Shown here: piece after piece, positions 1-64,000 of the stretch
Layout: each line of letters begins with the position of its first letter
Position numbering within the stretch: position 1 is the first letter of the stretch
Assembly (NCBI GenBank): GCA_963743305.1
Contig: CAVUPH010000032.1
Location: forward strand, 64,001 to 128,000
Direction of reading: 5' to 3'
DNA: 64,000 nt
DNA from: an uncultured delta proteobacterium
GTDB lineage: Bacteria > Desulfobacterota > RBG-13-43-22
The notes under the pieces: generated by a model
The model's input: the letters and a program-made list of their open reading frames with translations, nothing else
Database searches by the model: none
Told to the model about the DNA's origin: nothing
Position numbers and translations under genes: made by a program

Positions 1-2
1 CC

Positions 3-221
3 TATTCCGCCACGGTGGTGGGGACTCAGATCGTCCAACAGATCCCCTGGGCCGGTTCGGCCCTTTTTCACCTGCTGGTCGGCGGGGGGCAGTTTGGAGA
101 AACCACGGTGCTCCGCTTTTATGTGCTCCATTGTTTTCTCCTGCCGGGGGGGGCCTTCGCTCTGATTTTTTATCATTTCTGGCGGGTGAGGAAAGACGGA
201 ATGGCAGACAGCGCCTTGTAA
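3..221 (+). CDS. Cytochrome b/b6 N-terminal-domain protein, 3' end (partial, begins before window)
   Basis: Frame open from window start: YSATVVGTQIV..IPWAG..LLVGG...GETTVLRFYVLHCFLLP...IFYHFWRVRKDG, matching the cytochrome b6 C-terminal helix with two His. Confidence 0.8.
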   Translation, partial: YSATVVGTQIVQQIPWAGSALFHLLVGGGQFGETTVLRFYVLHCFLLPGGAFALIFYHFWRVRKDGMADSAL

Positions 222-382
222 TACCAGGTAGGTCCAAAACCCTTCCAGCGGGTTTCCAATTTTCAGGAAACCGCCTTTTTAATCTTTAAAATCAGGGAGC
301 CGCCACAGGGTCTTACTGGAACCTTGCAAGACGTCTCCCTAGGTTAGTCTGGAATACACATTTCTTGGGCATAACGTTTCCT

Positions 383-1885
383 TCAGGTTTTGGAAGTGTC
401 CTGCAGTATCGAGGGCGGATGTTTGTGAACCCACCCGGTTGCTTGTTCATAAGCATAAGCCAATTGAAGGACTGATAGATCAGCCTGAGCCTGGCCGTGG
501 AGCTGTATTCCCATAGGCAGGCCAGCCCGGTTAAACCCCGCCGGGAGGCTGATCGTCGGCACGCCGGCCATGGTCCCAGGAATGACGACCTCCATCCAAC
601 GATGATAGGTATCCATGGTTTTTCCGGCAATTTCCTTCGGCCAGTGAATCGTTGCGTCGAACGGAAAGACCTGCGCGCTGGGGGTAACGAAATAGTCATA
701 ATTCTGGAAAAACTTATTGACGGCTTGATAGTAGGTGCTGCGGTCGACGGATGCCTGGTAGACATCGGTGCCGGTGAGTTTCAGCCCGTTTTCAATCTCC
801 CAGATAGCTTCTGGTTTCATTAAATCCCGCAGTTTGGGATTTGCGTACATCCCGCCGGCCATACCGACAAGTAAGAAACCACGCAGGGTGAGCCAGGTCT
901 GCCACAATTTCTCCATAGGATAGTCCAAGGTGGCCTCTTCAACGGCACAGCCCGCATCCTCAAAACCTTGGAGAGCGGTGCGGCAAAGATCCAACACACC
1001 TGGTTCCATCGGCAGATAACCGCCAAAATCACCCAGCCAGGCAACTTTTGCACCCTTGAAGTCGCGCTTGAGCGGTTGGGTAAACATGGCGGCATCTTGA
1101 TCGAGGGACAAGGGAACACGCGAATCGAAACCGGCCTGCACCGAGAGAAGCAGGGCGAGGTCGGTGACGGTACGCGCCAGCGGACCTTCATAGCCCAGTT
1201 GCTGGATGAAAATCTCATGGGCTGGACCAAAGGGGACCCGCCCGAATGATGGACGAAAACCAAACACATTATTAAAACCAGCCGGGTTACGTAACGAACC
1301 CATCATGTCGCTTCCGTCGGCCACGGGCAACATACATAGGGCAACGGAAACAGCCGCCCCGCCGCTGCTTCCGCCGGCGGTCTTGCTTTGGTCGTAGGCG
1401 TTGAGCGTCGTACCAAACACGGTGTTATAGGTCTGCGAGCCAAGCCCGAACTCCGGGGTATTGGTCTTGCCAATCAGAATGGCACCGCTCTTTTTGAGGC
1501 GTTCGACGATGATGGCATCATATTGGGGAATATCGTCCTTGAGAAGGGGGGAGCCCATTGTGGTTGGAATACCAGCGGTAGCGGCCAAGTCTTTTGGCGC
1601 CTGAGGAAAGCCGTGCATCCAGCCCAGATATCTTCCCCGCCGAAGCTGGCTATCGCGCTCATCGGCCTGGCGCAACAGACTCTCCTGCTCTTGCAGTGAG
1701 ATGATGGCGTTGACCTTCGGATTAAGACGTTCGATCTGGCCGAGAAAAGCCCCCATCACCTCACGGCAGGAGACTTTCCGAGCCTTGATCCACGCCGAAA
1801 GCATCGCGGCGTCGGCCAGGACAATATCCTGCAGTGAATGGGGACCGGATTTTGGTGAGTAGTTGGAATGGCTGGACCGGTTCAC
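383..1885 (-). CDS. Amidase (amidase signature family)
   Basis: APKDL, GKTNTPEFG, GGSSGG and GSDMMGSLRNPA motifs (Lys-cisSer-Ser triad). Confidence 0.93.
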   Translation of the reverse strand: MNRSSHSNYSPKSGPHSLQDIVLADAAMLSAWIKARKVSCREVMGAFLGQIERLNPKVNAIISLQEQESLLRQADERDSQLRRGRYLGWMHGFPQAPKDLAATAGIPTTMGSPLLKDDIPQYDAIIVERLKKSGAILIGKTNTPEFGLGSQTYNTVFGTTLNAYDQSKTAGGSSGGAAVSVALCMLPVADGSDMMGSLRNPAGFNNVFGFRPSFGRVPFGPAHEIFIQQLGYEGPLARTVTDLALLLSVQAGFDSRVPLSLDQDAAMFTQPLKRDFKGAKVAWLGDFGGYLPMEPGVLDLCRTALQGFEDAGCAVEEATLDYPMEKLWQTWLTLRGFLLVGMAGGMYANPKLRDLMKPEAIWEIENGLKLTGTDVYQASVDRSTYYQAVNKFFQNYDYFVTPSAQVFPFDATIHWPKEIAGKTMDTYHRWMEVVIPGTMAGVPTISLPAGFNRAGLPMGIQLHGQAQADLSVLQLAYAYEQATGWVHKHPPSILQDTSKT

Positions 1886-1902
1886 CGCTTCAACACGCCC
1901 CC

Positions 1903-2520
1903 CTATCTGTCTGCCACTCCGAAATGGATATCCTTGATTATCCCCGCTATTTTTTTCATTACCGCCAGAATTAAGACGGCTTGTTCGGGGATGAGTTGGA
2001 CGTGGTAATGGAGAGGAGGCAAAATAATTCTTAGCAGGGAACCGCCATAGGGTCTCACCTGAATTTTACAAGATCCCTCCAGAGGCTCGAAAAGTATCTT
2101 TAAAAATTCAACCTCCAATTTCCAACATTCTTCCAGCAGGTCCTGATCGCTGTGCAGCAGTGAGATTATTCCGCCTTCCGGTCCTTTTGGTTGCGAATAA
2201 CCCCTCAGGGCAAAAAAAGGCTTCCCTTTTCTTATGAAACCCGCATAGCGAAGCTCCAGGCAGACCGAAGGAAGAAGAGGCGCGTAGCCGGTCAATATCC
2301 CCTCCACCGTCAGGAGATAGATCTTTCCCATAAACTTTTTGTTGAGGTCATAGCCGATCGTAAAATGGCGGAAGGGAAGACTTCCCACAGGGAAAGAGAA
2401 CCCCCCCTGGCCTTCCAGGCGAGGTTCTCCCAGGACCTCCGTGAAGGGCTTCGAATCGGTTCGCAGACAGGAAATCAGCTCGGGGTCGCTTAGAGTCGCG
2501 GCGGATTTCCGTTTCTTCAT
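1903..2520 (-). CDS. Hypothetical protein (possibly DUF3156-like, partner of the APC permease)
   Basis: 205-aa ORF co-oriented directly downstream of the APC permease; family guess is from context only. Confidence 0.55.
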   Translation of the reverse strand: MKKRKSAATLSDPELISCLRTDSKPFTEVLGEPRLEGQGGFSFPVGSLPFRHFTIGYDLNKKFMGKIYLLTVEGILTGYAPLLPSVCLELRYAGFIRKGKPFFALRGYSQPKGPEGGIISLLHSDQDLLEECWKLEVEFLKILFEPLEGSCKIQVRPYGGSLLRIILPPLHYHVQLIPEQAVLILAVMKKIAGIIKDIHFGVADR

Positions 2521-2590
2521 TGGGCCTTTTCAAAAAGTGATTTCACTGCCAGGGCGACCGCCGCCTTATACGCCGGCTTGCCCTAACCAG

Positions 2591-3949
2591 CTATTCCTCT
2601 AGGGCTTCCTCGTATCGAACGGGTTTAAATAAACCCTTTTTCATCTTGAAAGTACACCAGAGAAAGGCGTAAACGGCTCCGCCGCCTAAGAAATAGAAGG
2701 CATAGGTATAAATTTCCTTTTTCATCTTAGGATCAGGGAAAATATAGATCATGACCAGGATGATCCCTAAAATCCCCAAAATTTGAGGGACGGGGAAACC
2801 GGGGGTTTTGAAGGGTCGTTCCAGTCGGGGATATCTAACCCGCAAGATGATCGCGTCCACATGGGCGATAATGTAGGCCAGAAGCCAGGAAAAGGCCGAG
2901 GCGACGATGAAAACCACAATGGTTTCAATCGTGGATATGCCGCTCAAGATTTGAACAAGCATGCCCAGGCCCATCAGGAGGATGCCCACCCAGGGAGTAC
3001 GAAAACGGGGGTGCAGCCATTTAAAGATCGCCGGGACCTGCCCGGCATGGGCCATCCCATAAAGCATCCTCGGGACGGAAGCCATCAGGGTATTAATTAC
3101 CCCGGCCGTGGCAAAGAAAGTGGCGACCCCGGCCCAATATAATCCGGCTTTCCCCAGAATGGCTGAAGCGACGTCCACGTGAGGAGTCGGGGAAGTGGAG
3201 AGGACAGTCATCGGCACAAATCGAACCGCGGCTATCCCGAAAACCAGGTTCAAAGCCAAGATGATCACCAGGCCGAGGATCATGGCCAGCGGCAAATCCC
3301 TCCGGGGATTCTTGGCTTCTTCCACCAAGGGGCAGATGAATTCGGTCCCGATGAGCAGCCAGACCCCCAGGGCTACGAAGCCGAGCACATCAACGATTCC
3401 CAAAGGTGGGGAGACGACGGTCACCTGCGGATTTCCCAGGGCGAAGATGCCTGCCAGTCCTATCACCCCCACGGTAATGATCTTGATAATGGTGAAAACA
3501 ATTTCGGCTTTGGCAAAAACATCGACTCCCAGCAGGTTCAGCAGCATAAACAGGAACAACATCAGCACCCCGATCAGGGTGGGCGAGAGGTCAGGGAGAA
3601 ATACGTTTTTGACCACCAGGCTGGCCACGGCAATCTCCGCCGGTCCGGCCAGGAGTTGAACAATGATATATCCGGCTATCGTGGCAATGATAGCCGGAAA
3701 ATGTCCGAGGGCGACCTCGGTATAGGAACTGATGCTTCCGGCCCGAGGCATGGAGATGGCCAGCTCGCTGAAGGTAAAGGCCTGAAAAATCATCAGGACC
3801 CAGGCGATCAGCATGGCCAGGATAAAGCCGTACCCTCCCAGTCCCATTCCCTGACAGAGCGACACCAGCGTCGTTGAAGCCACCACCAACCCCACGGCTA
3901 CCGCCAGCAGTGAAGGAAAACCCAATACTCCCTTTTTAAGTCCTTCCAC
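2591..3949 (-). CDS. APC-family amino acid/amine permease
   Basis: About 12 hydrophobic segments; FSELAISMPRAGS, GTEFICPLVEEAKNPRRDLP, PRMLYGMAHAG, HPRFRTPW motifs. Confidence 0.92.
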   Translation of the reverse strand: MEGLKKGVLGFPSLLAVAVGLVVASTTLVSLCQGMGLGGYGFILAMLIAWVLMIFQAFTFSELAISMPRAGSISSYTEVALGHFPAIIATIAGYIIVQLLAGPAEIAVASLVVKNVFLPDLSPTLIGVLMLFLFMLLNLLGVDVFAKAEIVFTIIKIITVGVIGLAGIFALGNPQVTVVSPPLGIVDVLGFVALGVWLLIGTEFICPLVEEAKNPRRDLPLAMILGLVIILALNLVFGIAAVRFVPMTVLSTSPTPHVDVASAILGKAGLYWAGVATFFATAGVINTLMASVPRMLYGMAHAGQVPAIFKWLHPRFRTPWVGILLMGLGMLVQILSGISTIETIVVFIVASAFSWLLAYIIAHVDAIILRVRYPRLERPFKTPGFPVPQILGILGIILVMIYIFPDPKMKKEIYTYAFYFLGGGAVYAFLWCTFKMKKGLFKPVRYEEALEE

Positions 3950-4025
3950 GATGATCTCCTTTTTGATCCTGCTTGACGGTCCCTTTGTATTTCATGGTCG
4001 CCTCGGCCTTAATCTAAAAACAGGT

Positions 4026-4517
4026 TCAGCCAGTCCTGGAGACCAGGCGTTCAGCATTCTCCTGGCCGCGAATGGACAGGACCGGTATAGGCGACCGGCG
4101 AATAACTTTTTCGGCCGTGGAACCGAAGAGGGTATTGGCCAGATTGGTTCGGCCCTTGGTTCCCATGACCATCAGGTCCGCTTGTTGCTCCTTGGCGGCC
4201 GCCAAAAGCTCTACCCAAGGGACCCCTACCCGGATAATCCGGGTGCAAGCTATATCTCCACAGCCGGCCTCTTGGAAGAACTGCAGGGCCAAGGCCTCCC
4301 GTTCCGCATGCTGGGTTTTCAGATAATCCTGAACCGAGATATTGATCCCTCTGGTCTTAATGCTGTAGATCATATCAATATCCCGCTGATTAATGACGTT
4401 CACCAGAATCAGGCCGGCCTGGCAGGCCTTGGCCAGCAGACCGGCATATTGAATCGTCCTGTGGGAATAATCCGAGAAATCCACGGCCACCATTATTTTT
4501 TGTATTTCACCCATCAC
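4026..4517 (-). CDS. Universal stress protein (UspA family)
   Basis: [12 protein letters not shown]-terminus and [34 protein letters not shown]. Confidence 0.92.
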
Positions 4518-4550
4518 CGCACTGTTCCTTCCTAATTTGACAAATCCCTG

Positions 4551-4967
4551 CTAATGACTGCTTACCAGATAAGAGCCGATGATCGCCTCGGCCTCAATTT
4601 CCACCAGATGGGCCGGACGAGCCAGGGCCGAAATCTCGACCAATATGGTTACCGGTTTGATCTCTTTGAAAAATTCGGAATAGGCCCTCAGGTATTCCTG
4701 AGCCTTCTTGATGTCCGTTACATAGATGCGGACCCGGTACACTTCGGACAGCTTGGCTCCAGCCTTGGATAAAGCCTGCTCGATCTTCTGCAGGATGATT
4801 TTGGCTTGGAGGTAGGCGTCCGCCTCGCCCTCCACTACGCCTTCGGGATTAGTGGATGTGGTCCCGCCCACAAACACAAAATTTCCCACCTTGACCGCCC
4901 GGCTGTACCCCACCTTTTCTTCCAGAGGCGCGCCCGATGAAAAGTTCTCTCTCTTCAGCAAATCCAT
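4551..4967 (-). CDS. RidA/YjgF/UK114 family protein, copy 1
   Basis: GYSRAVKVGNFVFVGGT...RVRIYVTD...LVEIEAEA. Confidence 0.9.
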   Translation of the reverse strand: MDLLKRENFSSGAPLEEKVGYSRAVKVGNFVFVGGTTSTNPEGVVEGEADAYLQAKIILQKIEQALSKAGAKLSEVYRVRIYVTDIKKAQEYLRAYSEFFKEIKPVTILVEISALARPAHLVEIEAEAIIGSYLVSSH

Positions 4968-5042
4968 GGTCCCTTCCTCCCTGGCCTTAACCAGGGCAGC
5001 TCTGTGCTATCAGACCAAAAAAGCTATCTTGACTCTTAATCT

Positions 5043-7443
5043 TTAAAGGGCCTTCACCCTTTTGAGCAGAAAGTGCGACAGGGAAGGGATCAAAATAAGC
5101 GCGCCAATCATGTTCCAGATAAACATGAATGTCAGGAGAATGCCCATATCGGCCTGAAATTTGATCGGTGAAAATACCCAGGTAACGACACCGGCCGCCA
5201 GCGTGACGCCGACCAGTCCGACCACCTTGCCGGTGAACTGGACGGCGCGTTTGTACGACTCTCCCAAAGACAGTCCTGCCCGCATCCAGTTGAGCTGAAC
5301 GCTGAGAAGATACAGGGCATAATCCACCCCGATTCCCACCCCCAGCGCAATAACCGGCAGGGTGGAGACCTTCACCCCGATGTTCAGCAAGACCATGAGC
5401 GCCTGGCAGAGGATGGAAGTAAGAAAGAGCGGCAGAACGGCCACCAGTACTGCCCGCCAGCTACGGAAGGTGATTAAGCAAAGCAGGATCACCGCACTAT
5501 AAACATAGAGCAACATGTTGCGTTGCGCTTTTTTGACCACGATGTTTGTGGCCGCCTCGATTCCGGCGGTTCCGGCCGCGAGCAGGAACTGTCGATCACC
5601 CGTACTGTGTTGCTGTGAGAACTCGTCCGTCGCCTTGACCACCCTATCGAGCGTTTCGGCCTTATGATCGGAAAGGTAGGCAATCACCGGCATAACGGTG
5701 CCGTCGTTGTTGAACAGGTTCGGGTTGTCGACTATCGACTGATGGGCACCGTAGTTCAGCACCTGCTGATTGCGGGAGATGGTATACCACTTGGGACTGC
5801 CCTCGTACGTGCCGGCCGTGATCAGACGCACCCCGTCGACCAGAGAAACAGTGGTCTGTACTCCGGGGACCTGCTGCAACCCCCAGGCCAGACGATCGGC
5901 CTCGATGAGGGTTTCGTATTTCTGTACCCCGTCCGGCGGAGTCTTCACGATAACGGCGAACTGATCGGTGGATAGGGCATAGTTGGCCGTTATATAGGCA
6001 TTGTCCTGGTTGTAGCGCGAATTCGGGCGCAGTTCGGGTGCGCCGGGGTCCAGGTCGCCTATCTTGAGGTTCAGACCTACCATCCAGCCGCCGGCGGCCA
6101 GGATGAAGTGCAGTTGCCACCGCCCCGATTGCCCAGCGCCGTTCGGTAAAGTGTTCGAGGAAGCCCCAGATCATTCCGGCTCCCGCGCCTTTGCTTTCTT
6201 CTTTTTCTTCTTGGAGGCTGCGCCGGGCCGCATTGAGGCTTACACCGACAAAGGAAAGCAGCACCGGCAAAAGAAGAAGGTTGGTGAAAATCAGAATCGC
6301 GACGCCGATGCTGGCCGTAAGTGCCAGGTCCTTGATGACCGGGATATCGATCAACATCAGTACGGCAAACCCGACCGCGTCGGCCGAAAGCGCCGTCACC
6401 CCAGGCAGGAAGAGCCGGCGGAAGGTGTAGCGGGCGGCAACGAGCCGATGGGTTCCACGTCCCACGTCCTGCATGATGCCGTTCATTTTTTGTGCGCCGT
6501 GGGAGACGCCGATGGCAAAAACCAGAAACGGCACCAGGATGGAATAGGGATCGAGTTCATAGCCGAGGGTGGAGATCAGGCCGAGTAGCCAGACCATCGC
6601 CACCAGCGAACAGCCGACCAACATCACCGTACTGCGCAGACAGCGGGTATAGATGAAGATAATAATCGCGGCGATAACGGCCGCATAGGCAAAATAGGTC
6701 ATCACCTGCAACAGCCCCGCCAGCAGATCGCCGGCGAGCTTCGCAAAGCCGATGATGTGAATCCTGATCTTGCCGCCGCCGTATTTTGTTCGAATGTCCT
6801 CCAATTTATTTGATAATTGATTGTAATCCAGCCGCCTGCCGGTTTGAGGATCCGTGTCCAGAAGCGGAACAAAGATTGCCGCTGACTTGAAGTTGTCGGC
6901 CACCAGATCTCCGACAATCCCCGCGCGGGCAATGTTCTGCCTGAGCTGATCGATGCTTTTTTTCGAGCCGTCATAGTTATCCGACATTACGGGGCCGCCC
7001 TGGTACCCTTCTTCGGTAATCTCACTCCAGCGCACAGCCGGCGTCCAAATCGATTTCATCCAGGCGCGATCCACGCCCGGGGTAAGAAAGACCTCGTCGT
7101 TGATCTGCTTTAACGTTTCAATGTATTCGGGGTCGAAAATATCGCCCCGGGTATTCTCTACCACCACCCGGATCGAGTTGCCGAGGCCGTACAGCTCGCT
7201 CTTATTCTGGAGGTAGTTCTTGACATAGGCCTGTTTATGCGGGATCATCTTTTCAAAGTTGGCATTGAACACGAGCTTCGTTGCCTGATAGGCCAGCACC
7301 AGCGTGGCGATCAGGCAGAGGATGATCATCGGAACCCGGTTGTTGAAAACCAGACGTTCCAAGTGGTTGCCGGATGATTGATCGAAATCCTTCAGTTCCT
7401 TTACGACCGGCATTTCATCTATTTTTTCCATTTTGACAACCAC
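5043..7443 (-). CDS. RND/MMPL-family transporter; one +1 frameshift near 6105 joins ORFs 5662-7443 and 5043-6083
   Basis: Two repeats of periplasmic domain plus TM block; VFAIGVSHG and LGVGIGVDYALY motifs; removing one base restores ..ATALILAAGGWMVGLNLKIGD. Confidence 0.85.
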
Positions 7444-7463
7444 TTCAGTTCTCCTTCATTGTT

Positions 7464-8543
7464 TTATTTAATCGACTGAACCGCCACTCCGCCAAATCCT
7501 GCCAGCACGAGGGTATCCGCGTCGAAAGCGGTAACCGCGGCGGCCTGCAAGGCCTTCTCTACCTTGGCCATTTTGAAACTCAAGCCCCTGTCTTTACTCA
7601 CCAGCACGTCTCCTGTCTGGCTCACCAGGACTATCCGCCCATCTTTGGTTACGGTCGCTCCCGTCAGTCCTACCGGCACCCCGGTCTCCACCTTCTGCCA
7701 GCTTTTACCTCCGTTATCGCTGCGGAAAACCGTACCGCGCATCCCGAAAACAAGGACTACATCGGATCCGCCTGTGGCCCCAAAGAATGTTCCCTGATAG
7801 GGTATTTTTAACCTGCGGAACATCCCGGCCTTCTGATCAAATTTCAGCACCAGCCCTTGTTCGCCACTGATGAAAATGTCCTGGCCGATGCGCTTTATGG
7901 CATAGAGATGCGAAAAACCCGGGTTTTCGGTTCGTTCAAACCAGGGTTCCCAATTCCTTCCTCCGTCGGTGGTATGGAAGATCGTGTTGAAGGAGCCGAC
8001 AATAAAGCCCTCCGTTTCATTGTCAAACCAGACATCGAGAAAGTGCTTGTCGGCGCCTTCCTGGACGAAACGTTTGATGGTTTCGTTCAAGCCTGAACCC
8101 GCCTCGCTCCCTCCCGGCTTATCGGCAGGAGGATGGGCGGCGTAATAACTGAGCACGACCCGGGCGGCGGCGTAACCGTCAAACTGTTTCACCCAGGTGA
8201 GGCCGCCGTCGGTACTGTGCAAAACCACGCCGTCATGACCGACCGCCCAGCCCTTCTCCGGTGTCGGAAACTGTACGGCCACCAGATCCGAACTTACCGG
8301 CACCTGGAGAACCTGGGTCCAGTTTTTCCCCCGGTCATCCGAATAGAGGATGTGGCCACGCTGACCCACGCTGATCAGGCGCTTGCCGGCCACCGTAATC
8401 CCGTTCAGCAGTGCTTTTTCCGCCAAGGCGCTTTTCATCACCGGGGTCTCGAGCACATCCCTGAATTTTGGTGTACTGCCGGCAAGGCCGGTCGTCAAAA
8501 AGACGATGGCCATCATTACCGTTATTATTGTTCTGCGGATCAT
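7464..8543 (-). CDS. YCF48-like BNR/Asp-box beta-propeller protein with signal peptide
   Basis: Repeated Asp-boxes SDDRGKNW, STDGGLTW, TTDGGRNW, SDNGGKSW; signal-peptide-like MIRRTIITVMMAIVFL; start chosen at ATG 8543. Confidence 0.87.
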   Translation of the reverse strand: MIRRTIITVMMAIVFLTTGLAGSTPKFRDVLETPVMKSALAEKALLNGITVAGKRLISVGQRGHILYSDDRGKNWTQVLQVPVSSDLVAVQFPTPEKGWAVGHDGVVLHSTDGGLTWVKQFDGYAAARVVLSYYAAHPPADKPGGSEAGSGLNETIKRFVQEGADKHFLDVWFDNETEGFIVGSFNTIFHTTDGGRNWEPWFERTENPGFSHLYAIKRIGQDIFISGEQGLVLKFDQKAGMFRRLKIPYQGTFFGATGGSDVVLVFGMRGTVFRSDNGGKSWQKVETGVPVGLTGATVTKDGRIVLVSQTGDVLVSKDRGLSFKMAKVEKALQAAAVTAFDADTLVLAGFGGVAVQSIK

Positions 8544-8597
8544 ATTTTCTCCATCGGGATCGGGGCCGGGGCCCCGATTGAACATCGTCCTCGGCCA

Positions 8598-8637
8598 ACC
8601 GTTGCCTCCGGCGGTCGATACCGCCGGAGGCAACGGT
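8598..8637. repeat. Perfect 18-bp-stem intergenic hairpin
   Basis: accgttgcctccggcggt-cgat-accgccggaggcaacggt between the DUF1329 and YCF48 genes; no U-tract. Confidence 0.8.
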
Positions 8638-8654
8638 AGGCTAAACCCACCGGC

Positions 8655-10005
8655 TCAGCGAACGCCGGCGCCGGCCAGATTTTCCGGCAGCCATTCCTTT
8701 TCCGGGATGTCCGGGATGTATTTGACGCCGCCGGCCTCGGCGACATAAACGTCCAGCGTATAAATATTGGAACTGAAATCATAGAAACCATGGGTCATGG
8801 CATAAGGCGCATTCACATCGTAGTTCTGCACCATATACATGAAAGCCGATTTATAGAGTTGCCCGCGCGCGTCGTACTCATCGCTGGCCAGCGCTTGCCA
8901 ACTGTCTTCATCCAGGTAAAAGACGCGCTTGTGGTAGATATGCCGCTTGCCCGGTTTGAGGGTCGCCTCCACCACCCAGACCCGGTGCAGTTCCCAGCGG
9001 ACAAAGTCCGGATTGAGATGTTTCGGCGTCAGCAACTGGCTCGCCCTTAGACCAATAAACCAGATTGTAGTTGTTGTAGGGCACATACATCTCCTTCTTG
9101 CCGACCAGTTTGAAATCATAGCGTTCCATCGACCCCAGGAACAGACGCCATTCATCATAAGCGGTCGCTCCGTTCAATTGGGCGTTCGGCGTATCGAAAT
9201 TGATGTCCGGCGCCAGTTTTGTCCGCCGCTGACCGGGGAGGTACTGCCAAGCGCGCCGGCCTTTCCCGTAAAAGTCCAGATAATCCCAGACCATGAGCAT
9301 TTCGCCCACATTGCGGGGCGGTCCAATACAAATATCGCGGAGCCTCCAGAAGATTTCGGGTTTGGTATTGGTAGGGACCCAGTAGGGCCAATTTAAAACT
9401 TCATCCAGCACATAGGTCATCGTGGGCCGCCCGGCGGCGGTCACCACCCAGGACTGGGGAAAATGGTTTAAGGTAACCCCGTTGTAGAACAGAATGTGGT
9501 TCCACATGGCCTCATAGCCGTCCTTCGGAATGGGAAAGGGATAGGCCGCATAGGCGCCCACCACGGTCAAACCGTTGTTGGCGGTTTTGGTCGTGGTGGC
9601 CTGCTTGACGGTATTTTCCAGCACGTATTTCGGAAAAGCCGCCGAACGGTGCGTCTTATAGACGTCCAGGCGGAAGCTGGGATATTTCTCCAGCAGCGTC
9701 TTCTGCCCATGGGTGAGTTTGTCCGCATACTTACCCATGCTCTGCTGGTTGATCGTGAATAAAGGTTTTTCGTCGGCATAGGGATTGGCGCGCAGGCCGG
9801 TCCCCTTCTTGAAGTCGGGCGGTATGGTGGTCAGTCCACCGGTGTACTCGGGGATGGAACCGTCCTGGTTCCCCGCCTTTTCGGCTCCGAGAGGCGTTAA
9901 GGTCGTGCCCAGTTTCTTCGCTTCTTCCGCCGTAACAGCCCCCAGGGCAGCGCCCGCAAATGTCAGCAGTATGATGGCTGCGATGAAGATATAGCGTACT
10001 CTCAT
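8655..10005 (-). CDS. DUF1329-family periplasmic protein; +1 frameshift near 9045
   Basis: LGTTLTPLGAEKAGN.DGSIPEYTGG, AWQYLPGQRR, RWELHRVWVVEATLKPGKRHIY, YLDEDSW motifs; signal peptide. Confidence 0.87.
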
Positions 10006-10021
10006 GTCGTCGTTCCTCCCG

Positions 10022-11762
10022 TTAGAATGTGGCTTTAAGTGTGAGTGCAATGGTTCCACGATCCTTAAGCAAAGCATAATCGCCATTGTTGACGGTTACC
10101 GCCCCCGTCGGGTCCGTTGAGTAATTTCCAAAATAACCGTAATAGGCCAGATCGACGCGGTACCGCGACATGATGTCGGCCGATATGCCGACGCTAAAGT
10201 AGCCCGCGCCCTGGTTGATGCCGGCGACTGTAGCCGCGTTGCCGCCCAGGCCGGTTCCAAAGGTGAGTGGCATCAAGAGATCCACCGACGGGAAAACTTG
10301 AAACCAGGTAGGGATGAAGCTGACGATCAACCCCGAAGGCGTCTTTGTCCACGCGGTCAATGGCGGTGTAGTCGGAGCGGCCCTTGAAGACCGCTTCGTT
10401 CTGCGTCACCCGATTCCATCGACACCAACTAAATTCCGCCGTCCAGGTTGCCGTATCAAACACCGGCGTTTTATTGATCAGGCCCAGGAAATTCAGCACC
10501 CCGTGAAAGGTGTCACCCCTCGCCGCCGCGGTGTCGCCGGAATTGGGAAGGGCGGTAATATAACTTCCCGGAGCAAGCCCCAGCGCGGCGGCATTGCTGT
10601 TACTGGCCACGAGGACCGTGTCACTAACCAACGGCATATTGGTCCGGTAAGAAAGTTCCGCACCCACGCTGAGGCCCAGGATTTGCTTAGACAGACTTAT
10701 ACCGTACAGATTGATATTGTCGGCATAGGCGAAATTGAACTCGGCGGGCGAACCGTTTACCACAGGATTCAGATTCAGGAACGCCTGCGGCAACTTGTCG
10801 GACAAATTCCGGTAATAAAAACCGAGCGTCCCGTCAATCCATTCGGGGCTCCAGCGCGTAGCGATCCCCCAGTCTTTCGCTTCGGGTGGATTAATGTCGT
10901 TCCCTCTGCGGATGACCCCGAGATCTGGATCCAGGATTGATTGTGATCCGTTGAGAAAAAAATCGTAGATGCCCAGATACGAGCCGGCTTCCGGATAACG
11001 ACTGGGTTCCCATTGTAAGAAGTATTGTCCGGTAATCGAAAGCCCTTTGAGAGGCGCGACTGAAACCGAGACATTGTTCAGGGGACGGAACAACTCTTTT
11101 ATGCTGGTACCCGGCACGGCATACGCCTTAAAGTAATCAATCGGCGATTGCATGTAAGCGATGCTGTTTAGTCCTGCGGTCAACCCCAGGCTTTCTCCAA
11201 AGAAGAGTGTATACCGCCCGGCCTTGACCTGGACCGGTATGTCGGCAATGCTGAATCTGCCGAAGCCAAAGGCATCGAGAACTTCGCCGTTCGGTCCGGC
11301 ATAGTAGTATTTAACGTAATCACTCACACCGAGGGCCTGTTTTCCATTGTTTAAATGGTTCGAAGTGGCAACCGAATGGTTGTCAAAACTATCCTTCGCG
11401 TAAGCCTGGTCGTACCAGCCGGCCCAACTGACTCGAAATCCGAAATCCTTCTTAAAGGTAGCGTCAAACTCGGATAAAACGTCCAGTCGATTGGCCACAA
11501 TACCGTTGGCAAAGTTACGGTCTCCGTCATCGAGATTCGGATTGGAGAGGATCGCCTTGTCCTGGCTTCCGACCCTGTAGCCCAGGTTGTAACGAAATGT
11601 ATTATCCCAGTTTACCTTGAGGTCATCATTCCCCGTGTCGATTTTAAAGGCACTGGCGCCGCCACCTGCACCGAAAATGAACGCTACTACCAACCCAACC
11701 GCAAGAAAGCGTTTACCTCGATTTTCCAGCAGGCGTTTCCCCCCCATCATGGTTTTACCCAT
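10022..11762 (-). CDS. DUF1302-family outer-membrane protein; +1 frameshift near 10332
   Basis: NWDNTFRYNLGYRV, NLDDGDRNF, VPGTSIKELFRP; C-terminal LKDRGTIALTLKATF beta-signal ending in Phe. Confidence 0.85.
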
Positions 11763-12052
11763 CGTTCAACCTCCTCTCCTAAATTTTATGCCCAGGGATT
11801 TCGGTATTGGTTGACATGACATTCCTGCCGCAAGAACGTATTCCAGATGATAACACGAGCGTTGAGAGCGTCTCCGCCTTGGACCACCGCACGATCCCGG
11901 AGAGCTGCCAGGTAAAAACACGGCCTTGTGGCATCACAAAACTGCGTGCTCGGGGTTCCTGTACGGCCCCGATTCTGACCTAAAAATACAAAACCTCCTT
12001 TCAATATATTGTCTTGTTTCAAAAGCACTTGCCCTAGCAGGATAAAGTTTTT

Positions 12053-12496
12053 TCATTTTTGCTGCTGACAAAATCCCTCCTGGCGACTTCTTACCAGATA
12101 AGAGCCAACGATCGCCTCAGCCTCAATTTCCACCAGATGGGCCGGACGGGCCAAGGCCGCAACCTCGGCCATGGTGATTACCGGTTTGATCTCCTTAAAG
12201 AATTCCGAATAGGCCTGCATATATTCAGCGGCCCGCTTGATGTCCGTCACATAAAGGCGCACCCTATAGACTTCCGAGAGCTGGGCCCCCGCCTTGATTA
12301 AAGCCATTTCAATTTTTTGGAAGATGATTTTGGTTTGCCGGTAAGCATCCCCCTCCGCCTCGACCACTCCCTCCGGATTGGTGGTGGTCGTACCGCCTAC
12401 AAAAACGAAGTTCCCGACCTTGACGGCCCGGCTGTAACCCGCCTTTTCTTCCAGAGGCGCGCCAGAAGAAAAGTTCTCTCTCTTCAGCAAATCCAT
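12053..12496 (-). CDS. RidA/YjgF/UK114 family protein, copy 2
   Basis: Near-identical paralog of 4551-4967 (both begin MDLLKRENFSSGAPLEEK). Confidence 0.9.
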   Translation of the reverse strand: MDLLKRENFSSGAPLEEKAGYSRAVKVGNFVFVGGTTTTNPEGVVEAEGDAYRQTKIIFQKIEMALIKAGAQLSEVYRVRLYVTDIKRAAEYMQAYSEFFKEIKPVITMAEVAALARPAHLVEIEAEAIVGSYLVRSRQEGFCQQQK

Positions 12497-12585
12497 AGTC
12501 CGATCCTCTCGCTACTTAACCAGGGCAATCCTTAGTGAAAAAACGATCTTTAATCACTTGCAGCCGAAGCAGGCCTGATTTTTAA

Positions 12586-13653
12586 TCAAAATCCGTACCT
12601 TACATAATCATACTCGCAGGGGTTTCCATAGGCAATGTACATAGCATTGTCCTCAAGATCATAGATTACGGAGGCTACCGTCTTAAAGGGAATGGGCCCA
12701 TCTTGGTCCACATGCCTGCAAATCGCATTCGGGGCGTTGTTATGGTCTCTTAGAACAGCCATCATCGTTTCGGCGGTAATCGACCCGTATTGTCTTTTCA
12801 TAAGCCTATTGATCCGCTGAATACGAAGATAGCTATCCGCCGCCCCCAAGGCGTAGACCCAATCCCCTTTTTGAAATCTGGGAGTCAAATAATGGTTGGA
12901 GTGGACCAGGATATCCTCTTCCGGCTGAAGCACATTAAAATCGTCGGGGACTCCTTCTATCCCGATGATGTCCCCCTCCCGGCTGCCCAAACCATAATAC
13001 AGCAGGCCCCGTCCCGCTTCACAGAAAACCCCCAGGGCATCGCCGATATTTTTTTGCCGCATCGCTTTGTGGTTAACGAACCCACAAGGGATATTTAGGC
13101 GGTGTTGTTCCTGCGGAGCCAAGGTCAGGTTCATGACTAACCCCAGACCGGCTGAGCTTAACGTCCACTCCAGGACACCCCCGAAGGCCAGCGTCAATTG
13201 CTCCAAACCATTGGCGTGTTTTATTTTCAATAAATTCAAAGGAAAATCAGGGGACCAGTCTATGTTTTGTCCGAGTATCGTCTTCCCGCCAGGCGTCGCC
13301 GTGCCCGTAGCCAGAAAAGAAGTGCATAAGGCGGTTATCTGGTTGTAGTAATCGCCCAATTCAATCATACACCTCAGCGCGAAGACCTCCTCAAAGCTGA
13401 CCCCGGCGCCTTCGGCCTGGCCTTTCAACATCTCTATCATCGCTGGATCGAACTTCTCCACGGCCGGGAGAAATTTTTGCGCATTGGCGATTATCTGTTC
13501 CCGGCTGGCCTTATAAACAAACGTAAAGGCCTCCTCATGCATGGCAATGGACTTAACAATATTCTCTTTGGCGCCGGTCCCATACTGTTTGCCGATTTCG
13601 TAGGGTGTACCGCTACACTCGATCACGCTAAACTTCTTCTTATTTAAGGGCAT
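12586..13653 (-). CDS. Peptidase C45 / acyl-CoA:6-APA acyltransferase-like Ntn hydrolase
   Basis: GTPYEIGKQYG, autoproteolytic CTS site, GQNIDW, VHSNHY, DSYLR, ICRH, GNPC. Confidence 0.88.
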   Translation of the reverse strand: MPLNKKKFSVIECSGTPYEIGKQYGTGAKENIVKSIAMHEEAFTFVYKASREQIIANAQKFLPAVEKFDPAMIEMLKGQAEGAGVSFEEVFALRCMIELGDYYNQITALCTSFLATGTATPGGKTILGQNIDWSPDFPLNLLKIKHANGLEQLTLAFGGVLEWTLSSAGLGLVMNLTLAPQEQHRLNIPCGFVNHKAMRQKNIGDALGVFCEAGRGLLYYGLGSREGDIIGIEGVPDDFNVLQPEEDILVHSNHYLTPRFQKGDWVYALGAADSYLRIQRINRLMKRQYGSITAETMMAVLRDHNNAPNAICRHVDQDGPIPFKTVASVIYDLEDNAMYIAYGNPCEYDYVRYGF

Positions 13654-13830
13654 GACTTATCTCTCCTTCTCAGGCGCATCGTCAAATTCCGTTACCTGAA
13701 TTTAGCGGTTCATTCCCATCGCAAAAATCCCTAGCCATCTTTTATAATCACTCACCTCCTTATTTTGAGCCAGTTCCAGAGGCTCGACCCGGGGTATTCT
13801 CGCAACCCCAGGGGCCATTTCCGAATATCC

Positions 13831-15273
13831 CTATTCCCCTTGGACCAGACCAGCCACAATCGCACCCGTCCTCTCCAACTCTTCTTTCGACCTCGTTCGC
13901 TGCAGATGTGCGCCACTGATGAAGAAACCCAGCGCTATGATTAGGACAACGATCAAATCAAAGATCTCCGGGATATGGGGGGGAAAAAACATTCCTATGA
14001 GGACAAATAATATGGAGCAGGCTCCCAAACCTGGCACAACGCCATGCTTCCACAGGCTATACTCTCCGGGCTGTTTCCTTCGGTAATAAAAAGTCGAACA
14101 TACGCAGGCTATGCCGTAGCAGGCCAGAGCAGCAGCCATAGCGATGATCACCCCTACGGCCAAGCACCACTGCAACGGGCCGTTATCCCCCCCCCACAGG
14201 AGGGAACCTGGTATCATCGTGATCAGACCAAACGCGTACACCGTCAAAATCGCTACCCAGGGGGTCCTGAACCTCGAATGAAGTCTGCCAAATACCCGTG
14301 GAAGTATCCCCGCTCGTCCCATGGAATATAAAATTCGGGCCACTCCCATCATGCCCGCCGAGGCCGGCCCGATCGTGCCCAGAGTCACTACCCCGATTAA
14401 AAGGACAAAGCCGGGGAAGCCCCAAAATTTCTTGCTGAGCGTCACTATAACCGGGTCTTCTATGGTCCAGCCCCTCATTTCGTTCCAGAAGCCATAGATA
14501 GTCATGGTAGTGTAGATAACATAGAAAATAGTACCAATGATAATAGATACAACGAGGCCGAAGCCCACCCCCTTCAGGGGATCCTTGGCTTCCTCACCCA
14601 TGGCGGCTACAGCCTCAAAGCCGACAAAAACGACTGTGCCCCATAACAATCCGTAGGCAGCGCCGCTAACCCCTTTCAACCCTTCAAGTTTTCCCATGAG
14701 CGGGAGGAGACTGGTTCCTTCCATCGCTCCGCCGTGGAAGGGTCCGTTAGTCATAACATAGGCCGCCAGGGCGAGCACACAAGCAATCTGGAACAAAGCG
14801 GAGTAAAATAAAAACCTAAAACTCGCCGCAACTCCTATCCAAGCAAGAAAAGCCACAAAAGCAAAACCTACTGTAAAAATAATCCACCAGGGGACATAAA
14901 TACCGCACTCGGCCAGGAGCCACCACAGGAACCAGTACCCTAAACCGGTTGCCCCTGCCGAAAGAAAGGCCCACATGGTAAAGCTTAGTCCGGCAACAAC
15001 CCAGCCCACTCTGAATCCAATAGCATTGATGGCAAAGGTATAGAAAGATCCGGCAGAGGGGAGTTTCCTGGTAAGCTGAGACATGCTGTAGGCTACGATG
15101 AGCATCATGATGCCGGAGAGGACCATGGTGACCGGTGTCAAAACCCCGGTGAAGTAGATTACAGAACCAATGGCGACCGCCGCCCCAGCACCGGGGGTAT
15201 AAAAAGAAACTCCTGCCCAGGCCAGCATCCACTTGCCTAAAGCCCTGGATTCTAGCCTGTTCAACTTCTTCAT
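13831..15273 (-). CDS. APC-family amino acid/amine permease
   Basis: LPSAGSFYTF, FVGFEAVAAMGEEAKDP, ARILYSMGRAG, HSRFRTPW; start at ATG 15273 after GAGGAGG RBS. Confidence 0.9.
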   Translation of the reverse strand: MKKLNRLESRALGKWMLAWAGVSFYTPGAGAAVAIGSVIYFTGVLTPVTMVLSGIMMLIVAYSMSQLTRKLPSAGSFYTFAINAIGFRVGWVVAGLSFTMWAFLSAGATGLGYWFLWWLLAECGIYVPWWIIFTVGFAFVAFLAWIGVAASFRFLFYSALFQIACVLALAAYVMTNGPFHGGAMEGTSLLPLMGKLEGLKGVSGAAYGLLWGTVVFVGFEAVAAMGEEAKDPLKGVGFGLVVSIIIGTIFYVIYTTMTIYGFWNEMRGWTIEDPVIVTLSKKFWGFPGFVLLIGVVTLGTIGPASAGMMGVARILYSMGRAGILPRVFGRLHSRFRTPWVAILTVYAFGLITMIPGSLLWGGDNGPLQWCLAVGVIIAMAAALACYGIACVCSTFYYRRKQPGEYSLWKHGVVPGLGACSILFVLIGMFFPPHIPEIFDLIVVLIIALGFFISGAHLQRTRSKEELERTGAIVAGLVQGE

Positions 15274-15403
15274 CCATTTAACCCCTCCTCTAAAAATCGC
15301 GGTGGGCCTATAAGCCTTCAACCGGACAATCTGTGGGCCGGAGCAAAAGCCGTATCCTAACCCCTGCGCAAACCCTATTTCATTAGTCTGCCCCTGCGCC
15401 AAG

Positions 15404-16831
15404 TTACGCGCCATAGCGGTACCGGTAATCATCCGTCAGCACACAGCGTCGGACCCGGGTGAAGGTCCGGGGACGGGTCAGACCCTCCCCGCCGGTGGCC
15501 ACATGGAGGGACTTGAAACCCTCCCCGTCCACACCGATCCCGGCCACGGAGGCGCCGTTTTTCACCAGTTGTGAGGCGTCGGCCCGGCTGGCCAGGCGGG
15601 CCATATTGGCCAGGCTGTTGGAGTGAAAAACGATGGTGTGACGCATCCCCTGCTCCGCGGCAATCCCCAGGGTCAGGGCTTCTTCAAAGTCCCGGCAGCG
15701 GACCAGCGGCAGGATGGGCATGATCTGCTCCGTCCAGATGAGGGGGTGTTCGGCGTCGGTCTCCAGGATGGCGATCCGGGTCTCGGACGGAATGGTCAGT
15801 CCGATGGTCCGCTGGAGGATCTCGGCCACCGGCCGGCCGATATAGTCCATGTTGATGACGCTCTGGACCCTCCCGGGACGGATCTCCTTGAAGATCACCG
15901 GCACCAGGGCCCGCCCCTGTTCGGCGGTAAGTTCAAAGGCCCCGTGCTGTTTCAACCGCTCTTTGAGCCGGTCGGCGGCCGAGGCCACCACGAAGATCTC
16001 CTTTTCGCTGGAACAGGGGGTGCAGTTGCTCAACGAGGCGCCCCGAATGATGCAGCGGGCGGCCCGGTCCAGGTCGGCCGTCTCGTCCACGATGACCGGG
16101 GGATTGCCGGGTCCCCCGGAGATGACCCGTTTTCCGGTCTGGGCCGCAAATTCCACGACCCGGTGTCCGCCGGTAACCGCGATCATGTCCACCAGGGGAT
16201 GGGTCATCAGCATCTGGGCCGTGGGGATCGAGGGTTCCGCCACCGTGGTCAGGCAGTCCGGCGGGCCTCCGGCGGCGACGATGGCCCGATTCAGGTCCCG
16301 GACCACCCGGGCCGAGATCTCCTTGGTCTTGGGATGGGGGTTGAAAACAACAGAATTCCCGCCGGCCAGCATGAGGATGCTGTTGTGGAGGATGCCGGGG
16401 GCGGCGTTGGTGACGGCGTTGACCGAAGCGATGACCCCGACCGGAATCCTTTCCAGCAGCGTGGTCCCCCGATCGCCGCTGAACACTTCGGGGGCCAGAT
16501 CCTCCAGGCCGGGGGCCTGACAGGCCACCTCGATCTTCAACATGGTGCCTTCCACGGCCCCCAATTCGGCTTCGGCCAATTCGAGTTCGCCGTAGGTCCG
16601 CCGGTTGGCCAACCCCACCTGCCTGATGATTTGAATTATTTTTTCCCGCAGTTCCAGGGAAAGCCCGACCAGTGCCGCCTGGGCCTTGACCGCCGCCTGA
16701 ATGGCCTCTTCCATGGTCCCGTACACCCCCCAGGCGGTCTCCGCGGCTGAAGACGTCTGTCCCGAACCGGCGGCCGGGTTCATTTCCGACCAGATCAGGG
16801 AAACGATCCGTTCAATCTGATTTTTATCCAT
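15404..16831 (-). CDS. BMC-associated aldehyde dehydrogenase (EutE/PduP-like) with N-terminal encapsulation peptide
   Basis: N-terminal helix MDKNQIERIVSLIWSEM plus low-complexity linker; GNSVVFNPHP, TGG, GPGNPPVIVDETADL, PCSSEKE, GEG..RPRTFTRVRRC. Confidence 0.9.
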   Translation of the reverse strand: MDKNQIERIVSLIWSEMNPAAGSGQTSSAAETAWGVYGTMEEAIQAAVKAQAALVGLSLELREKIIQIIRQVGLANRRTYGELELAEAELGAVEGTMLKIEVACQAPGLEDLAPEVFSGDRGTTLLERIPVGVIASVNAVTNAAPGILHNSILMLAGGNSVVFNPHPKTKEISARVVRDLNRAIVAAGGPPDCLTTVAEPSIPTAQMLMTHPLVDMIAVTGGHRVVEFAAQTGKRVISGGPGNPPVIVDETADLDRAARCIIRGASLSNCTPCSSEKEIFVVASAADRLKERLKQHGAFELTAEQGRALVPVIFKEIRPGRVQSVINMDYIGRPVAEILQRTIGLTIPSETRIAILETDAEHPLIWTEQIMPILPLVRCRDFEEALTLGIAAEQGMRHTIVFHSNSLANMARLASRADASQLVKNGASVAGIGVDGEGFKSLHVATGGEGLTRPRTFTRVRRCVLTDDYRYRYGA

Positions 16832-16867
16832 GGCTATTCCAGTCCCCAATTATCCGTTTGATCCGGC

Positions 16868-18322
16868 TCAAGCCGTAAGACCATAGCGGTAGCGAAAGTC
16901 ATCGGTCAGGACACAGCGCCGCACCAGGGTGAAGACCCGGGGCCGGGTGTGCCCTTCGCCGTTGGTGGCGATGTGAAAGGAGACGAACCCCTCCCCGGCG
17001 ACGCCGACGCTGGCCAGTCCGCAGGAGCCGTTTTTGACGAAGGCCGCGCACTTGGCGCGTGCGGCCATTTTTCGAATGGTCTCCAGGTTGTTGGAGTGGA
17101 TGGCCATGGTGTGGCCGTTGCCCTGTTCCGCGGCGATGGCCCGGTCGATGGCCTCCCCCGCGTCCCGGCAGCGAACCAGGGGGATGACCGGCATGATCTG
17201 CTCGGTCCAGACCAGGGGGTGATCGGGCCCCGTTTCCAGGATCACGATCTTGGCCTCCGGACCCACCGTCAGGCCGATGGCCTGGAGGATGAAGGAAGGT
17301 GGCTTGCCGATGTACTCCATGTTGATCACCCCCGGCCGGCCGGGCTCCCGGATTTCTTTGAAGATACGCGGGAGCAGTTCCTGCCCCTGCGGTACGGTGA
17401 TTTCATAGGCCCCGTACCGCTTCAACAGTTCCTTGAAGCGGTCGGCCACGGCGTCCACCACAAAAAGCTCCTTCTCGCTGGCGCAGGCCATGCAGTTCGA
17501 GAAGGAGGCCCCTTCGATCACACAGCGGGCGGCCCGGTCCAGATCGGCTGTTTCGTCGACCACCACCGGCGGGTTGCCGGGGCCGCCGGCGATCAGCCGC
17601 TTACCGGTCTGGGCGGCAAAAGCCACCACCCCGTGCCCGCCGGTGACGGCGATCAGCCGGATCAGGGGATGGGTCATGAGCTGCTGGGCCGAAGGCACCG
17701 AGGGTTCCTCCAGGCAACAGATGCAGTTGGCCGGCCCCCCGGCCTCCTGGATGGCCCGATTTAGGTCCCGCACCACCCGGGCCGCCACGTTCCTGGTCTT
17801 GGGGTGGGGGTTGTTGACCACCGTGTTTCCCCCGGCCAGCATCATGATGGCGTTGAACAGGATGGTGGGAGCACCGTTGGTCACCGGGTTCACCGAGGCG
17901 ATGACTCCCACCGGGATCCTTTCGATGATGGTTACACCCTTGTCTCCGGCGAAGACCTCCGGGATCAGGTCCTCCATCCCCAGGACCTCACAGGCGGAAA
18001 GATTTTTTTTGATATTGTCTTCCGCAGAACCTAAGCCGGTCTCCAAATATTCCATTTGCCCGTAGGTTTCGGCCCCGGTCCGCCCGACCCGGCGTATAAC
18101 CTGCAGGATTTCCTCCCGCTTCCGCAGCGGCAAGGCCATCAATTCTTTTTGCGCCCGGGCCGCCGCTTGAATACAGCTTTCAATGTCCGGAAAGACCCCG
18201 TCTCTTGCCGCCAAGGGGAACGATTCCGGAGCAGATTCTTCGGATACCTCGAACCCCTCGCTTTCCAGGCGACGAATGACCCGGGAAACGATCTGTTCAA
18301 GCCGCTCTTTAGCTAAAGCCAT
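16868..18322 (-). CDS. BMC-associated aldehyde dehydrogenase (EutE/PduP-like), paralog 2, with encapsulation peptide
   Basis: LAKERLEQIVSRVIRRLES N-terminus; GPGNPPVVVDETADL, ACASEKE, EQIMPVIP. Confidence 0.9.
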   Translation of the reverse strand: MALAKERLEQIVSRVIRRLESEGFEVSEESAPESFPLAARDGVFPDIESCIQAAARAQKELMALPLRKREEILQVIRRVGRTGAETYGQMEYLETGLGSAEDNIKKNLSACEVLGMEDLIPEVFAGDKGVTIIERIPVGVIASVNPVTNGAPTILFNAIMMLAGGNTVVNNPHPKTRNVAARVVRDLNRAIQEAGGPANCICCLEEPSVPSAQQLMTHPLIRLIAVTGGHGVVAFAAQTGKRLIAGGPGNPPVVVDETADLDRAARCVIEGASFSNCMACASEKELFVVDAVADRFKELLKRYGAYEITVPQGQELLPRIFKEIREPGRPGVINMEYIGKPPSFILQAIGLTVGPEAKIVILETGPDHPLVWTEQIMPVIPLVRCRDAGEAIDRAIAAEQGNGHTMAIHSNNLETIRKMAARAKCAAFVKNGSCGLASVGVAGEGFVSFHIATNGEGHTRPRVFTLVRRCVLTDDFRYRYGLTA

Positions 18323-18427
18323 CTTTGGTGGATACCCTCCTTGTGTTCAGGCATTGGTCCCATTTTCCAGCAGGGCCTTGGCCCTCGTCGGTTGTTTGCC
18401 GAAATCTCAGGCCGATATTTTAGATAT

Positions 18428-19426
18428 CTAGTTTTTACCTAAACCGGGCTTACTTCTCTTCTTTTTATCCTCCCCCCGTGAGAAACCTTCCCCGGCAGAT
18501 AGCAGGGTATAATATTTCGCCTCCAGTGGGTTGCCGGTTATGGGGGAATCAGTATCCAGTGAATAAAAAACCGGCCGCTTTCTTATTCCATCCTCAATCT
18601 GGCTCAGACGTTTCAAGGTAGCCGTTTTGTCCACGAAGGCAATCTCGTGGATTAAAGCCCCCAACAGGGTCAGGATATGGGAAAAAGGATCTACAAAAGA
18701 CAATCCCTCCACATCCACGATGAGGTATTGGTCGGAAAGGGGAATAATCGGCGATTTGGGGGTATCGCTGATCCCAACGACAAAGGCACGACACTTTTTG
18801 GCGAATTCGATCAACTCGATGGCCTGATTGGCATAGCGGGGGAAAGCGAAGACCACTAGAAGCAGGGAAGAACCATGGAGGGCAATATGGTCGAAGTTCT
18901 CCCAGGAAAGCTGGGTATCCAGACGCACTCCCGGTCGGATCTTTTTCAGGAGAAAGCCAAAATAGGAAGCCAGAACGGAGGAAGCCCGGTAGCCGGCTAC
19001 GAGAACGCGTTCACTCCGGAAAATCTTGCGGGCCAGATTTTTAATTTCCTGTTCCGAAATGGAATGAATCATATGTTCCAGATTCCGCAGGGTGTTTTGA
19101 TGATAGGCCTTCATGGGAGTCAGATTGTCGGTCCGTTTGGTGGACTTCAACATACGCTCCACACTGGTCAATTCAATATGGAGCAGCCCCTTAACGTAGA
19201 CTTCAAATTCCTCATACCCGGAAAATCCGAGATCCAGAACAAAGCGAGTGACGGTAGGTTCGCTCACCCGGCATTCCCTAGCGATTTCTTTGGCTTTGAT
19301 CAAAAAAAGCTTTTTATAATCGTTGATGATGAAATCCGCGATCCGTTTCTTCTTAGGCGACAGTCCGGGATAAATATTGATGATGCGATCGAAGAGTTCT
19401 TTTTTTGCAGAATTGGTTTTCATCAA
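18428..19426 (-). CDS. MurR/RpiR-family transcriptional regulator
   Basis: HTH LSPKKKRIADFI..VSEPTVTRFVLDLGFSGY followed by SIS domain (AFPRYA, ISDTPKSPI). Confidence 0.9.
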   Translation of the reverse strand: MMKTNSAKKELFDRIINIYPGLSPKKKRIADFIINDYKKLFLIKAKEIARECRVSEPTVTRFVLDLGFSGYEEFEVYVKGLLHIELTSVERMLKSTKRTDNLTPMKAYHQNTLRNLEHMIHSISEQEIKNLARKIFRSERVLVAGYRASSVLASYFGFLLKKIRPGVRLDTQLSWENFDHIALHGSSLLLVVFAFPRYANQAIELIEFAKKCRAFVVGISDTPKSPIIPLSDQYLIVDVEGLSFVDPFSHILTLLGALIHEIAFVDKTATLKRLSQIEDGIRKRPVFYSLDTDSPITGNPLEAKYYTLLSAGEGFSRGEDKKKRSKPGLGKN

Positions 19427-19443
19427 AGATTCGGGGAAAAGGG

Positions 19444-20061
19444 TTAGTGGTCCCGACCCACCAAGGTGGCCAGAGCTTCCTCGGCGGCTGCCTTCGCGGC
19501 CTGAATGTTGGAGAGGGTTCCGGATAGATAGACCCGTCCGCTGGCTCCGAAGACGCTGGCATGAACCAGTTTGATATCCGCCGCCTTCTCCGCCTCATTG
19601 GCCGCGAATCCGGCATAGCCGGCCGGCACGACTTCAAGGATATACAGGGCGTCATCGGCCAAAATCATGTTGGCGTCCCGAAACCGGTTGACGATGGGGG
19701 TCATGAAAGGGTCGATCCGATCGATGGTTTCGGCCGCCAGTATCTTGGGCTTCAACCGGTCGGTCTCCTTCATTCCCAGATAATTCAAAACCACCTCCCC
19801 GGCTTCCCGGACATCGGCCGGAGAATCTCCGTGGACTTCCAGCATGCCATAGGTCCGTTCCACCACCATGGCCCCCGGTCGAACCTTGGCCTTTTTAAGC
19901 ACCACATCTGTCAGGGAATTGATCTCGATCCCCGGGGCAATTTCCAGAAAAAGACCCGATTGACCGGCGACCGGGTAGTAGCCTCGCGCCGTGCTGCTGA
20001 TGTAACCGACGAATTGCTTCTGCAGTTGATCAATAAAGGCAAAGGCTCGCAGTTCAATCAT
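19444..20061 (-). CDS. BMC-T shell protein, circularly permuted double-stacking type (CcmP/CsoS1D-like)
   Basis: ELRAFAFIDQLQKQF..TARGYYP..EIAPGIEI...VVERTYGMLEVH...LEVVPAGYAGFAANEAEKAA..GASGRVYLSG. Confidence 0.9.
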   Translation of the reverse strand: MIELRAFAFIDQLQKQFVGYISSTARGYYPVAGQSGLFLEIAPGIEINSLTDVVLKKAKVRPGAMVVERTYGMLEVHGDSPADVREAGEVVLNYLGMKETDRLKPKILAAETIDRIDPFMTPIVNRFRDANMILADDALYILEVVPAGYAGFAANEAEKAADIKLVHASVFGASGRVYLSGTLSNIQAAKAAAEEALATLVGRDH

Positions 20062-20071
20062 GGGAGCTCCT

Positions 20072-21277
20072 CTAGATGCTCTTTAACCATTCCCGCTTAT
20101 TCGGGCAGATGGCCGTGTTGATGGTGCAAGTGGCGTTTCCCTGGCAGGTACAGACGTGGTCGCCCCCCCGACTGAAGCGGCTGTAACAGAAATCGCTGAT
20201 CGGCTGCGCTACCCGGCAGTCCATGATCAAATCGGCGATCAGGCGGCCGATGGCCGGGGCCAGGCCAAAACCATGGCCGCTGAACCCCGCACAAAAAACA
20301 AATCCGGGGACTTCGCCGGTAAAACCGAGGATGGGGATACCATCCGACACTTGATCGATCAGCCCGGACCACACGCGAATGACCTGGACGTTTTTCAGGA
20401 TCGGGAAATAATCCAGGACCTGGCGGGAAATGGCCGGGCCGATGAAGTTGAACAGGGGCTTCCCGTCGCGGTAGATAAAATTCTCCGTTCCCACAAATCC
20501 CCCCCAGAAAAACGGTCCGTGAACGGTCTGGCGCCCGTAAAACAGCCCCCGGGCATGACCGATCATCTGCGGGAACAGCGGCGGGTAGGGTTCGGTAATC
20601 AAGGCCTCGGAAAACACCGGTTTCATGGGATAATCCAACCCCACCAGATTGGCGATCTTCCGACCCCCGATCCCGGCGGCATTGACGACCAGGTCCGTGT
20701 CGAAGACCTGTTTATCCGTTATAATTCGGGCGACCTTTCCCTTTTTCAACTTGAGGTCCACCACTTGCTCTTGGGTAAAGAATCGCGCCCCCAATCGCTT
20801 GGCTTTCAGAAAAAATCCGTAGGTCACCCGGAAGGGGTTGGCATGCCCGTCCGTCGGGCAATAACTGGCGCCAATCACTTTTTCCCCCACGTGGGGATTG
20901 ATGTCCAGGACTTGTTGTCGATCGAGCATCTCCAGCTCCAGGCCGGTCGTTCGTTGATTCTCCACTGACTTCCGCATCGTAGCCAGATCTTCCTCGGTGG
21001 TGCAGAGGCGCAGGTTTCCCTGGCGGACATATTCCACATCCATTTCCAGTTCTTCGTGAAGCTGGCCGTAGAGGCGGATGCTTTCCAGGGCCAGGGGCAT
21101 CTCTTTGAGATTACGGGCCGACTGCCGGACTCCGCCGCCATTGCTGCCCGAGGCCTCGCCCCCGATATCTCCCTTTTCGATGACCACGGGTTTGAGTCCC
21201 TCTTTGGCCAGATAGTAGGCCACGGCACATCCCATGACCCCTCCTCCCACAATCACTACATCGGCCGTATTCGCCAT
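20072..21277 (-). CDS. FAD-dependent amine dehydrogenase catalytic subunit (sarcosine oxidase beta / proline dehydrogenase beta / DAO family)
   Basis: VVIVGGGVMG, EASGSNGGGVR, DGHANP, WSGL, GFSGHGFGLAPAIG; ATG 21277 after AGGAG. Confidence 0.88.
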   Translation of the reverse strand: MANTADVVIVGGGVMGCAVAYYLAKEGLKPVVIEKGDIGGEASGSNGGGVRQSARNLKEMPLALESIRLYGQLHEELEMDVEYVRQGNLRLCTTEEDLATMRKSVENQRTTGLELEMLDRQQVLDINPHVGEKVIGASYCPTDGHANPFRVTYGFFLKAKRLGARFFTQEQVVDLKLKKGKVARIITDKQVFDTDLVVNAAGIGGRKIANLVGLDYPMKPVFSEALITEPYPPLFPQMIGHARGLFYGRQTVHGPFFWGGFVGTENFIYRDGKPLFNFIGPAISRQVLDYFPILKNVQVIRVWSGLIDQVSDGIPILGFTGEVPGFVFCAGFSGHGFGLAPAIGRLIADLIMDCRVAQPISDFCYSRFSRGGDHVCTCQGNATCTINTAICPNKREWLKSI

Positions 21278-21377
21278 AGTCTCTCCTGCCCTTGACACTC
21301 TCAACCCTTACTCATCCCGATCCACCCAGATCGGTCCGTGGCTTCCAAGATCCCTCTCCGATCCCTTTTCCGGTTTC

Positions 21378-22037
21378 TCAGCCGGTGGCAAAAACCGATA
21401 AAGGCAAGGGCCGGACCGGGGCCCGGGCGGTCATCGGCTCCAGTTCCGCCGGCGACCGGCCCAGTTCCTGGGCCAGGATCTGGGTGACCAACCGCTCACA
21501 GGTCTGTCCCTGGCACAACCCCATGCCGGCCCGGGTAATGCGTTTAATCCCGCTGACCGTTTGCATCCCGTTGCGGATGGCCTCCTTGATCTGGCCTCGA
21601 GTGATCTCCTCGCAGCGGCAAATCACCAAGTCGTCGTCAGCCGGGGCGGTCCCCGGGGCCTCCGGTTTCAGGCCCGATGCCCGGCCCTTCAGGGCTTTAA
21701 ACCGCTCGACGACCCGATCGACGATCCGTTCCAATTCTTCATCCTCGGAAACCGGGGGTGGAGCCGCAACGCCCACCCCAGTTCCAGCCTCGGCCGTCTC
21801 GGTTGCCGGACCGGTTTCACCCCGAGACGTTTCTCGGCCGGGTTTCGATTCCGACGTCGTGGGAAAGGCGTCCGGCGGCGTCTCCGCTTCGGGACGGTAA
21901 ACCACCTCGATCCCCTGCTCCTGGATTAGATCCTGGGCCGCGGCCGATATCCGGGCCCCCTCCCTTACGGCTAAGGTTTTATGCCCCTCCCGGACCAGGT
22001 CTTCGATATCTCGAGAAAAAATAAATTCAGGTCCCAT
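21378..22037 (-). CDS. BFD-like [2Fe-2S] dehydrogenase subunit with added N-terminal domain and encapsulation peptide
   Basis: C-terminal ICRCEEIT...RAGMGLCQGQTC...TARAPVRP; internal helix EDEELERIVDRVVERFKAL between Pro/Ala/Glu-rich linkers. Confidence 0.85.
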   Translation of the reverse strand: MGPEFIFSRDIEDLVREGHKTLAVREGARISAAAQDLIQEQGIEVVYRPEAETPPDAFPTTSESKPGRETSRGETGPATETAEAGTGVGVAAPPPVSEDEELERIVDRVVERFKALKGRASGLKPEAPGTAPADDDLVICRCEEITRGQIKEAIRNGMQTVSGIKRITRAGMGLCQGQTCERLVTQILAQELGRSPAELEPMTARAPVRPLPLSVFATG

Positions 22038-22047
22038 GCGGGCGCCC

Positions 22048-22666
22048 TTATTCTTTCCGACCGGTTAGACCGTTTAAGGTTTCCACCACTTTAGCGGCGG
22101 CCGCCAAAATTTCCGATTCGGTCCCGGCCAGATAGAGCCGACCGGCGGCCCCGAAAAAACTCAGGTCCACCAGGCGGACGTTACAGTGTTTTTCCGCTTC
22201 GTTGGCGGCAATCGAGGAATAAGCCGCCGGGGTAACTTCCAGCAGATAGACGTCGTTGCCCCCTAAGATGAGCATGCCCCGACTGTTCCGGTTGATGATG
22301 ACGGCCTGATAGGGATCGATCTTGTTGACAATACTGGTCGCCAGAATCTTCGGGGTCAGCCGGTCTTCTGGCTTCAGACCGATTTCATTAAGGATCATCT
22401 GCCCGGCATGGAGGATCTCTTCTTGATCGAAGGAATGGATTTCCAGCATGCCGTATCTTCTTTCCACGATCATCTCTCCCGGGCGGGCACTGGTCACCTT
22501 GAGGGCTATATCGGTCAACCGGTTGATTTCAATACCCGGCACGACCTCCACAAAGAGGGAAGACATGCCCTCCACCGGAAGAAATCCCCGGCAGCGACAG
22601 GCGAAATAGAGAGGCGAATTGAGGCTGAAGCCGATCAAGATGGCAGTAAGCACGTAGTTCCGGCAT
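22048..22666 (-). CDS. BMC-T shell protein (CcmP/CsoS1D-like), paralog 2; +1 frameshift near 22609
   Basis: Corrected N-terminus MPELRAYCHLDRLQPQFASYFACRCRGFLP aligns without gaps to 19444-20061; IVERRYGMLEIH, AANEAEK, GAAGRLYLAG; AAGGAG RBS. Confidence 0.87.
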
Positions 22667-22678
22667 GGGTGGATCTCC

Positions 22679-23300
22679 TTAGCTGTTAATCCTGTTTTCT
22701 TGAATGAAGTCTTTGGTGATACGACGGAAGGTCTCGGACAACTCCTGGGTCTGGCAAAAGACTACCCCCAAGCCCTCCAATTTTTTTAACAAGCGTTCCA
22801 TTTCCGTTTTGAGGGCCTCGTTGGCCAGGACCTCGCAGACCATAAATCCGTCCCTGGCGGCGAGAACCCGCTTGCCTTGCAGCAGGGCCGAAAAAACCAG
22901 GTCGGGAGTCCGGATCATCGGCCATCAGATGAGCCACTTTGGAGGCCACCATCAGGCATAAAGTGGGTAGCACGAGCACATCGGCGCGGGCCAATACCTT
23001 CTCCAGCCCCTCGGGTTTGACCGTATCCAGGATGCACGGCGCCCCTCCCTGCTCACGGACATCGGCCCCACAGACCCGAGAACGCACTGCGGGAACCGTA
23101 TACACCCCGGACCAGCCGGCCTGGGCTTCCAAGAGCGGCAATTGTTTCAGCGCCTCTTCCAGCCGCCGAATCCCGGCTTGGAAAACAATCAGCGCCCGGG
23201 GTCCCGGAGGGGCCGAAGAACGGACCCGCGGCCTCCCTTGTTCGCCCGATTCCAGCAGGACTTCCGCCACCAGTTTCCGAATCTCTTCTTTCGAGATCAT
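22679..23300 (-). CDS. BMC-associated flavoprotein-like protein with N-terminal encapsulation peptide; +1 frameshift near 22904
   Basis: MISKEEIRKLVAEVLLES; ADVLVLPTL..ASKVAHLMADD...ALLQGKRVLAARDG...LKKLEGLGV as in BMC-locus flavoproteins. Confidence 0.7.
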
Positions 23301-23322
23301 GGTGTGAAAAACGTCTCCCTCA

Positions 23323-24171
23323 TCACGAGGCCTGTGCCCAGGCAACGGATTGGCCTTTCTCTCCTAGACAGGAAAGGGCGATCCCGTAGGGCGTTACGAC
23401 CTGGGGGACTTGAGGTTTAAAGACCTCCAGACCGAGATTCTGGGCGACCAATTCCGTTAAGCCACCCAACTCGCAGGTTCCCCCCACCAAACAAACCCTG
23501 GGGATGCCCTCGAACCCTTCCAAGGCTTTTCGAATAATGGCCGAAACCTTTTCAATCACCGGACGAACAACGGGGAGGATCTCCGGATGACGGGAAGGGT
23601 CGATTTTGATCCTTTCGGCTTCCTCAAAGCTGATCCGCAGGTGACCGGACAGGACCAGGGAAAGATGAACCCCTCCGGTGGCTTCATCACTGGTCCGGAT
23701 AATCCGGCCGTCTCGAATCAGGGCTATCCCCGTGGTTCCCCCGCCGATATCCACCAGGGCCCCATCTTGGAGGTTGAGAAAACGGTTGGCCGCCGTGGGT
23801 TCGTCCAGGACCCGGACAACTTCCAACCCGGCTCCCTGCAGGATATAGCGGGTGGTATGCACATTGCCGGATTCCGTCTGCGGGGGAAAGGAGGTAGCCC
23901 CCTGATCGATGGGCAGCGAAGAGCGGCTTCGGATTTCTTCCATTATCGCCTTCAACAGGGTGAGGGTCCCGAAGTAATCAATAATCAGACCGCTGCCTAT
24001 TCCTTCGGAGCGCCGCATAGCCGCCGCCCTGGGCCGTCCCTGTTCATCCACTACAATCACCTTACTCTTGTAGGTTCCCAGGTCCACCCCGGCAAACAAT
24101 TCCCGGGCCCCGGAGAAATCCCAAGTTTCCGGCCGATTCATGATCCGACGAATGGTCTTGAGGGCTGTCAT
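23323..24171 (-). CDS. eutJ: Ethanolamine utilization protein EutJ-like (actin/Hsp70-fold ATPase)
   Basis: GVDLGT, LDEPTAAN, VDIGGGTTG, DEATGGVH, LVGGTC, VTPYGIA. Confidence 0.88.
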   Translation of the reverse strand: MTALKTIRRIMNRPETWDFSGARELFAGVDLGTYKSKVIVVDEQGRPRAAAMRRSEGIGSGLIIDYFGTLTLLKAIMEEIRSRSSLPIDQGATSFPPQTESGNVHTTRYILQGAGLEVVRVLDEPTAANRFLNLQDGALVDIGGGTTGIALIRDGRIIRTSDEATGGVHLSLVLSGHLRISFEEAERIKIDPSRHPEILPVVRPVIEKVSAIIRKALEGFEGIPRVCLVGGTCELGGLTELVAQNLGLEVFKPQVPQVVTPYGIALSCLGEKGQSVAWAQAS

Positions 24172-24723
24172 CAGATTAAATTGGGATAAAGCTCCCGACT
24201 CAGGGAAGGGATCACCACATGGCTTTGAATCAACCCTTCATCGGTCAGGGCCGCTAAACCGGCGTCTACCGCCGCCTGGACGGAACCGACATCTCCGGTT
24301 AAGGAAACATAGGATTTTCCGGCCAGACCCGTGGCACAGCGGATCTCGATAATCTCCACCGCCGCCGCCTTAACTGCCGCATCGGCCGCCAGGATGCAGG
24401 AGGACGCCGAATAGGTTTCAATGATCCCCAGGGCGCCAATGTTCAGGATCTGGGTGGCGCAACTGAGGGCCGGAAAAATACTCGGGTGGACATTGGGGAT
24501 CGTAAAGGAGTCGACCAGAAACTCCCCGGCGATTTCCCGGCCCACGTCCACCGCAGTTCTGCACCGAACCGACGTCGCCGGCGATCAGGGCCAAATAGCG
24601 CCCGGGGCAGACCGGCCGGGCCATGATCAGCTCGACGCTGGCCGCTTTGATCATCTCATCGGCGCAGTGGACCCCTTTGGCCACGCTGTTCAGTTCGATC
24701 AGCCCAATCGCTTTGTATGCCAT
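24171..24723 (-). CDS. pduT: PduT-like BMC-T shell protein (Fe-S-binding Cys); +1 frameshift near 24558
   Basis: AIGLIELNSVAKG..ADEMIKAA..ARPVCPGRY..GDVGSV then ALGIIETYS..AADAAVKAA..GLAGKS..GDVGSVQAAV. Confidence 0.85.
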
Positions 24724-24727
24724 GACC

Positions 24728-26077
24728 CTACCTCTTCTCCCGTTGGATAACGACCTGCCCGTCCACCGAAACCACCCGACCGGCCAGACTGGCATGGATC
24801 CGGGCACCCAGGGCCTTCTCCGGTATCTCTCCCAGCAGATCCCCCTGGTTGACCCGATCACCGGCTTGGACGACGGGCCGGGCCGGCGCCCCTAAATGCT
24901 GTTTCAAGGGGATGGCCACCCGATCCGCCCGGATTTCCCGGGAATCGAAACGGGGATGACGGTCGTATTTCTTGATTTGAAGACGTTCCATCAGCCGCTG
25001 CGTCGGGATCCTTCTCCCCTCGCGAAAGGCCGAGGGCCGGTAGTCCTCCCGAACGGTAGGCCGCTTCACCCCTTGGGCCAGCAGTTCCCGTTTGATCTGG
25101 GCGTTGACCTCCCGCGGGGAGATCATCATGGGGCAGGCGTATTTTTCGCAGACCCCGCATTCCGAACAGATCAGGGCGTCTTTTTGGATCTCTTGAGCCG
25201 CCGGGGAGGTGGACCCCAGTTGCCGCATGATTTTATGGGGGTTCAGGGAATGTCCCAGCAAATAGCGAGGGCACATGTCGGTGCAGCGGGAGCATTGGCA
25301 GCAGGCCAAACGGGTAATATTCCGTAGACGGGCCGGATCCTTGATCTTATCCACGACCACCGGATGATCCGGAGCCAGGACTAAAAGGCCGCTGGTGGTC
25401 TTGCCGACCGGCGTCGCCAGATCCGAGACCACCTGGCCCATCATGGGCCCTCCCAGAACGACCCGAAATTCCCCGAGCACGGGCCCCCCCCGCCAACCCG
25501 ATCACCTCTCCGACCGACAGGCCGATGGGGACCTTCAGGATCAGAGGTTCCGCCACCTCTCCCCCGACGGTTAGATACCTTTCGAGTAACCGGGCGGCCT
25601 TCCTCCACGGCTTGGTCGATATTCAGGAGGGTTTCCACGTTGCTGACCACGGCCCCCACCTGCAGGGGCAGACCCCCCTTCCGGGACCACCCGCCCCATG
25701 ACCTCGTACACCAGGACCTGCTCATCCCCGGCCGGGTAGAAATCCGCCAGTTCAAAAAGATCGATCTTTTTGTAAGGCCCCCGCCCGACCTTATCCCGCA
25801 GGACGGCCAGGGCCTTTTGATGTTTTCCCTTTAGACACAGGGTTCCTTGAGGGGCCCCGGTGCATTCCATGACCCGCAGGAGACCCCGGAGGATCCGATC
25901 GGCTTCCTGCTCCAGCAGATAGGGATCACTCATCAGCAGCGGTTCGCAGGAAGCCCCGTTGGCCAGGACCCGCTCCACCCTGGCCTTCAATTTGACGTGG
26001 GTCGGGAAGCCGGCCCCCCCGGCCCCGACCACCCCGGCTTCCTGCACCCGGCTGATGATCTCCTGGCTCGTCATCAC
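24728..26077 (-). CDS. pduS: PduS/RnfC-like flavin Fe-S oxidoreductase; three +1 frameshifts near 25675, 25580 and 25485
   Basis: AGVVGAGGAGFPTHVK, NGASCEPLL, YPAGDEQ, GGPMMG, CCQCSRCTDMCP, CSECGVCEKYACP, QHLGAP, IHAS. Confidence 0.85.
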
Positions 26078-26087
26078 GCTGCTTTTC

Positions 26088-26363
26088 CTAAGTTCCGCTC
26101 AGATCCAAGCTGTCCACAATCCCCACCACCACCGCGTCCACGGGGATTAATTTCTCCTGGTCGAAGGCCTGCATGGCCGGACTGCCCTGGGTGATGATGA
26201 CCAGTTCTCCCACCCCCGCTCCGATTTCATCGGCCGCCACCAGGACGTCGCCGGCCGGGGTCAATTTCTTGCCCAACGGCTGGACAAAGAGCAGCCGCAA
26301 CGCGTGGATCTTTTCATTTTTTTTGGTCGACCAGACGTTCCCCATCACCTTGGCAATTTTCAT
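26088..26363 (-). CDS. eutN: BMC-P pentamer (EutN/CcmL family)
   Basis: MKIAKVMGNVWSTKK...VAADEIGAGVGELV...GSPA...PVDAVVVGIVD. Confidence 0.93.
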   Translation of the reverse strand: MKIAKVMGNVWSTKKNEKIHALRLLFVQPLGKKLTPAGDVLVAADEIGAGVGELVIITQGSPAMQAFDQEKLIPVDAVVVGIVDSLDLSGT

Positions 26364-26449
26364 GGTATCTTTCCCGAGACCCGCTTAGGCCGGTCTAGCC
26401 GTTAGATTCTCTCTTAGGTGTCCGTGATGCCGAAGCCAGGCCCCACCGA

Positions 26450-26755
26450 TCATCCCAGTCCTTCCCGGGCCTGAATGGCCTCCAGGCTGGTTTTGACCGC
26501 CGCAATATCCCCGAAGATCCCGATCATGGTCAAGTGCTGGGGACAGCTTCCTTTGAGGTCAAAGACATGAACGGCAGCGGCCTTTTCGGCAATGTCCGCG
26601 GCCGCCACCATATCCACCAACCGCCCTTGAACCAATCCCACGGCGCTGAAGTTGATGATCTCCAGCGTCTTCTTGCCGGTGGAACCCATCCGGGTCATTA
26701 AGATATCGATGACCCCCGGTCCGGGGTGGGTAATGAACTGAATATTCAGCGCCAT
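26450..26755 (-). CDS. GrpU-like BMC-H shell protein
   Basis: AVGLVQG..DMVAAADIAEKAA and the GSCPQ motif (GxCPQ of GrpU). Confidence 0.85.
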   Translation of the reverse strand: MALNIQFITHPGPGVIDILMTRMGSTGKKTLEIINFSAVGLVQGRLVDMVAAADIAEKAAAVHVFDLKGSCPQHLTMIGIFGDIAAVKTSLEAIQAREGLG

Positions 26756-26890
26756 CCTCTTTTCCTTATGGGTCCAGCCGGGCTGGTCCCCTTACCAAAA
26801 CGAATCCGGCCTCTCCGCCCGCGGGGATCGATTTTTTGTTCTGGCCGGGGGACTGGTCCCGACCCCGCGGTCAACCGGACCCGGAACGAT

Positions 26891-27172
26891 TTATTTTTCG
26901 GCCTTGGGGAGAATGAACTCGATATCCCCGTGGGGTCTGGGGATAACGTGGACCGACAGGAGCTCGCCCACCCTTTTGGCCGCCGCCCCGCCGGCATCGG
27001 TAGCGGCTTTGACCGCGCCCACATCCCCCCGGACAAAAATCGTCACCAAACCGCCGCCGGCATGCTCTTTTCCCACCATCTTGACGTTGGCCGCTTTCAC
27101 CATGGCATCGGCCGCCTCAATGGCACCGACCAATCCCCGGGTTTCCACCATACCTAATGCTTGTTCACCCAT
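26891..27172 (-). CDS. Canonical BMC-H hexamer (PduA/EutM-like)
   Basis: [26 protein letters not shown]...[14 protein letters not shown]...VHVIPRPH. Confidence 0.96.
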
Positions 27173-27197
27173 GTTTTTTTCCTCCTACAGTTTGTTT

Positions 27198-27701
27198 TTA
27201 TCGTTTCAATCGAATCGCCCTGGCCTTCATGGACCAGGCACGAGGTACTTCAATGGTTACCACGGCGGTTTGATCCATCCGCTCCGTCTTACGGACCGCG
27301 GTGGCCGGAGCCTCTCCTAAAACGGCCCCGGACCGATCCAAAACCACCACCAGCTCCCCCTTTTCCGGGAGCGGCAGAAACTCATGGGGCAGGGTCACCG
27401 CCGCCTTATCATCCGGCAGGCTTTCATCGACGATGAAAATGGCCTGACCCGGACAAATGGGCACGCAGGACTGACAGCCAATGCATTTATCTTCATCCAG
27501 GTGCGGGAGGTTGGTAATATCCCTCCCCACCGAGATGGCTTCGACCCGGCAACTGGCCTCGCAGGGGTTGCAGGGAATATGTTCGGTGCACTCGATCACG
27601 GCCACCGGCCCCCGCCGCCGCCGGGCTTCGGTAGGGATACCGGGACTGTCCCTTAATTCTTCTTCCGATAGAAAGCCTGTTTGCGATAATCCTGGGGCCA
27701 T
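27198..27701 (-). CDS. 4Fe-4S dicluster ferredoxin subunit of the dehydrogenase complex
   Basis: ECTEHIPCNPCEASC and CIGCQSCVPICPGQAIF. Confidence 0.87.
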   Translation of the reverse strand: MAPGLSQTGFLSEEELRDSPGIPTEARRRRGPVAVIECTEHIPCNPCEASCRVEAISVGRDITNLPHLDEDKCIGCQSCVPICPGQAIFIVDESLPDDKAAVTLPHEFLPLPEKGELVVVLDRSGAVLGEAPATAVRKTERMDQTAVVTIEVPRAWSMKARAIRLKR

Positions 27702-27706
27702 CCGTT

Positions 27707-28795
27707 TTACCTTTCCATCAGGGCGTAAAGTTGTTCCTTGTTCTGCCGGCGAGCTTCGCCATAGGGTCCGCTGCGCAAACCGGACATGCTTTCCAACTGC
27801 TCCGCCCGCTGGTGTTCAAAGGCGTCGGTATCCAAGTATCCCAGGCTGTGGGCCGCGGCCAATCCGGCAATGCGCCCCTCAATAATCGCCGTGCTGGCTT
27901 CCTCAATTCCGGAGACATCCCCCGCCACGTAAATCCCCGGAAGGGAAGTTTGCTGGTCGAGATCATGGATCGGCACATTCCCTCCCAAAGCGGAAAGCGA
28001 GGCCATTTTACAGCCGGCCATCCGCAAAAGCTGGGTCATCGGGTTGAGGCCCACGGCAATGCAGATGGTATCCACTTCCAGTTCCTTTTCCGTTCCGGCA
28101 ACGGGTTGCCACTTGGAATCGACCTCAACGATCGTAGCCCCGATCACTCGGTCACTCCCCCGGGCCTCCTTGATGGTATGGGACAGGAAAAAAGGGACCC
28201 CGTAGCGGGCCACCTTGGCCGCGTGGACCCCATACCCGGAAATCCGAGGGGCGGCGTCGATGACTGCGGCTATCTGGCATCCGGCTTGAAGCAGTTGAAA
28301 ACTGACCACGACCCCCACATTGCCGGAACCCACCATGAGAATGTTGTTCCCCGGCCGAACGCCATGAAGGTTGGCCATGGTCTGGGCCGCGCCGGCTCCG
28401 ATTACCCCGGGAAGGGTCCACCCAGGGAAAGGGATCATATTTTCCGAAGCGCCGGTGGCCACCAGAACCCGCTCCGCCTTGACCTCTTCAATCCGGTCCT
28501 GAATCATGACATTCATGGTCCGGTTCTCATAAATCCCCAGGACCACTGCCTTCAGAAGGACTTCCACGCCAAGTTGGCGGGCCTCGTCCAACAGGCTTTG
28601 GCCGATATGAAATCCCCGTTCCTGGGCGCGGTGTTCTTTGGAACCGAAAAACTTATGGATCTGTTTAAAGAGCTGGCCGCCCGGCCGTTCGTTTTCATCA
28701 AAAACCACCACTTCGACCCCGCAGCGGGCCGCCTCGATCGCGGCGGAAAGGCCGGCCGGTCCCGCCCCAATACAAACCAGTTCGCATCGTCTCAT
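27707..28795 (-). CDS. NAD(P)/FAD-dependent oxidoreductase subunit (sarcosine oxidase alpha N-terminal / HcnB-like)
   Basis: IGAGPAGLSAA, PGGQL, ATGASE..FPGWTLPGV, GSGNVG, YVAGD; ~362 aa with no folate-binding domain. Confidence 0.87.
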   Translation of the reverse strand: MRRCELVCIGAGPAGLSAAIEAARCGVEVVVFDENERPGGQLFKQIHKFFGSKEHRAQERGFHIGQSLLDEARQLGVEVLLKAVVLGIYENRTMNVMIQDRIEEVKAERVLVATGASENMIPFPGWTLPGVIGAGAAQTMANLHGVRPGNNILMVGSGNVGVVVSFQLLQAGCQIAAVIDAAPRISGYGVHAAKVARYGVPFFLSHTIKEARGSDRVIGATIVEVDSKWQPVAGTEKELEVDTICIAVGLNPMTQLLRMAGCKMASLSALGGNVPIHDLDQQTSLPGIYVAGDVSGIEEASTAIIEGRIAGLAAAHSLGYLDTDAFEHQRAEQLESMSGLRSGPYGEARRQNKEQLYALMER

Positions 28796-29115
28796 TTTTT
28801 CCCCGCCGGCGGCTCCGGTCCATGGCCGTGCTGCGTTTGGATTGACATACCCGCTTGAAGCGGTTCCACACAGGTCCGCACGTTGGGCCTTCCATCCACG
28901 ACCATGATGCAGTCGGTGCATCGGCCAATGGCACAAAACATCCCCCGGGGTTCTTTTCGTTTCGCCGTGTAACGGTGGATGATAACCCCGTTGCTCCGGA
29001 GGGCCATGGCGATGGGTTCCCCCGCGAAACCCTCCATCGGTTGTTGATCAAAGGTAAACCGGACCTTTTCACCCTTTTCAAAAGTCCCCAGAATGGGATG
29101 GTCCTCGATGCGCAT
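28792..29115 (-). CDS. [2Fe-2S] subunit (Fer2_4 / HcnA-like)
   Basis: GEPIAMAL...PRGMFCAIGRCTDCIMVVDGRPNVRTC. Confidence 0.88.
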   Translation of the reverse strand: MRIEDHPILGTFEKGEKVRFTFDQQPMEGFAGEPIAMALRSNGVIIHRYTAKRKEPRGMFCAIGRCTDCIMVVDGRPNVRTCVEPLQAGMSIQTQHGHGPEPPAGKK

Positions 29116-29149
29116 AGGTTTAAACCCGATTAGATGAAAATAATTTTAC

Positions 29150-29229
29150 GGGAATACTGGTATGGAGTAATGGAATATTGATTTTTTTCAGACCAGCGTT
29201 CCATTACTCTAATACTCCATATACTCCGT
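29150..29229. repeat. Imperfect palindromic intergenic element made of GGAGTAATGG/CCATTACTC units
   Basis: gggaatactggtatggagtaatggaa...ttccattactctaatactccatatactccg. Confidence 0.6.
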
Positions 29230-29259
29230 TTCCTTTCAGTCCTCTTGCTGCCGGGGTCC

Positions 29260-30583
29260 CTAACAAAATCCGAACATTTCCGTAAAAGTGAAGTTGGTCC
29301 CCACCAGGGGTATCCCGGTCATGGCGCAGGCCTCCAGAGTCAGGGAGCGGATGTCTTCCCGTTCCAGATTGGCCAGCTTGGTCTTCCCGGCGGCCTTGGC
29401 CAGGAGAACGGTCTCGTAAGTCATGGCCTGAATATAGTTGGCCACCCGTTGCGCCGCCGCCTCGATGTCCAGGTTCTTTCGCAATTCCGGGTCCTGGGTT
29501 CCGATCCCCCAGGGGCATTTTCCCTCGTGGCAGCGGAGGCAGACCACGCAGCCCATGGCGATCATGGCCCCGGTTCCGATGGCCACGGCATCGGCGCCGA
29601 TGGCCAAGGCCTTGGCTACATCGGCCCCGTCTTTGATCCCGCCGGAGACGATCAGACTCACCTCATCTTTGACGCCCATCTCCTCCAGGGCCCGGACGGC
29701 CTGGACCAGGGCCGGCAGGGTGGGGATCCCCAGGTGTTTGGAAGCCATGACCGGGGCGGCCCCGGTGCCGCCTTCGGAACCGTCGATGACGACGCCGTCG
29801 GCGCCGGTCTTGACGGCGATCTTGACGTCTTCCTTAACCCGGCCGGCGGCCATCTTGATGAAGATGGGGATCTGATAGTCGGTCACGTCCCGCAGTTCCT
29901 GGATCTTCAAGACCATATCGTCGGCCCCGAAAATATCCCCATGGCGGGGATGACTGTGCAGGTCAATACCTTCCGGCAACTGCCGGAATTGCGCAATTTC
30001 CTTGGTGATTTTACTGCCCATCAGGTGTCCGGAAAGACCGGGTTTGGCGCCGATGCCGGTGATCAGCTCCAGGGCATCAGCGGCCTCGATGTTGGTCAGG
30101 GAAAAGCCCATCCGGCTGGGGGTGATCTGCACCACCTGTTTATAGGAATTCGCTCGTTCTTCGGGAAGCAACCCGCCTTCTCCATTGTTGATCGAGGTCC
30201 CCACGATCTGGGTGGACTTGGCCAGAGCGATTTTGGCCTCTTTGCTCAAGGCCCCATAAGACATGCCGGAAATCATGATCGGCGTTTCAATGACCAGGGG
30301 TTTTTTGGCGAAGCGAGCCCCCAGGACCGTCCGGGTCTGGCAGTCCTCCCGGTAGGTGTCCACCGACAAACGGGAGAGCTGGGCCGCCAGGATGAGCAGG
30401 TCGTCGAAATTGGGATAGCGGGCTGGTGGAACCACATCCCCGTATCCGGTGCTTACCCGTATAGGCCTTGTATTTGACCTCGGCCACCGTTTCCGCATTC
30501 CAGACCCCGCGCTGGACATCCTTGGCCTTGGGCACCTTCCCTTTTTCCTCCTGGTATTGCTTATATTCTTTTTCCTCGGACAT
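29260..30583 (-). CDS. FMN-binding glutamate synthase domain protein (GltB2 / MgsC-like); +1 frameshift near 30421
   Basis: SGMSYGALS, NGEGG, GAKPG, HSHPRHGD, IDGSEGGTGA, SGGIKDGADVAKALAIGAD, CVVCLRCHEGKCPWGIGTQDP. Confidence 0.88.
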
Positions 30584-30585
30584 GG

Positions 30586-31290
30586 CTACCTCCCCGGCTG
30601 AACCTGAAGATGTTGGGGTTTGAAGAGGTAATATTCGTGGCGGCCCAGGACCTTCGGAACCACACTCCGGAAGTGGTCCACCCCCTGCTCCAGACCATAC
30701 TGCTTGAAAAGGCCTTCCAGCGCCTTTTTTTCTTCATCGGAAATGGGGATGATCGAGGCGTTTCCGCCCAGTTTGTCTTCCACCGCGGGGTCCAGGGTGT
30801 GAATGATGCCGTTGTACATGGACTCCCCAATAACCGGCCCCATTTCCCCGAGGACGATGATCCGTCCCCCCAGGGTCATGTATCCGGTCCACCGGCCCAC
30901 ACTGCCGCAAATGATGAGGTTGCCGCCTTTCATCCCCAGGCCGGCCCGGGTGCCGCTGTTTCCTTTGACCAGGATGGTACCCCCGAGCATGGAAGGGCCG
31001 CAGTTGCTGCCGGTGTTCATCTCGACGATGATCTCCCCGGCCTTCATGTTGTCACCGGTGTACCAGCCGGTATTCCCCTTGACGTGCAGGGTCGGACCTT
31101 CCAGGAACCCACCGGTGTAGAAACCGGTGCTGCCCTCGACGGTGACGGTGCCTTCCCCTTTTAAGGCTGTAGCGAAATTGTGGACCGAGTGGGAATTCTT
31201 GATAACGATTTCCCGGTCCTGCTTAATGGTTTCCCTCAGTTTTCGGTTTACATCCCAACTGGTCATCCCGGCAATGTCTAAATTGACCAT
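30586..31290 (-). CDS. GXGXG beta-helix glutamate synthase domain protein (GltB3 / MgsB-like)
   Basis: Repeating G..G...G..M.GG units (GNTGWYTGDNMKAG, GNSGTRAGLGMKGG). Confidence 0.85.
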   Translation of the reverse strand: MVNLDIAGMTSWDVNRKLRETIKQDREIVIKNSHSVHNFATALKGEGTVTVEGSTGFYTGGFLEGPTLHVKGNTGWYTGDNMKAGEIIVEMNTGSNCGPSMLGGTILVKGNSGTRAGLGMKGGNLIICGSVGRWTGYMTLGGRIIVLGEMGPVIGESMYNGIIHTLDPAVEDKLGGNASIIPISDEEKKALEGLFKQYGLEQGVDHFRSVVPKVLGRHEYYLFKPQHLQVQPGR

Positions 31291-32177
31291 ACCTTTACTC
31301 CTCCTGGCTCCATCTCGGTGGCATACACATCCGAGACGATCGGGGTTAAGCAGATTTGCTCCGACCCAAATAGTACGGTCCCGTCTTCCCTTTCAAAGTA
31401 GAGCACCGGTTTAAAACCCAACCAATCCCGAAAGGCCCCTATCTGTTTATCCGTGCTGGCCAGGATGGTGAACACCCCGTCAAAGGCCTCCAGGGCCTGG
31501 TGCATGGCCCCTTCCAGGTCCTGTCCTTTTTCTTTCATCTGGTACGCGAGATACTGGGCCGCCAGCTCGGAGTCATTATTGGTCTTGAAGCGGACCCCCT
31601 TATTTTCCAGACTCCGCCGCATCTTGAAATAGTTGGTAAACTGGCCGTTATGGACTATAGCCAATTCCGGATAGAGGTAGGAGATAAAAGGATGGGCGAA
31701 GTTGATGTTTTCCACCGTCTCGGTAGCCAGGCGCACATGCCCGATACCGTGGGTGCAGGTTCCTACGCGGATCTCATGGGTGCGCTGCAGGTCTTCGGCC
31801 GAACCCTGGTCTTTGTAGACCTTCAAGTGTTGGCCCAGGGAGTGCACACATAATTGGGGATGACTGTCTATGTCCCAATGGAGCCGGCCGATCTGGGAAG
31901 GATCCATGTCGATGGATCCTTCATAAAAGCTGAAGATCCCCTCGCCATGGTAGCTGCGGGCCTTACGGACTTTGCCGAACATGGCGATGATCTCCTCCAG
32001 CTCCCGCTCGTAACAGGGGTCGGTCAGGGAGGCTCGGATCTGGATGTCTTCCCGTTGCTCATACAGCGCCACCCCCGTCGCGTCCCGGCCGCGGTGCTCC
32101 AATTCCTTGAGCATATTGACCAGGTCCTGGGCCAGGGTGGGAGAATTTCTCCCGATTATTCCTGCTATCCCGCACAT
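31278..32177 (-). CDS. Class II glutamine amidotransferase (GltB1 / MgsA-like)
   Basis: MCGIAG with N-terminal nucleophile Cys, HRGRDATG, GHVRLATE, AHPF, VHNG, NDSE. Confidence 0.88.
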   Translation of the reverse strand: MCGIAGIIGRNSPTLAQDLVNMLKELEHRGRDATGVALYEQREDIQIRASLTDPCYERELEEIIAMFGKVRKARSYHGEGIFSFYEGSIDMDPSQIGRLHWDIDSHPQLCVHSLGQHLKVYKDQGSAEDLQRTHEIRVGTCTHGIGHVRLATETVENINFAHPFISYLYPELAIVHNGQFTNYFKMRRSLENKGVRFKTNNDSELAAQYLAYQMKEKGQDLEGAMHQALEAFDGVFTILASTDKQIGAFRDWLGFKPVLYFEREDGTVLFGSEQICLTPIVSDVYATEMEPGGVKVWSI

Positions 32178-32242
32178 AATGGGTCTCCTTTTCCCTTGGA
32201 AAGGCCTAAATCGGCGAAAAAACGATTTCGCCCCCTCCGCTA

Positions 32243-33583
32243 TTAAAAATGAAAGGAATACTCATTGAACTCCCAGTCGGTTACGGCCTTGCGAAACCGT
32301 TCAATTTCATGCTCTTTGACGGCTACAAAGGCCTGGATCAGTTCGGGTCCCAAGGCCGAACAGAGGGTTTTATCGGCCTTCAACTCGGCCAGGGCATCCC
32401 GGAGATAAAGGGGAACCGTGGGATAGGTGCCCGGTTCGGCTCCGTAGATATCCCCTTCGATGGGCCGGCCCGGATCTATTTTGTTTTCAATGCCGTCCAG
32501 GCCGGCGGCAAAGGCCGCGGCATAAACCAAATAGGGATTGGCCGAAGCGCAGGGGGCGCGGTTTTCAATCCGGGTCGCCGGCCCTCGTTCCCCGGGGATC
32601 CGGCAGTAGACCGTCCGGTTGTCCAGGCCCCAGACGATAAAATAGGGGGCGAAGGCATTGGGCACGTAACGTTTATAGGAATTGATCGTGGGGGCCAGCA
32701 GGGCCGACATCCCTTTGGCATGGGCCATCAGCCCCCCTAGGAACCAGCGCATGAGGTCAGACATCCCCCAATGCGGACTTTCAGGATCATGGAACAGGTT
32801 TTTCCGCGAAGCCGGATCGCTCAACGAGAGATGGATATGAAAACCGTTTCCCCCACTTTCGGTCTTGGGACGGGCCATGAAGGTCAACAGCAGATCATTT
32901 TGAAAGGCAATTTCTTTGCATATGTATTTAAAGGTAAAAGTCTGATCAGCCACATCCATGGCCTGAGCGTACTTCCAGTTGATCTCGAATTGCCCGGGAA
33001 AAAACTCGTGGTTGCAATAGATGATCTCCAACCCCAGTTCCAAAAAGGTATTCTGCAACTTTCGCAAGAGTCCGAGACGATCCACGCGGGGATTGGCCGT
33101 ATAGACGTTGGAAAGGTTGGGGTTATACGACCCGCCCACCCCGGCGGCGTCCTGATTGAAGACAAAGAACTCCAACTCGGCGGCAGCCACCGGCCGTAAA
33201 TTTTTTTCCTCGTATTTTTTTAAGATCCCCTGGAGTACGTTTCGGGGATCGACCGGGTGGGGCACTCCATCCCGCTGGGCACTGGCGATGAAACGGGCGG
33301 TCCCCTCCAGGTGGGGCAACACGGCAAAGGTCTGGGGATCGGGGATCAGGGTCATATCACGCCATTCGATTTCCGGCCCCATGCCGGTCCCCATGGCTAC
33401 ATCGTTGGCCAGATCGATGGCATAGGTGGCCTGGGCGAAGTTGATGCCCTCCTGGAGGACCTCTTCCAATCGCCGGGCGGGAGCCAGTTTACTGCGGCAG
33501 ATCCCGAACAAATCCGGGAAATCAATTCGGAGGGTGTCGATCTGTTGAGCCTTGATTATTTCCTTAATTTCATTGAGCTCCAT
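32243..33583 (-). CDS. Glutamine-synthetase-family ligase, probably gamma-glutamylamide synthetase (GmaS/PuuA/IpuC-like)
   Basis: DLFGICRSK, ELEF, HEFFPGQFEIN, GNGFHIHLS, NSYKR, WGLDNRT, RIENR, ANPYL; first gene of the operon. Confidence 0.88.
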   Translation of the reverse strand: MELNEIKEIIKAQQIDTLRIDFPDLFGICRSKLAPARRLEEVLQEGINFAQATYAIDLANDVAMGTGMGPEIEWRDMTLIPDPQTFAVLPHLEGTARFIASAQRDGVPHPVDPRNVLQGILKKYEEKNLRPVAAAELEFFVFNQDAAGVGGSYNPNLSNVYTANPRVDRLGLLRKLQNTFLELGLEIIYCNHEFFPGQFEINWKYAQAMDVADQTFTFKYICKEIAFQNDLLLTFMARPKTESGGNGFHIHLSLSDPASRKNLFHDPESPHWGMSDLMRWFLGGLMAHAKGMSALLAPTINSYKRYVPNAFAPYFIVWGLDNRTVYCRIPGERGPATRIENRAPCASANPYLVYAAAFAAGLDGIENKIDPGRPIEGDIYGAEPGTYPTVPLYLRDALAELKADKTLCSALGPELIQAFVAVKEHEIERFRKAVTDWEFNEYSFHF

Positions 33584-33621
33584 GATTCCACCTTTCTCTC
33601 CTTCGTCTAGCGGTTGACCCC

Positions 33622-33726
33622 GTTGTAAACATTACAACAATTTTTTGAAAAGATATTATTTTTATTTCATAATAACTGTCAAGCGAAAAATTACTTCAAC
33701 GGCTTTATTTATTTTTATTTCATAAT
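33622..33726 (-). promoter_or_regulatory. Putative sigma70 promoter and operators of the BMC operon
   Basis: Minus strand TTGACA (33677-33682), 18-nt spacer, TAATAT (33653-33658); palindrome GTTGTAA-aca-TTACAAC at 33622-33638; 18-bp direct repeat at 33656 and 33709. Confidence 0.6.
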
Positions 33727-33885
33727 TTTTAGTAAAATTAGTCTCTTAGAAATAATGACCGCTGCCTGAAGTCTTTCTTCGCAAAAAAATGTTGATTTAT
33801 TTCATTATCTTTAAATAATGTTACGAGGGTTTTCGTCCCAATTGTTTTCCGACCCTCTTGAAACCGCAGGCCGGGGGTGAAAAAA

Positions 33886-34596
33886 ATGAAAATACATTTA
33901 ATTGAACACGATCCCGCGCACCTTCCAACCAACATCGAACCCTGGGCCCGGGAAAGGGGGCATTCCCTTTCTAAAACCGAAATCTTTCGAGGGGAGCCTT
34001 TCCCAGCAGCGGATACTTATGATTGGCTCATGGTCATGGGCGGATCGCAACATGCCTGGGAAGAACCCCTCTATCCCTGGCTGGTGTCTGAGAAGGATGG
34101 GATCGCCCAGGCCCTAGCCCGGAAGAAGATCATCCTGGGTATTTGTTTCGGGGCTCAGCTTTTAGCCGAGGCCCTCGGCGGAAAAGTGTTCCCCAACCGG
34201 CAGAAAGAAATTGGCTGGTATCCGGTGGTTCAGACCCCGGAGGGCCGATCCTCCGTGTTTTTTCAGGATATCCCCGGGCGTTTCACCAGCTTTCACTGGC
34301 ACAGCGATCATTTCGATCTTCCGGCCGGCGCGGTGCGCTTGGCCTTCAACGACTGCTCGACCAACCAGGCCTTCATCCACCCGGAATATCCTCTACTGGT
34401 ACTCCAATTCCATCCCGAGTACACCCGGGAAATGGTCAGGCATTACGCGCGAGAATTCGGGAACGAGTGGCCTCCGGGACCTTTTGTGGCGGGGAAGGAT
34501 CAGACCCTGGCTCAAGCCGAAGCGGTCCCGGACACCTACGGGCTGATGGAAAAAATCCTGGACAACATGGTTAAGGCCTTTGGACAAACCCGTTAA
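33886..34596 (+). CDS. Class I glutamine amidotransferase-like protein (possible gamma-glutamylamide hydrolase)
   Basis: MGGS, LGICFGAQ, EIGW, HWHSD, QFHPE (Cys-His-Glu triad); divergent from the BMC operon. Confidence 0.88.
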   Translation: MKIHLIEHDPAHLPTNIEPWARERGHSLSKTEIFRGEPFPAADTYDWLMVMGGSQHAWEEPLYPWLVSEKDGIAQALARKKIILGICFGAQLLAEALGGKVFPNRQKEIGWYPVVQTPEGRSSVFFQDIPGRFTSFHWHSDHFDLPAGAVRLAFNDCSTNQAFIHPEYPLLVLQFHPEYTREMVRHYAREFGNEWPPGPFVAGKDQTLAQAEAVPDTYGLMEKILDNMVKAFGQTR

Positions 34597-34649
34597 AGCA
34601 CTAAATAACGTTACTTCGGGACTAAACCTAAATTGGAAAGGGGTAACCG

Positions 34650-35042
34650 ATGAAATTCTTGGTTGGATTTGACGGTTCAAACAGCGCCAAAGCTGCTCTG
34701 GCCTTGGCGCGTACTTACGCTAAAACATTCAATGCCGGCATCATGGTAGTCGCTTCAGTGGAAGGAGATATTATAAATCGAGATGCTCAGATGGAGAAAG
34801 CCAATGCCAACCTTACCTACGCCGCTCAGTTTCTGGCGGATGAGAGTATCCCCACCGAGATAGAGATTCTGGCCCGGGGATTTAAGCCTGGCGAGGACAT
34901 CGTAAAATTTGCCGATCAAAACCAGTTTGACGCCGTTTTTATCGGTTTGAGGAGACGTTCCAGGGTTGATAAGCTGTTTTTCGGATCCAATGCGCAGTTC
35001 ATCATTTTATATGCGCCCTGCCCGGTTATCTCGGTGAAATAG
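34650..35042 (+). CDS. Universal stress protein
   Basis: LVGFDGSNSAKAAL...IGLRRRSRVDKLFFGSNAQFIILYAPCPV. Confidence 0.9.
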   Translation: MKFLVGFDGSNSAKAALALARTYAKTFNAGIMVVASVEGDIINRDAQMEKANANLTYAAQFLADESIPTEIEILARGFKPGEDIVKFADQNQFDAVFIGLRRRSRVDKLFFGSNAQFIILYAPCPVISVK

Positions 35043-35380
35043 TTTCCCGTGTTCGAGGACCCCGGTGCACAAGGGATCGTAATTCATGCCGATCTGATCG
35101 AGCCGATTAGCGAGACCCTGCCGCAGGGCATACCGGTACTGTTCTTACCACCGCACCGGAGGTCGGTGAGGCCTATAGCGTTCCGGCCGAGGCGCGTGCC
35201 GTTACCTCTGGGATGGTAGAGTGGGCACCCTGGTTAGAAAGTTTTTCGCCGTACGCCGGCCCTTTGGAGACAGCGCCCGGCACCTTGTTCTACACTGATG
35301 GAAAAGATCCGGGACAACAGGGTAAAGGCTTTTGGATTGGCTCGCTAACGGGCCACCAGGGAAAGAGAAAGGAGGAAACT

Positions 35381-36355
35381 ATGGGCAAGATACCGGTTTC
35401 TTTCGACCTAGAGAGGGGCGCAGCGGCTTTAAAACATCGGTCGCTTTCGGAGGGACTACCCGGTAAAATTTCCTTTTGGAACCAGGCCCTTTCTCCCTTA
35501 CCCGCCGAGGACCTTCCGGCCGGCATCGCCTTTCTTGACCGGGAATTCATTCTCCGCCGTCAGAATAAACAATATGCCGAGTATCTGCGGCTTTATTCGC
35601 CCTTCGGCCCGGAGCAGGCTTTAGGTCGGTGCTATTTCGACTATCTGCCGGGGAGCCGGGAGCAACTGGAGGAGTGGTTCCGGGAAACCCGGGACTGTGG
35701 CCGGTGTGAAACCCAATACGAATATCCTCTCCGATTGACCTATCCCACCCAAGAAAATCTGACCTATTGGAACGTTTCCATGACGGCCGTTTCCCGTTTT
35801 TCCTCCCAGGTAGAAGGCATCGTGATTTTCTGCATCGATAGGACTCCGGAGAAAAGGGCCACTCAAATCCTGCACGATCAACAGACGGAGTTGGAAAGGC
35901 AGGCCGGACAGCTTGAAGAGGCGAAAACCGCCTTGCGTTTTTTACAATTCCTGCGGGAGGAAGATATTAAAGAGCTGGGACTGCGACTGACGGCGAACAC
36001 CCGGAACCTCATCCAGCCCACCCTGCAACAACTCAAGAACTGTTGCCCGCATAAACAACAGCGCACCCTTTTGCAAACGATCGAATCCTGCCTGGAGGTA
36101 ATCGTCGGGCCCTTTTCCCGCCGTTTACAGAATGCCGCCTTCGACCTGACCCCCAAAGAAATCGTGATCGCCAATCATATCAAATCCGGCAGGACCAGCA
36201 AAGAAATCGCGGAACTCCTCTCGGTTTCCACCTCCAGTATCGATTTCCACCGCAATAACATCAGGAAAAAACTTGGAATTAACAAGAAAAAGGGGACCGG
36301 GTTGAGGGAGCATTTGTTTTCCCTGACTAGGGAACAATACCAGCTTCTTCCATAA
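35381..36355 (+). CDS. PAS-domain / LuxR-HTH transcriptional regulator
   Basis: PAS-like GIAFLDREF...YWNVSM; C-terminal LTPKEIVIANHIKSGRTSKEIAELLSVSTSSIDFHRNNIRKKLG; GGAGG RBS before ATG 35381. Confidence 0.85.
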   Translation: MGKIPVSFDLERGAAALKHRSLSEGLPGKISFWNQALSPLPAEDLPAGIAFLDREFILRRQNKQYAEYLRLYSPFGPEQALGRCYFDYLPGSREQLEEWFRETRDCGRCETQYEYPLRLTYPTQENLTYWNVSMTAVSRFSSQVEGIVIFCIDRTPEKRATQILHDQQTELERQAGQLEEAKTALRFLQFLREEDIKELGLRLTANTRNLIQPTLQQLKNCCPHKQQRTLLQTIESCLEVIVGPFSRRLQNAAFDLTPKEIVIANHIKSGRTSKEIAELLSVSTSSIDFHRNNIRKKLGINKKKGTGLREHLFSLTREQYQLLP

Positions 36356-36565
36356 ATTAATTCCCTATTTTTTTACTATTTACAATTTCATGGTTCCTTC
36401 TAATATCGTAACCTTAATAAACTGGCCCGCCGCAAGCGCAAGCGGACGGGGTATCTGAGACTTCAATAAGGAATGGTCATTCTTAGCCAGCTTAGGGGAA
36501 TTTGACTCCAATGGAGATTAAATTCGAAATTGGGGTTTTTCCTTTCAGCGCGAAAGGAGGTTTTC

Positions 36566-37816
36566 ATGACGCCGAACAACCCTTATGAGATTGCCCGACA
36601 GCAGGTGGATATTGCCGGAAAACATCTGGATCTGAATCCGGGCATCCTGGAAATGCTGAAGAGCACCAAGCGCGAGGTGGTGGTCCACTTCCCGGTGAAG
36701 CTCGACGACGGATCTTTGAAGATCTTTACCGGTTACCGGGTGGTCCATAACCCGGCCCGGGGCCCGGCCAAGGGCGGAATCCGCTACCATCCGGACGTGA
36801 ACCTGGATGAAGTGCGGGCCCTGTCCATGTGGATGACCTGGAAGACCGCCGTAGTCAACATCCCCTTCGGCGGGTCCAAGGGGGGGGTCTGCTGCAACCC
36901 CAAGGGAATGTCGCTCCGGGAGATTGAAAATCTGACCCGACGATTTACCTGGGAGATCGCCCCTTATATTGGCCCGGAAAGCGACATCCCGGCCCCGGAT
37001 GTCTATACCAACCCCCAGGTCATGGCCTGGATCATGGATACCTACAGCATCCTGAAAGGCTATACGGTCCCTGGGGTGGTAACCGGGAAGCCGGTCGAAC
37101 TGGGTGGGTCCCTGGGGCGGCTAGAAGCCACAGGCAAAGGGGTTTTTATAACGGCCCGGGAGGCGGCCCAACGGATCGGCCTGCCGCTGGAGGGCGCGCG
37201 GGTGGTCATTCAAGGGGCCGGCAATGTGGGCGGGATCGCCGCCCGGAATTTTAGCCGGGCCGGATGCCGGGTTATCGCCATCAGCGACACCAAGGGAGGT
37301 ATCTATAATTCCTCGGGGCTGGATGTCGAAAAGGCCCTGGATTGCAAGGATCGCTCCCAATGCTTCCTGACCCGGGAACTGGAAGTGGAAGACATCCGGA
37401 AGGAGGAACTCCTGGAACTGGAGTGCGATATCCTGGTGCCGGCGGCCCTGGAAAACCAAATCACGGAAAAAAACGCCCCGCGACTGAAATGCCGGATCAT
37501 CGCCGAAGGGGCCAACGGCCCGACCACCCCTGCCGCGGATGAAATCCTCTTCGATCGGGGGGTCCTGGTCGTGCCCGACATCCTGGCCAACGCCGGAGGC
37601 GTCACCGTTTCTTATTTTGAATGGGTTCAGAACCTCCAGGAGCTGTTCTGGAGCGAGGAAGAGGTTTACGACCGGCTCCAGAAGATCTTAAGCCGGGCTT
37701 TTGCCGAAACCGATCAGATCGCCCGGCAGAAAAAGATCTCTATGCGCACGGCCGCTTATATCCTGGGGATCCAGCGGGTGGCCAAGGCGATGGAACTGAG
37801 AGGGATCTATCCCTAA
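36566..37816 (+). CDS. gdhA: Glutamate dehydrogenase (Glu/Leu/Phe/Val dehydrogenase family)
   Basis: GPAKGGIRYHP, MTWK, PFGGSKGG, DIPAPDV, VTGKP, QGAGNVG, EGANGP, NAGGVTVSYFEWVQN. Confidence 0.93.
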   Translation: MTPNNPYEIARQQVDIAGKHLDLNPGILEMLKSTKREVVVHFPVKLDDGSLKIFTGYRVVHNPARGPAKGGIRYHPDVNLDEVRALSMWMTWKTAVVNIPFGGSKGGVCCNPKGMSLREIENLTRRFTWEIAPYIGPESDIPAPDVYTNPQVMAWIMDTYSILKGYTVPGVVTGKPVELGGSLGRLEATGKGVFITAREAAQRIGLPLEGARVVIQGAGNVGGIAARNFSRAGCRVIAISDTKGGIYNSSGLDVEKALDCKDRSQCFLTRELEVEDIRKEELLELECDILVPAALENQITEKNAPRLKCRIIAEGANGPTTPAADEILFDRGVLVVPDILANAGGVTVSYFEWVQNLQELFWSEEEVYDRLQKILSRAFAETDQIARQKKISMRTAAYILGIQRVAKAMELRGIYP

Positions 37817-38069
37817 AAGAGGCGGCCTGGCAGAAGGCGGGATCCAGGCTGGACGGTACCTTAGCCTTTTTTTCTATTTTGTTTGGTATTAGTTACCCTT
37901 TATGGGCCGGCGCCAGACCAAGTTGCCTTTTACTTCGTAGGTGCCACAATATTCCTGAGGACTGCTGCAAGGCAGCGGGAGGGGCCGGGGCTAATCAAGT
38001 CGCCTCTGCTCTGTCGACTTTTTCCAGTCCGCACATCGCGGTGGATAATAAAATCATAAGGAGAGCGCT

Positions 38070-39773
38070 ATGGACAACGTGGACCTGATTCTAATCAACG
38101 GTAAGGTGGTGACGGTTAATCGGAACTTTGGCATCGCCGAGGCGGTGGCGGTCAAGAACGGTCGGATCGCCGCCGTGGGTGGTACCGAGATCATCAATTC
38201 TCTGGCCGGTCCCGGAACCAAGGTCATCGACCTGGCCGGGGCAACGATGCTGCCGGGCATCAACGACGCCCACATGCATGCCCCCTTCTTCGGGGCGACC
38301 CGGCCCCCATTGGCTCTGGACCTGGCCTATCCGGCCGTCCAAGCCATCGGCGACATTGTCGAAGCGGTCCGCCGGAAGGCGGCCGAGGTCAAACCGGGGG
38401 AATGGATCCGGGGTTTCGGCTGGAATCAAGGTTCCCTCAAGGAATGCCTGGAAGACCCGTCCGTGTTACCCCGAAGATCCGACATCGACCCGGTTTCCCC
38501 AAACAATCCGGTCATCCTGACCGATTTTTCCGGTCACACCGTTCTGGTCAATCAGGAGGCCCTGGAACTAGCCGGTTTGCACCGGGATTCCCCCAACCCG
38601 GTTTCTGGTGAAATGGAGCGGGACCCGCAGGGCGAATTGACCGGGATCTTCAAGGAATTGGGCGCCCAGGCCCTGATCACCTCCCATGTGCCGATCCTCA
38701 CCCGGGAAGAAAAAAAGATCGCCCTGCTGAACGCCATTTCCATCTTAAACTCCCACGGGGTGACCAGCTTTACCGACGCGGCCATCGGCCCCGGCGGGGA
38801 ATCCTATGTCAGCGGCGTCATGAGCGCCGAATTTGTGGACATTTACCGGGAATTGCTGGCCCAAGGGCAATTGACGGCCCGGGCGACCATCCTGCTGCTT
38901 TTGGGCAATTATGGCGCCCTGACCTACGAGGACCTGGAGAATGGGCTTCGCACCTTCAAGGTGCCGACCGGCTTGGACCGGGAATGGCTGAACTTCCCCG
39001 GGGTTAAGATTTTCGCCGACGGTATTCCCCTGACCTATACCTCCTGGATGAATGAAGACTACGTGAGCGGGAACTACGGCCACGGGGTACCGGTTATCCC
39101 CGGTCAGACCGACCAGGAACAACATGATAACCTGGTGGCCATGATCGGCCTGGTACACGGGCACGGTTTCCAGGTCGCCGTCCATGCCACCGGGGATCGG
39201 GCCATCGACGCGGCCGTAGACGGGTTTGTCCAAGCCATCAAGAACAAGCCGGGCGGTGATCCGCGCCATTACGTGATCCATGGGGATTTCATCAGCGCCG
39301 CGACCTGTCAGCGCCTGGCGGCAATCCGCGGCGGAGTAGCCATGCAGCCCACCATCGAGGCCATGATCTCCGATTTCGAGCCATCGGTGGTGGGCGAACA
39401 GCGGGCCGCCTACGAATGGCCCATGCGCACGGCCCTGGACAAGGGAGTGAACCTGACCAGCAGTTCGGACGCCCCCATCACCGTGCCGAACTGGATCCTG
39501 GGAGTGGAGAACGCCGTCCTGAGGGAAAGCCTGACGTCGGGTGCGGTCAGCGGGCCCGAGGAGGCCGTCACCGTGGAAGAGGCCATCCGGACCTATACCA
39601 TCAATGGTGCCTACCAGGATCATCTGGAGACGGTCAAAGGATCGATCGAAGTGGGCAAGGTGGCCGATTTCTGTATCATCGACCAGGATATCCTGTCCAT
39701 CGATCCCCATAAAATCCGGAACACGAAGGTCCTCAAGACCATCGTTAACGGCCAGGTGGTTTACGAGGGTTGA
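38070..39773 (+). CDS. Amidohydrolase 3 family (YtcJ / N-substituted formamide deformylase-like)
   Basis: PGINDAHMH, KIFADG, HATGDRA, SSDAP, YTINGAY, KGSIEVGKVADF. Confidence 0.9.
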   Translation: MDNVDLILINGKVVTVNRNFGIAEAVAVKNGRIAAVGGTEIINSLAGPGTKVIDLAGATMLPGINDAHMHAPFFGATRPPLALDLAYPAVQAIGDIVEAVRRKAAEVKPGEWIRGFGWNQGSLKECLEDPSVLPRRSDIDPVSPNNPVILTDFSGHTVLVNQEALELAGLHRDSPNPVSGEMERDPQGELTGIFKELGAQALITSHVPILTREEKKIALLNAISILNSHGVTSFTDAAIGPGGESYVSGVMSAEFVDIYRELLAQGQLTARATILLLLGNYGALTYEDLENGLRTFKVPTGLDREWLNFPGVKIFADGIPLTYTSWMNEDYVSGNYGHGVPVIPGQTDQEQHDNLVAMIGLVHGHGFQVAVHATGDRAIDAAVDGFVQAIKNKPGGDPRHYVIHGDFISAATCQRLAAIRGGVAMQPTIEAMISDFEPSVVGEQRAAYEWPMRTALDKGVNLTSSSDAPITVPNWILGVENAVLRESLTSGAVSGPEEAVTVEEAIRTYTINGAYQDHLETVKGSIEVGKVADFCIIDQDILSIDPHKIRNTKVLKTIVNGQVVYEG

Positions 39774-39847
39774 CCGATCCTCCTCGAGAGACATCTGCCG
39801 GTTAAGGGGTACAGCGCAGTGAACGTTATTGAATTGAGGAGGACTTT

Positions 39848-41044
39848 ATGAAACGGAAAAAGGGACTGGGTACCGGGCTGGTTTTGTTGATTTTCCTGGT
39901 GGGATTCGTGTTTTTCCCGGGCCTGACTCGGGCCGCCGAAACACTGAACGTCGGAATGATTATGCCCTTATCCGGGCCGATCAGCATCGTCGGGGTCGGT
40001 CTAAGCAGAGCGGTGGAACTTTATTTTGATAAGATCAACGAGGAGGGCGGCCTCAAGCTGGGCGGAAAGACCTACCAGCTTAAATTGATCGTCGAAGACG
40101 ACAAAAACGATCCGACCGTGGCTTCCGCGGCCGCCAAAAAGCTGGTCTACAAAGACGGCTGCAAATTTGTCTTCGGGGCCATCACCCCCCCCAGCGCCGC
40201 GGCCATTTACCAGGTTTGCGCCAAGGCCAAGGCCCTGCACCTGATCACCTGGATCGACGCCCCCGGCTTACCGGGCGACGTCAGCGATAAGAAACCTTAT
40301 GCCGTCAGACTCTCCATCTCCTCAGACGCCGGCTGGGAGATGGACTACGATTACCTCCGCGCCACTTGGCCCGACGCGAAACGCCTGGTTATTGTCGTTC
40401 CCAATCTGGGTCTCCCGATCGACCGGGCGAAAAAACTGGCTCAGGAGCGGGGACTGGAAGTGGTCGGCGTGGAGACCTGGGACATTGGGACGGCCGATTT
40501 CCTGCCCTTTTATACTAAGGCCCTAGCCGCCAAACCGGATGTGATCCAGGCCATGTGTTCTGCCCAGGCCGGTTACCAGCTTCGGGCCGCTCGCCAGTTA
40601 GGCTATCAGGGGGCCTTCATCTCCGACGCCCCCACCGCACCGGCCCTGATTCTCTCCCTGGTCGGTCCGGCGGGATCGGACAAAGTCATCAGCAACGGGA
40701 TGGACCTGGGGAGTGCGACGCCGAGCATGAAAGATTGCATGAACCGGTGGGCCAAAAAATTCAAGGAACCCTTTTTCTCCGATTCGATTATCACCTGGGC
40801 CGAGGCCGAGGTCTTCGTCCAAGCCCTGAAAAAGGCCAACAGCGTCGTACCGGAAAAAGTGGTCGCCGCCTTTGATGCCATGACCGCACCGGACAGCTTT
40901 CAGACGGCCTTCGGTCCGGGCCACATGGCCGGGAAAAACCGTTTCGGGGTCAATCGGGTAGTGGTCCGCCCCATGCCGATCAGTCGATTGGATAAGGGGA
41001 AGATTTCTTTTGTCGGCTTCAAGATGCCGGTGGTCGATAAATAG
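39848..41044 (+). CDS. Branched-chain amino acid-type ABC transporter substrate-binding protein
   Basis: Signal peptide; VGMIMPLSGP, INEEGG, EDDKNDP. Confidence 0.88.
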   Translation: MKRKKGLGTGLVLLIFLVGFVFFPGLTRAAETLNVGMIMPLSGPISIVGVGLSRAVELYFDKINEEGGLKLGGKTYQLKLIVEDDKNDPTVASAAAKKLVYKDGCKFVFGAITPPSAAAIYQVCAKAKALHLITWIDAPGLPGDVSDKKPYAVRLSISSDAGWEMDYDYLRATWPDAKRLVIVVPNLGLPIDRAKKLAQERGLEVVGVETWDIGTADFLPFYTKALAAKPDVIQAMCSAQAGYQLRAARQLGYQGAFISDAPTAPALILSLVGPAGSDKVISNGMDLGSATPSMKDCMNRWAKKFKEPFFSDSIITWAEAEVFVQALKKANSVVPEKVVAAFDAMTAPDSFQTAFGPGHMAGKNRFGVNRVVVRPMPISRLDKGKISFVGFKMPVVDK

Positions 41045-41197
41045 GTAAGTCCAAAAGCGGCCCGGAAGGATATACTCCTCCGGGCCGCCTCCCGGTCCTT
41101 CTTTCGGGCCGATTGGACCAACAATCACCGGAGCGCTGGGAGGTAGTTTCCCCCCTCGACTCAACTAACCGCTCCGGTCCCACTACAGGGTAGCGCC

Positions 41198-42067
41198 TTG
41201 GAAATTTCATCGGCTTTATTCTGGCAAGGGATAATCAATGGGCTGGCCCTGGGGTGGATCTATGTCCTCATGGCCCTTGGATTAACCTTGATTTTCGGCA
41301 TTATGCACATCATGCAGTTCGCCCACGGCGAAATCTACATGATCGGGGCCTATATCGTCTATTACCTGATCGCCTCTTTCGGCCTGCCCCTCATTCCAGC
41401 GACGCTCTTATCCATGATGGCCATGGCGGTTACCGGAGTGTTTTTGGAGCGCTTATTATTTCGCCGGCTTAAGGGGGAAATTTTGACAGCCATTGTCGCC
41501 ACCACCGGTCTGACCCTGATTATTCAAAGCGGGGCCGTCGTCCTCTTCGGACTGTACGAACGCTCCATCCCCTTGCTGGCCATCGGCCCCCTGAACTTAC
41601 TAGGCAGCGCCGTTCCCAAGGATCGGATCATCGCCGTCACCGTAGCCGTCACCTTAAGCTTGGCCCTCTACGTTTTCCTGAAAAAGACTAAATACGGCCA
41701 GGCCATGGTGGCCAGTGCCCAGAGCCCGGAGGGGGCAATCCTGCAAGGTATCGGCCCGGATCAGATGGCCGCCTTGGCCATGGCCATCGGTTGCGCCCTG
41801 GCCGCCGCGGGCGGTACCCTGGCCGGATCGCTCTTCGCCTTGAGTCCTTACATGGGTCTAGCGCCCCTGGTCAAAGGGCTGATCATTATCGTCCTGGGCG
41901 GCATGGGCAGCCTGGCGGGGGCCTTCCTGGCCGGGATGATCCTCGGTTTGATCGATGGGCTGGTGCCCATCCTCTTCGGGCATGCCTGGGCGGCCATCGG
42001 GCCGCTGCTCCTCGTCATCCTGGTGCTGGTCATAAAACCCCAGGGACTTTTTGGCCATGCGGAATAA
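41198..42067 (+). CDS. livH: Branched-chain ABC transporter permease
   Basis: NGLALG.IYVLMALGLTLIFG..FAHGE, IVLGGMGS, KPQGLFG. Confidence 0.9.
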   Translation: MEISSALFWQGIINGLALGWIYVLMALGLTLIFGIMHIMQFAHGEIYMIGAYIVYYLIASFGLPLIPATLLSMMAMAVTGVFLERLLFRRLKGEILTAIVATTGLTLIIQSGAVVLFGLYERSIPLLAIGPLNLLGSAVPKDRIIAVTVAVTLSLALYVFLKKTKYGQAMVASAQSPEGAILQGIGPDQMAALAMAIGCALAAAGGTLAGSLFALSPYMGLAPLVKGLIIIVLGGMGSLAGAFLAGMILGLIDGLVPILFGHAWAAIGPLLLVILVLVIKPQGLFGHAE

Positions 42068-43064
42068 TCGTTTCGTAAAAATAGTGATGGGATGTGGATC
42101 AGCAGCCGTCATCATCGCGGCCCCTTTGCTCCTGCACAGCCCATATTGGACTTCAGCCTTGACGGTAATAGCCCTCAACGTCCTTTTGACGGCCAGTTTG
42201 CGAACGGTTACCCTGATTGGAGAGTTCTCCCTCGGTCACGCCGGCTTCATGCTCGTCGGCGCCTATACCGCCGGGCTTTTATCGATGCAGGCCGGTCTGC
42301 CCTTTGGGCTGACGGTGCCGGCCGGAGCGCTGCTGGCCGGATGCCTGGCCTTGGCTCTGGGCTATCCTTTCATGCGAGTCAAGGGCATTTATTTCGCCAT
42401 CCTGACCGTGGTCACCTCGGAAAGCCTGCGGGTCTTAGCCTGGAATTGGGAAAGTCTGACCGGCGGTTCCAAGGGCCTGGTGGGCATACCGGAACCGGGA
42501 ACGCTCTCCATCCCCGGTTGGGGTGAGGTCCATTTCAGCGATTTTTTAGCCTACTACTACCTGGTCGTCATCGCGGTCGCCTTTAGTCTCACCATCCTCT
42601 ATCTGCTGGAAAGATCCCGGCTCGGTTTCACCTGGCTGGCCATCAGGGAAGCGGACAAACTGGCCGGGGCGGTGGGGATCAACGTCTCCCGGTATAAGGT
42701 CCTCTGTTTCACCACGGCCAGCTTCTTTGCGGGTCTGGGGGGCGCCCTGATCGCCTACCAAGAACAGGCCATCAGCGCTGACGCGAATGCCACTTTCGGG
42801 GTCATGCAGACGATCTACCTGCTGGTCTATATGGTCGTTGGCGGGGAACGGCGCTTCTCCGGGCCGATTTTTGGCGCGGTCCTCCTGTCCTTGCTGGCTG
42901 AATTCACGCGAGCGGTCCAGAACTATCAACCGATGGTTATGGGGGTCATCGCCCTCGCCGTAGTCCTGTTTCAGCGTCAGGGTCTGGTCGCCCTGCCCTC
43001 CAGGCTTCTCACTCTCTGGCCCGGTTCCTCAAGCGCCCGTCCGGCCCGGACGAAGCCGGAGTAA
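42057..43064 (+). CDS. livM: Branched-chain ABC transporter permease
   Basis: FSLGHAGF..GAY, GIYFAILT, LTGGSKG, AIRE, VVGG. Confidence 0.9.
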   Translation: MRNNRFVKIVMGCGSAAVIIAAPLLLHSPYWTSALTVIALNVLLTASLRTVTLIGEFSLGHAGFMLVGAYTAGLLSMQAGLPFGLTVPAGALLAGCLALALGYPFMRVKGIYFAILTVVTSESLRVLAWNWESLTGGSKGLVGIPEPGTLSIPGWGEVHFSDFLAYYYLVVIAVAFSLTILYLLERSRLGFTWLAIREADKLAGAVGINVSRYKVLCFTTASFFAGLGGALIAYQEQAISADANATFGVMQTIYLLVYMVVGGERRFSGPIFGAVLLSLLAEFTRAVQNYQPMVMGVIALAVVLFQRQGLVALPSRLLTLWPGSSSARPARTKPE

Positions 43065-43068
43065 ACCG

Positions 43069-43863
43069 ATGGCCCTGCTTTCGGCCGAAGGCTTAACCAA
43101 AATTTTCGGCGGGTTGGCCGCGGTGGTCGATCTGGACATAAAACTCGACCCGGGTCAGATCGTCGGCTTGATCGGCCCTAACGGAGCGGGGAAGTCGACG
43201 GCTTTAAACATGATCGGCGGTACGTATCTGCCGACTCGGGGGCGGATCACTTTCAGTGGGCGGGAGATTACCCGCCGACCGGCCCATTACCGGGCCCGGT
43301 TGGGGATCGCTCGAGTCTTCCAGGAAAATATCCTTTTCAAAGAGTTCACCGTCCTGGAAAACGTCATGGTCGGCTTTCACCTCAAAAAGCGGATGGGTCC
43401 GGCTGATTTATTCCGCTTCACCGCTGGACGGACCGGTTATGGAGCGGGGTCCCTGGCTCAAGGACGGGCGCTGCTGGAACAAGTTGGTCTAGCCGACGAC
43501 CTGGAAACCCCGGCCGGGAACCTGCCCCACGGCCGGCAACGTATCCTCAGTCTGGCCATCGGCCGGGCGACCGGTGCGCAACTGCTGCTGCTGGATGAGC
43601 CATTGACCGGTTTGAATGCCGAGGAAATTTCAACCATGTCTGAACTAATCCGGACCCTGAAGACAGAACACGGCATCACCTGTTTAGTCGTGGAACACAA
43701 CGTCAAGGCGCTTATGGGGCTCTGCGACCGCATCTACGTCCTGAATTTTGGGCGACGGATCGCCGAGGGGACCCCGGAGGAAATCGCCCGGCACCCCCAG
43801 GTCATTAAAGCTTATCTGGGGGCTGAAGAGGATTCGGACTGGGCCGGGCGGCTGACGGCCTGA
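43069..43863 (+). CDS. livG: ABC transporter ATP-binding protein
   Basis: FGGLAAV, GPNGAGKS, LLLLDEP, VEH, VIKAYLG. Confidence 0.92.
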   Translation: MALLSAEGLTKIFGGLAAVVDLDIKLDPGQIVGLIGPNGAGKSTALNMIGGTYLPTRGRITFSGREITRRPAHYRARLGIARVFQENILFKEFTVLENVMVGFHLKKRMGPADLFRFTAGRTGYGAGSLAQGRALLEQVGLADDLETPAGNLPHGRQRILSLAIGRATGAQLLLLDEPLTGLNAEEISTMSELIRTLKTEHGITCLVVEHNVKALMGLCDRIYVLNFGRRIAEGTPEEIARHPQVIKAYLGAEEDSDWAGRLTA

Positions 43864-43882
43864 GGGCTCAGCGGTAGCACGA

Positions 43883-44596
43883 ATGGACACACTGCTTACC
43901 ATCACCGATCTCAAGGTCCGGTTCGGAGGAGCCGAGGTACTCAAAGGCGTCTCCCTAACGGTGGGAAAAGGCGAAATCGTGATGTTGATCGGCTCCAACG
44001 GCGCGGGGAAAACGACCACCCTGAGGACCATTTCCGGTCTGAAGCGAGCCTACACCGGAGAGGTGCTATTTGAAGGCCGACGGGTGGATCTTCTCAGCCC
44101 TCAGGATACAGTCAAGGCCGGAATCGGCCATGTTCCCCAGGGCCGGGCCCTTTTTCCCTACCTGTCGGTCATGGAAAACCTTCTGCTCGGGGCTTATCTG
44201 CGACATGACCAAGGGGTCATAGCCCGGGACCTGGAAGGTGTCTTCGACCATTTCCCCGCGCTGAAGGACCGCAAGCGTCAGTTGGCCGGCACCCTCTCCG
44301 GGGGCGAACAGCAGATGCTGGCTATCGCGCGGGCGTTGATGGGTCGTCCCAAACTGTTGATGCTCGACGAACCGTCCTTGGCTTTATCGCCGATCCTGGT
44401 CCGGGAGATCGGCCGGGTGGTCGTCGAAATCAACCGGGCGGGGACCAGTATTCTGTTAGTCGAACAAAATGCCCACCTGGCCTTCAGCCTGGCTCAACGA
44501 GGGTATGTATTGGAGACTGGTCAAATCGTCGAGTCCGGGTCAACCGCCGAACTGATGAGCGATGATCGGGTCAAACGAGCCTACTTAGGCCGGTAA
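43883..44596 (+). CDS. livF: ABC transporter ATP-binding protein
   Basis: GSNGAGKT, LSGGEQQMLAIARALM, MLDEPS, VEQN. Confidence 0.93.
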   Translation: MDTLLTITDLKVRFGGAEVLKGVSLTVGKGEIVMLIGSNGAGKTTTLRTISGLKRAYTGEVLFEGRRVDLLSPQDTVKAGIGHVPQGRALFPYLSVMENLLLGAYLRHDQGVIARDLEGVFDHFPALKDRKRQLAGTLSGGEQQMLAIARALMGRPKLLMLDEPSLALSPILVREIGRVVVEINRAGTSILLVEQNAHLAFSLAQRGYVLETGQIVESGSTAELMSDDRVKRAYLGR

Positions 44597-44730
44597 ATCG
44601 ACCGGGGATGAGGGATTTTGATAAAGCGCCCGGCAGCCCGCAGTCTTTTAAGGATTTCCTCCCCCTCCATGAGCAGTCGTATTGACGCCGGACGAAAGGT
44701 TCGGCTTTAACGGAGTGTGATTAGCATCCC

Positions 44731-45129
44731 TTATTTTTTGTTCAGCAGGACGGGGATTCTCTTCGATTGGCTGAGGGCTTCGTCCGCCGTCACCAAGGTC
44801 AGATGATACACCACGGCCGTAGCCCCCAGGAATCGATCCACCGGGTCCTGGTGGGGCAAATCCAACTGCCGACTTTGAATCGCCACCTGGTAATTGAAGG
44901 GGGCTTCCAAGAAAGGCAGTTTCTTAAAAACCTGGTCCAGCCATTCGCCAGGATCGGGCCGCAATTGAATCCGCCCCTTTTCATTCAAAATCAGCGCTTC
45001 CCAGGTACTGAAGGGTGATAGCCAAAGTTCGTTCGTCTGGTCTTCCAGAGCCTGGGCCACTTTTTTTGACAGCCGATTAGGCTCCAAAAGACTCCATAGC
45101 CAGATATGGGTATCCAGTAGCAGCTTCAT
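44731..45129 (-). CDS. vapC: VapC PIN-domain toxin
   Basis: LLLDTHIWLW...STWE...HQDPVDR...LVTAD. Confidence 0.9.
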   Translation of the reverse strand: MKLLLDTHIWLWSLLEPNRLSKKVAQALEDQTNELWLSPFSTWEALILNEKGRIQLRPDPGEWLDQVFKKLPFLEAPFNYQVAIQSRQLDLPHQDPVDRFLGATAVVYHLTLVTADEALSQSKRIPVLLNKK

Positions 45130-45371
45130 TGCTTCAAGGCTTCCCAGTCCGCTTCAGACATTATGGGGGAAACGATATCCCCAGTGATTTTCCCGGTAGA
45201 CTTGAAAGACCCCAACCAGGTAGCCGGCTTTTTTGGTTTGGGAGGAGGGACCACCTGGGCAATCGGCTTCCCCTTTTTCGTCACCAGGATCGGCTGACCG
45301 GTCTTGTTCACTTTCTCCAGTAGGGAAAGGCAGGTGGCCTTGAATTTGGATATGGATACAATTTCTTCCAC
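45126..45371 (-). CDS. Phd/YefM-family antitoxin
   Basis: SISKFKATCLSLLEKV..TGQPILVTKKGKPIAQVVP; overlaps toxin start by 4 nt. Confidence 0.9.
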   Translation of the reverse strand: MEEIVSISKFKATCLSLLEKVNKTGQPILVTKKGKPIAQVVPPPKPKKPATWLGSFKSTGKITGDIVSPIMSEADWEALKQ

Positions 45372-45401
45372 AGGCAGACTCCCTTCGGAATTTTTTACCG
45401 T

Positions 45402-45430
45402 AATTTACCATGGTCATTGTCCATGGTCAA
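45402..45430 (-). promoter_or_regulatory. Toxin-antitoxin promoter with tandem operator
   Basis: Minus strand TTGACC, 17-nt spacer, TAAATT, overlapping two ccatggtca repeats at 45408 and 45421. Confidence 0.6.
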
Positions 45431-45460
45431 TGCGAATATATTTGGAACGTTTTTTTTGAT

Positions 45461-45494
45461 AAAAAAAGGGGAGCGTTCCGCGGAACGCTCCCCT
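45461..45494 (-). terminator. Rho-independent terminator of secDF
   Basis: ggggagcgttccg/cggaacgctcccc hairpin followed by a T-run on the minus strand. Confidence 0.8.
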
Positions 45495-45524
45495 GGGACA
45501 ATCGACTTAAGATGGCTGCTCGGG

Positions 45525-48228
45525 CTATTTACGCCCTTTCTTCTTTCCAGCCTTAGCCTTCTCCGGCGGTTTGGGCTTCTCGATTTTTTCAGCCATCGGT
45601 TTCTCGGGCTCCGCTTTTTCCTTGAGGACGACCGGTTTTTCACCGGCCGGTTTCCGGGCCCTTCCTTTCTTTCCCGGCCAAAGGTAGACGATGGGCGAGG
45701 CCACGAAGATCGAGGAATACGTTCCCACCACCACACCGATCAGCAGGGCCAGGGCGAAATCGTGGATCACCACCCCTCCCAGGAAGAAGAGCGCCAGCAA
45801 GACCAGGAAAACCGTCATGGAGGTGATAATGGTCCGCGAAAGTACTTCATTGATGCTGAGGTTGATGATCTCCCCGAAATTTCGCCGGCCCAGACGGTTC
45901 ATGGTCTCCCGGATCCGGTCAAAGACCACCACCGTATCCGTCAGGGAGTAGCCGGCCAAGGTCAAAAGGGCCGTGACGATCAGCAGGGTAATCTCCTTAT
46001 CCAGGAGATAAAATATGCCCAGGACCGCCAGGACATCGTGGAAGGTAGCGATGGCCGCCGCTACGCCGAAACGGAATTCAAAACGCCAGGCCAGATAAAG
46101 GATGATCCCGGCCAGGGAAATGAGGATGGCGATTAAAGCGGCTTTTTTCAAGGCGGCGCTGACCGAGGCCCCGATTTCCGCCTTACTTTCCAGAACGAAT
46201 TTGAGTTCGGGAAAATCCTCCTGCAGAGCCTTTCCCGATGGCGTCCGCTTCCTTAGTCACTGTTTTTTCTGTTTTTTTAATCCGCACCATGAGGATATTT
46301 TCGTTGGCCACCTGCTGCAACTCGAAATCTTTGAACCCTCGCTGGATCAGGGCGCTTCGGACCTTGTCCAGGCGGAAAGACTGCTGGGCCTTGAATTGGG
46401 CCATGGTGCCGCCTCCGAATTCCACACCCAGGTTGGCTTCCCCGCGGTTGATCTGCACGAAGGCTATCAACCCGATTAGGGACAGTATCCCGGAAAGAAA
46501 AAAGGCGTACTTCCTCAGGCCGATAAAATCAATCTTGGTTTTTTTGATGAATTCCACGAAATGCAGCGGCTTGAGGAGCCGTTTGAGGCTCAGATAGTCG
46601 TAGATGACCCGGGTGCAAAAAAGCGCCGTAAAGAGGTTGAAGATGACGCCGATGCTTAGGGTGACGGCAAACCCTTTGATGGGACCGGACCCGAAAAGGA
46701 ACAAGGCGAAGGCGGTAATCAGGGTGGTCACGTGCGAGTCGATAATGGTCCAGAAGGCCTTGTCATAGCCCCCGTCCACGCCCGACTTGACCGGTTTACC
46801 GGCCTTAAACTCCTCCCGCATCCGCTCGAAGATCAGGACGTTGGAGTCCACGGCCATACCGATGGAGAGGATGACCCCGGCGATCCCGGGCAGGGTCAGG
46901 GTGGCCCGGAAGAGGCTCATGGCCGCCAACATAAACACGACGTTGAAAATCATAGCCAGGTTGGCCAAAATCCCTGAAAATCGGTAATAATACATCATGA
47001 ACAGCACTACCAGGGCCGTGCCCACCAAGCCGGAAACCAGTCCTTTCTGGATCGAGTCCAGTCCCAGGGAAGGCCCGACGGTCACGTTCTGGACGATTTG
47101 CACCGGCGCCGGCAAGGCCCCGGCCCGCAGGACAATGGCCAGATCCGCGGCTTCATCGGGGGTGAAGGAACCGGTGATCTGGGCCTGGCCGCCGGATATC
47201 CGCTCCTGAATGACCGGCGCCGATTGAACAATTTGGTCCAGGATGATGGCCAACTGGCGCCCCACGTTGTCCTTGGTCACCTGGTCAAAGACCCGGGTTC
47301 CGTGGGCATTCAGCTCCACGCTCACATGCGGCTCATTAAAATTGCCGCCGAACTGGACCGAAGCGGTTTTAATGGCCGCCCCGGTCATCAGGGCCTTGCT
47401 GAACAGCAACACCGGCTGCTTGCTGACCCGGCCCGTTTCCTTATCGAGCTCCTTCCGGATATAAATTTCCCGTTCCGGAGGAATTCGATCGGCTAAAACC
47501 TGATTTAAGTCGGCATGGGAAAAATCCTTTTTCAAGCGTCCGCTGTTGACGGCCTCGTCAATCATGGCCCGGAGATCCAGTTTCGTTTCCGAGTCCACCA
47601 GCTTAAATTCCAACTGCGCGGTCTTGCCGATCAGGTCCAAGGCCCGCTGCGGGTCCTTGACCCCCGGCAACTGAACCACCATCTCATCCGCTCCCTGGCG
47701 GACAATAACCGGTTCGGTAACCCCGAACTGATCGATTCGGTTGCGGATAATTTCCAGACTCTGGGAGAGGGCGTTCTCCCGAATCGAACTGATTTCCTTG
47801 TCCTTCAAGGAGAATTCCACCTGGAGACCCGCCGGCTGCTGGCCGGTGGACTGGATGGTGATTCCGGGGAATTCCTCCTTAATGGCGCTCTGGAGGGTCG
47901 GGAGTTGCTCCGGGTTGGGCAGGATAAAGACCATGCGGTTGAATCCCCGGGTCTCTCCTTTACTGATCGGAATCTGTTTCTTCCGTAACGTCTCCCGAAG
48001 GTCTTGCTGCATCAAATCCAGTTGGTTGCTGACCGCCTTGTCCAGGTCCACCTTGAGGATCAGGTGCATACCGCCCTGGAGGTCCAGGCCTAAACGAAGT
48101 CCCTCGGCGGGCAGAACCTTCCCCCACCAGGAGGGAAGGTTCTTGGTAGCCAGAGGCAACAAAATAAGAACGGACAGTCCGAGGAGAATGGCGATGAGGG
48201 TGAATTTCCAGCGAATCTTTCTTAGCAT
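45525..48228 (-). CDS. secDF: Fused SecD/SecF protein translocase subunit; +1 frameshift near 46232
   Basis: LGLDLQGG, RNRIDQFGVTEP, GMAVDSNVLIFER, then SecF GVEFGGG, FHDV, GYSLTDTVVVFDRIRE, GTYSSIFVASP. Confidence 0.93.
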
Positions 48229-48566
48229 AGCATCAACCTTTTACTCTTGGATTTAATTAGATCCTCGTTCAGAAGAACCTCTATTTTGTTTGACTTAAAA
48301 CTTTTTTTTTTGACACTAATCAGTTGAAAAGTCAAGCGTTTATTTTCTTTTGCCGGCTAACGTTGAAAATGGCTTGGGTTTCAGTGGATTTAAGGTTCAA
48401 AAGTGTAAAATTCGCCTGTTTTACCGCGGTCGGGCCACGGCGGTGAAACTATGTTGGACAAAAGGCCATTTTTTTGCTAATTTATACGGCAAAAACAAAA
48501 CGCCTAAAAAGCGGTGATCAATTCCATTTTCGTACCAACAGCCAAGAATCGACCAGGTAATCGCCC

Positions 48567-49826
48567 ATGGCCCTTCAAGCGTTAAAAGGATTTAAGGATG
48601 TGCTTCCCGGGGAAAGCGAGAAATGGGCTTTTCTGGAACAGACCGCCCGAAAAATCTTTCAAAATTACGGATACGCGGAGATAAAGACCCCCATTCTGGA
48701 AAAAACGGAGCTCTTCGCCCGGACCATCGGGGCCGCCACCGACATCGTCGAAAAGGAGATGTACACCTTCACCGATCGCAGCGGGGAATCGGTCACTCTG
48801 CGGCCGGAGGCCACCGCCTCAGTCCTGCGGGCCTTTATCGAGCACCATCTTCATACCCGACAGAGCCTGCAGAAGCTCTTCAGCGTCGGCCCCATGTTCC
48901 GTCACGAGCGCCCCCAGAAAGGACGCCTGCGGCAGTTTCATCAGATCAACGCCGAATGCCTGGGCTCGGCCGGACCCTTTACCGATGCCGAGATTATCTT
49001 GCTGCTGCTCCAAATCCTCAAAGCCTTCGGTTTGGCCGATCTTCGCCTGCGCCTGAATTCCCTGGGCTGCCCGGCCTGCCGGCCCTCCTTCAGTTCCGCG
49101 CTCCAGAATTTCTTCGAGGACCGGAAAGGTTCCTTTTGCGAGGACTGCCGACGCCGGATCACGACCAATCCCCTGCGGGTCTTCGACTGCAAGGTGGAGC
49201 GCTGCCAGAATTTTTTGCAGGAGGCGCCAATCCTCCCGGACTTCTGCTGCCCGGACTGCCGAGACCACTTTGAGCGAGTACAGGAATTAATATCCCCCTG
49301 GGACGTCCCGGTCCATCTCGACCCCAGGCTGGTCCGGGGTTTGGATTATTACTGCCGAACCACTTTTGAAGTCAGCGCCGTTCACCTCGGCGCCCAGGAT
49401 GCCGTGGCCGGCGGCGGACGCTATGACGGGCTGTTGAAGACCCTGGGCGGGCCGGATCTTCCGGCCATGGGTTTCGCCATCGGAGTGGAGCGGGCGGCGC
49501 TCCTCCTCGGAAGGGAACAACAATGGGAAACGGATCCCTTTGTCTTTTTCGCCGCCCTGGGGGAAGATGCCCGCCGCCAGGCCTTCCAATGGGTACAGTC
49601 CCTGCGTGAGCAAGGGATCTCCGCCGAGATGGAACCGGAGGAGAAAAGTCTTAAAAGCCAGTTTCGCCGAGCGGACAAATTGCGGGCCCGCTATGTAGTC
49701 ATCCTGGGAACGGAAGAACTGGAAAAAAGCCTGGCCCTTGTGCGGATCATGGAAAATAAAACCCAGGAAGAAGTGCCCTTAAGCGAATTGGTGGATTATT
49801 TCACCCTGAAGCACAAGAAGGATTGA
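48567..49826 (+). CDS. hisS: Histidine--tRNA ligase
   Basis: LRPEATAS, FRHERPQKGRLRQFHQ, LVRGLDYY, GGGRYD. Confidence 0.97.
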   Translation: MALQALKGFKDVLPGESEKWAFLEQTARKIFQNYGYAEIKTPILEKTELFARTIGAATDIVEKEMYTFTDRSGESVTLRPEATASVLRAFIEHHLHTRQSLQKLFSVGPMFRHERPQKGRLRQFHQINAECLGSAGPFTDAEIILLLLQILKAFGLADLRLRLNSLGCPACRPSFSSALQNFFEDRKGSFCEDCRRRITTNPLRVFDCKVERCQNFLQEAPILPDFCCPDCRDHFERVQELISPWDVPVHLDPRLVRGLDYYCRTTFEVSAVHLGAQDAVAGGGRYDGLLKTLGGPDLPAMGFAIGVERAALLLGREQQWETDPFVFFAALGEDARRQAFQWVQSLREQGISAEMEPEEKSLKSQFRRADKLRARYVVILGTEELEKSLALVRIMENKTQEEVPLSELVDYFTLKHKKD

Positions 49827-49882
49827 TCCTTCCCTTTGAAAAAGGGAGGGTGGAAGAGATTTTTGAGATAAGGAGAAATATT

Positions 49883-51664
49883 TTGCCCCATCACGATCAC
49901 TCTTGGCGGCGTACCCATGATTGCGGTTCCCTGAGCCTTAAAGACGTCGGACAAAACGTAACCCTGGCCGGCTGGGTGGATACCCGCCGCGACCACGGGG
50001 GCTTAATATTTATCGATCTCCGCGACCGGGCCGGGATTACCCAGGTAGTTTTTAATCCCGAGACCAATCCCCAGGCCCACCAGGAGGCCCATCAACTGCG
50101 GAACGAATTTGTCCTGACCATCCGGGGTCTGGTCCGCGGAAGGCCGGAGGGGATGACCAACTCCAATTTAAAAACCGGTGAAATCGAGGTGCTGGTTCAG
50201 GAGTACCGCCTGCTCAATACCTCCAAAACCCCGCCTTTTTCTTTAGAGGACTCGGCCGAGGTTTCCGAGGCCGTCCGCCTGCGCTACCGGTATCTGGACC
50301 TGCGGCGGCCGTCCCTGCAAAAAAATTTCCTTTTCCGCCACCGGGTTATTCAATTCGTGCGCGAATTCCTGAACCAGCGGGGTTTGGTGGATATCGAGAC
50401 TCCCTTCCTGACCAAAAGCACCCCTGAAGGCGCCCGGGATTATCTGGTACCCAGCCGGGTGCAAGCGGGAAAATTTTACGCCCTGCCCCAGTCCCCCCAA
50501 CTGTTCAAACAGCTCCTGATGGTGGCCGGTTTTGACCGGTATTACCAGGTAGTGCGCTGTTTTCGGGATGAAGACCTGCGGGCCGACCGGCAGCCGGAAT
50601 TCACCCAGTTGGATATGGAGTTTTCCTTTATCGAGGAAGAAGAAATTATTGAGTTAATTGAGGAGCTGATCGTTCAGCTCTTCACCGAAACCCTGGGAAT
50701 CACGGTTAACCGCCCCTTCCGGCGTCTCTCCTACCACCAGGCCACGAACCTTTACGGAACGGATCGCCCGGACCTGCGCTTCGGGCTGCCCCTGAAGGAC
50801 CTGACCCCCCTGGTTAAGGATTCAGGGGCCAAGGTTTTTGCCGAGGCCGCCCAGAAGGGCGGGTGCGTGAAAGCCATCCGAGTACCGGGCGGCGGGGGCT
50901 TCTCCCGGAAGGAACTGGACGACCTGGTGGCCCTGGCTATGAGCTGGGGGGCCAAGGGATTGGCCTGGTCCAAGATCAACCCCGAGGGCTGGCAATCCCC
51001 TCTGGCAAAATTCTTAACCGAGGAGGAACGCCGGGCCATCAATCTGGCCCTGGAAGCCGAGCCGGGAGACTTGCTCCTCTTCCAGGCCGATATTCCGGCC
51101 GTGGTGCACGAGGTGCTGGGAAAAGTCCGCTTGCACCTGGGCCCCAAAATCACTCCGCCGCGTCCGGATCAGTATGAATTCACCTGGGTCGATCAATTCC
51201 CGCTGGTGGAATACCGGACGGAGGAAGGCCGCTATGGAGCCGTCCATCATCCGTTCACCGCCCCGCTGGAAGAAGACCTTCCCCGGCTGGAAACCAGCCC
51301 GGAGACCGTCCGCTCCCGGGCCTATGACCTAGTGCTGAACGGCAGCGAAATCGGGGGCGGCAGCATCCGAATCCACCAGCGTACCCTGCAGGAACGTGTT
51401 TTCAAGGTATTGAATATTTCATCTGAGGAAGCGGAGGAAAAGTTCGGTTTTCTCCTGGAAGCCCTGGAACTGGGGGCACCGCCCCACGGGGGGATTGCCT
51501 TCGGCTTGGACCGGCTGGTCATGCTGATGACCGGGGCCGCCTCCCTGAGGGAAGTCATCGCCTTTCCCAAAACCCAGAAGGCCGTCTGTTTGTTGACCAA
51601 CGCCCCCTCGACCGTCGACCGGATCCAGTTGAATGAACTGGGAATCCGGCTGGATGTGAAATAA
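49883..51664 (+). CDS. aspS: Aspartate--tRNA ligase (likely non-discriminating)
   Basis: RRDHGG, LPQSPQLFKQ, FRDEDLRADRQPEFTQ, GAPPHGGIAFGLDR; TTG start after AGGAG. Confidence 0.96.
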   Translation: MPHHDHSWRRTHDCGSLSLKDVGQNVTLAGWVDTRRDHGGLIFIDLRDRAGITQVVFNPETNPQAHQEAHQLRNEFVLTIRGLVRGRPEGMTNSNLKTGEIEVLVQEYRLLNTSKTPPFSLEDSAEVSEAVRLRYRYLDLRRPSLQKNFLFRHRVIQFVREFLNQRGLVDIETPFLTKSTPEGARDYLVPSRVQAGKFYALPQSPQLFKQLLMVAGFDRYYQVVRCFRDEDLRADRQPEFTQLDMEFSFIEEEEIIELIEELIVQLFTETLGITVNRPFRRLSYHQATNLYGTDRPDLRFGLPLKDLTPLVKDSGAKVFAEAAQKGGCVKAIRVPGGGGFSRKELDDLVALAMSWGAKGLAWSKINPEGWQSPLAKFLTEEERRAINLALEAEPGDLLLFQADIPAVVHEVLGKVRLHLGPKITPPRPDQYEFTWVDQFPLVEYRTEEGRYGAVHHPFTAPLEEDLPRLETSPETVRSRAYDLVLNGSEIGGGSIRIHQRTLQERVFKVLNISSEEAEEKFGFLLEALELGAPPHGGIAFGLDRLVMLMTGAASLREVIAFPKTQKAVCLLTNAPSTVDRIQLNELGIRLDVK

Positions 51665-51670
51665 ATATCA

Positions 51671-51872
51671 TCTCCCCTTCCCTAGACAGGAGGGGGGCTT
51701 CAACGTGAGCCCTTCGTCAGTGAACCCTTCGACTTTGAGCTCAGGGCCTTGAGCTGGTCGAAAAGGCTCAGGTCCGAACTGCTCAGCCGAACGTTGGGGG
51801 GTGGGTGAAACCCGGACCTCCGACTCAACCGGCTTCACCCCCTCCCTAGCCCTCCCCCGTCAAGGGGGAGGG
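51671..51872. repeat. Composite REP-like palindromic element with nested inserts
   Basis: tccccttccc..ggagggg...ttggggggtgggtga and its inverted copy cctcccccgtcaagggggaggg, interrupted by cttcgac...gagctcag...gtcgaa units. Confidence 0.65.
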
Positions 51873-51894
51873 AATGAGAAGAGAGGAGTCCCTT

Positions 51895-53724
51895 ATGGCC
51901 CGCTGGAATCCCATCAAAAAGGTCCTGGACCACGAACATACCCGTTTCTGGCAGTATGATCTGAAAAATATTTCCGAGCCCAACCTCCAAAGGGATGTTT
52001 TTCCTTACGAGGAGGTCTGCCGGATAGACTTCGATCATAAGTTCATACCCATCGACCCGGCCGATGAGCTCTGGATCACCGACACTACCTTTCGGGACGG
52101 CCAGCAGGCCCGGCCCCCTTATTCGGTGGAACAGATCCTCCACATTTTTGATTTCCTCAGCCGCCTTTCCGGCCCCCGGGGGGTAATCCGCCAAACCGAA
52201 TTTTTCCTGTACAGCGACCGGGATAAGGCCGCGGTTCGGCGTTGCCAGGAAAGAGACGTCCCCTATCCGGAGATTACCGGCTGGATCCGGGCCCACCCCA
52301 AAGACCTGGACCTGGTTCAGGAGATGGGCCTCAAGGAAACCGGAATCCTGACCTCGGTCTCCGATTATCATATTTTTTACAAGCTCAACCTCGACCGGCC
52401 CAAGGCGCTGGACCAATACCTGGAAATCGTCAACCGGGCACTGGACCTGGGGATAGCCCCCCGCTGCCACTTTGAAGACATCACCCGGGCCGACATCTAC
52501 GGTTTTTGCATTCCCTTTGCTATCGAGCTCATGAAACTGCGGGAGTCCTCGGGCATCGACATCAAGATCCGCCTCTGTGACACTATGGGCTACGGGGTTA
52601 CCTATCCTGGGACCGCCCTGCCCCGGAGCGTGCCCCGACTGGTCCGGGCCATGATCGAAGATGCCGGGGTGCCCGGCAACCTGCTGGAATGGCACGGGCA
52701 TAACGATTTTCATAAGGGTTTTATCAACGCCACCACCGCCTGGCTTTACGGCTGTGCCGCCATCAACGGCGCCCTGTTGGGATTCGGGGAACGGACCGGC
52801 AATACCCCCATCGAAGGGCTGCTGATCGAATATATCAGCCTCTTGGGCCGGAATAACGGCATCAACACTCGGGTGATCACCGAGATGGCGGATTATTTTG
52901 AAAAAGAAATTCATTTCCAGATTCCCCCCAACTATCCCTTTGTGGGGACGGATTTCAATGCCACCAGCGCCGGGATCCACGCCGACGGTCTGATCAAAAA
53001 CGAGGAGATATACAACATCTTTAACACCGCGAAGATCTTAGATCGCCCGATCAGTATCATCATTACCGACAAATCCGGAACCGCGGGGATCGTCCACTGG
53101 CTCAACAAGCACCTCAACCTGACCGGATCCGAAACGATCTCCAAGAACCATCCGGGGGTTCATAAAATATACAAGTGGGTCATGCGGCAATACGAAGAAG
53201 GCCGGGTAACCTCCCTCTCCTCTCAGGAAATGATGCGGGTCAGTCGGAAATACCTGCCCGAATATTTCCTGTCGGAATTTGATGCCCTGAAACAGAAGGC
53301 CTACCAACTGGCTTATCACATCGTGGAAGAGATTCTGGAACAGGAGGCGATCCGGTCCCTGAATCCCGTCCAGCAGGAGCCGGTGATGGAAAATTTTATC
53401 GAGCTCAATCCCTTCATCCAGTTTATTTATGTCATCGACCTGGAAGGAAAAAAGATCACGAAAAACATCACCCGCATCGTGGATCGGGCCAAGTATCAGG
53501 TGATCAAAGAGGATGAGGATTTTTCCGGTCGTTCCTGGTTCACCCAGCCCATCAAGGACGGCAAGATTTTTGTCTCCGATTTCTATACCTCCCGCATCAC
53601 CGGGGCACTGTGCATCACCGTTTCCGGACCGATCCGCAACCCGGAGGAGGATATCGTCGGGATCCTGGGGATCGACCTCAAATTCGAAGACCTGGTCAAA
53701 ATGGAACAGGAAGGGGAAATCTAA
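51895..53724 (+). CDS. DRE-TIM (HMGL-like) enzyme, Re-citrate synthase-like, with C-terminal Cache/PDC-like domain
   Basis: WITDTTFRDGQQ, CDTMG, HGHNDF, GERTGN, AGIHADG; C-terminal RSWF...SDFYTSRITGALCITVS...GILGID. Confidence 0.75.
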   Translation: MARWNPIKKVLDHEHTRFWQYDLKNISEPNLQRDVFPYEEVCRIDFDHKFIPIDPADELWITDTTFRDGQQARPPYSVEQILHIFDFLSRLSGPRGVIRQTEFFLYSDRDKAAVRRCQERDVPYPEITGWIRAHPKDLDLVQEMGLKETGILTSVSDYHIFYKLNLDRPKALDQYLEIVNRALDLGIAPRCHFEDITRADIYGFCIPFAIELMKLRESSGIDIKIRLCDTMGYGVTYPGTALPRSVPRLVRAMIEDAGVPGNLLEWHGHNDFHKGFINATTAWLYGCAAINGALLGFGERTGNTPIEGLLIEYISLLGRNNGINTRVITEMADYFEKEIHFQIPPNYPFVGTDFNATSAGIHADGLIKNEEIYNIFNTAKILDRPISIIITDKSGTAGIVHWLNKHLNLTGSETISKNHPGVHKIYKWVMRQYEEGRVTSLSSQEMMRVSRKYLPEYFLSEFDALKQKAYQLAYHIVEEILEQEAIRSLNPVQQEPVMENFIELNPFIQFIYVIDLEGKKITKNITRIVDRAKYQVIKEDEDFSGRSWFTQPIKDGKIFVSDFYTSRITGALCITVSGPIRNPEEDIVGILGIDLKFEDLVKMEQEGEI

Positions 53725-53948
53725 ATAACTTTCTTCTTGACAAGGGTTCGAAAATCCCGCTAAATGTCTCTGATATCTACCCAAAAAAGGATTGAAGCCC
53801 CTTGCGTCAAAAGGCCGGGAACCTTCAATTCCCAAAGATTTTTCGAGTCCGCCAACCCGACCAGCCGCCAAAAGCGGAGAGGGGGGCGGCGCTCGAACCC
53901 TGATTTTCAACTGCCCATAAATAAACTAAACTAAAGGAGGATGGTATT

Positions 53949-54161
53949 GTGGCTGAAATAACAGCCCCCATGGCGGGGAAAGTGATTGATATTAAAGTAA
54001 GTATCGGGGATGCGGTCCAGGAGGACGACGAAGTGGCCATCATCGAGGCTATGAAAATGGAAATGCCGATTTTAACCTACACCGGCGGCACGGTAAAAGA
54101 GATCAAAGTGGAAAAAGGGTCGTCAGTGGAGGCCGATCAGGTCATCATAATTATTGAGTGA
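53949..54161 (+). CDS. Biotin carboxyl carrier protein
   Basis: ITAPMAGKV...EAMKME. Confidence 0.93.
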   Translation: MAEITAPMAGKVIDIKVSIGDAVQEDDEVAIIEAMKMEMPILTYTGGTVKEIKVEKGSSVEADQVIIIIE

Positions 54162-54173
54162 AATTCCCCTTCG

Positions 54174-54209
54174 AAAGGGTTGAGATGAAGGTTATCTCAA
54201 CCCTTTTTT
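54174..54209 (+). terminator. Rho-independent terminator
   Basis: aaagggttgagat-loop-atctcaaccctttttt. Confidence 0.75.
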
Positions 54210-54320
54210 GTTTAATCCCAAGCCAAAAATTGTTGATGGTTCCGGTTTAATTGTACCAGATAAACTCTCAGAAAAATGGGTATAAGCATCTAATTTAAGT
54301 TAAAGTCCGGGGTGGTCGCT

Positions 54321-55874
54321 ATGACGGTAGAAGATCGAATTAAAGAATTGATCGCGTTGAATGCTCAGGCGGAATTGGCCGGCGGTCAGGACAAGATCGA
54401 TGCCCAACATAAAAAGGGCAAATTGACGGCCCGAGAACGGATTGAACACCTTCTGGATAAAGGGAGCTTTGAGGAATTCGATAAATTCGTAGTTCACCGT
54501 TGTACGGATTTCGGCATGGAAAACCAGAAGATTTTCGGGGACGGGGTGGTAACCGGATACGGACGGATCAACGGCCGGCTGGTTTATGTCTTCTCCCAGG
54601 ACTTCACTGTTTTTGGCGGGAGTCTGAGCGGACCTTTTGGTGAAAAGGTCTGCAAAGTCATGGACCTGGCCGAGCGTAACGGGGCGCCCATCATTGGCCT
54701 CAATGATTCCGGCGGCGCCCGGATACAGGAAGGGGTAGTCAGTCTGGGCAGCTACGGGGAGATCTTCCGCCGGAATGTCCAGTGTTCCGGAATCATTCCC
54801 CAGATATCCGTAATCATGGGGCCCTGCGCCGGCGGGGCGGTCTATTCCCCGGCCATCACCGATTTTATCATCATGGTGGAAAAAACCAGCCACATGTTCA
54901 TCACCGGGCCCCAGGTCATCAAGGCCGTAACCCACGAAGAAGTGGAACCGGAAGCGCTGGGCGGCGCCATCCGGCACAACTCCACCAGCGGGGTGGCCCA
55001 CCTGTCGGCCAAGGATGATCGGGCCGCCCTGGACAAGGTCCGGGAACTACTTTCCTTCCTGCCCCAGAACTGCAACGAGAAACCTCCGAAACTACCTACC
55101 CGGGACGATCCCAACCGGATCGATCTGGAACTTCGGAATGTCATCCCGGAAAATCCTCGAACGCCTTACGATATAAAAAAGATCATCCTCACCGTCGTGG
55201 ATGACCGAAAATTCTTTGAAACCCAAAAAATGTACGCCCCCAACATGGTGGTCGGTTTCGCCCGACTGAACGGGACGCCGGTGGGGATCGTGGCCAATCA
55301 ACCCCGGGCACTGGCCGGGTGTCTGGATATCAACGCCTCGGATAAATGCGCCCGGTTTGTACGCTTCTGCGACTGTTTCAACCTGCCCATCATCACCTTT
55401 GTGGATGTACCGGGGTTTCTGCCCGGTGTGGCTCAGGAACACGGAGGCATCATCCGCCACGGGGCCAAGATCATCTATGCCTACTGTGACGCCATGGTGC
55501 CCAAGATTACCCTGATCACCCGCAAGGCTTACGGGGGCGCTTACGACGTCATGGGCAGCAAACACCACGGTGGGGACATCAATTTCGCCTATCCCATGGC
55601 CGAAATCGCCGTCATGGGACCGGACGGCGCGGTGCCCATCGTCTTCCGCAACCAGATCAAGGAATCATCGGACCCGGAAAAGACCCGCCAGGAACTGGTC
55701 GAGGAATACCGGCGCACTTTCGCCAGCCCCTACAAGGCGGCTGAATTGGGATATATCGATGAAATCATCCTGCCGGAATACACCCGACCCAAGCTGATTC
55801 GCGCGCTGGAATCCTTAGAAACCAAATTCGATGTCCGCCGACTTCCCAGGCGACACGGGAATATTCCCTTATGA
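54321..55874 (+). CDS. Acyl-CoA carboxyltransferase (propionyl-CoA carboxylase beta / methylmalonyl-CoA decarboxylase alpha)
   Basis: [58 protein letters not shown]. Confidence 0.93.
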
Positions 55875-55926
55875 CTCGCTGACTCGCTAAACTCGAAATT
55901 TGAAGCACGCAATCGACTCGGCTGAT

Positions 55927-55988
55927 CCTTTCGGTAAACTCAAGGCCCTGAGCGACTCGACTGAGCTCGCCGAAGTCTTGTCGAAGGG
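55927..55988. repeat. Short palindromic repeat with nested 24-bp insert
   Basis: cctttcggtaaactcaaggccctgagc[gactcgactgagctcgccgaagtc]ttgtcgaaggg; reverse complement matches ~51727-51766. Confidence 0.65.
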
Positions 55989-56094
55989 CTCGTCGCAGGC
56001 CGAAACACGCACGAAGGATTAAAATCCAACTATTTGAAACAACCAACTCTTCGAATTTCGGATTAAGAAATCACACCGGAAGAGGAGCCCCACC

Positions 56095-57771
<1,677 letters not shown>

Positions 57772-57782
57772 GAGATGCGATC

Positions 57783-58184
57783 ATGACGGCAGCGAAAAAG
57801 ATAAGGGTACTGGCGGCCAAGCCCGGCCTGGACGGGCACGACCGGGGCATTAAGGTGATTTGCTACGCCCTGCGGGATGCGGGGATGGAAGTGGTCTATA
57901 CCGGTCTGCGGCAGACCCCGGAGCAGATTGTGACCACGGCCATGCAGGAAGACGTGGACGTCATTGCCCTGAGCGTCCTCTCCGGGGCGCACGAATACCT
58001 CTTCCCGAGGGTCATGGAACTGGTCCGGGAAAAAGGGATTCCCGATGTCCTGGTCGTGGGAGGCGGGATCATCCCCGATGAAGATATCCCGGCCATGAAA
58101 GCCGCGGGCATCGCCGAGATTTTCGGCCCGGGCACCTACACCGCGGAGATCATCCAGTACATCCAGGATCATGTGAGAAGCTGA
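57783..58184 (+). CDS. Methylmalonyl-CoA mutase cobalamin-binding (small) subunit
   Basis: [22 protein letters not shown]. Confidence 0.95.
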
Positions 58185-58201
58185 AACCTGATTCTCGGTT
58201 C

Positions 58202-58398
58202 AAATCCGAAATCCGAATTTCGAAATCCGAACAAAATCCAATGACCAAAATTCAACGACCGAGGAAGGATGACAATTTCGCCAAAAACTCCTCAGGCCGG
58301 ACTCATTGCGAGGAGTGAAGCGACGAAGCAGATCCCCAAGAACCGGAGCTTCTCGGCAAGGAGGGATATGTTCTCTGCGTCTCTTCGCTCGCAATGAC
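58202..58398. repeat. AAATCCG heptamer array plus TCATTGCGAG...CTCGCAATGA palindromic REP-like element
   Basis: aaatccgaaatccgaatttcgaaatccg at 58202-58229; tcattgcgag (58303) pairs with ctcgcaatga (58388); lies between convergent genes. Confidence 0.65.
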
Positions 58399-58448
58399 GG
58401 TGTTTTCTCGACTCTTAGTTTGCCTTGGTCTGCGCCGGGGTGAACGCG

Positions 58449-59213
58449 TTACCGTTCCTGCCAGACCGGCTTTCGCTTCTCCAGGAAAGCCTTGAGCCCC
58501 TCCTCCGCGTCGTGGGTCTTCATCATTTCCTGCAGGTAGATTTTTTCAATGGCCAGAAGCCCCTGATCAGCCGGATCCATCAATCCGGCGTTGAAGGCCT
58601 TCTTGGTCAGGGCCAGTACCAGGCCGCTTAAGCCGGAAAACTTCCCCAAAAATTTTTGCAGTTCCTCTTCCAGAGCCTCGGCCGGCACCACTTTGTTGAT
58701 CAACCCCAGGGAAAGGGCCTCCTGGGCCGGGATGATATCTCCCGAAAGGATCAGTTCCAGAGCCTTCTTGCGGGCCGTCAGGCGGGGCATAATCAGGGCG
58801 GCAATGGGTGGGAAAACGCCCACCTGGATCTCCGGCTGACCGAACTTGGCCTTTTCCGACGCTATGACCAGGTCGCAGTAGAGGGCCAGCTCACAGCCCC
58901 CGCCCAGGGCCGCCCCCTGGACCGAAGCGATGGAAACGGCCGGCAGGCTGTCCATCCGCCGGAAGATGCCGTGAAAGACCTCGATCATTTCATTGACCTG
59001 GTCTCCCAGGTGTTCGCCCACGTCCACCCCGGCCGAAAAGGCTTTGCCGGCCGCCTTGAACAAGAGCAGTTTGAATGATTGACCCTTCAATGAATCAAGG
59101 GCCTGATTGATCTCCTTCATCATGGCGATATTCAGGACATTCAAAGGGTCCCGTTTCAAGGTGATCGTAGCCAGTCCTTCTTTGACTTCCAACTGAATAA
59201 ACTGATAACTCAT
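58449..59213 (-). CDS. Enoyl-CoA hydratase/isomerase family (cyclohexadienecarbonyl-CoA hydratase-like)
   Basis: PLNVLN, AFSAGVDV, ALGGGCEL, FGQPEIQVGVFPP, DAEEGLKAFLEKRKP. Confidence 0.88.
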   Translation of the reverse strand: MSYQFIQLEVKEGLATITLKRDPLNVLNIAMMKEINQALDSLKGQSFKLLLFKAAGKAFSAGVDVGEHLGDQVNEMIEVFHGIFRRMDSLPAVSIASVQGAALGGGCELALYCDLVIASEKAKFGQPEIQVGVFPPIAALIMPRLTARKKALELILSGDIIPAQEALSLGLINKVVPAEALEEELQKFLGKFSGLSGLVLALTKKAFNAGLMDPADQGLLAIEKIYLQEMMKTHDAEEGLKAFLEKRKPVWQER

Positions 59214-59280
59214 GGTTGTTCCTTCCTTTCGTCCGCTGTAATGCCTAGGGAATTTTCAGGTTTTAATCCATGCTTCAAGA

Positions 59281-59345
59281 CCCCCTCTCCCCCTCGCGGG
59301 AGAGGGCCTCGACGTGAGCTCAGCCGAACGTTTGGGGTGAGGGGG
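59281..59345. repeat. REP-like element with nested 24-bp insert
   Basis: ccctctccc..gggagaggg[cctcgacgtgagctcagccgaacg]tttggggtgagggg. Confidence 0.65.
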
Positions 59346-59649
59346 ATATAGGTATCTACTTGTTATATTCCTAATAAATCCAGGTGTTGTCAATCCCAAA
59401 TTGAAGGAAATAGTCCTTCCGCCGAGTGGACCGCGCGGAACCAATCAAAAGCCTTTGATCGACCACTCTCCGGATACGACTTTACTCACGAGTAAAATCG
59501 TGTCCTAACTATTTTACTATGACAATGATCCGTGTCCGGTAGTTGTCTGTGGCAAAAAATCTTTTTTGGATTTTTCGGGTTGGTATCTTTTTAAGATTAA
59601 AAAGGGTTATTCCCGCCGCTTCCGGCGTGAATAACCCCTTGAATATCCT

Positions 59650-59725
59650 TGGTGGAGCTGAACGGGATCGAACCGTCGACCTCTTGACTGCCAGTCAAGC
59701 GCTCTCCCAGCTGAGCTACAGCCCC
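59650..59725 (-). tRNA. tRNA-Ala(GGC)
   Basis: Reverse complement GGGGCTGTAGCTCAGCTGGGAGAGCGCTTGACTGGCAGTCAAGAGGTCGACGGTTCGATCCCGTTCAGCTCCACCA; G3:U70 pair, CCA end. Confidence 0.97.
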
Positions 59726-59867
59726 GTAATTAATAAAAAGATTATTATATTTTTATTGGAAACCCTTGTCAATAATTTTTTAACCATTTTTTCTTGACAA
59801 TTTCATGATCTTTTACGTAAAATCAACTCTCGTTTGCGAATATTTTTCGTGAATAATCCACCCAACC

Positions 59868-59955
59868 GCCGGAGTGGTGAAACTGGTAGACGCAGGGGAC
59901 TCAAAATCCCCCGACCCCCGCGGTCATGTCGGTTCAATTCCGACCTCCGGCACCA
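59868..59955 (+). tRNA. tRNA-Leu(CAA)
   Basis: GCCGGAGTGGTGAAACTGGTAGACGCAGGGGACTCAAAATCCCC, long variable arm, GGTTCAATTCC, CACCA end. Confidence 0.97.
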
Positions 59956-60100
59956 CATATTAGCATGACAGATTAGGGACCTAAGGCTTTAATCGGCTTT
60001 AGGCCCCTTTTCTTTTTTGATTAGAATGAATTTTTCCTTGACACCCTTTTTTTTCTTGTTAATCTTGCTCGGAGTATTACTATTTAGAGGGGATTATTCT

Positions 60101-60352
60101 ATGCAATCATTTCGTCTTCTCGTAATTGTTTTCTTTGGAACGGTGATCCTGTGCGGTGCCCTCCTGCTGATTGGCTGCAACAGTTCCACCTCGGGAGGTA
60201 GCAGCACTCTTAAGTGCACCTATCCCAATGTTCCGAGCTCAGATCAGTGCAATAATATTTCTCTCGGAAATTCTTGTCAAAGCCCTTTCACTTATGATTC
60301 TAATTCAAAAACCTGCAATATTAATGACTGCTCTGCCTGCGCGCAATTCTAA
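60101..60352 (+). CDS. Small cysteine-rich putative lipoprotein
   Basis: GAGGG RBS, hydrophobic stretch ending LLLIG-C lipobox, Ser/Gly linker, six further Cys. Confidence 0.6.
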   Translation: MQSFRLLVIVFFGTVILCGALLLIGCNSSTSGGSSTLKCTYPNVPSSDQCNNISLGNSCQSPFTYDSNSKTCNINDCSACAQF

Positions 60353-60511
60353 GAAATAGCCTCACCCTTACTCTTAGCAGCCAAAACCGGACCCGCCGGG
60401 TGAGGAGATTAACCCCTGATAACGGTTCCCGTGGCGCCCAGTGGCGCCACGTTCTACCCGGTGGCCTGAGCTAGCTCTCTACATTCCCATTCATCTTCCT
60501 TGTATTAGGGG

Positions 60512-60627
60512 CTATTTCAACACCTCCCCCAACCAATCCTTGATCTCACCCATCTCCCGGGTGAATAATTCCCGAATAGCCTCAAAAACTCTTTGATACC
60601 CGGAGAATTCTCTCCGATTCCTCAACC
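60512..60627 (-). pseudogene. Relic of the C-terminus of a paralog of 61132-61629
   Basis: Translates VEESERIL/GYQRVFEAIRELFTREMGEIKDWLGEVLK* versus IEEMKEVLANYERIFEAVRQLFSREIEEIEELVTELLE*. Confidence 0.65.
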
Positions 60628-60639
60628 CGCTGGCTCAAA

Positions 60640-61110
60640 TCAATCGATTTTGGACTCAAACATTGACCGGCGATGGGTCACCCAGCCATCCAAGGACCAT
60701 TTCCCGCCGCCTGCTACCATTAAAGTGATCCCGATCGCAATAACCAGAAGATGGTATTCGAACCCTTCGCCCTTTTGGTTTCCAAACCAGTTCATGAAAA
60801 ATCCGTTTTGCACGTGGTTCATCAGGGCGCAGACCACCATGTTCACCACAATCCCGAAGGCCGCCACCCGAGTTAGAAACCCGGTGGCCAAGGCCAATGA
60901 CCCGAGAAATTCAGCCATGATGGCCAGGAAGGCCAGGATTAAAGGTATCCCGGCTTTGTCGGTAAAAAAAACGAGCGTAGTGCTGAAACCCGGCCCGCCG
61001 AACCATCCAAAAACCTTTTGGGCTCCGTGAGGGAAAAATACTATCCCCAGCATCAACCGAAGAACCAGGCTGGAAACTGCTTCATCGGTTTGAAGTAGTC
61101 TACTGAACAT
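60640..61110 (-). CDS. DoxX-family membrane protein
   Basis: LRLMLGIVFFPHGAQKVFGWFGG...AEFLG...GFLTRVAA...GEGFEYHLL...GGGKWSLD. Confidence 0.92.
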   Translation of the reverse strand: MFSRLLQTDEAVSSLVLRLMLGIVFFPHGAQKVFGWFGGPGFSTTLVFFTDKAGIPLILAFLAIMAEFLGSLALATGFLTRVAAFGIVVNMVVCALMNHVQNGFFMNWFGNQKGEGFEYHLLVIAIGITLMVAGGGKWSLDGWVTHRRSMFESKID

Positions 61111-61131
61111 ATTATCCTACCCCCATAGGTT

Positions 61132-61629
61132 CTATTCCAACAATTCCGTTACCAACTCCTCGATTTCCTCTATTTCCCGGCTGAAAAGTTGCCTGACCGC
61201 CTCGAAGATTCTTTCGTAGTTGGCCAGTACTTCCTTCATTTCCTCAATCTGTTCCTGTTGCTTAATTGCGAACAGGAAGGCCCCCTCTCCCATCTTGAGT
61301 AAGTCGGTTTTTCGACCAATTAATCCCAGTTTCTTAGCGGCAGGTTTCTTCCCGATAACTGCCGGGACCAATGCCGGAGCCTTCTTCCGTGGCTTCCTTT
61401 CTGGGACCTTCTTGACTTTAGCGGTCGCAGCCTTCTTCGGCCCCGGTTTCCGGCGTTGGACTTTCTTGGCCTGTTTCTTCGGAGAGGCCTTGGCGACCAC
61501 CTCAGGTTTTTCGACTTTCTTTTTCACTACCGCTTTCCTTGGCTTTTTAATCGGGGCTTCGGACCTTGTTTCGACGATTTTGGACGGTTGTTGCAAATCG
61601 GTGACCCCGATCTTCTTTTCCTTTTTCAT
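61132..61629 (-). CDS. Lys/Ala/Pro-rich (histone H1-like) protein with acidic helical C-terminus
   Basis: KKPRKAVVKKK..KASPKKQAKK..KKAATAKVKK composition; GAGGAG RBS. Confidence 0.65.
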   Translation of the reverse strand: MKKEKKIGVTDLQQPSKIVETRSEAPIKKPRKAVVKKKVEKPEVVAKASPKKQAKKVQRRKPGPKKAATAKVKKVPERKPRKKAPALVPAVIGKKPAAKKLGLIGRKTDLLKMGEGAFLFAIKQQEQIEEMKEVLANYERIFEAVRQLFSREIEEIEELVTELLE

Positions 61630-61831
61630 AAATTTCTCCTCATTTTGATTGATGGTTGAAGGATGGGACGGAAACGCTTTGATATAAAAGGGAAAATAGC
61701 CGAGTACTAAAAAATAGTCAACAGAATTAGTATGTCAGCCATGTTTTTCACTTCCCGAGAAAACTAGTAAAAAAACTAATTCGACTCAAGAAACTTATTT
61801 TGCTTTTGTCCTGATCTGACAATCCCCGGGT

Positions 61832-62140
61832 TTATGCTGGCATCAAAGTTACACTGAAGGAGGCGCCTCTATGGACCCGAGCTAAGATTTTCTGGAAATT
61901 GTCAAGTTCGCCCGGACTCCTGTTTACGAGAACCTGGTCCTTTTCAATGTATAGTGTGGTACCGCCGACCAGCCGACCTTCCCCATCAAAGAGACCCCCA
62001 CCGCTGGAACCGGAGAGATGGCCGCCGTGGTCTGATTGAAGGGTGGCGGTCCACCCGGAGTTGCGCGACGATGCCGTCGGAAAGGAAAACGTCCCAGGGG
62101 TATTAATTCTTGGCATAGAACTGCCTGGTTTGCGGGTCAC
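61832..62140 (-). pseudogene. Fragment of a trypsin-like serine protease
   Basis: Only the catalytic-Ser motif HLSGSSGGGLFDGEGRLVG is recognisable; no His/Asp regions. Confidence 0.5.
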
Positions 62141-62289
62141 CGGTCATTGGCCTCTTTTCTGGTTCCAATTTCGTCTTTCCTTTTTTCCCAACTCGTTGTG
62201 GTTTTCTCATGGTGGCTCTCCTAAGGGAGCCACCTCTAAATTTCACTGGATTATAAGTAACGGTGAAGAAATGAAGCACCGGGGCTTAC

Positions 62290-62598
62290 ATGCCGACTAT
62301 ATCGATGTTTTACGGAATTATCATCCGCATGTTCTGTTCCCCCGCAGAACATAATCCTCCCCATATTGATGCGTACTACCAAGAGTTCATGGCGATAGTC
62401 GATATTCTATCGGGCGAGGTATCTGCGGGTAGCATCCCCCCTAAACAGACAAAGCTTGTCCTCGCTTGGGTCGAAATCCACTTGGCAAATTCTCCGAACT
62501 ACGAAACCCATCTCTCTTCTCCTCGGTAACGATCAAGTTTGATAGCATCGAATGGGCCAACCATCTCGACCTTGACCCGGAATTCCTGTACGAGTAGA
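62290..62598 (+). pseudogene. Deleted DUF4160/DUF2442 toxin-antitoxin-like gene pair
   Basis: MPTISMFYGIIIRM..EHNPPHI.AYY..LVLAWVEIH (DUF4160) runs into FDSIEWANHLDLDPEFLYE* (DUF2442 C-terminus) in another frame. Confidence 0.7.
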
Positions 62599-62677
62599 GC
62601 GTAGATGCAATTACATAACAGGAAACGCCGATTTCGCCGGTGGGAAAGATTTACGATTTGGTGGGGAGAAGAGAAGC

Positions 62678-63181
62678 TCAGGAAGGCTTTGGCGACAGGG
62701 CGACGCGCCGGCGGCCTGGGGGCCGGCGGTAATGCCGGTAATACTCGTTGAGAAAACGCTTGATATCCGGGCGCCCTTTGAGCGGCCGGTCCAATTTTTC
62801 CACGGCTCGGATCACGTCCCCGGCCGAGGCCCCTGTCGGAAACAGGTTGGCCAACACCACCAGGCTCAACCCCAGGGTCTCATCGTCGGTGTAGAGGATA
62901 AAAGGGTATTGATCGCTGCCGCGAATAAACCGGGCAAACTTGACCACCCAGGGTTCATCAATTTGACAGGAAGCGAGATCGCAGGACTCCACCGGGATGG
63001 TGGTGTACTTCATGCCGGCCGCCTTCACCCGTCTGGCCAATCCCTTGTCCCGGAGTTCCGGAGGCAGGATATCCAGCACCATCCGGTAGCCCTGGCCGGC
63101 CAGGACGGTCCATTCCTCCTCCTTGGGCCGACCGATAAGAATCGAATCCTTATCCAGTTTGATATGTTTCAGGAGATACAT
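62678..63181 (-). CDS. Hypothetical protein with degenerate DUF442/PTP-like fold
   Basis: LAGQGYRMVLDILPPE...AAGMKYTTIPV...PFILY pattern; no HCxxGxR. Confidence 0.5.
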   Translation of the reverse strand: MYLLKHIKLDKDSILIGRPKEEEWTVLAGQGYRMVLDILPPELRDKGLARRVKAAGMKYTTIPVESCDLASCQIDEPWVVKFARFIRGSDQYPFILYTDDETLGLSLVVLANLFPTGASAGDVIRAVEKLDRPLKGRPDIKRFLNEYYRHYRRPPGRRRVALSPKPS

Positions 63182-63306
63182 GTTGAAAGACCACCGTGCG
63201 GCGAAGCCGCAATCAAATTCAAAATCAAAAAAAATTCAAAAGTTGCAGGAATACCGAATCAGGAACTCCTGATTTTCGCTCAGCGCTTTGCGCCCGGCGT
63301 TTCCTC

Positions 63307-64000
63307 TTAATGCGCCACCAACTCGGGGAGAACCGGGACCTCTTCCAGATAAAAAGGCCGGGTCTCTCCTTCCGGCATTTCCTTAAAGAGCTTTTCCGGA
63401 TCAGTCAACACCAGGGCCTGACGAAGCACTTCATCCATACTTTCCACTGGAAAAATTTCCAGGGACTTTAGCACCTTGGCGGGAATGTCCCTCAGGTCTT
63501 TTTCATTGTCCTTGGGAATGATCACCGTCTTCACTTTGCCGCGCTGAGCGGCAATCAATTTTTCCTTCAACCCGCCTATGGGCAGGACCCGACCACGCAA
63601 CGTGATCTCGCCGGTCATGGCCACTTTCCGTTTGACCGGAATTTTGAGCAGGGCCGAGACAATGGAAGTGGCGATGGTAATCCCCGCCGAGGGTCCGTCC
63701 TTGGGAATGGCCCCCTCGGGAATATGAATATGGATATCCATTTTCTGATAAAAATTGATGGGCAGCCCCAGGCGTTCCGCCCGGGAACGGACGTAACTCA
63801 AGGCCGCCTGGGCCGACTCCTGCATGACCTCCCCCAGTTTTCCGGTGATGATCAGCTTGCCTTTGCCCGGCATCAGCACTACCTCGGTCAAGAGTAGTTC
63901 TCCGCCGAACTCCGTCCAGGCCAGCCCGGTGGTAATGCCGATCTCGTCCTTTTCTTCGGTTTCCCCATAACGGAACTTGGAGACCCCCAAGTATTTGGGA
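63307..64000 (-). CDS. lon: Lon protease, C-terminal proteolytic domain (partial, extends beyond window)
   Basis: [59 protein letters not shown]. Confidence 0.96.

Follow-up and report, generated by a model that had tools for sequence, protein, structure and literature searches.

The window, the whole 64,000-nucleotide stretch of DNA that was analysed, contains a genuine gene cluster encoding a bacterial organelle with a protein shell (BMC). Pfam and NCBIfam scans of 23 minus-strand ORFs in 15404-33583, plus three ORFs downstream, confirmed every gene named in the initial annotation as part of one co-oriented run on the minus strand, from 33583 to 15404. The absence of a glycyl-radical enzyme, a B12 lyase and an aldolase was also borne out, no such family being found among the ORFs scanned. 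Within the run, 21 of the 23 ORFs have a Pfam match at E <= 0.001; one of the other two is CcmP-like by NCBIfam and the second is flavoprotein-like. The conserved unit continues beyond 15404, to a RidA gene on the same strand at 12053-12496.

Glutamate module and flavin dehydrogenase

The run begins with a glutamine-synthetase-like ligase (32243-33583; 446 aa; Gln-synt_C, E = 4e-102), which, judging from its sequence, is probably a gamma-glutamyl-amine ligase. None of the models for type III GS, GlnA or gamma-glutamylputrescine synthetase reaches its cut-off on this protein. The similarity of the ligase to true glutamine synthetases (241 bits) is comparable with that to the solved glutamate-methylamine ligases (219-222 bits). 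Alignment reveals that its ammonium-site FDGSS motif is replaced by FAQAT, together with an 11-aa insertion, whereas the two other glutamine synthetase genes of the same genome both retain FDGSSI.

Three genes resembling a split glutamate synthase follow: an MgsA-like class-II amidotransferase (31278-32177; 299 aa; GATase_6/7/2), an MgsB-like GXGXG protein (30586-31290; 234 aa; PF01493, E = 4e-22), and an MgsC-like FMN subunit with a Glu_synthase domain (29260-30583, scanned as ORF 29260-30519; PF01645, E = 2e-106), which carries a compact C-x2-C-x2-C-x4-C-P motif. The ligase and the trio have the same lengths as their shell-less orthologues, the amidotransferase being 299-302 aa in BMC-linked and shell-less versions alike.

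Five further genes encode what is predicted to be a single iron-sulfur flavoenzyme lacking a folate-binding domain. The Fer2_4 [2Fe-2S] subunit (28792-29115; 107 aa; PF13510, E = 4e-28) matches positions 10-100 of the SoxA model, and the Pyr_redox_2 flavin/nicotinamide subunit (27707-28795; 362 aa; PF07992, E = 2e-37) aligns with positions 167-496, SoxA also being its best solved relative (70 bits). The start of the latter was placed at 28795, where residue 48 of the long ORF (27707-28936) coincides with the first residue of its orthologues. The third subunit contains two [4Fe-4S] clusters and an extra C-terminal domain (27198-27701; 167 aa; Fer4_7/Fer4). The BFD [2Fe-2S] subunit (21378-22037; 219 aa; Fer2_BFD and SO_alpha_A3) carries a domain at its N-terminus, followed by a disordered linker and an internal helix of the targeting type, an architecture kept in seven of seven orthologues. 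Finally, the DAO-type FAD subunit (20072-21277; 401 aa; PF01266, E = 6e-75), whose start was moved by orthology from that of the scanned ORF (20072-21304), is most similar among solved structures to PDB chain 1Y56_B (182.6 bits) and has five invariant and one nearly invariant cysteine in its C-terminal tail. We propose that it is the aldehyde-generating signature enzyme.

Shell, electron export and aldehyde dehydrogenases

The shell genes comprise a BMC-H hexamer (26891-27172; 93 aa; PF00936, E = 1e-28) that scores 133.3 bits against the EutM model (cut-off 133), a permuted, GrpU-like BMC-H (26450-26755; 101 aa; partial PF00936, residues 38-96) with a C-P-Q motif (CPQH at residue 71), and a BMC-P pentamer (26088-26363; 91 aa; PF03319, E = 7e-29). 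Two CcmP-like double-stacking trimers are also encoded, the first at 22048-22666 (scanned as ORF 22048-22653; NF053796, 216 bits against a model cut-off of 340) and the second at 19444-20061 (205 aa; NF053796, 234 bits); the best 120 clusters listed for the second are at least 75% identical to it and nearly all 203-208 aa long. A PduS-type NADH dehydrogenase (24728-26077; interrupted, two ORFs; Complex1_51K, Fer4_17 and RnfC_N) is followed by a frameshifted PduT-type tandem-BMC shell trimer (24171-24723; PduT model; pore motif CPGR), and electron export by PduS and PduT is described in the available text of PMC11626177. Next come an EutJ-family protein (23323-24171; 282 aa; NF011660, 287 bits against a cut-off of 182) and a BMC-associated flavoprotein-like protein (22686-23345). 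The latter was assigned from an Atlas score of 0.91 to clusters bearing PF02441 and from its intact orthologue, which reaches 57 bits (E = 1.6e-15) against TIGR02536, below the cut-off of 152.6. An RpiR/SIS transcription regulator (18428-19426; HTH_6 and SIS) occupies the same position in every full orthologous locus; it is no obvious amine sensor and was counted against an amine reading.

Two acylating aldehyde dehydrogenases complete the run, at 16868-18322 (484 aa; PRK15398, 502 bits) and 15404-16849 (481 aa; 506 bits), both above the model cut-off of 403. They share 59% identity, and copy 2 retains the SEKE-motif cysteine. The best solved relatives of copy 1 are 5JFL and 4C3S, and its N-terminal encapsulation-type helix is conserved. 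A second copy is also present in genome G001, the other genomes having one. No alcohol dehydrogenase family was detected by Pfam in the locus and no PduL family match in the genome, which is 90% complete, a combination that fits an 'incomplete core'.

Both aldehyde dehydrogenases and the flavoprotein-like protein bear an amphipathic helix and linker at the N-terminus. In the BFD subunit the internal helix is conserved (V109, R112 and G118 are invariant in seven of seven sequences), and a structure model places a fold at residues 1-48, disorder at 50-97 and the helix at 98-117. Targeting-type helices are present on the dehydrogenase side only and absent from the ligase and the trio, although the hydrophobic-moment scan is crude, with some non-terminal stretches in unrelated proteins scoring equally high. 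This predicted distribution suggests that the dehydrogenase side lies in the lumen.

The RidA-family imine/enamine deaminase (PF01042), the conserved last gene of the unit, directly follows an aldehyde dehydrogenase gene in G001, G005, G025, G277 and G368. In the present genome, and in none of the others compared, two minus-strand genes hold positions before it: an APC-family permease (13831-15432; AA_permease) and a C45-family Ntn acyltransferase/hydrolase (12586-13653; NF040521, 191 bits against a cut-off of 85). On the plus strand, a divergent class-I amidotransferase/peptidase C26-like gene (33877-34596; GATase and Peptidase_C26), possibly encoding a gamma-glutamyl-amide hydrolase, belongs to a family that also adjoins the locus in G025 and G277. 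Further plus-strand recurrent neighbours are a glutamate dehydrogenase (36530-37816; ELFV_dehydrog), found near the locus in G025 too, and an Amidohydro_3 enzyme with a Liv-type ABC transporter (38070-44596; family scan). Amidohydro_3 immediately follows RidA in G025 and G277. The Liv-type set lies next to the locus in both G025 and G001, and next to a shell-less cluster, L005, as well.

Conservation and shell-less relatives

Four other genomes of the phylum (G001, G025, G277 and G368) share the complete gene order, ligase through RidA, and four more share part of it, so the linkage of glutamate module and shell is conserved and the grouping is more than chance. A ligase-anchored comparison kept 80 loci, in eight of which the ligase is at least 55% identical. 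Three of these eight have the same order into the shell genes and three are collinear to the contig end; of the remaining two, one has its ligase at a contig end and one lacks a shell. A DAO orthologue at 73-76% identity is present in all five genomes behind loci L001, L002, L003, L006 and L008.

Shell-less clusters occur in Chloroflexota (L009) and the MAG UBA2133 (L005). They encode Fer2_4, a fusion of Pyr_redox_2 with the BFD counterpart, and a fusion of DAO with the counterpart of the two-[4Fe-4S] subunit, at only 33-39% identity to the dehydrogenase subunits of the locus. AFOR_N/AFOR_C (aldehyde:ferredoxin oxidoreductase) lies directly after the dehydrogenase genes in both, a linkage that strengthens the case for an aldehyde product. 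In the DAO tree the BMC-type proteins group with the shell-less ones, apart from those of classical clusters (support 89/91), the join lying between long branches. The UBA2133 cluster has the ligase and dehydrogenase with no trio adjoining; the dehydrogenase therefore may not need N-alkylglutamate, and the compound oxidised may instead be the gamma-glutamylamide. Trio-like genes at 50-51% identity are present elsewhere in the UBA2133 genome.

In this assembly the locus has five disrupted genes, each of which aligns to its intact G025 orthologue as a two-frame or interrupted version. The FMN subunit gene has a frame break near 30415, the G025 orthologue (440 aa) aligning in two frames. PduS, a single ORF of 444-449 aa in L002, L006 and G025, is out of frame over a stretch that includes a TAA (25571-25573), next to a run of eight G. 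PduT, a single 183-aa ORF in L002 and L006, is frameshifted near 24520 into two overlapping ORFs that each match the PduT model. The flavoprotein-like gene shifts frame at a run of six T near 22897 and is also shorter at its 3' end than its orthologue, and the first CcmP-like gene (205 aa in G025) is frameshifted near 22605, aligning in two frames. Real decay of the five genes is less likely than assembly indels, because two genes outside the locus, DUF1329 (8655-10086) and MMPL (5043-7443), are also split.

Type assignment and proposed pathway

The locus had been put forward as a candidate new metabolosome type, a claim that is not supported, since the gene set largely matches a type already described. 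In the available portions of the Sutter 2021 catalogue, a Desulfobacteraceae locus is typed MIC6 and catalogued without a function, its shell-protein trees carrying the label 'unclassified-Desulfobacteraceae 4484_190.3, bmcType=MIC6 (main)'; no signature enzyme is assigned there to MIC2-7. The model table includes one DAO and one Fer2_BFD model named 'mic6'. The 4484_190.3 locus encodes a 99-aa 'grpU-like1' (B1H13_00910) and a 205-aa 'ccmPlike' (B1H13_00940), six locus tags apart, a spacing with which the order in the window (Hp, P, PduS, PduT, EutJ, flavoprotein-like, CcmP-like) agrees. By model names, protein lengths and tag spacing, as far as these parts of the catalogue extend, the locus is largely a match to MIC6.

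In the N-methylglutamate pathway, as described in the available text of PMC6237917, a ligase, a synthase and a dehydrogenase act in turn to yield glutamate and an aldehyde. The initial annotation likened the locus to the gmaS-mgsABC-mgd architecture of that pathway. The pathway logic stands; the enzymes differ, in that the ligase does not belong to the clade that holds the ligases associated with classical N-methylglutamate clusters and the dehydrogenase is not MgdABCD, being a predicted five-protein, iron-sulfur enzyme with no folate-binding domain and a DAO subunit nearest 1Y56_B.

The idea that an amine is glutamylated, transferred and then oxidised within the shell survived the computational tests, and is strengthened by the AFOR linkage and the dehydrogenase-side helices. 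From the gene content we infer a plausible mechanism, including the compartment of each enzyme. Probably in the cytosol, the ligase would use ATP to couple glutamate, through its gamma-carboxyl, to the amine, which the amidotransferase/GXGXG/FMN trio would shift to the 2-position to form an N-alkylglutamate. Inside the shell, the five-protein flavoenzyme would oxidise the C-N bond to an imine, whose hydrolysis, perhaps accelerated by RidA, would give glutamate and free aldehyde. One or two of the acylating aldehyde dehydrogenases would then convert the aldehyde into acyl-CoA. PduS would reoxidise the NADH, with electrons leaving via the PduT-type shell protein and perhaps also the GrpU-like protein. 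We found this mechanism in no paper. On a narrow balance of probability, the run is a member of MIC6 whose most likely role is to degrade a primary amine anaerobically, the substrate probably being larger than methylamine.

Gene content and microcompartment type

The minus strand from 33583 to 15404 carries a single co-oriented run of genes, confirmed by ORF listing together with Pfam and NCBIfam scans. In transcription order, the run begins with a glutamine-synthetase-like protein (the ligase) and with class-II amidotransferase, GXGXG and FMN-domain proteins resembling MgsA, MgsB and MgsC (the trio). Next come Fer2_4, Pyr_redox_2 and two-[4Fe-4S] proteins, followed by BMC-H, a short permuted BMC protein and BMC-P, and then by PduS, PduT, EutJ and an ORF without a family match. 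A CcmP-like tandem BMC protein, a Fer2_BFD/SO_alpha_A3 protein, a DAO protein and a second CcmP-like protein follow, and RpiR and two aldehyde dehydrogenases complete the run. The Fer2_4, Pyr_redox_2, two-[4Fe-4S], BFD and DAO proteins are treated here as the subunits of one Fe-S flavoenzyme (the dehydrogenase). Every element named in the initial annotation is present, and the same Pfam and NCBIfam scans found no glycyl-radical enzyme, B12 lyase or aldolase family in the locus, as it had stated. All five BMC-domain matches of the whole genome (4.9 Mb, 43 contigs) lie within this locus. Intact orthologues place the starts of the Pyr_redox_2 and DAO genes at 28795 (362 aa) and 21277 (401 aa), respectively. 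A scan for promoters and terminators gave signal no better than shuffled sequence.

The ORF without a family match scores 0.91 in the Atlas against clusters of which 14-80% carry PF02441, and its intact orthologue matches TIGR02536 with E = 1.6e-15, under the cut-off of that model. Judged by these matches, it resembles the flavoprotein-like proteins of other microcompartment loci. Relaxed Pfam scans returned no match for this protein, for the N-terminal part of the BFD subunit or for the C-terminal part of the Fer4 protein.

The gene set had been put forward as a candidate new metabolosome type, a view that did not hold: it matches the catalogued type MIC6 (Metabolosome with Incomplete Core 6) of Sutter et al. 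2021 (PMC8217296). Supplementary Data 6 of the catalogue holds one DAO model and one Fer2_BFD model named 'mic6', and its shell trees include 'unclassified-Desulfobacteraceae 4484_190.3, bmcType=MIC6 (main)', with a 99-aa 'grpU-like1' (tag 00910) and a 205-aa 'ccmPlike' (tag 00940) shell protein (PMC8217296). The window likewise encodes a PF01266 protein (20072-21304) and a PF04324 protein (21378-22037), both between shell genes. Its permuted BMC protein has 101 aa and its CcmP-like proteins 205 aa (for the first of them, the length of the intact orthologue in the related genome G025); five genes separate the permuted protein from the first CcmP-like protein, equal to the catalogued six-tag spacing. 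The permuted hexamer contains a C-P-Q motif, which we take to be the GrpU cluster site. Both aldehyde dehydrogenases pass PRK15398, the BMC-type acylating model (502 and 506 bits against a cut-off of 403), PduL (PF06130) has no match in the genome, which is 90% complete, and the Pfam scan of the locus detected no Fe-ADH or Zn-ADH family; two such dehydrogenases without PduL or an alcohol dehydrogenase fit the incomplete core of MIC6.

Judged by these matching features, the locus is a new member of the catalogued, uncharacterised MIC6. DAO and Fer2_BFD proteins, a GrpU-like protein of about 100 aa, a CcmP-like protein of 205 aa and a Desulfobacteraceae-type host are common to both, and no tested feature differs. 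Compared with its relatives, the window copy is without the second BMC-H seen in some and carries a second aldehyde dehydrogenase. The passages of the catalogue that describe MIC6 give it neither a function nor a signature enzyme, and about a dozen catalogued BMC types have an aldehyde dehydrogenase with the aldehyde-producing enzyme unknown (PMC8217296). Our literature searches found no functional account of MIC6 or of such a BMC, and no relevant paper on a BMC with glutamine synthetase and glutamate synthase, N-methylglutamate or sarcosine oxidase.

Conservation and genomic neighbours

A ligase scan of one genome per species kept 80 loci, eight of which encode a ligase of at least 55% identity. 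In three of the eight (L001, L002 and L006), the trio, the Fe-S/flavin subunits and the shell genes follow in the window's order; three more are collinear until their contigs end, one has the ligase at a contig end, and one (L005) has the ligase without a shell. A DAO orthologue of 73-76% identity is present in all five genomes behind L001, L002, L003, L006 and L008. In extended DNA, the complete order from ligase to RidA was recovered in genomes G001, G025, G277 and G368. Synteny of the shell genes with the glutamate module, which the initial annotation had set as a test of its reading, is thus conserved, and the locus is real. An aldehyde dehydrogenase gene immediately precedes RidA in five genomes, and the window has a permease and a C45 hydrolase between the two (RidA at 12053-12496).

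With the window's own genome counted, 4 of the 21 genomes of its class and 5 of the 401 sampled in the whole phylum encode a DAO orthologue; none of the three others in its genus does. The unit is accordingly rare and patchy, and shared by distant lineages. In environmental data the DAO subunit is common, with at least 120 clusters at 75% identity or more. The copy in G368 (L097/L098, contig 2, ~2166700-2187500) is complete and uninterrupted, in a genome of only two contigs, and is a possible clean source of the genes; it has TRAP transporter genes between RpiR and a single aldehyde dehydrogenase. In G001, the DNA downstream of RidA (L089, 2894-5839 and 9044-10288) encodes an OYE-family flavin oxidoreductase and a TRAP transporter, together with the glycine-cleavage P-protein in its two halves.

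Several neighbours recur. A peptidase C26-like amidotransferase adjoins the locus in the window, G025 and G277, and the same three carry an Amidohydro_3 enzyme nearby. Liv-type ABC transporters are found near the locus in the window, G025 and G001 and beside the shell-less cluster of the MAG UBA2133 (L005), TRAP transporters in G001, G277 and G368, and glutamate dehydrogenase in the window and G025. These neighbours hint that the amine may come from an amide and that glutamate may be recycled. NCBIfam gave no substrate-specific name for the permeases, the Amidohydro_3 enzyme, the amidase or the C26 protein. Elsewhere in the window, positions 383-3949 (minus strand) encode an amidase that passes PRK07486 (771 bits; cut-off 465), a DUF3156 protein and another APC permease. 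For this permease, ethanolamine permease ranks second among the models, at 116.6 bits and short of the 381.75-bit cut-off. The three genes may form another amide or amine uptake unit.

Ligase, trio and dehydrogenase

The initial annotation proposed that an amine is glutamylated, transferred to give an N-alkylglutamate and then oxidised within the shell to glutamate and a free aldehyde. This is the best available reading, and on balance we lean towards it: motif loss in the ligase and links of the dehydrogenase to aldehyde-oxidising enzymes speak in its favour, and the absence of the trio from the UBA2133 cluster against it. An alternative that we regard as unlikely is a direct route resembling the Puu pathway of E. 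coli, in which the gamma-glutamylamide made by the ligase from an amine or diamine would itself be oxidised by the flavoenzyme and no N-alkylglutamate would form. Oxidation at the distal amino group or at the N-alkyl carbon would give a gamma-glutamyl-aldehyde, or glutamine and an aldehyde; the trio would only regenerate glutamate from the glutamine-like product, and the C26-like neighbour would release glutamate.

The FDGSS motif of glutamine synthetase contains Asp50' and Ser53' of the ammonium site. Aligned with a solved glutamine synthetase, the ligase has FAQAT and an 11-residue insertion at this position and so lacks the motif of the canonical enzyme, whereas the two other glutamine synthetase genes of the genome keep FDGSSI. 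A review of GS-like enzymes yielded no passage on the residues of this site. In a midpoint-rooted tree of 24 sequences, with the canonical enzyme on a long branch, the BMC-linked ligases and that of UBA2133 form one clade (100/99), whose sister group is the Chloroflexota ligases (90/90); two Gram-positive GS-like proteins, which have the 11-residue insertion in common with the ligase, join next. Ligases of classical clusters, those with a full sarcosine-oxidase-type dehydrogenase, form a separate clade, the separation having 96/99 and 100/99 support. Affinity to the Gram-positive proteins rather than to the classical N-methylglutamate ligases favours the direct route, as does a match to the gamma-glutamylputrescine synthetase model NF045547, although its 264.8 bits lie far under the cut-off of 650. 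The ligase is 32-37% identical to the ligases of the N-methylglutamate pathway and falls outside the GmaS family, with 327.8 bits on TIGR03105 (GmaS/type III) against a cut-off of 469.6.

The amidotransferase, GXGXG and FMN proteins lie beside the ligase as three separate proteins in the order known from the N-methylglutamate pathway (GmaS, MgsABC, MgdABCD). Identity between the FMN subunit and its counterparts in classical clusters is 49-54%; the subunit also has a compact four-Cys motif. Trio and ligase are collinear in all BMC-linked loci long enough to include both and in five of five Chloroflexota loci, which argues against the direct route. In two Chloroflexota loci (L011, 12983-19600; L013, 13050-19179), the trio is present in two tandem copies after the ligase and a permease, the second copy being 34-51% identical to the window trio. 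Neither the ligase nor the trio differs in length from the shell-less orthologues, so both are presumably cytosolic.

The Fer2_4, Pyr_redox_2 and BFD proteins each align to a different, consecutive segment of the SoxA model, and these segments extend no further than position 596 of 996. No ORF of the locus matches the folate-binding half (GCV_T), SoxD or SoxG, and the enzyme is not of the heterotetrameric SOX type. Among solved structures, 1Y56_B (182.6 bits), presumably from the L-proline dehydrogenase PDH1 of Pyrococcus horikoshii, is closest to the DAO subunit, and SoxB scores 116 bits; both relatives act on N-substituted amino acids, a further point against the direct route. HcnABC and the opine oxidases also have a heteromeric DAO-type dehydrogenase architecture. 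Like the 1Y56-type heteromeric dehydrogenases, the enzyme combines a DAO subunit with Pyr_redox_2, BFD-type and Fer2_4-type [2Fe-2S] modules, but in the window these are encoded by five separate genes in two blocks flanking shell genes. Further differences are the tether and targeting-type helix on the BFD subunit, the additional two-[4Fe-4S] protein and the Cys-rich tail of the DAO subunit. Within this tail (20072-20220, minus strand), C354, C376, C378, C384 and C391 are invariant and C364 nearly so among 18 sequences, a pattern that suggests a metal or iron-sulfur site outside the Pfam DAO domain.

The locus had also been credited with the gmaS-mgsABC-mgd architecture of the N-methylglutamate pathway. 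The trio and its gene order agree with this, and shared features extend to a GS-family ligase without the ammonium-site motif and a sarcosine-oxidase-related flavin dehydrogenase that would release aldehyde and glutamate; the TIGR03105 cut-off and the tree speak against a GmaS-family ligase, and the lack of GCV_T, SoxD and SoxG matches against an MgdABCD-type dehydrogenase. The locus differs further in its dehydrogenase of five Fe-S/flavin proteins, its CoA-acylating aldehyde dehydrogenases, its shell and its anaerobe-type host. The amine is probably larger than methylamine, since the aldehyde dehydrogenases are CoA-acylating, the ligase belongs to a clade of its own and no folate domain is present.

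Related clusters occur without a shell. The Chloroflexota loci L009 and L010 encode the ligase, an APC permease, the trio, Fer2_4 and two fusions, Pyr_redox_2+BFD (486-518 aa) and DAO+Fer4 (583-607 aa), the latter directly followed in L009 by an aldehyde:ferredoxin oxidoreductase. The UBA2133 cluster (L005, 1966-8688) encodes a ligase (60% identical), Fer2_4, the same two fusions and again an aldehyde:ferredoxin oxidoreductase. Together, the shell-less clusters (L009-L013 and L005) share with the window the ligase clade (48-60% identity), the trio (39-72%), the dehydrogenase modules and an aldehyde-oxidising partner; they differ in having no shell genes or targeting helices, in their fusions and in a tungsten-type aldehyde oxidoreductase family in place of the acylating dehydrogenase. 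The BMC-type DAO proteins group with the shell-less fusions (89/91), apart from the DAO proteins of classical clusters, in a join between long branches. Our literature search found no paper on shell-less clusters of ligase, trio, dehydrogenase and aldehyde:ferredoxin oxidoreductase. The two independent links of the dehydrogenase to an aldehyde-oxidising enzyme are our best evidence that the dehydrogenase releases an aldehyde.

At the same time, the UBA2133 cluster offers the strongest argument against an obligatory N-alkylglutamate intermediate and counts in favour of the direct route: the trio was not found within its 13-kb locus, and trio-like genes of 50-51% identity lie elsewhere in that genome. 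The direct route would also account for the C26 gene adjoining the locus, and all families of the E. coli Puu pathway are present (ligase, DAO-type oxidase, aldehyde dehydrogenase, C26 hydrolase and APC permease). The aldehyde dehydrogenases, however, are of the CoA-acylating PduP/EutE type and not of the PuuC type, reaching 38-44 bits on the PuuC model NF007352 against a cut-off of 850.

Locus integrity, possible lumen targeting and proposed function

Judged against the intact orthologues of G025, five genes of the locus, all on the minus strand, are disrupted in the assembly. The FMN-subunit, PduT and first CcmP-like genes break near 30415, 24520 and 22605, respectively. In PduS, part of the sequence is out of frame and a TAA adjoins eight consecutive G residues, and the flavoprotein-like gene is interrupted near 22897, where six T occur in succession. 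Selenocysteine at the in-frame stop of PduS was ruled out, as the codon is TAA and not TGA. Were these real mutations, the locus would be a decaying relic and no organelle would be made in this genome, a reading we consider improbable. It would fit the density of disruption (5 of 23 genes within 18 kb), the flavoprotein-like gene, whose 3' end is also short, and the absence of the DAO orthologue from the other genomes of the genus. Two genes outside the locus, DUF1329 (8655-10086) and MMPL (5043-7443), are each split into two overlapping ORFs as well, which points to indel errors across the assembly, and we therefore read the disruptions within the locus as assembly indels; the runs of eight G and six T are typical sites of such errors, and the rest of the locus is 76-95% identical to G025 without further stops. 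The two split genes belong to a group of four downstream of the locus (5043-11762, minus strand) that encodes DUF1302, DUF1329, BNR/YCF48-like and MMPL-family transporter proteins.

Least probable is nitrogen salvage, in which the flavoenzyme would oxidise a free amine or amino acid and the ligase and trio would be an ordinary glutamine synthetase and archaeal-type split glutamate synthase capturing the ammonia: the ligase scores about equally against true glutamine synthetases and methylamine ligases, the four-Cys motif of the FMN subunit presumably resembles that of archaeal split glutamate synthases and a glutamate dehydrogenase gene lies nearby, but the ligase lacks the FDGSS motif kept by the two canonical genes, the association of ligase, trio and dehydrogenase persists in loci with and without shell genes, and neither a glutamate synthase central domain nor a GltD-type partner scored above cut-off in the Pfam and NCBIfam scans of the locus.

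Features of the encoded proteins bear on what the shell might enclose. Both aldehyde dehydrogenases have a conserved amphipathic N-terminal helix followed by a variable linker, and the flavoprotein-like protein has the same arrangement. In all seven orthologues, the BFD subunit consists of an N-domain of about 48 residues, a variable linker rich in Pro, Ser and Glu, an amphipathic helix in which V109, R112 and G118 are invariant, and a [2Fe-2S] domain. An AlphaFold model built from seven sequences (mean pLDDT 64) has a confident fold over residues 1-48, disorder over 50-97, a helix at 98-117 and a helical BFD domain. Residues 1-48 (21894-22037, minus strand) form a small, confidently modelled beta-alpha-beta-alpha-beta domain, conserved in seven of seven orthologues and without a Pfam match. 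The N-terminal 60 residues gave weak leads only in the Atlas (0.83 to unnamed clusters, 0.75 to EutQ fragments), and Foldseek found no match to the model at E <= 0.001, the best rows being SoxA chains (E = 0.16-0.57).

PduS and PduT, the MNdh/BMC-T^SE pair, have been proposed to reoxidise NADH and export electrons, and the pore motif of PduS-linked trimers is CP(G/S)K (PMC11626177). Their genes are adjacent in the locus and both are disrupted in the window assembly. The PduT-type protein (24171-24723, minus strand) and its orthologues depart from this motif: CPGR occupies the pore position in the window as well as in G025 and L006, and L002 has CAGK.

Returning to the N-alkylglutamate reading, we propose that the signature enzyme of MIC6 would be an Fe-S flavoprotein independent of O2, B12 and glycyl radicals, which would oxidise an N-alkylglutamate or a gamma-glutamylalkylamide to glutamate and a free aldehyde. 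The two-part tether of the BFD subunit would pull this dehydrogenase into the lumen. The organelle would then be the endpoint of an ATP-driven 'glutamate-tagging' route for amines of C2 or larger in anaerobic sediment bacteria, and the shell-less clusters with an aldehyde oxidoreductase would be its free-living counterpart. Taken jointly, that MIC6 encloses a new class of signature enzyme, tethered by its BFD subunit and ending a glutamate-tagging amine route with a shell-less counterpart, is a tentative proposal to which we give slightly less than even weight.

Through this locus and its relatives, MIC6 gains a pathway that is concrete and can be tested, together with a candidate for its signature enzyme. 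If the proposal is true, flavin-dependent amine oxidation would join the short list of chemistries that bacteria enclose in shells, and would explain how strict anaerobes use amines without oxygen-dependent oxidases.

Follow-up and report, generated by a model that had tools for sequence, protein, structure and literature searches.

In the N-methylglutamate pathway as it occurs in rhizobia and aerobic methylotrophs, for example on the Rhizobium leguminosarum plasmid pRLN2, one cluster encodes a ligase (GmaS/GlnT), a three-piece synthase (MgsABC), and a DAO-type dehydrogenase with an alpha-like partner (MgdABCD, the beta, delta, alpha, and gamma subunits of the sarcosine oxidase family). Folate-free heterooligomers in which a DAO-type beta subunit is joined by a Pyr_redox-type alpha subunit and a small [2Fe-2S] protein have also been described, including the dye-linked L-proline dehydrogenase of archaea (PDH1 of Pyrococcus horikoshii, 1Y56), the bacterial D-hydroxyproline dehydrogenase, OdhABC, and HcnABC. 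The archaeal alpha-beta-gamma-delta form of proline dehydrogenase has a ferredoxin-like gamma subunit. Metabolosomes of the PDU, EUT, and GRM kinds combine a BMC-H/BMC-P/BMC-T shell with a tagged aldehyde dehydrogenase of the PduP/EutE type and PduS-, PduT-, and EutJ-like accessory proteins, the aldehyde being supplied by a B12 or glycyl-radical lyase. The function of the microcompartment types MIC2 to MIC7 is unknown, and the main text of the catalogue that lists them gives no obvious aldehyde-generating signature enzyme (Sutter et al. 2021, PMC8217296). The HMM table of this catalogue contains MIC6-named DAO and Fer2_BFD models, and the catalogue gives, as the MIC6 shell protein, a grpU-like hexamer of 99 aa from an unclassified Desulfobacteraceae MAG. 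Both the models and the hexamer fit the locus described here, which probably belongs to MIC6. The main text and tables of the catalogue make no link between MIC6 and gmaS/mgsABC or a five-gene dehydrogenase; its locus diagrams (Supplementary Data 2) may show more.

The locus lies within a 64,000-nucleotide stretch (the window) of a contig from an uncultured delta proteobacterium and, like the Rhizobium cluster, combines a ligase, a three-piece synthase, and a DAO-type dehydrogenase with an alpha-like partner. Carriers of this locus type belong to groups that we take to be anaerobes, unlike the aerobic hosts of the N-methylglutamate pathway. Pfam searches placed the five dehydrogenase ORFs where the sequence-only reading had put them, all on the minus strand (as are all features below), with three upstream of a block of shell genes and two downstream. 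The upstream genes encode a [2Fe-2S] subunit (28792..29115, 107 aa; Fer2_4, E = 4.3e-28), an FAD/NAD(H)-type subunit (27707..28798; Pyr_redox_2, E = 2.1e-37), and a two-cluster 4Fe-4S subunit (27198..27701, 167 aa; 4Fe-4S dicluster/Fer4 families, best E = 2.3e-8). The Pyr_redox_2 gene starts with an ATG that overlaps the 3' end of Fer2_4; from this ATG the protein has 363 aa, in agreement with the earlier estimate of ~362 aa. The downstream genes encode a BFD [2Fe-2S]/SO_alpha_A3 subunit (21378..22037, 219 aa; Fer2_BFD, E = 9.5e-15, and SO_alpha_A3, E = 5.5e-12) and the catalytic, beta-like DAO-type subunit (DAO, E = 6.1e-75), the ORF of which spans 20072 to 21304; with the start placed at residue 10 from relatives, the protein has 401 aa (20072..21277).

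The Fer4 gene ends at 27198 and the BFD gene starts at 22037; the 5.16 kb between them hold genes for a BMC-H shell protein (26891..27172, 93 aa; BMC, E = 1.4e-28), a probable permuted BMC-H of the EutS/GrpU-like kind (26450..26755, 101 aa; partial BMC match, profile positions 1 to 59 of 75), a BMC-P pentamer protein (26088..26363, 91 aa; EutN_CcmL, E = 6.7e-29), a PduS-like NADH/FMN/4Fe-4S protein (24728..26077; Complex1_51K, Fer4_17, and RnfC_N), a PduT-like tandem-BMC shell protein (24171..24861; two BMC domains in two frames), a EutJ-like actin-fold ATPase (23323..24171, 282 aa; NF011660 EutJ, E = 9.7e-86), an unnamed flavoprotein-fold protein (22679..23345), and a CcmP-like tandem BMC-T (22048..22653, 201 aa; NF053796, 216 bits, under the model cut-off). 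A further CcmP-like tandem BMC-T follows the DAO gene (19444..20061, 205 aa; NF053796, 234 bits, likewise under the cut-off). The flavoprotein-fold protein, which had no Pfam match, starts with a tag-like helix and ends with a 45-aa module; the model of an orthologue (L003; pLDDT 86.7) matched UbiX/EpiD/PPC-decarboxylase folds in Foldseek (best E = 1.2e-6). The split arrangement recurs, with 5.0 to 7.2 kb of shell genes in between, in 41/41 shell-type loci in which both ends are visible and thus is not due to chance.

Together, the split pieces map to the N-terminal 580 residues of the canonical 985-aa alpha subunit of the sarcosine oxidase family. Against the alpha subunit from Rhizobium, whose own cluster also contains mgsABC and glnT, the Fer2_4 subunit aligns with residues 10 to 100, the Pyr_redox_2 subunit with residues 169 to 459, and the BFD_A3 subunit with residues 518 to 578; for residues 600 to 985, the folate half, no counterpart was found at the locus. 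Compared with the N-methylglutamate pathway, the locus lacks the GCV_T half, the delta and gamma subunits, and a nearby purU, its alpha part is spread over three genes, and a 4Fe-4S protein and a RidA-family protein are added. The closest solved relatives of the Pyr_redox_2 subunit are the SoxA chains 2gag_A (E = 1.8e-18) and 1vrq_A. For the DAO subunit, the closest is 1y56_B, the beta subunit of L-proline dehydrogenase (E = 1.2e-52), with SoxB chains only at ~2e-32; identity to the Rhizobium DAO/SoxB protein is 27.5%. Motifs described for this enzyme family in PMC4575208 were identified, namely, the C-X4-C-X2-C-X12-C spacing in the Fer2_4 subunit, which that article reports for gamma subunits, BFD-type Cys pairs, and an R-x-W motif that is invariant in the DAO subunit. 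The proline, D-hydroxyproline, OdhABC, and HcnABC enzymes share the Cys motifs and R-x-W, but differ from the locus enzyme in context (here gmaS/mgsABC and a microcompartment) and in composition, given that the BFD/A3 part is here a separate, tethered protein and a two-cluster ferredoxin subunit is present. The best reading is that of an iron-sulfur flavoenzyme of the kind represented by sarcosine oxidase, archaeal proline dehydrogenase, and opine dehydrogenase, without the folate half, delta, and gamma subunits. The five products probably form one complex because most shell-free relatives have Pyr_redox and Fer4 in a single protein and the three alpha pieces make up a single canonical chain.

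The sequence-only reading had seen neither an aminomethyltransferase domain nor a SoxG-like gene, and this was borne out by a Pfam scan and by tblastn of 80 related loci. GCV_T (PF01571) had a single match in the entire 4.9-Mb, 90%-complete MAG, on a different contig, and GCV_T, SoxG, and SoxD sequences were found neither in the window nor in any of the 80 loci. The SoxG and SoxD profiles had no match in the MAG; their controls likewise gave no match in any of 14 genomes, but SoxG was detected on the Rhizobium plasmid that served as the positive control. With an E-value limit of 1e-3, tblastn matched neither the window nor any of the loci (80/80 negative) when queried with SoxG, SoxD, PurU, the GcvT of the MAG itself, an aminomethyltransferase, or the folate half of an alpha subunit from Rhizobium, and all positive controls were matched.

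Upstream of the dehydrogenase genes lies a gene for a glutamine synthetase (GS)-like, GmaS-like gamma-glutamyl-amine ligase (32243..33583, 446 aa; Gln-synt_C, E = 4.4e-102; 33% identity to Rhizobium GlnT). This protein lacks the ammonia-site FDGSS motif that is present in the MAG's own GlnA and resembles GlnT in this region, which argues against an ordinary glutamine synthetase; the MAG has two further GS loci. It is followed by genes for an MgsA-like class II amidotransferase (31278..32177, 299 aa; GATase_6/7; 30% identity to the protein in the MgsA position in Rhizobium), an MgsB-like GXGXG protein (30586..31290, 234 aa; GXGXG, E = 3.7e-22; 30% identity to the Rhizobium counterpart), and an MgsC-like FMN synthase subunit (29260..30519, 419 aa; Glu_synthase, E = 2.1e-106; 50% identity to Rhizobium MgsC). 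The MgsC-like protein has a four-Cys Fe-S motif, in which Cys324, Cys330, and Cys335 align with residues 1102, 1108, and 1113 of GltB and the fourth Cys is additional. This motif is kept in every copy, whether shell-type (26/26) or shell-free (19/19), but is missing from Rhizobium MgsC. The mgsC gene adjoins the dehydrogenase genes in 24/25 shell-type loci with room for it and in 19/22 shell-free loci.

The shell-free relatives illuminate the history of the cluster. In 22/22 of them, the dehydrogenase genes are contiguous behind gmaS-mgsABC-like genes, with 0 to 267 bp between Fer4 and BFD, and this gene order repeats the domain order of the canonical alpha subunit. The shell-type DAO proteins form one clade (support, 100/100) nested among the shell-free forms and sister to shell-free forms from Desulfovibrionales. 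Both results agree with the earlier proposal that the shell genes sit within an otherwise contiguous dehydrogenase cluster. The description of the enzyme as five-subunit holds for the shell type but not for most shell-free relatives, in which the C terminus of Pyr_redox is fused to Fer4 in a protein of ~530 aa, leaving four genes; apart from the shell type, only two Desulfovibrionales loci without a shell (L057 and L058) have the two unfused. The idea that the absence of folate domains explains why a shell is needed is not supported in that form: the 22 shell-free relatives equally lack such domains, and they show that the enzyme can do without a shell. Among seven shell-free relatives with scanned neighborhoods, none had shell genes and only one, the Pelosinus locus L080, had an aldehyde dehydrogenase beside the enzyme. 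Thus, the shell and the aldehyde dehydrogenases are an addition in one lineage, and either the aldehyde is tolerable or the product differs from the one assumed. In L080, the same dehydrogenase adjoins a saccharopine dehydrogenase, without gmaS or mgs, which suggests that substrates vary within the family.

Two of the five subunits bear extensions that are specific to the shell type and missing in shell-free orthologues. The BFD_A3 subunit has a 110-aa N-terminal extension, the median length of the whole protein being 220 aa in 51 shell-type ORFs versus 110 aa in 23 others (these include L032, an unclassifiable 2.5-kb fragment with a 227-aa BFD protein that looks shell-type), and the DAO subunit has a Cys-rich C-terminal tail of 29 aa. 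In the model of the BFD extension, residues 1 to 50 form a folded module, residues 52 to 96 are disordered, and residues 98 to 119 form a helix; the folded module recurs as the C-terminal module of the tagged flavoprotein-fold protein (hhalign, 96.9%; E = 1.5e-10). The modeled helix in the shell-type extensions resembles an encapsulation peptide, and the dehydrogenase may well be encapsulated in the microcompartment. The three upstream subunits have no such extension, so the full complex need not be inside the shell.

Downstream of the shell genes are encoded an RpiR-family regulator (18428..19426; HTH_6 and SIS), the position of which is conserved in shell-type loci, and two CoA-acylating aldehyde dehydrogenases of the PduP/EutE type with tag-like N termini. 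The first (16868..18322, 484 aa; NF011927, E = 1.4e-150), with 5jfl_A as its closest solved relative (8e-94), has the Aldedh domain starting at residue 46; the second (15404..16849; NF011927, E = 6.9e-152) is found in only a subset of the shell-type loci. Unlike in the PDU, EUT, and GRM systems, the ORFs scanned in the window include neither a phosphotransacylase nor an alcohol dehydrogenase. Further downstream is the RidA-family gene (12053..12496; Ribonuc_L-PSP, E = 3.4e-25), which is conserved in 28/31 shell-type and 15/17 shell-free loci with room for one. The transporter TRAP DctP is encoded in 25/31 shell-type loci, and an APC permease is encoded in 9/17 shell-free loci.

From these data, we infer a substrate class, the release of aldehyde, and an electron path. 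The proposal, which we hold to have a slightly better than even chance of being correct, is that an N-alkylglutamate dehydrogenase releases free aldehyde to the two tagged aldehyde dehydrogenases. The five-gene enzyme would catalyze the final step in an anaerobic form of the N-methylglutamate pathway. The GS-like ligase would couple an amine to glutamate in the cytosol at the expense of ATP, and the split GltB-like, MgsABC-like synthase with its Fe-S site would convert the amide to N-alkyl-L-glutamate. The DAO subunit would then oxidize the N-alkyl C-N bond and, with no folate trap, the imine would hydrolyze to glutamate and free aldehyde. The amine could be methylamine, yielding formaldehyde, or a larger or acid-bearing amine; the TRAP DctP and APC transporters make a simple volatile amine less plausible. 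In this lineage, the enzyme would have been drawn into a microcompartment, the BFD subunit acquiring a tether (small folded module, linker, and amphipathic helix) and the DAO subunit its Cys-rich tail. The aldehyde dehydrogenases would convert the aldehyde to acyl-CoA, and electrons and NADH would exit via the PduS-like protein, the flavoprotein-fold protein, and the PduT-like shell trimer. The source of aldehyde would thus be a flavin/Fe-S dehydrogenase rather than a B12 or glycyl-radical lyase.

Several observations weigh against this proposal, including the occurrence of the folate-free enzyme without a shell, the different gene context in L080, the transporters, and the lack of extensions on the three upstream subunits. 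The DAO subunit is closest, well ahead of SoxB, to proline dehydrogenase, and RidA, best known for the hydrolysis of alpha-imino acids, would fit oxidation on the amino-acid side. Accordingly, an imported compound might be oxidized instead, such as L-proline, hydroxyproline, an opine- or saccharopine-like compound, sarcosine, or glycine (to glyoxylate), with the GS-like and GltB-like genes recapturing nitrogen or being unrelated. Amino acids would be fitting cargo for the TRAP, APC, and Liv-type transporters, and L080 has the enzyme in a saccharopine-type context; the family, as described in PMC4575208, also comprises enzymes for opines, D-hydroxyproline, and glycine (HCN synthase). We nevertheless regard such a substrate as unlikely, given the tight and widespread linkage to gmaS-mgsABC-like genes, which mirrors the canonical cluster, a ligase that is no ordinary glutamine synthetase in a MAG with two other GS loci, and the fact that proline or opine oxidation yields no obvious substrate for CoA-acylating aldehyde dehydrogenases.

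It is similarly improbable that the genes make up two modules, in which Fer2_4, Pyr_redox, and Fer4 form a cytosolic reductase mainly for the Fe-S synthase, comparable to GltD-GltB, and only BFD_A3 and DAO are encapsulated, with electrons crossing the shell via the PduS-like and PduT-like proteins. Such a division would explain why the shell-type extensions are confined to the latter two and would provide the electron donor that the MgsC-like protein needs with its Cys motif; the three genes, directly behind mgsC, are the operon's only redox genes, and Pyr_redox and Fer4 are unfused specifically in the shell type, L057, and L058. Conversely, Fer2_4, Pyr_redox, and A3 are parts of one chain in the canonical alpha subunit, and the Fer4 fusion is found in L080, which has no MgsC. 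In addition, FMN recovery from the opine dehydrogenase required co-expression of alpha, beta, and gamma, according to PMC4575208, so that DAO without Pyr_redox may be incomplete. The frameshifts in the PduS-like, PduT-like, and flavoprotein-fold genes of this MAG also count against the favored proposal and could signal a decaying compartment in which the dehydrogenase no longer works. Relative to L002, there are single-base insertions near 25678, 25585, and 25479 in the PduS-like gene, leaving a stop-containing, out-of-frame middle, and one each in the tandem-BMC gene (near 24555) and the flavoprotein-fold gene (near 22903); each gene is one open ORF in L002, L003, and L010. Decay appears very improbable because the five insertions lie within or adjoin runs of G or C and another gene of this 43-contig MAG, a GS gene on contig 10, is likewise split in two, which looks like assembly error; the remaining shell genes and the genes for the five dehydrogenase subunits and the two aldehyde dehydrogenases are intact. 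If the N-alkylglutamate dehydrogenase proposal is true, a job would have been found for a type of microcompartment whose function has so far been unknown.

The five dehydrogenase genes (20072-29115) are part of one minus-strand gene array that, according to Pfam and NCBIfam annotation, runs from ~33.6 kb down to ~12 kb of the window. Read in this direction, the array opens with a glutamine synthetase (GS)-like ligase, followed by a class II amidotransferase, a GXGXG protein and an FMN "glutamate synthase" domain protein, which together form an MgsABC-like trio (MgsC-like protein, 29260-30519). Then come Fer2_4 (107 aa), Pyr_redox_2 (363 aa, starting at its ATG) and a 4Fe-4S protein with two clusters (Fer4; 167 aa), and after these the shell block, which consists of BMC-H, a probably permuted BMC-H, BMC-P, a PduS-like protein (24728-26077), a PduT-like tandem BMC protein (24171-24861), EutJ, an unnamed protein (22679-23345) and a CcmP-like BMC-T. 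The remaining dehydrogenase genes, BFD/SO_alpha_A3 (BFD_A3; 219 aa) and DAO (401 aa from the start that the relatives use), precede a second CcmP-like BMC-T, an RpiR regulator, two PduP/EutE-type aldehyde dehydrogenases, an APC permease, a C45/AAT-family protein and RidA. The coordinates and gene sizes reported by the sequence-only reading proved right, as did the gap of ~5 kb between the two parts of the dehydrogenase cluster, which measures 5.16 kb. Downstream of the locus (7464-11762), a trio of BNR/Ycf48-like, DUF1329 and DUF1302 proteins is encoded; DUF1329 and DUF1302 also lie behind the locus in one of the relatives (L052).

To place the five proteins among known dehydrogenases, the canonical aerobic cluster of Rhizobium leguminosarum plasmid pRLN2 was used for comparison, where genes for the beta, delta, alpha (985 aa) and gamma subunits of a sarcosine-oxidase-family enzyme are followed by mgsA, mgsB, mgsC, glnT, purU and dimethylamine monooxygenase genes. 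In blastp alignments, Fer2_4 corresponds to residues 10-100 of the Rhizobium alpha subunit, Pyr_redox to residues 169-459 and BFD_A3 to residues 518-578; residues 600-985 have no blastp counterpart among the window's proteins. DAO and the beta subunit (SoxB) share 27.5% identity, and the identities of the neighboring proteins are 50% for MgsC, 30% each for MgsA and MgsB, and 33% for the ligase (to GlnT). From the map onto alpha and the similarity to beta, it follows that the five genes represent the beta subunit, the N-terminal half of alpha in three pieces, and a ferredoxin-type protein. The DAO subunit matches Pfam DAO at 6.1e-75 and TIGR01373 (soxB) at 5.1e-43, the latter with 147 bits against a cut-off of 529. 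Its closest solved structure is 1y56_B, the L-proline dehydrogenase beta subunit from Pyrococcus horikoshii (1.2e-52), with SoxB chains next at ~2e-32, and that of Pyr_redox is SoxA (1.8e-18).

Watanabe et al. (2015; PMC4575208) list as folate-free relatives opine dehydrogenase, D-hydroxyproline dehydrogenase, HCN synthase and archaeal L-proline dehydrogenase and describe heterooligomers with FAD in both alpha and beta and FMN between them. Among the family motifs that they give, C-X4-C-X2-C-X11-12-C belongs to the [2Fe-2S] cluster of the small subunit, alpha contains another Cys site, and beta is marked by R-x-W. The translations of the window's genes show the small-subunit Cys motif, an alpha-type site (C-X-C...C-X4-C) and R-x-W, in which R310 and W312 are invariant in all 11 aligned shell-type DAO sequences. 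The second Cys site, located in alpha in the folate-free dehydrogenases of that study, is found here on the separate BFD_A3 protein, with a longer spacer (32 residues). For the present enzyme, assembly with FAD, FMN and Fe-S clusters and dye-linked secondary amine or amino acid activity are putative.

The evolutionary setting of the cluster was examined by scanning one genome per species, which yielded 166 DAO relatives; the best 80 (loci L002-L081) were kept, a sample that leans to close relatives, and the window's proteins were placed on these loci by tblastn. All counts of loci in this and the following paragraphs refer to these best 80 of 166. In 57 of the 80 (shell-type loci), BMC-T genes lie beside DAO, the gene order is as in the window, and DAO identity is 63-89%, the 63% coming from the frameshifted L013. 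Another 22 (shell-free loci) contain no shell gene and have a DAO identity of 42-53%; the last, L032, is a 2.5-kb fragment that could not be assigned to either class. Nearly all of the shell-type loci carry the titles Desulfobacterales, Desulfobacteraceae, Desulfatiglandales, Desulfarculia, Syntrophobacteraceae, Thermodesulfobacteriota or "delta proteobacterium", the exceptions being Alphaproteobacteria (L059) and "proteobacterium" (L028). The shell-free titles are Desulfovibrionales, Marispirochaeta, Spirochaetaceae, Bacillota, Desulfosporosinus, Syntrophomonas, Lawsonibacter, Pelosinus and one Desulfobacter. In metagenomes, shell-type DAO is common and represented by more than 120 clusters at ≥75% identity, labelled only "sarcosine oxidase subunit beta" or "oxidoreductase."

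The gap between Fer4 and BFD_A3 is 0-267 bp long and empty in all 22 shell-free loci; in all 41 shell-type loci that show both genes, it is 4,957-7,181 bp long and contains at least six shell-gene matches. Shell-free loci are usually arranged as (APC permease), ligase, MgsA, MgsB, MgsC, Fer2_4, a Pyr_redox-Fer4 fusion (~530 aa), BFD_A3 (~110 aa), DAO (~374 aa) and RidA, and this contiguous arrangement follows the succession of domains in the canonical alpha subunit. MgsC adjoins the dehydrogenase in 24 of the 25 shell-type loci with room for it (the exception is L017) and in 19 of the 22 shell-free ones; of the other three, two are cut by contig ends and the third is L080. In this Pelosinus locus (5444-11615), a four-gene dehydrogenase of the same architecture appears in another substrate context, flanked by saccharopine dehydrogenase on one side and an ordinary aldehyde dehydrogenase on the other; an amino-acid ABC transporter is nearby, and gmaS and mgs genes are absent. 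Two shell-type loci, L031 and L048, deviate in that BFD_A3, DAO, BMC-T and RpiR are present and the shell block is absent from the 10 kb upstream; L048 contains 400 masked bases.

In a maximum likelihood tree of 70 DAO sequences (eight rows with ORFs of >430 aa were left out), shell-type DAO forms one clade (100/100), with a pair of shell-free Desulfovibrionales sequences as its sister (100/100), followed by Spirochaetota (81/96) and, further out, Bacillota. A search of the MAG for a paralogous DAO that could serve as an outgroup returned only the gene itself, so that Rhizobium SoxB was used; because its branch is very long, the root of the tree is uncertain. Together, the gene order of the shell-free loci and the tree support the proposal of the sequence-only reading that the shell block was inserted into an older, contiguous dehydrogenase cluster, which it appears to have entered once.

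The same reading had noticed no GcvT-like domain or SoxG-like gene, and profile searches as well as tblastn with controls bear this out. SoxBDAG and MgdABCD, which share with the present enzyme the DAO-type beta subunit and the N-terminal half of alpha (here three separate genes), also have the GCV_T half of alpha, the delta subunit (SoxD) and the gamma subunit (SoxG), none of which is found here. GCV_T has a single match in the whole MAG, a 401-aa ORF on a different contig. SoxG and SoxD gave no match in a profile search of the 90%-complete MAG in which the built-in controls were silent; the SoxG profile detects the Rhizobium plasmid with the canonical enzyme, and the SoxD profile is without a positive control. 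Six tblastn queries (residues 600-985 of Rhizobium alpha, SoxG, SoxD, PurU, an aminomethyltransferase and the MAG's own GcvT) produced no match at E ≤ 1e-3 in the window or in any of the 80 loci, and every positive control gave a match. Five genomes with the shell-free form contain at most one GCV_T each, which in the only one where the contig could be matched (L062) is ~600 kb away from the dehydrogenase locus. It had further been suggested that the lack of folate domains would explain why the enzyme needs a shell. By itself it does not: the shell-free relatives run without a shell and mostly without a linked aldehyde dehydrogenase (absent from six of the seven shell-free loci with scanned neighbors), and therefore the missing folate domain alone is not the explanation of the shell.

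The shell-type and shell-free forms differ in length in only two of the five proteins, BFD_A3 and DAO. The median length of BFD_A3 is 220 aa in 51 shell-type ORFs versus 110 aa in 23 others, which include the 227-aa BFD of the unclassifiable L032. In the extension, a conserved module of ~45 residues is joined by a variable linker to an amphipathic helix that is likewise conserved; in the AlphaFold model of BFD_A3, pLDDT is 88-97 for residues 1-50 and <50 for residues 52-96, and the helix spans residues 98-119. The module (residues 1-50, 21888-22037) also ends the unnamed protein encoded at 22679-23345 (hhalign, 96.9%, E = 1.5e-10), whose N-terminal helix is similar to the amphipathic helix of BFD_A3; both helices are tag-like. 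Modelled from the intact orthologue in L003 (pLDDT 86.7), the unnamed protein adopts the flavoprotein fold of UbiX, EpiD and PPC decarboxylase (Foldseek best E = 1.2e-6, TM 0.43-0.74). Matches of the module to Pfam E3_binding, the peripheral subunit-binding domain, are sub-threshold (14 of 19 members, best E = 0.0042) and provide a lead, not an assignment; the shared module may be a second anchoring element. The DAO tail (20072-20160), present in shell-type loci only, consists of 29 Cys-rich C-terminal residues, the last 11 of which are invariant, and may bind a metal or serve as a shell-binding motif. Both aldehyde dehydrogenases have ~45 residues before the catalytic domain, a candidate targeting peptide judging by position and pattern. 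The GmaS-like and MgsABC-like proteins are equally long in shell-type and shell-free forms and, for this reason, are probably cytosolic.

All five dehydrogenase genes are intact in the source MAG (4.9 Mb, 43 contigs, ~90% complete). Three accessory genes contain single-base insertions relative to L002: the PduS-like gene near 25678, 25585 and 25479, the tandem BMC gene near 24555, and the gene of the flavoprotein-fold protein near 22903. The five insertions lie in or beside G or C runs, and each of the three genes is one open ORF in L002, L003 and L010; on contig 10 of this MAG, a GS gene is likewise split (L085/L087). Assembly error is more likely than decay as the source of these frameshifts. 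Selenocysteine read-through at the in-frame stops of the PduS-like gene was also considered and ruled out, given that the inter-stop segment is out of frame. Elsewhere in the window (51874-53724), a 616-aa ORF combining HMGL-like and Cache/PDC sensor domains is either an unusual fusion or a frameshift artefact.

The genes upstream of the dehydrogenase would supply its substrate. Shared with the N-methylglutamate pathway cluster are a GmaS-type ligase without the FDGSS motif and the MgsABC trio. This motif, which we take to be the ammonium site of glutamine synthetase, is present in the MAG's own GlnA, and the ligase resembles Rhizobium GlnT at that place. The overall similarity of the ligase to ordinary glutamine synthetases (1.3e-70) is about equal to that to glutamate-methylamine ligases (9qur, 8.3e-65; 7cql, 6.2e-64), and NCBIfam returned no equivalog above its cut-off for any pathway protein. 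The use of methylamine and the formation of N-methylglutamate are putative, and the TRAP and APC transporters leave the choice of amine wide. In MgsC, a C-x2-C-x2-C-x4-C motif is kept in all 26 shell-type and all 19 shell-free copies, whereas Rhizobium MgsC has none of the four Cys and carries a 16-residue insertion at that place. In a HMMER alignment, Cys324, Cys330 and Cys335 of the MgsC-like protein coincide with residues 1102, 1108 and 1113 of Azospirillum GltB (1ea0/2vdc), presumably the ligands of its [3Fe-4S] cluster. Because these Cys are kept in MgsC and absent from the Rhizobium protein, the anaerobic synthase probably takes electrons, unlike the aerobic one.

As for the genes around the dehydrogenase, 31 shell-type loci have 8 kb or more of downstream sequence; RidA is found in 28 of these, TRAP DctP in 25 (in L010 a TRAP binding protein gene lies at 17644-18702), a class I amidotransferase-like protein in 15 and Amidohydro_3 in 8. 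RidA is also present in 15 of the 17 shell-free loci with room. An APC permease like the second one of the window (2591-3949) occurs in 9 of 17 shell-free loci. In the window, this permease belongs to a second small cluster (383-4967) with an amidase, RidA and a protein of 205 aa that has no match in Pfam; the permease heading the shell-free operons resembles that of this cluster, not the one within the locus. On the other strand (38070-44596), an Amidohydro_3 hydrolase is followed by a Liv-type ABC transporter, and in L003 such a pair lies directly behind the locus RidA; the hydrolase may free the amine from an amide. In shell-type L046 (17651-19723), a molybdopterin oxidoreductase, whose N-terminus carries an Fe4S4 domain and whose domain content is formate-dehydrogenase-like, is located directly behind the aldehyde dehydrogenase.

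The best reading of the five-gene enzyme is that of a predicted N-alkyl-L-glutamate dehydrogenase, with glutamate and free aldehyde as products. Oxidation would occur on the N-alkyl side of N-alkyl-L-glutamate; sarcosine oxidase and L-proline dehydrogenase oxidise the corresponding side. In the shell lineage, the reaction would take place within the shell, beside the tagged CoA-acylating aldehyde dehydrogenases, and reducing equivalents would leave via the PduS-, flavoprotein- and PduT-like parts. The proline specificity of the nearest solved DAO relative speaks against this assignment, and we keep as a rival that the substrate is another secondary amine or amino acid. Further points against it are the TRAP and APC transporters, which suggest that the amine is polar or acid-bearing rather than methylamine, RidA, which hints at imino-acid chemistry, and the shell-free relatives, which run without a shell and, in six of the seven loci with scanned neighbors, without a linked aldehyde dehydrogenase. 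The FDGSS-less ligase and the adjoining MgsABC-like trio are features shared with the N-methylglutamate pathway. The restriction of shell extensions to two of the five subunits also counts against the best reading. A second rival, likewise kept, divides the genes into two modules, with the upstream trio (Fer2_4, Pyr_redox and Fer4) acting as the reductase of the synthase; against it stands that Fer2_4, Pyr_redox and BFD_A3 correspond to successive segments of one alpha subunit.

Returning to the N-alkyl-L-glutamate dehydrogenase, in an extended scheme, which we regard as improbable, electrons would circulate in a closed loop and the pathway would amount to a C1 organelle. DAO inside the shell would take electrons from N-methylglutamate and pass them through the Fe-S subunits and the PduS-like protein to the PduT-like shell trimer, and from there to the Fe-S-bearing N-alkylglutamate synthase outside the shell. 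The net reaction, amine + 2-oxoglutarate + ATP to glutamate + aldehyde, would involve zero net redox change and amount to an ATP-driven stand-in for a transaminase; to our knowledge, no transaminase exists for methylamine. A complex prediction for MgsC and the Fer4 subunit (score 0.01, mark 0.32) counts neither way for this loop. If the scheme is true with methylamine as the amine, the compartment would be the first metabolosome to confine formaldehyde, which it would convert to formyl-CoA, and the loop would be a candidate route of methylamine oxidation by sulfate reducers in anoxic sediments.

The locus has the traits of a metabolosome, namely, BMC-H, BMC-P and BMC-T genes and an aldehyde dehydrogenase of the PduP/EutE type that is extended at its N-terminus. 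A Pfam scan of 52 ORFs of the window revealed neither a phosphotransacylase nor an alcohol dehydrogenase, which is consistent with the label "incomplete core" in the BMC catalogue of Sutter et al. (2021; PMC8217296). The catalogue names one DAO and one Fer2_BFD model after MIC6; in it, the MIC6 grpU-like hexamer comes from an unclassified Desulfobacteraceae MAG, and MIC2-7 are given as of unknown function, with no obvious aldehyde-generating enzyme. By its features in the HMM table and one tree label of the catalogue (DAO, Fer2_BFD, grpU-like hexamer, Desulfobacteraceae type), the locus is a candidate MIC6 locus. Literature searches yielded no description of an N-methylglutamate-linked microcompartment or of an anaerobic Fe-S form of the N-methylglutamate pathway; the papers listed, judged largely by title, dealt with other subjects such as mitochondria, choline/TMA production, microbiome surveys, Atribacteria, a lake metagenome and an aerobic methylotroph. 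We see the locus as a variation on known systems, in which the metabolosome would have a signature enzyme of a new type and the N-methylglutamate-type pathway is folate-free and rich in Fe-S.

The locus offers a concrete signature-enzyme candidate for one of MIC2-7, a flavin/Fe-S amine dehydrogenase and not a radical lyase, that would be supplied by a glutamate-tagging pathway. N-methylglutamate-type pathways are known from aerobes; the Fe-S-rich, folate-free version is encoded in loci titled Bacillota, Spirochaetota and Thermodesulfobacteriota. The shell-free and shell-type loci form a natural before/after pair for enzyme recruitment, with the gain of a tether, the gain of a tail and gene fission. 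If the amine is methylamine, the finding would bear on the methylamine consumers of sulfate-reducing sediments.

Follow-up and report, generated by a model that had tools for sequence, protein, structure and literature searches.

In a 2025 study of Salmonella EutQ (PMC12487888), residues 1-99 are reported to target GFP to bacterial microcompartments (BMCs), deletion of residues 9-41 to take EutQ off the shell, and residues 62-99 to bind cargo encapsulation peptides. Binding of the EutQ N-terminal region to BMC-H/BMC-T shell proteins is described there and in PMC4827028. Encapsulation peptides are recognised as amphipathic helices of 15-20 aa that are joined by a poorly conserved linker and are limited to BMC-associated proteins (Kinney 2012, Aussignargues 2015; PMC4594438); those described so far are N- or C-terminal (PMC4594438). 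Multi-subunit enzymes can enter by piggy-backing on one peptide-bearing subunit, as for PduCDE and EutBC (PMC4594438). In the BMC catalogue of Sutter et al. (2021), types MIC2-7 are given as of unknown function and without an obvious signature enzyme, the HMM table includes HMM01266_1_mic6 (DAO) and HMM04324_1_mic6 (Fer2_BFD), and a MIC6 shell protein derives from an unclassified member of the Desulfobacteraceae.

The window (the whole 64,000-nucleotide stretch of DNA that was analysed) contains a locus that, by its genes and its taxon, is in line with the MIC6 HMM names of the catalogue, the comparison being one of names. In the open-access literature searched, nothing beyond the catalogue was found on MIC6 function or on the N-terminal module of MIC6 proteins described below. 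Features of the locus are collected in Table 1.

Table 1. Features of the [2Fe-2S] subunit gene and of its neighbours, in window coordinates.
Feature	Coordinates	Strand	Evidence or context
Whole gene, BMC-type small [2Fe-2S] dehydrogenase subunit (BFD subunit)	21378..22037	-	ORF, Pfam, full-length homologues
N-module, residues 1-48, beta-alpha-beta-alpha-beta, EutQ/EutT N-terminal and TIGR02536 C-terminal type	21894..22037	-	AlphaFold2, profiles
Linker 1, residues 49-95, disordered, Pro/Ala/Glu/Thr-rich	21753..21893	-	pLDDT <50
Amphipathic helix, residues 96-120, internal, encapsulation-peptide-like, core LERIVDRVVERFKAL	21678..21752	-	AlphaFold2, hhalign, helix HMM
Linker 2, residues 121-134	21636..21677	-	pLDDT <50
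Fer2_BFD / SO_alpha_A3 domain, residues 135-219, Cys140, 142, 175, 180	21381..21635	-	Pfam, 1y56_A, cysteines
DAO-family catalytic subunit, 401 aa from ATG at 21277	20072..21304	-	Pfam DAO 253 bits; 1y56_B E 1.2e-52
Pyr_redox_2 subunit, SoxA-N-like, orthologues 357 aa	27707..28936	-
4Fe-4S dicluster ferredoxin (Fer4) subunit, 167 aa	27198..27701	-
Acylating aldehyde dehydrogenase 2 (AldDH2), N-terminal encapsulation peptide residues 1-22 (18257-18322)	16868..18322	-	NF011927 502 bits; encapsulation-peptide alignment
Acylating aldehyde dehydrogenase 1, N-terminal encapsulation peptide from M7 (about 16775-16831)	15404..16849	-	NF011927 506 bits
Encapsulation peptide plus flavoprotein-like, TIGR02536-like; frame broken in assembly near 22900	22679..23345	-
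CcmP-like tandem BMC-T, directly upstream of BFD gene	22048..22653	-	NF053796 216 bits
CcmP-like tandem BMC-T, directly downstream of DAO gene	19444..20061	-	NF053796 234 bits
Tandem-BMC gene	24171-24861	-	shell/redox block 24171..27172
PduS-like	24728-26077	-	shell/redox block 24171..27172
BMC-P	26088-26363	-	shell/redox block 24171..27172
BMC	26450-26755	-	shell/redox block 24171..27172
BMC-H	26891-27172	-	shell/redox block 24171..27172

The BFD gene is an intact ORF with an ATG start, encoding 219 aa. Its C-terminal domain was matched by Fer2_BFD (PF04324; residues 138-190; 55.1 bits, cut-off 26; E 9.5e-15) and by SO_alpha_A3 (residues 143-218; 46.3 bits, cut-off 23.1), and aligned with 1y56_A residues 410-491 (E 1.8e-8). 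The ligands of the Fer2_BFD cluster are four cysteines, arranged as C-x-C and a later C-x4-C; the corresponding C140, C142, C175 and C180 were invariant in full-length homologues (n = 26).

An AlphaFold2 model of the 219-aa protein was made from a 26-row alignment. Residues 1-50 formed a confident beta-alpha-beta-alpha-beta domain (pLDDT 82-91; mean for the N-module 86.5), and a helix was placed at 98-120, with values of 56, 80 and 68 for the 10-residue blocks 91-100, 101-110 and 111-120. Two stretches, 51-94 and 120-135, had pLDDT below 50. N-module, linkers, helix and cluster domain occupied the same positions across 23 sequences. In these homologues linker 1 was 31-67 aa and linker 2 was 13-32 aa; both comprised 75-100% small or polar residues and were not conserved in sequence. 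At E<=0.001, 709 database proteins matched the BFD subunit, and at least 93% of the query was covered in 119 of the best 120 of these 709, counts that place the five-part architecture beyond chance. A BFD-like [2Fe-2S] subunit with an N-terminal module, linkers, a helix and a CRCEE domain had been proposed in the initial annotation, and ORF, Pfam and AlphaFold2 results agree with it.

The BFD gene product is probably the small [2Fe-2S] chain (BFD / SoxA-A3-type) of a flavin amine dehydrogenase with four parts, its partners being the DAO catalytic subunit, the Pyr_redox_2 subunit and the 2x[4Fe-4S] ferredoxin. As in a small subunit of PDH1 / sarcosine-oxidase type, it is homologous to the alpha-subunit A3 / C-terminal domain, and the partner genes were found in the window and at 55-56 of 57 short-form loci (DAO 55/57, Pyr_redox_2 56/57, Fer4 56/57). 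The substrate would be an N-alkyl-glutamate-type secondary amine, oxidised to an aldehyde for the acylating dehydrogenases. The BMC-type DAO subunit has a conserved, type-specific Cys-rich C-terminal tail (about 20075-20173). A selenocysteine codon was considered for the in-frame stop of the PduS-like gene and was rejected, given a TAA codon and homopolymer indels next to the break.

Across 23 long-form and 57 short-form loci, the N-terminal extension was present exactly where shell genes adjoin. BMC shell genes were found at 23/23 long-form loci, all from Desulfobacterota-type MAGs, and at 0/57 short-form loci, where the extension was likewise found in 0/57. The limitation to BMC-associated homologues that marks encapsulation peptides therefore holds for this extension (23/23 vs 0/57 loci). 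When translation was taken to begin at the first start codon, short forms were 81-155 aa, most of them 90-113 and four longer than about 113, with 3-69 residues ahead of Cys-x-Cys. The expectation that homologues outside BMC loci are short and lack the extension was thus borne out at 57/57 loci, and the other computational checks suggested in the initial annotation likewise gave the expected result. The initial annotation had also named occurrence of the extension in BMC-free genomes as an observation that would count against its reading. A whole-genome search recovered the extension in 4/301 sampled genomes of the phylum, with PF00936 on the same contig in 4/4, and a genome of the same genus (G169) had neither extension nor BMC domain.

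The helix had been placed at 21690-21746, which corresponds to residues 98-116, EDEELERIVDRVVERFKAL. Consistent with a short amphipathic alpha-helix, as predicted by AlphaFold2 at 98-120, its hydrophobic face comprises L102/I105/V106/V109/V110/F113/L116 and its hydrophobic moment, 0.63, ranks it with the top five 18-mers in the protein. The linkers separating it from its neighbours are poorly conserved, in keeping with the encapsulation-peptide description. The helix is not terminal: it spans residues 96-120 in a protein of 219, and a folded module precedes it. When compared by hhalign with 24 aldehyde dehydrogenase N-terminal peptides, it gave a probability of 95% and a score of 28.8; the reversed control scored 15.1, and none of 40 column shuffles exceeded 15.4. 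The earlier claim of likeness to the aldehyde dehydrogenase N-termini was confirmed in this comparison, whereas the likeness also claimed for the "flavoprotein" N-terminus was weak (score 16.8, close to the shuffle ceiling). At profile level, the helix is similar to the encapsulation peptides of the locus's aldehyde dehydrogenases. Among 37,904 genome ORFs, the best non-self match of a helix HMM was the AldDH2 N-terminus (8.7 bits, E 1.9), a rank that it shared with an unrelated ORF; in the E. coli eut region the same HMM matched neither EutQ H3/H4 nor the EutE peptide. A tblastn search of the source genome found no paralogues of module or helix. Encapsulation peptides were absent from the Pyr_redox_2 (357 aa) and Fer4 (167 aa) subunits, and none was found on the other dehydrogenase subunits. 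In the BFD subunit, a helix of encapsulation type thus occurs naturally at an internal site, with a linker on either side.

The N-domain had been left unexplained by the initial annotation; it proved to be a module of the EutQ/EutT/TIGR02536 type, so that the extension goes beyond an encapsulation peptide. As judged from sequence profiles, the module recurs at the N-termini of EutT and EutQ and at the C-terminus of TIGR02536, a relationship first recognised in the present analysis. TIGR02536 positions about 165-206 (model length 207) were matched by 22/23 module members. The BFD protein itself scored 16.7 bits, through the C-terminal module part only, against the family cut-off of 152.6, and does not belong to the TIGR02536 eut_hyp family. 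EutT was matched by 17/23 members, an hhalign comparison with EutT gave a probability of 85%, and in a set of about 38,000 ORFs E. coli EutT ranked first among the non-self matches, at 17.4 bits over a background of <=9.6. After iteration, the N-termini of EutQ and of EutT both scored 22.8 bits with the module profile (E about 5.5e-5; background <=8.0, ~38,000 ORFs), which indicates homology to EutQ residues about 1-46; direct comparison of the module with E. coli EutQ by hhalign was weak (probability 4%, E 0.0096, register 5-46 to 4-46). The EutQ link is remote, becoming clear only after one profile iteration. Bridging proteins matched NF012001 positions 1-53. NF012001, the EutQ family, had no match in the BFD protein or elsewhere in the genome (completeness 90%). 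A full-length hhalign match to EutQ was rejected as spurious; it fell inside the BFD domain.

Further searches with the module were of two kinds. In those for fold or family, Pfam had no family for the N-domain, Foldseek against the PDB gave 0 matches at E<=0.001, and a wide VIA-align search gave a best Z of 5.2 (7tzi_B, 44 residues), a generic small alpha/beta match that is uninformative. Top ESM Atlas scores for residues 1-50 were 0.80-0.81, to unnamed clusters and within the noise range. For relatives, the 23-sequence profile was run against 1.84 billion representatives and 47 proteins were found, including mini-proteins with encapsulation peptide plus module and one TIGR02536-like protein. 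The mini-proteins, of about 80-100 aa, consist of an encapsulation-peptide-like helix and the module only, and both orders occur; among 301 genomes of the phylum, such proteins were matched in two (G000 and G260). Within MIC6 loci the module is borne by three unrelated proteins, at either terminus. In sister loci the TIGR02536-like protein consists of encapsulation peptide, flavoprotein-like domain and module; the module was on the C-terminus of this gene in 20/23 sister loci, and a NifX-like protein bore it in 2 loci; sister loci have two or three module-bearing proteins. The source genome differs: its TIGR02536-like product (22679..23345) is without the C-terminal module borne by orthologues, and the BFD subunit bears the genome's only copy. 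A metagenome scan for ~100-aa proteins with encapsulation peptide plus module yielded a single locus (L082), a 1.65-kb contig on which the module relative adjoins a PilT-like ATPase and no BMC gene is visible; the module may therefore not be exclusive to BMCs. Two further module proteins are P0165 (tandem-module) and P0144 (NifX-type fusion).

We consider it fairly likely that a bipartite tether recruits the dehydrogenase of this MIC6-type Desulfobacterota microcompartment by piggy-backing. In the BMC lineage, the BFD subunit would have gained an N-terminal extension of roughly 134 aa that acts as a two-part tether. The 48-aa module, homologous to the EutQ N-terminal H1/H2 region, would contact the shell. 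After a flexible linker of ~46 aa, the helix of aldehyde dehydrogenase peptide type would join the cargo core or the shell, and a second linker of ~14 aa would lead to the cluster domain, held in the dehydrogenase complex. Since the other subunits are without such a peptide, the whole complex would reach the lumen by piggy-backing on the BFD subunit. The Cys-rich tail of the DAO subunit could be a second or alternative contact. Several observations stand against a tether: the helix is internal, unlike the terminal encapsulation peptides described (PMC4594438), its HMM matched AldDH2 poorly and the EutQ and EutE elements not at all, the EutQ link is remote, fold searches were uninformative, and one module relative lies beside a PilT-like ATPase.

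The same arrangement can be read as a EutQ-like adaptor, the BFD subunit being the compartment's shell-cargo linker and not merely cargo. The module would bind shell tiles, the helix would bind or co-condense with the aldehyde dehydrogenase peptides, as EutQ H3/H4 do, and the whole core would be tied to the shell through this subunit. EutQ itself has been proposed to bind at an interface between tiles. We regard the adaptor reading as possible but doubtful. The order of elements equals that of EutQ 1-99 (PMC12487888), mini-proteins of helix plus module exist in both orders, the genome is without a EutQ-family match, and the loss of the module from the lineage's TIGR02536-like protein leaves the BFD subunit as sole carrier. 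However, it is cargo encapsulation peptides and not EutQ H3/H4 that the helix resembles, peptide-peptide binding is hypothetical, and where sister loci have two or three module proteins no single one need be the linker. It is likewise possible but doubtful that the module-linker-helix cassette is a portable two-handed shell-cargo coupler, used in either order, free or fused to unrelated proteins. The MIC6 [2Fe-2S] subunit would then stand in for EutQ, nucleating the cargo core and fastening it to the shell. The fusion partners would be the BFD subunit, the TIGR02536 flavoprotein-like protein, the NifX-like protein, EutQ and EutT.

Two other readings were judged improbable. The extension might position a relay instead of cargo, the [2Fe-2S] domain swinging from the flavoenzyme in the lumen to a shell-side redox partner, which could be the PduS-like protein, Fer4 or a BMC-T pore. 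Redox proteins abound in the locus (PduS-like, Fer4, Pyr_redox_2), CcmP-like BMC-T genes lie on both sides of the BFD and DAO genes, and linker lengths are held within 31-67 and 13-32 aa; an electron carrier of this kind is nonetheless unlikely, since the matching domain in PDH1 alpha (1y56_A 410-491) is a fixed part of the chain and short forms at 57 non-BMC loci work without a tether. Alternatively, the helix alone would be related to BMCs and the N-module would bind a partner subunit or small molecule, or regulate, independently of compartments. There is little probability in this reading. The module's generic beta-alpha-beta-alpha-beta fold, the relative that adjoins the PilT-like ATPase where no BMC gene is visible and the proteins P0165 and P0144, recovered apart from their loci, would suit such a role, but the module is missing in all 57 non-BMC homologues, those of its relatives that could be detected and have names all belong to the eut operon (EutQ, EutT, TIGR02536), and within MIC6 loci it occurs on three unrelated proteins at either terminus.

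Under the preferred reading, that of a piggy-backing tether, a targeting-type extension found only in MIC6-type loci is direct sequence evidence that the amine dehydrogenase is encapsulated cargo, and the specificity of the extension to these loci makes this enzyme the likely MIC6 signature enzyme, the aldehyde-generating step for which this metabolosome type had no obvious candidate. Identification of the N-domain ties the 2025 result that the EutQ N-terminus bridges shell and cargo to a compartment type far removed from it, and to four or more further protein families. A modular shell-binding domain is suggested, which is testable and could be reused in engineering. If the portable coupler were true, EutQ-type assembly would be general, well beyond ethanolamine compartments, and the missing MIC6 signature enzyme would be an N-alkyl-glutamate-type dehydrogenase releasing an aldehyde.

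The enzyme is closest in its catalytic parts to the L-proline dehydrogenase PDH1 of Pyrococcus horikoshii (PDB 1Y56), in which chain B is matched by the DAO subunit (E 1.2e-52) and the C-terminal domain of chain A by the BFD domain (E 1.8e-8), and to heterotetrameric sarcosine oxidase, in which the N-terminal part of SoxA is matched by Pyr_redox_2. HcnABC and the opine and hydroxyproline dehydrogenases are similar three-subunit enzymes. Unlike in PDH1 and sarcosine oxidase, the alpha chain is here split into Pyr_redox_2 and BFD subunits and Fer4 is added; no solved or named relative has the N-terminal extension. TIGR02536 'eut_hyp' has the module alone in common, at the C-terminus rather than the N-terminus. 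Canonical encapsulation peptides (PduP, PduD, EutC, EutE, CcmN) share with the BFD helix an amphipathic helix of 15-20 aa, poorly conserved linkers, confinement to BMC-associated homologues and presence on one subunit of a multi-subunit enzyme; they are terminal, whereas the BFD helix is internal, with two linkers and a folded domain upstream, and its targeting role is putative. EutQ differs in its C-terminal cupin acetate kinase domain, in place of the [2Fe-2S] BFD fold, and in its two helices H3/H4 that bind peptides, where the BFD subunit has one long helix resembling cargo peptides. As in EutQ 1-99, a homologous module of ~46 aa lies at the very N-terminus of the BFD subunit and is followed by a flexible stretch, a helical element and the catalytic domain.

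The BFD gene is an intact ORF starting with ATG and is located in a minus-strand microcompartment (BMC) operon. A Pfam search of its product identified two domains towards the C-terminus and found no family in residues 1-134, here termed the extension. An AlphaFold2 model built with 26 homologues comprised a confident beta-alpha-beta-alpha-beta domain at residues 1-50 (pLDDT 82-91), disorder at 51-94, a helix at 98-120, disorder at 120-135 and then the cluster domain. The initial annotation had divided the protein in the same way, correctly to the residue; the helix it placed at ~21690-21746 corresponds to residues 98-116. A large protein database contained 709 relatives at E<=0.001. As 119 of the 120 relatives listed covered at least 93% of the query (length 196-229 aa), the four-part architecture is a family trait.

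Features of the BFD gene and its operon (window positions)
Feature	Position	Strand	Remark
BFD gene	21378-22037	-	intact ORF, 219 aa
Fer2_BFD [2Fe-2S] domain	residues 138-190		Pfam 55.1 bits, cut-off 26
Sarcosine-oxidase alpha A3 domain	residues 143-218		Pfam 46.3 bits, cut-off 23.1
BMC-T(dp), BFD, DAO, BMC-T(dp)	19444-22653		two CcmP-like tandem BMC-T genes, either side of the DAO-BFD pair
DAO C-terminal tail	20075-20173	-	Cys-rich
Two acylating aldehyde dehydrogenases (AldDH)			NF011927, 506 and 502 bits
RpiR-type regulator
Encapsulation peptide-bearing flavoprotein-like gene
EutJ
BMC-H, BMC-P
Tandem BMC gene (one)	24171-24861
PduS-like protein	24728-26077
Pyr_redox_2 protein, 4Fe-4S ferredoxin	27198-28936		Pyr_redox_2 matches SoxA N-terminal part
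Glu_synthase-like, GXGXG, class-II amidotransferase, glutamine-synthetase-like genes	29260-33583	-	downstream in operon

Three genes of the neighbourhood appear disrupted in the window, with breaks near 22900 (flavoprotein-like), near 24554 (tandem BMC) and between 25479 and 25671 (PduS-like). At all three sites the short-read contigs of four public runs were one base shorter, and the orthologues of these genes are single ORFs, so the breaks probably reflect homopolymer errors in the assembly and not pseudogenes. The parts of the BFD gene under short-read contigs (21421-21616 and 21819-22010) contained no indels.

A scan of species-representative genomes returned 522 stretches encoding a BFD relative, and the best 80 of these were analysed. 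The query was matched end to end in 23 (long form; all Desulfobacterota-type MAGs, one labelled Alphaproteobacteria) and only from residue 72-135 onwards in 57 (short form; Bacillota, Spirochaetota, Bipolaricaulota and others). When the window's proteins were searched against these 80 loci, BMC shell genes were found in 23/23 long-form loci versus 0/57 short-form loci. The short-form loci encoded the catalytic subunit DAO (55/57), Pyr_redox_2 (56/57) and Fer4 (56/57). Counted from the first start codon, their BFD ORFs were 81-155 aa long and had 3-69 residues (typically 7-25) ahead of the Cys-x-Cys motif. Most were 90-113 aa, close to the ~90-100 aa anticipated for homologues outside microcompartments. 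Of 301 genomes sampled from the phylum, four had the extension (residues 1-125), the window's genome among them, and in all four it shared its contig with PF00936 genes. Its occurrence in genomes without BMC genes, named beforehand as evidence against a compartment role, was not seen in the best 80 loci or the 301 genomes. The single same-genus genome lacked both the extension and any BMC domain. The locus is rare and patchy (G000, G199, G258 and G260 of the 301 genomes; 2/8 genomes of a sister genus, 0/1 of the same genus), a distribution suggestive of gain or loss by transfer.

Two components had matches in the proline dehydrogenase complex of Pyrococcus horikoshii (1Y56): the DAO protein in chain B (E 1.2e-52) and the BFD domain in residues 410-491 of chain A, its C-terminal domain (E 1.8e-8). 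These matches identify the BFD protein as the small cluster subunit of a PDH1/sarcosine-oxidase-type secondary-amine dehydrogenase with a split alpha chain. The genes for this dehydrogenase core lie between those of CcmP-like double-layer trimers, and most of the 23 sister loci have both trimer genes. With its glutamine-synthetase-like and glutamate-synthase-like genes, the operon is reminiscent of the N-methylglutamate route for amines; by this analogy we infer that the substrate may be an N-alkyl-glutamate and the product an aldehyde feeding the two acylating dehydrogenases. The downstream four-gene block also occurs beside the short-form dehydrogenase in six non-BMC loci (L056, L057, L060, L062, L066 and L079), which suggests a gamma-glutamyl/N-alkyl-glutamate route for an amine. 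Pyr_redox_2 (357 aa) and the 4Fe-4S ferredoxin (167 aa) are encoded separately in every BMC locus and fused (~525-540 aa) in many non-BMC relatives (compared with L024-L079). BMC-type DAO is 401 aa long, versus ~375 aa in its closest non-BMC homologues. The additional tail is conserved in at least 20 loci (consensus about E-C-A-C-Q-G-N-A-x-C-T-x4-A-V-C-P-N-K-R-E-W-L-K-S-I), and might coordinate a metal or cluster, or else provide a second shell contact.

Encapsulation peptides are defined in PMC4594438 as short amphipathic helices with poorly conserved linkers, restricted to BMC-associated homologues. The BFD helix is likewise short, amphipathic (hydrophobic moment 0.63), linker-flanked and confined to BMC-associated homologues; one face holds L102, I105, V106, V109, V110, F113 and L116. 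The helix alignment (23 sequences) was compared by hhalign with AldDH N-terminal peptides of the same loci and gave a probability of 95% and a score of 28.8 with 20 columns in register, the AldDH segments having been chosen by a hydrophobic-pattern regular expression, with some bias toward similarity. A reversed alignment scored 15.1, and 40 column shuffles reached 15.4 at best (median 7.6); one mis-extracted row was left out for this control. The likeness to AldDH N-termini proposed in the initial annotation was thus upheld at profile level, and that to the flavoprotein-like peptide was weak (16.8, no better than the shuffle ceiling). With a helix HMM run over 37,904 stop-to-stop genome ORFs, the AldDH2 N-terminus was the first non-self match, at only 8.7 bits and tied with an unrelated ORF.

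The N-terminal domain (the module) was also predicted with a confident fold by itself (pLDDT 86.5), and no informative solved relative was found by Foldseek or VIA-align. A profile of the 23 N-domains, searched against 1.84 billion representatives, matched 47 proteins, 36 of them the BFD-type family itself. The others included ~100-aa proteins (encapsulation peptide-like helix, linker, C-terminal module), a 78-aa protein with module and helix in reverse order, a 249-aa protein (encapsulation peptide, flavoprotein-like domain, module), a tandem-module protein and a module-NifX fusion. Mini-proteins of ~80-104 aa containing only helix, linker and module, in either order (P0155, P0159, P0160, P0161 and L082:131-412), could be free shell-cargo adaptors. 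These bridging proteins matched two family models, TIGR02536 at positions ~162-206 (model length 207; best E 4.6e-9) and EutQ over its first 53 positions (E 2e-4 and 2e-5). Among the N-domains, 22/23 matched the TIGR02536 C-terminus and 17/23 matched EutT. Comparison with E. coli EutT gave an hhalign probability of 85%, and the EutT N-terminus was the top non-self match among ~38,000 ORFs (17.4 bits, background <=9.6). The direct match to E. coli EutQ was weak (probability 4%), though in register; after one iteration, made with 48 module segments, the N-termini of EutQ and EutT scored 22.8 bits each (E ~5.5e-5, background <=8.0).

Among the best 45 matches listed, the module was found C-terminally on the flavoprotein-like protein in at least 20 of the 23 loci and N-terminally on a NifX-like protein in at least 2. 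The latter (L008:16324-16980 and L003:15647-16243) consists of module, linker and a dinitrogenase FeMo-cofactor-type domain (PF02579). In the window's genome the NifX-like gene is present only in module-less form, on another contig (C8). The window's flavoprotein-like (TIGR02536-like) protein ends ~57-65 aa early and without the C-terminal module when 22679-22724 is compared with L010:8401-9294, L017:7660-8466 and others; orthologues in at least 20/23 loci carry it. Colinearity of the window with a related short-read contig (X3, 22554-22811) suggests that this lineage has indeed lost the module. The module is best read as a putative compartment-association module, since it occurs at either end of three unrelated proteins of one locus and in three eut-operon families.

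A two-part tether on the BFD subunit, with binding steps predicted from sequence, is considered most likely. The module would contact the shell, the helix would join the cargo core or the shell in the manner of encapsulation peptides, and the dehydrogenase would hold the cluster domain. In Salmonella, as reported in PMC12487888, EutQ 1-99 was sufficient to target GFP to the compartment, EutQ without residues 9-41 stayed with cargo but off the shell, and EutQ 62-99 bound the EutC and EutE encapsulation peptides; in an earlier pull-down (PMC4827028), EutM binding required EutQ 1-100. A bolder version would, by analogy, make the BFD subunit the EutQ-equivalent linker of the compartment: no EutQ-family match was found in the window's genome (90% complete), and the BFD subunit has the only detectable module copy in this lineage. 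Three points count against these readings. A module relative (L082), the one genomic context found for the mini-proteins, lies beside a PilT-like ATPase, and no BMC gene is visible on its 1.65-kb contig. The EutQ link is remote, and the conserved Cys-rich DAO tail may be another contact.

In the BMC catalogue (Sutter et al. 2021), the HMM table labels the DAO and Fer2_BFD models mic6, one MIC6 shell protein entry is from a Desulfobacteraceae MAG, and the main text lists MIC2-7 among the types whose function is unknown and which lack an obvious signature enzyme. In a search of the open-access literature, including the catalogue's main text and HMM table, neither the module as a shared domain nor a function for MIC6 was found described. 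Neither encapsulation peptides nor the N-terminal linker of EutQ is new in itself. What appears to be new is that a ferredoxin-type subunit combines an encapsulation peptide with a EutQ-type module, that the module extends across families, and that the peptide is internal, a position shared by no encapsulation peptide described before.
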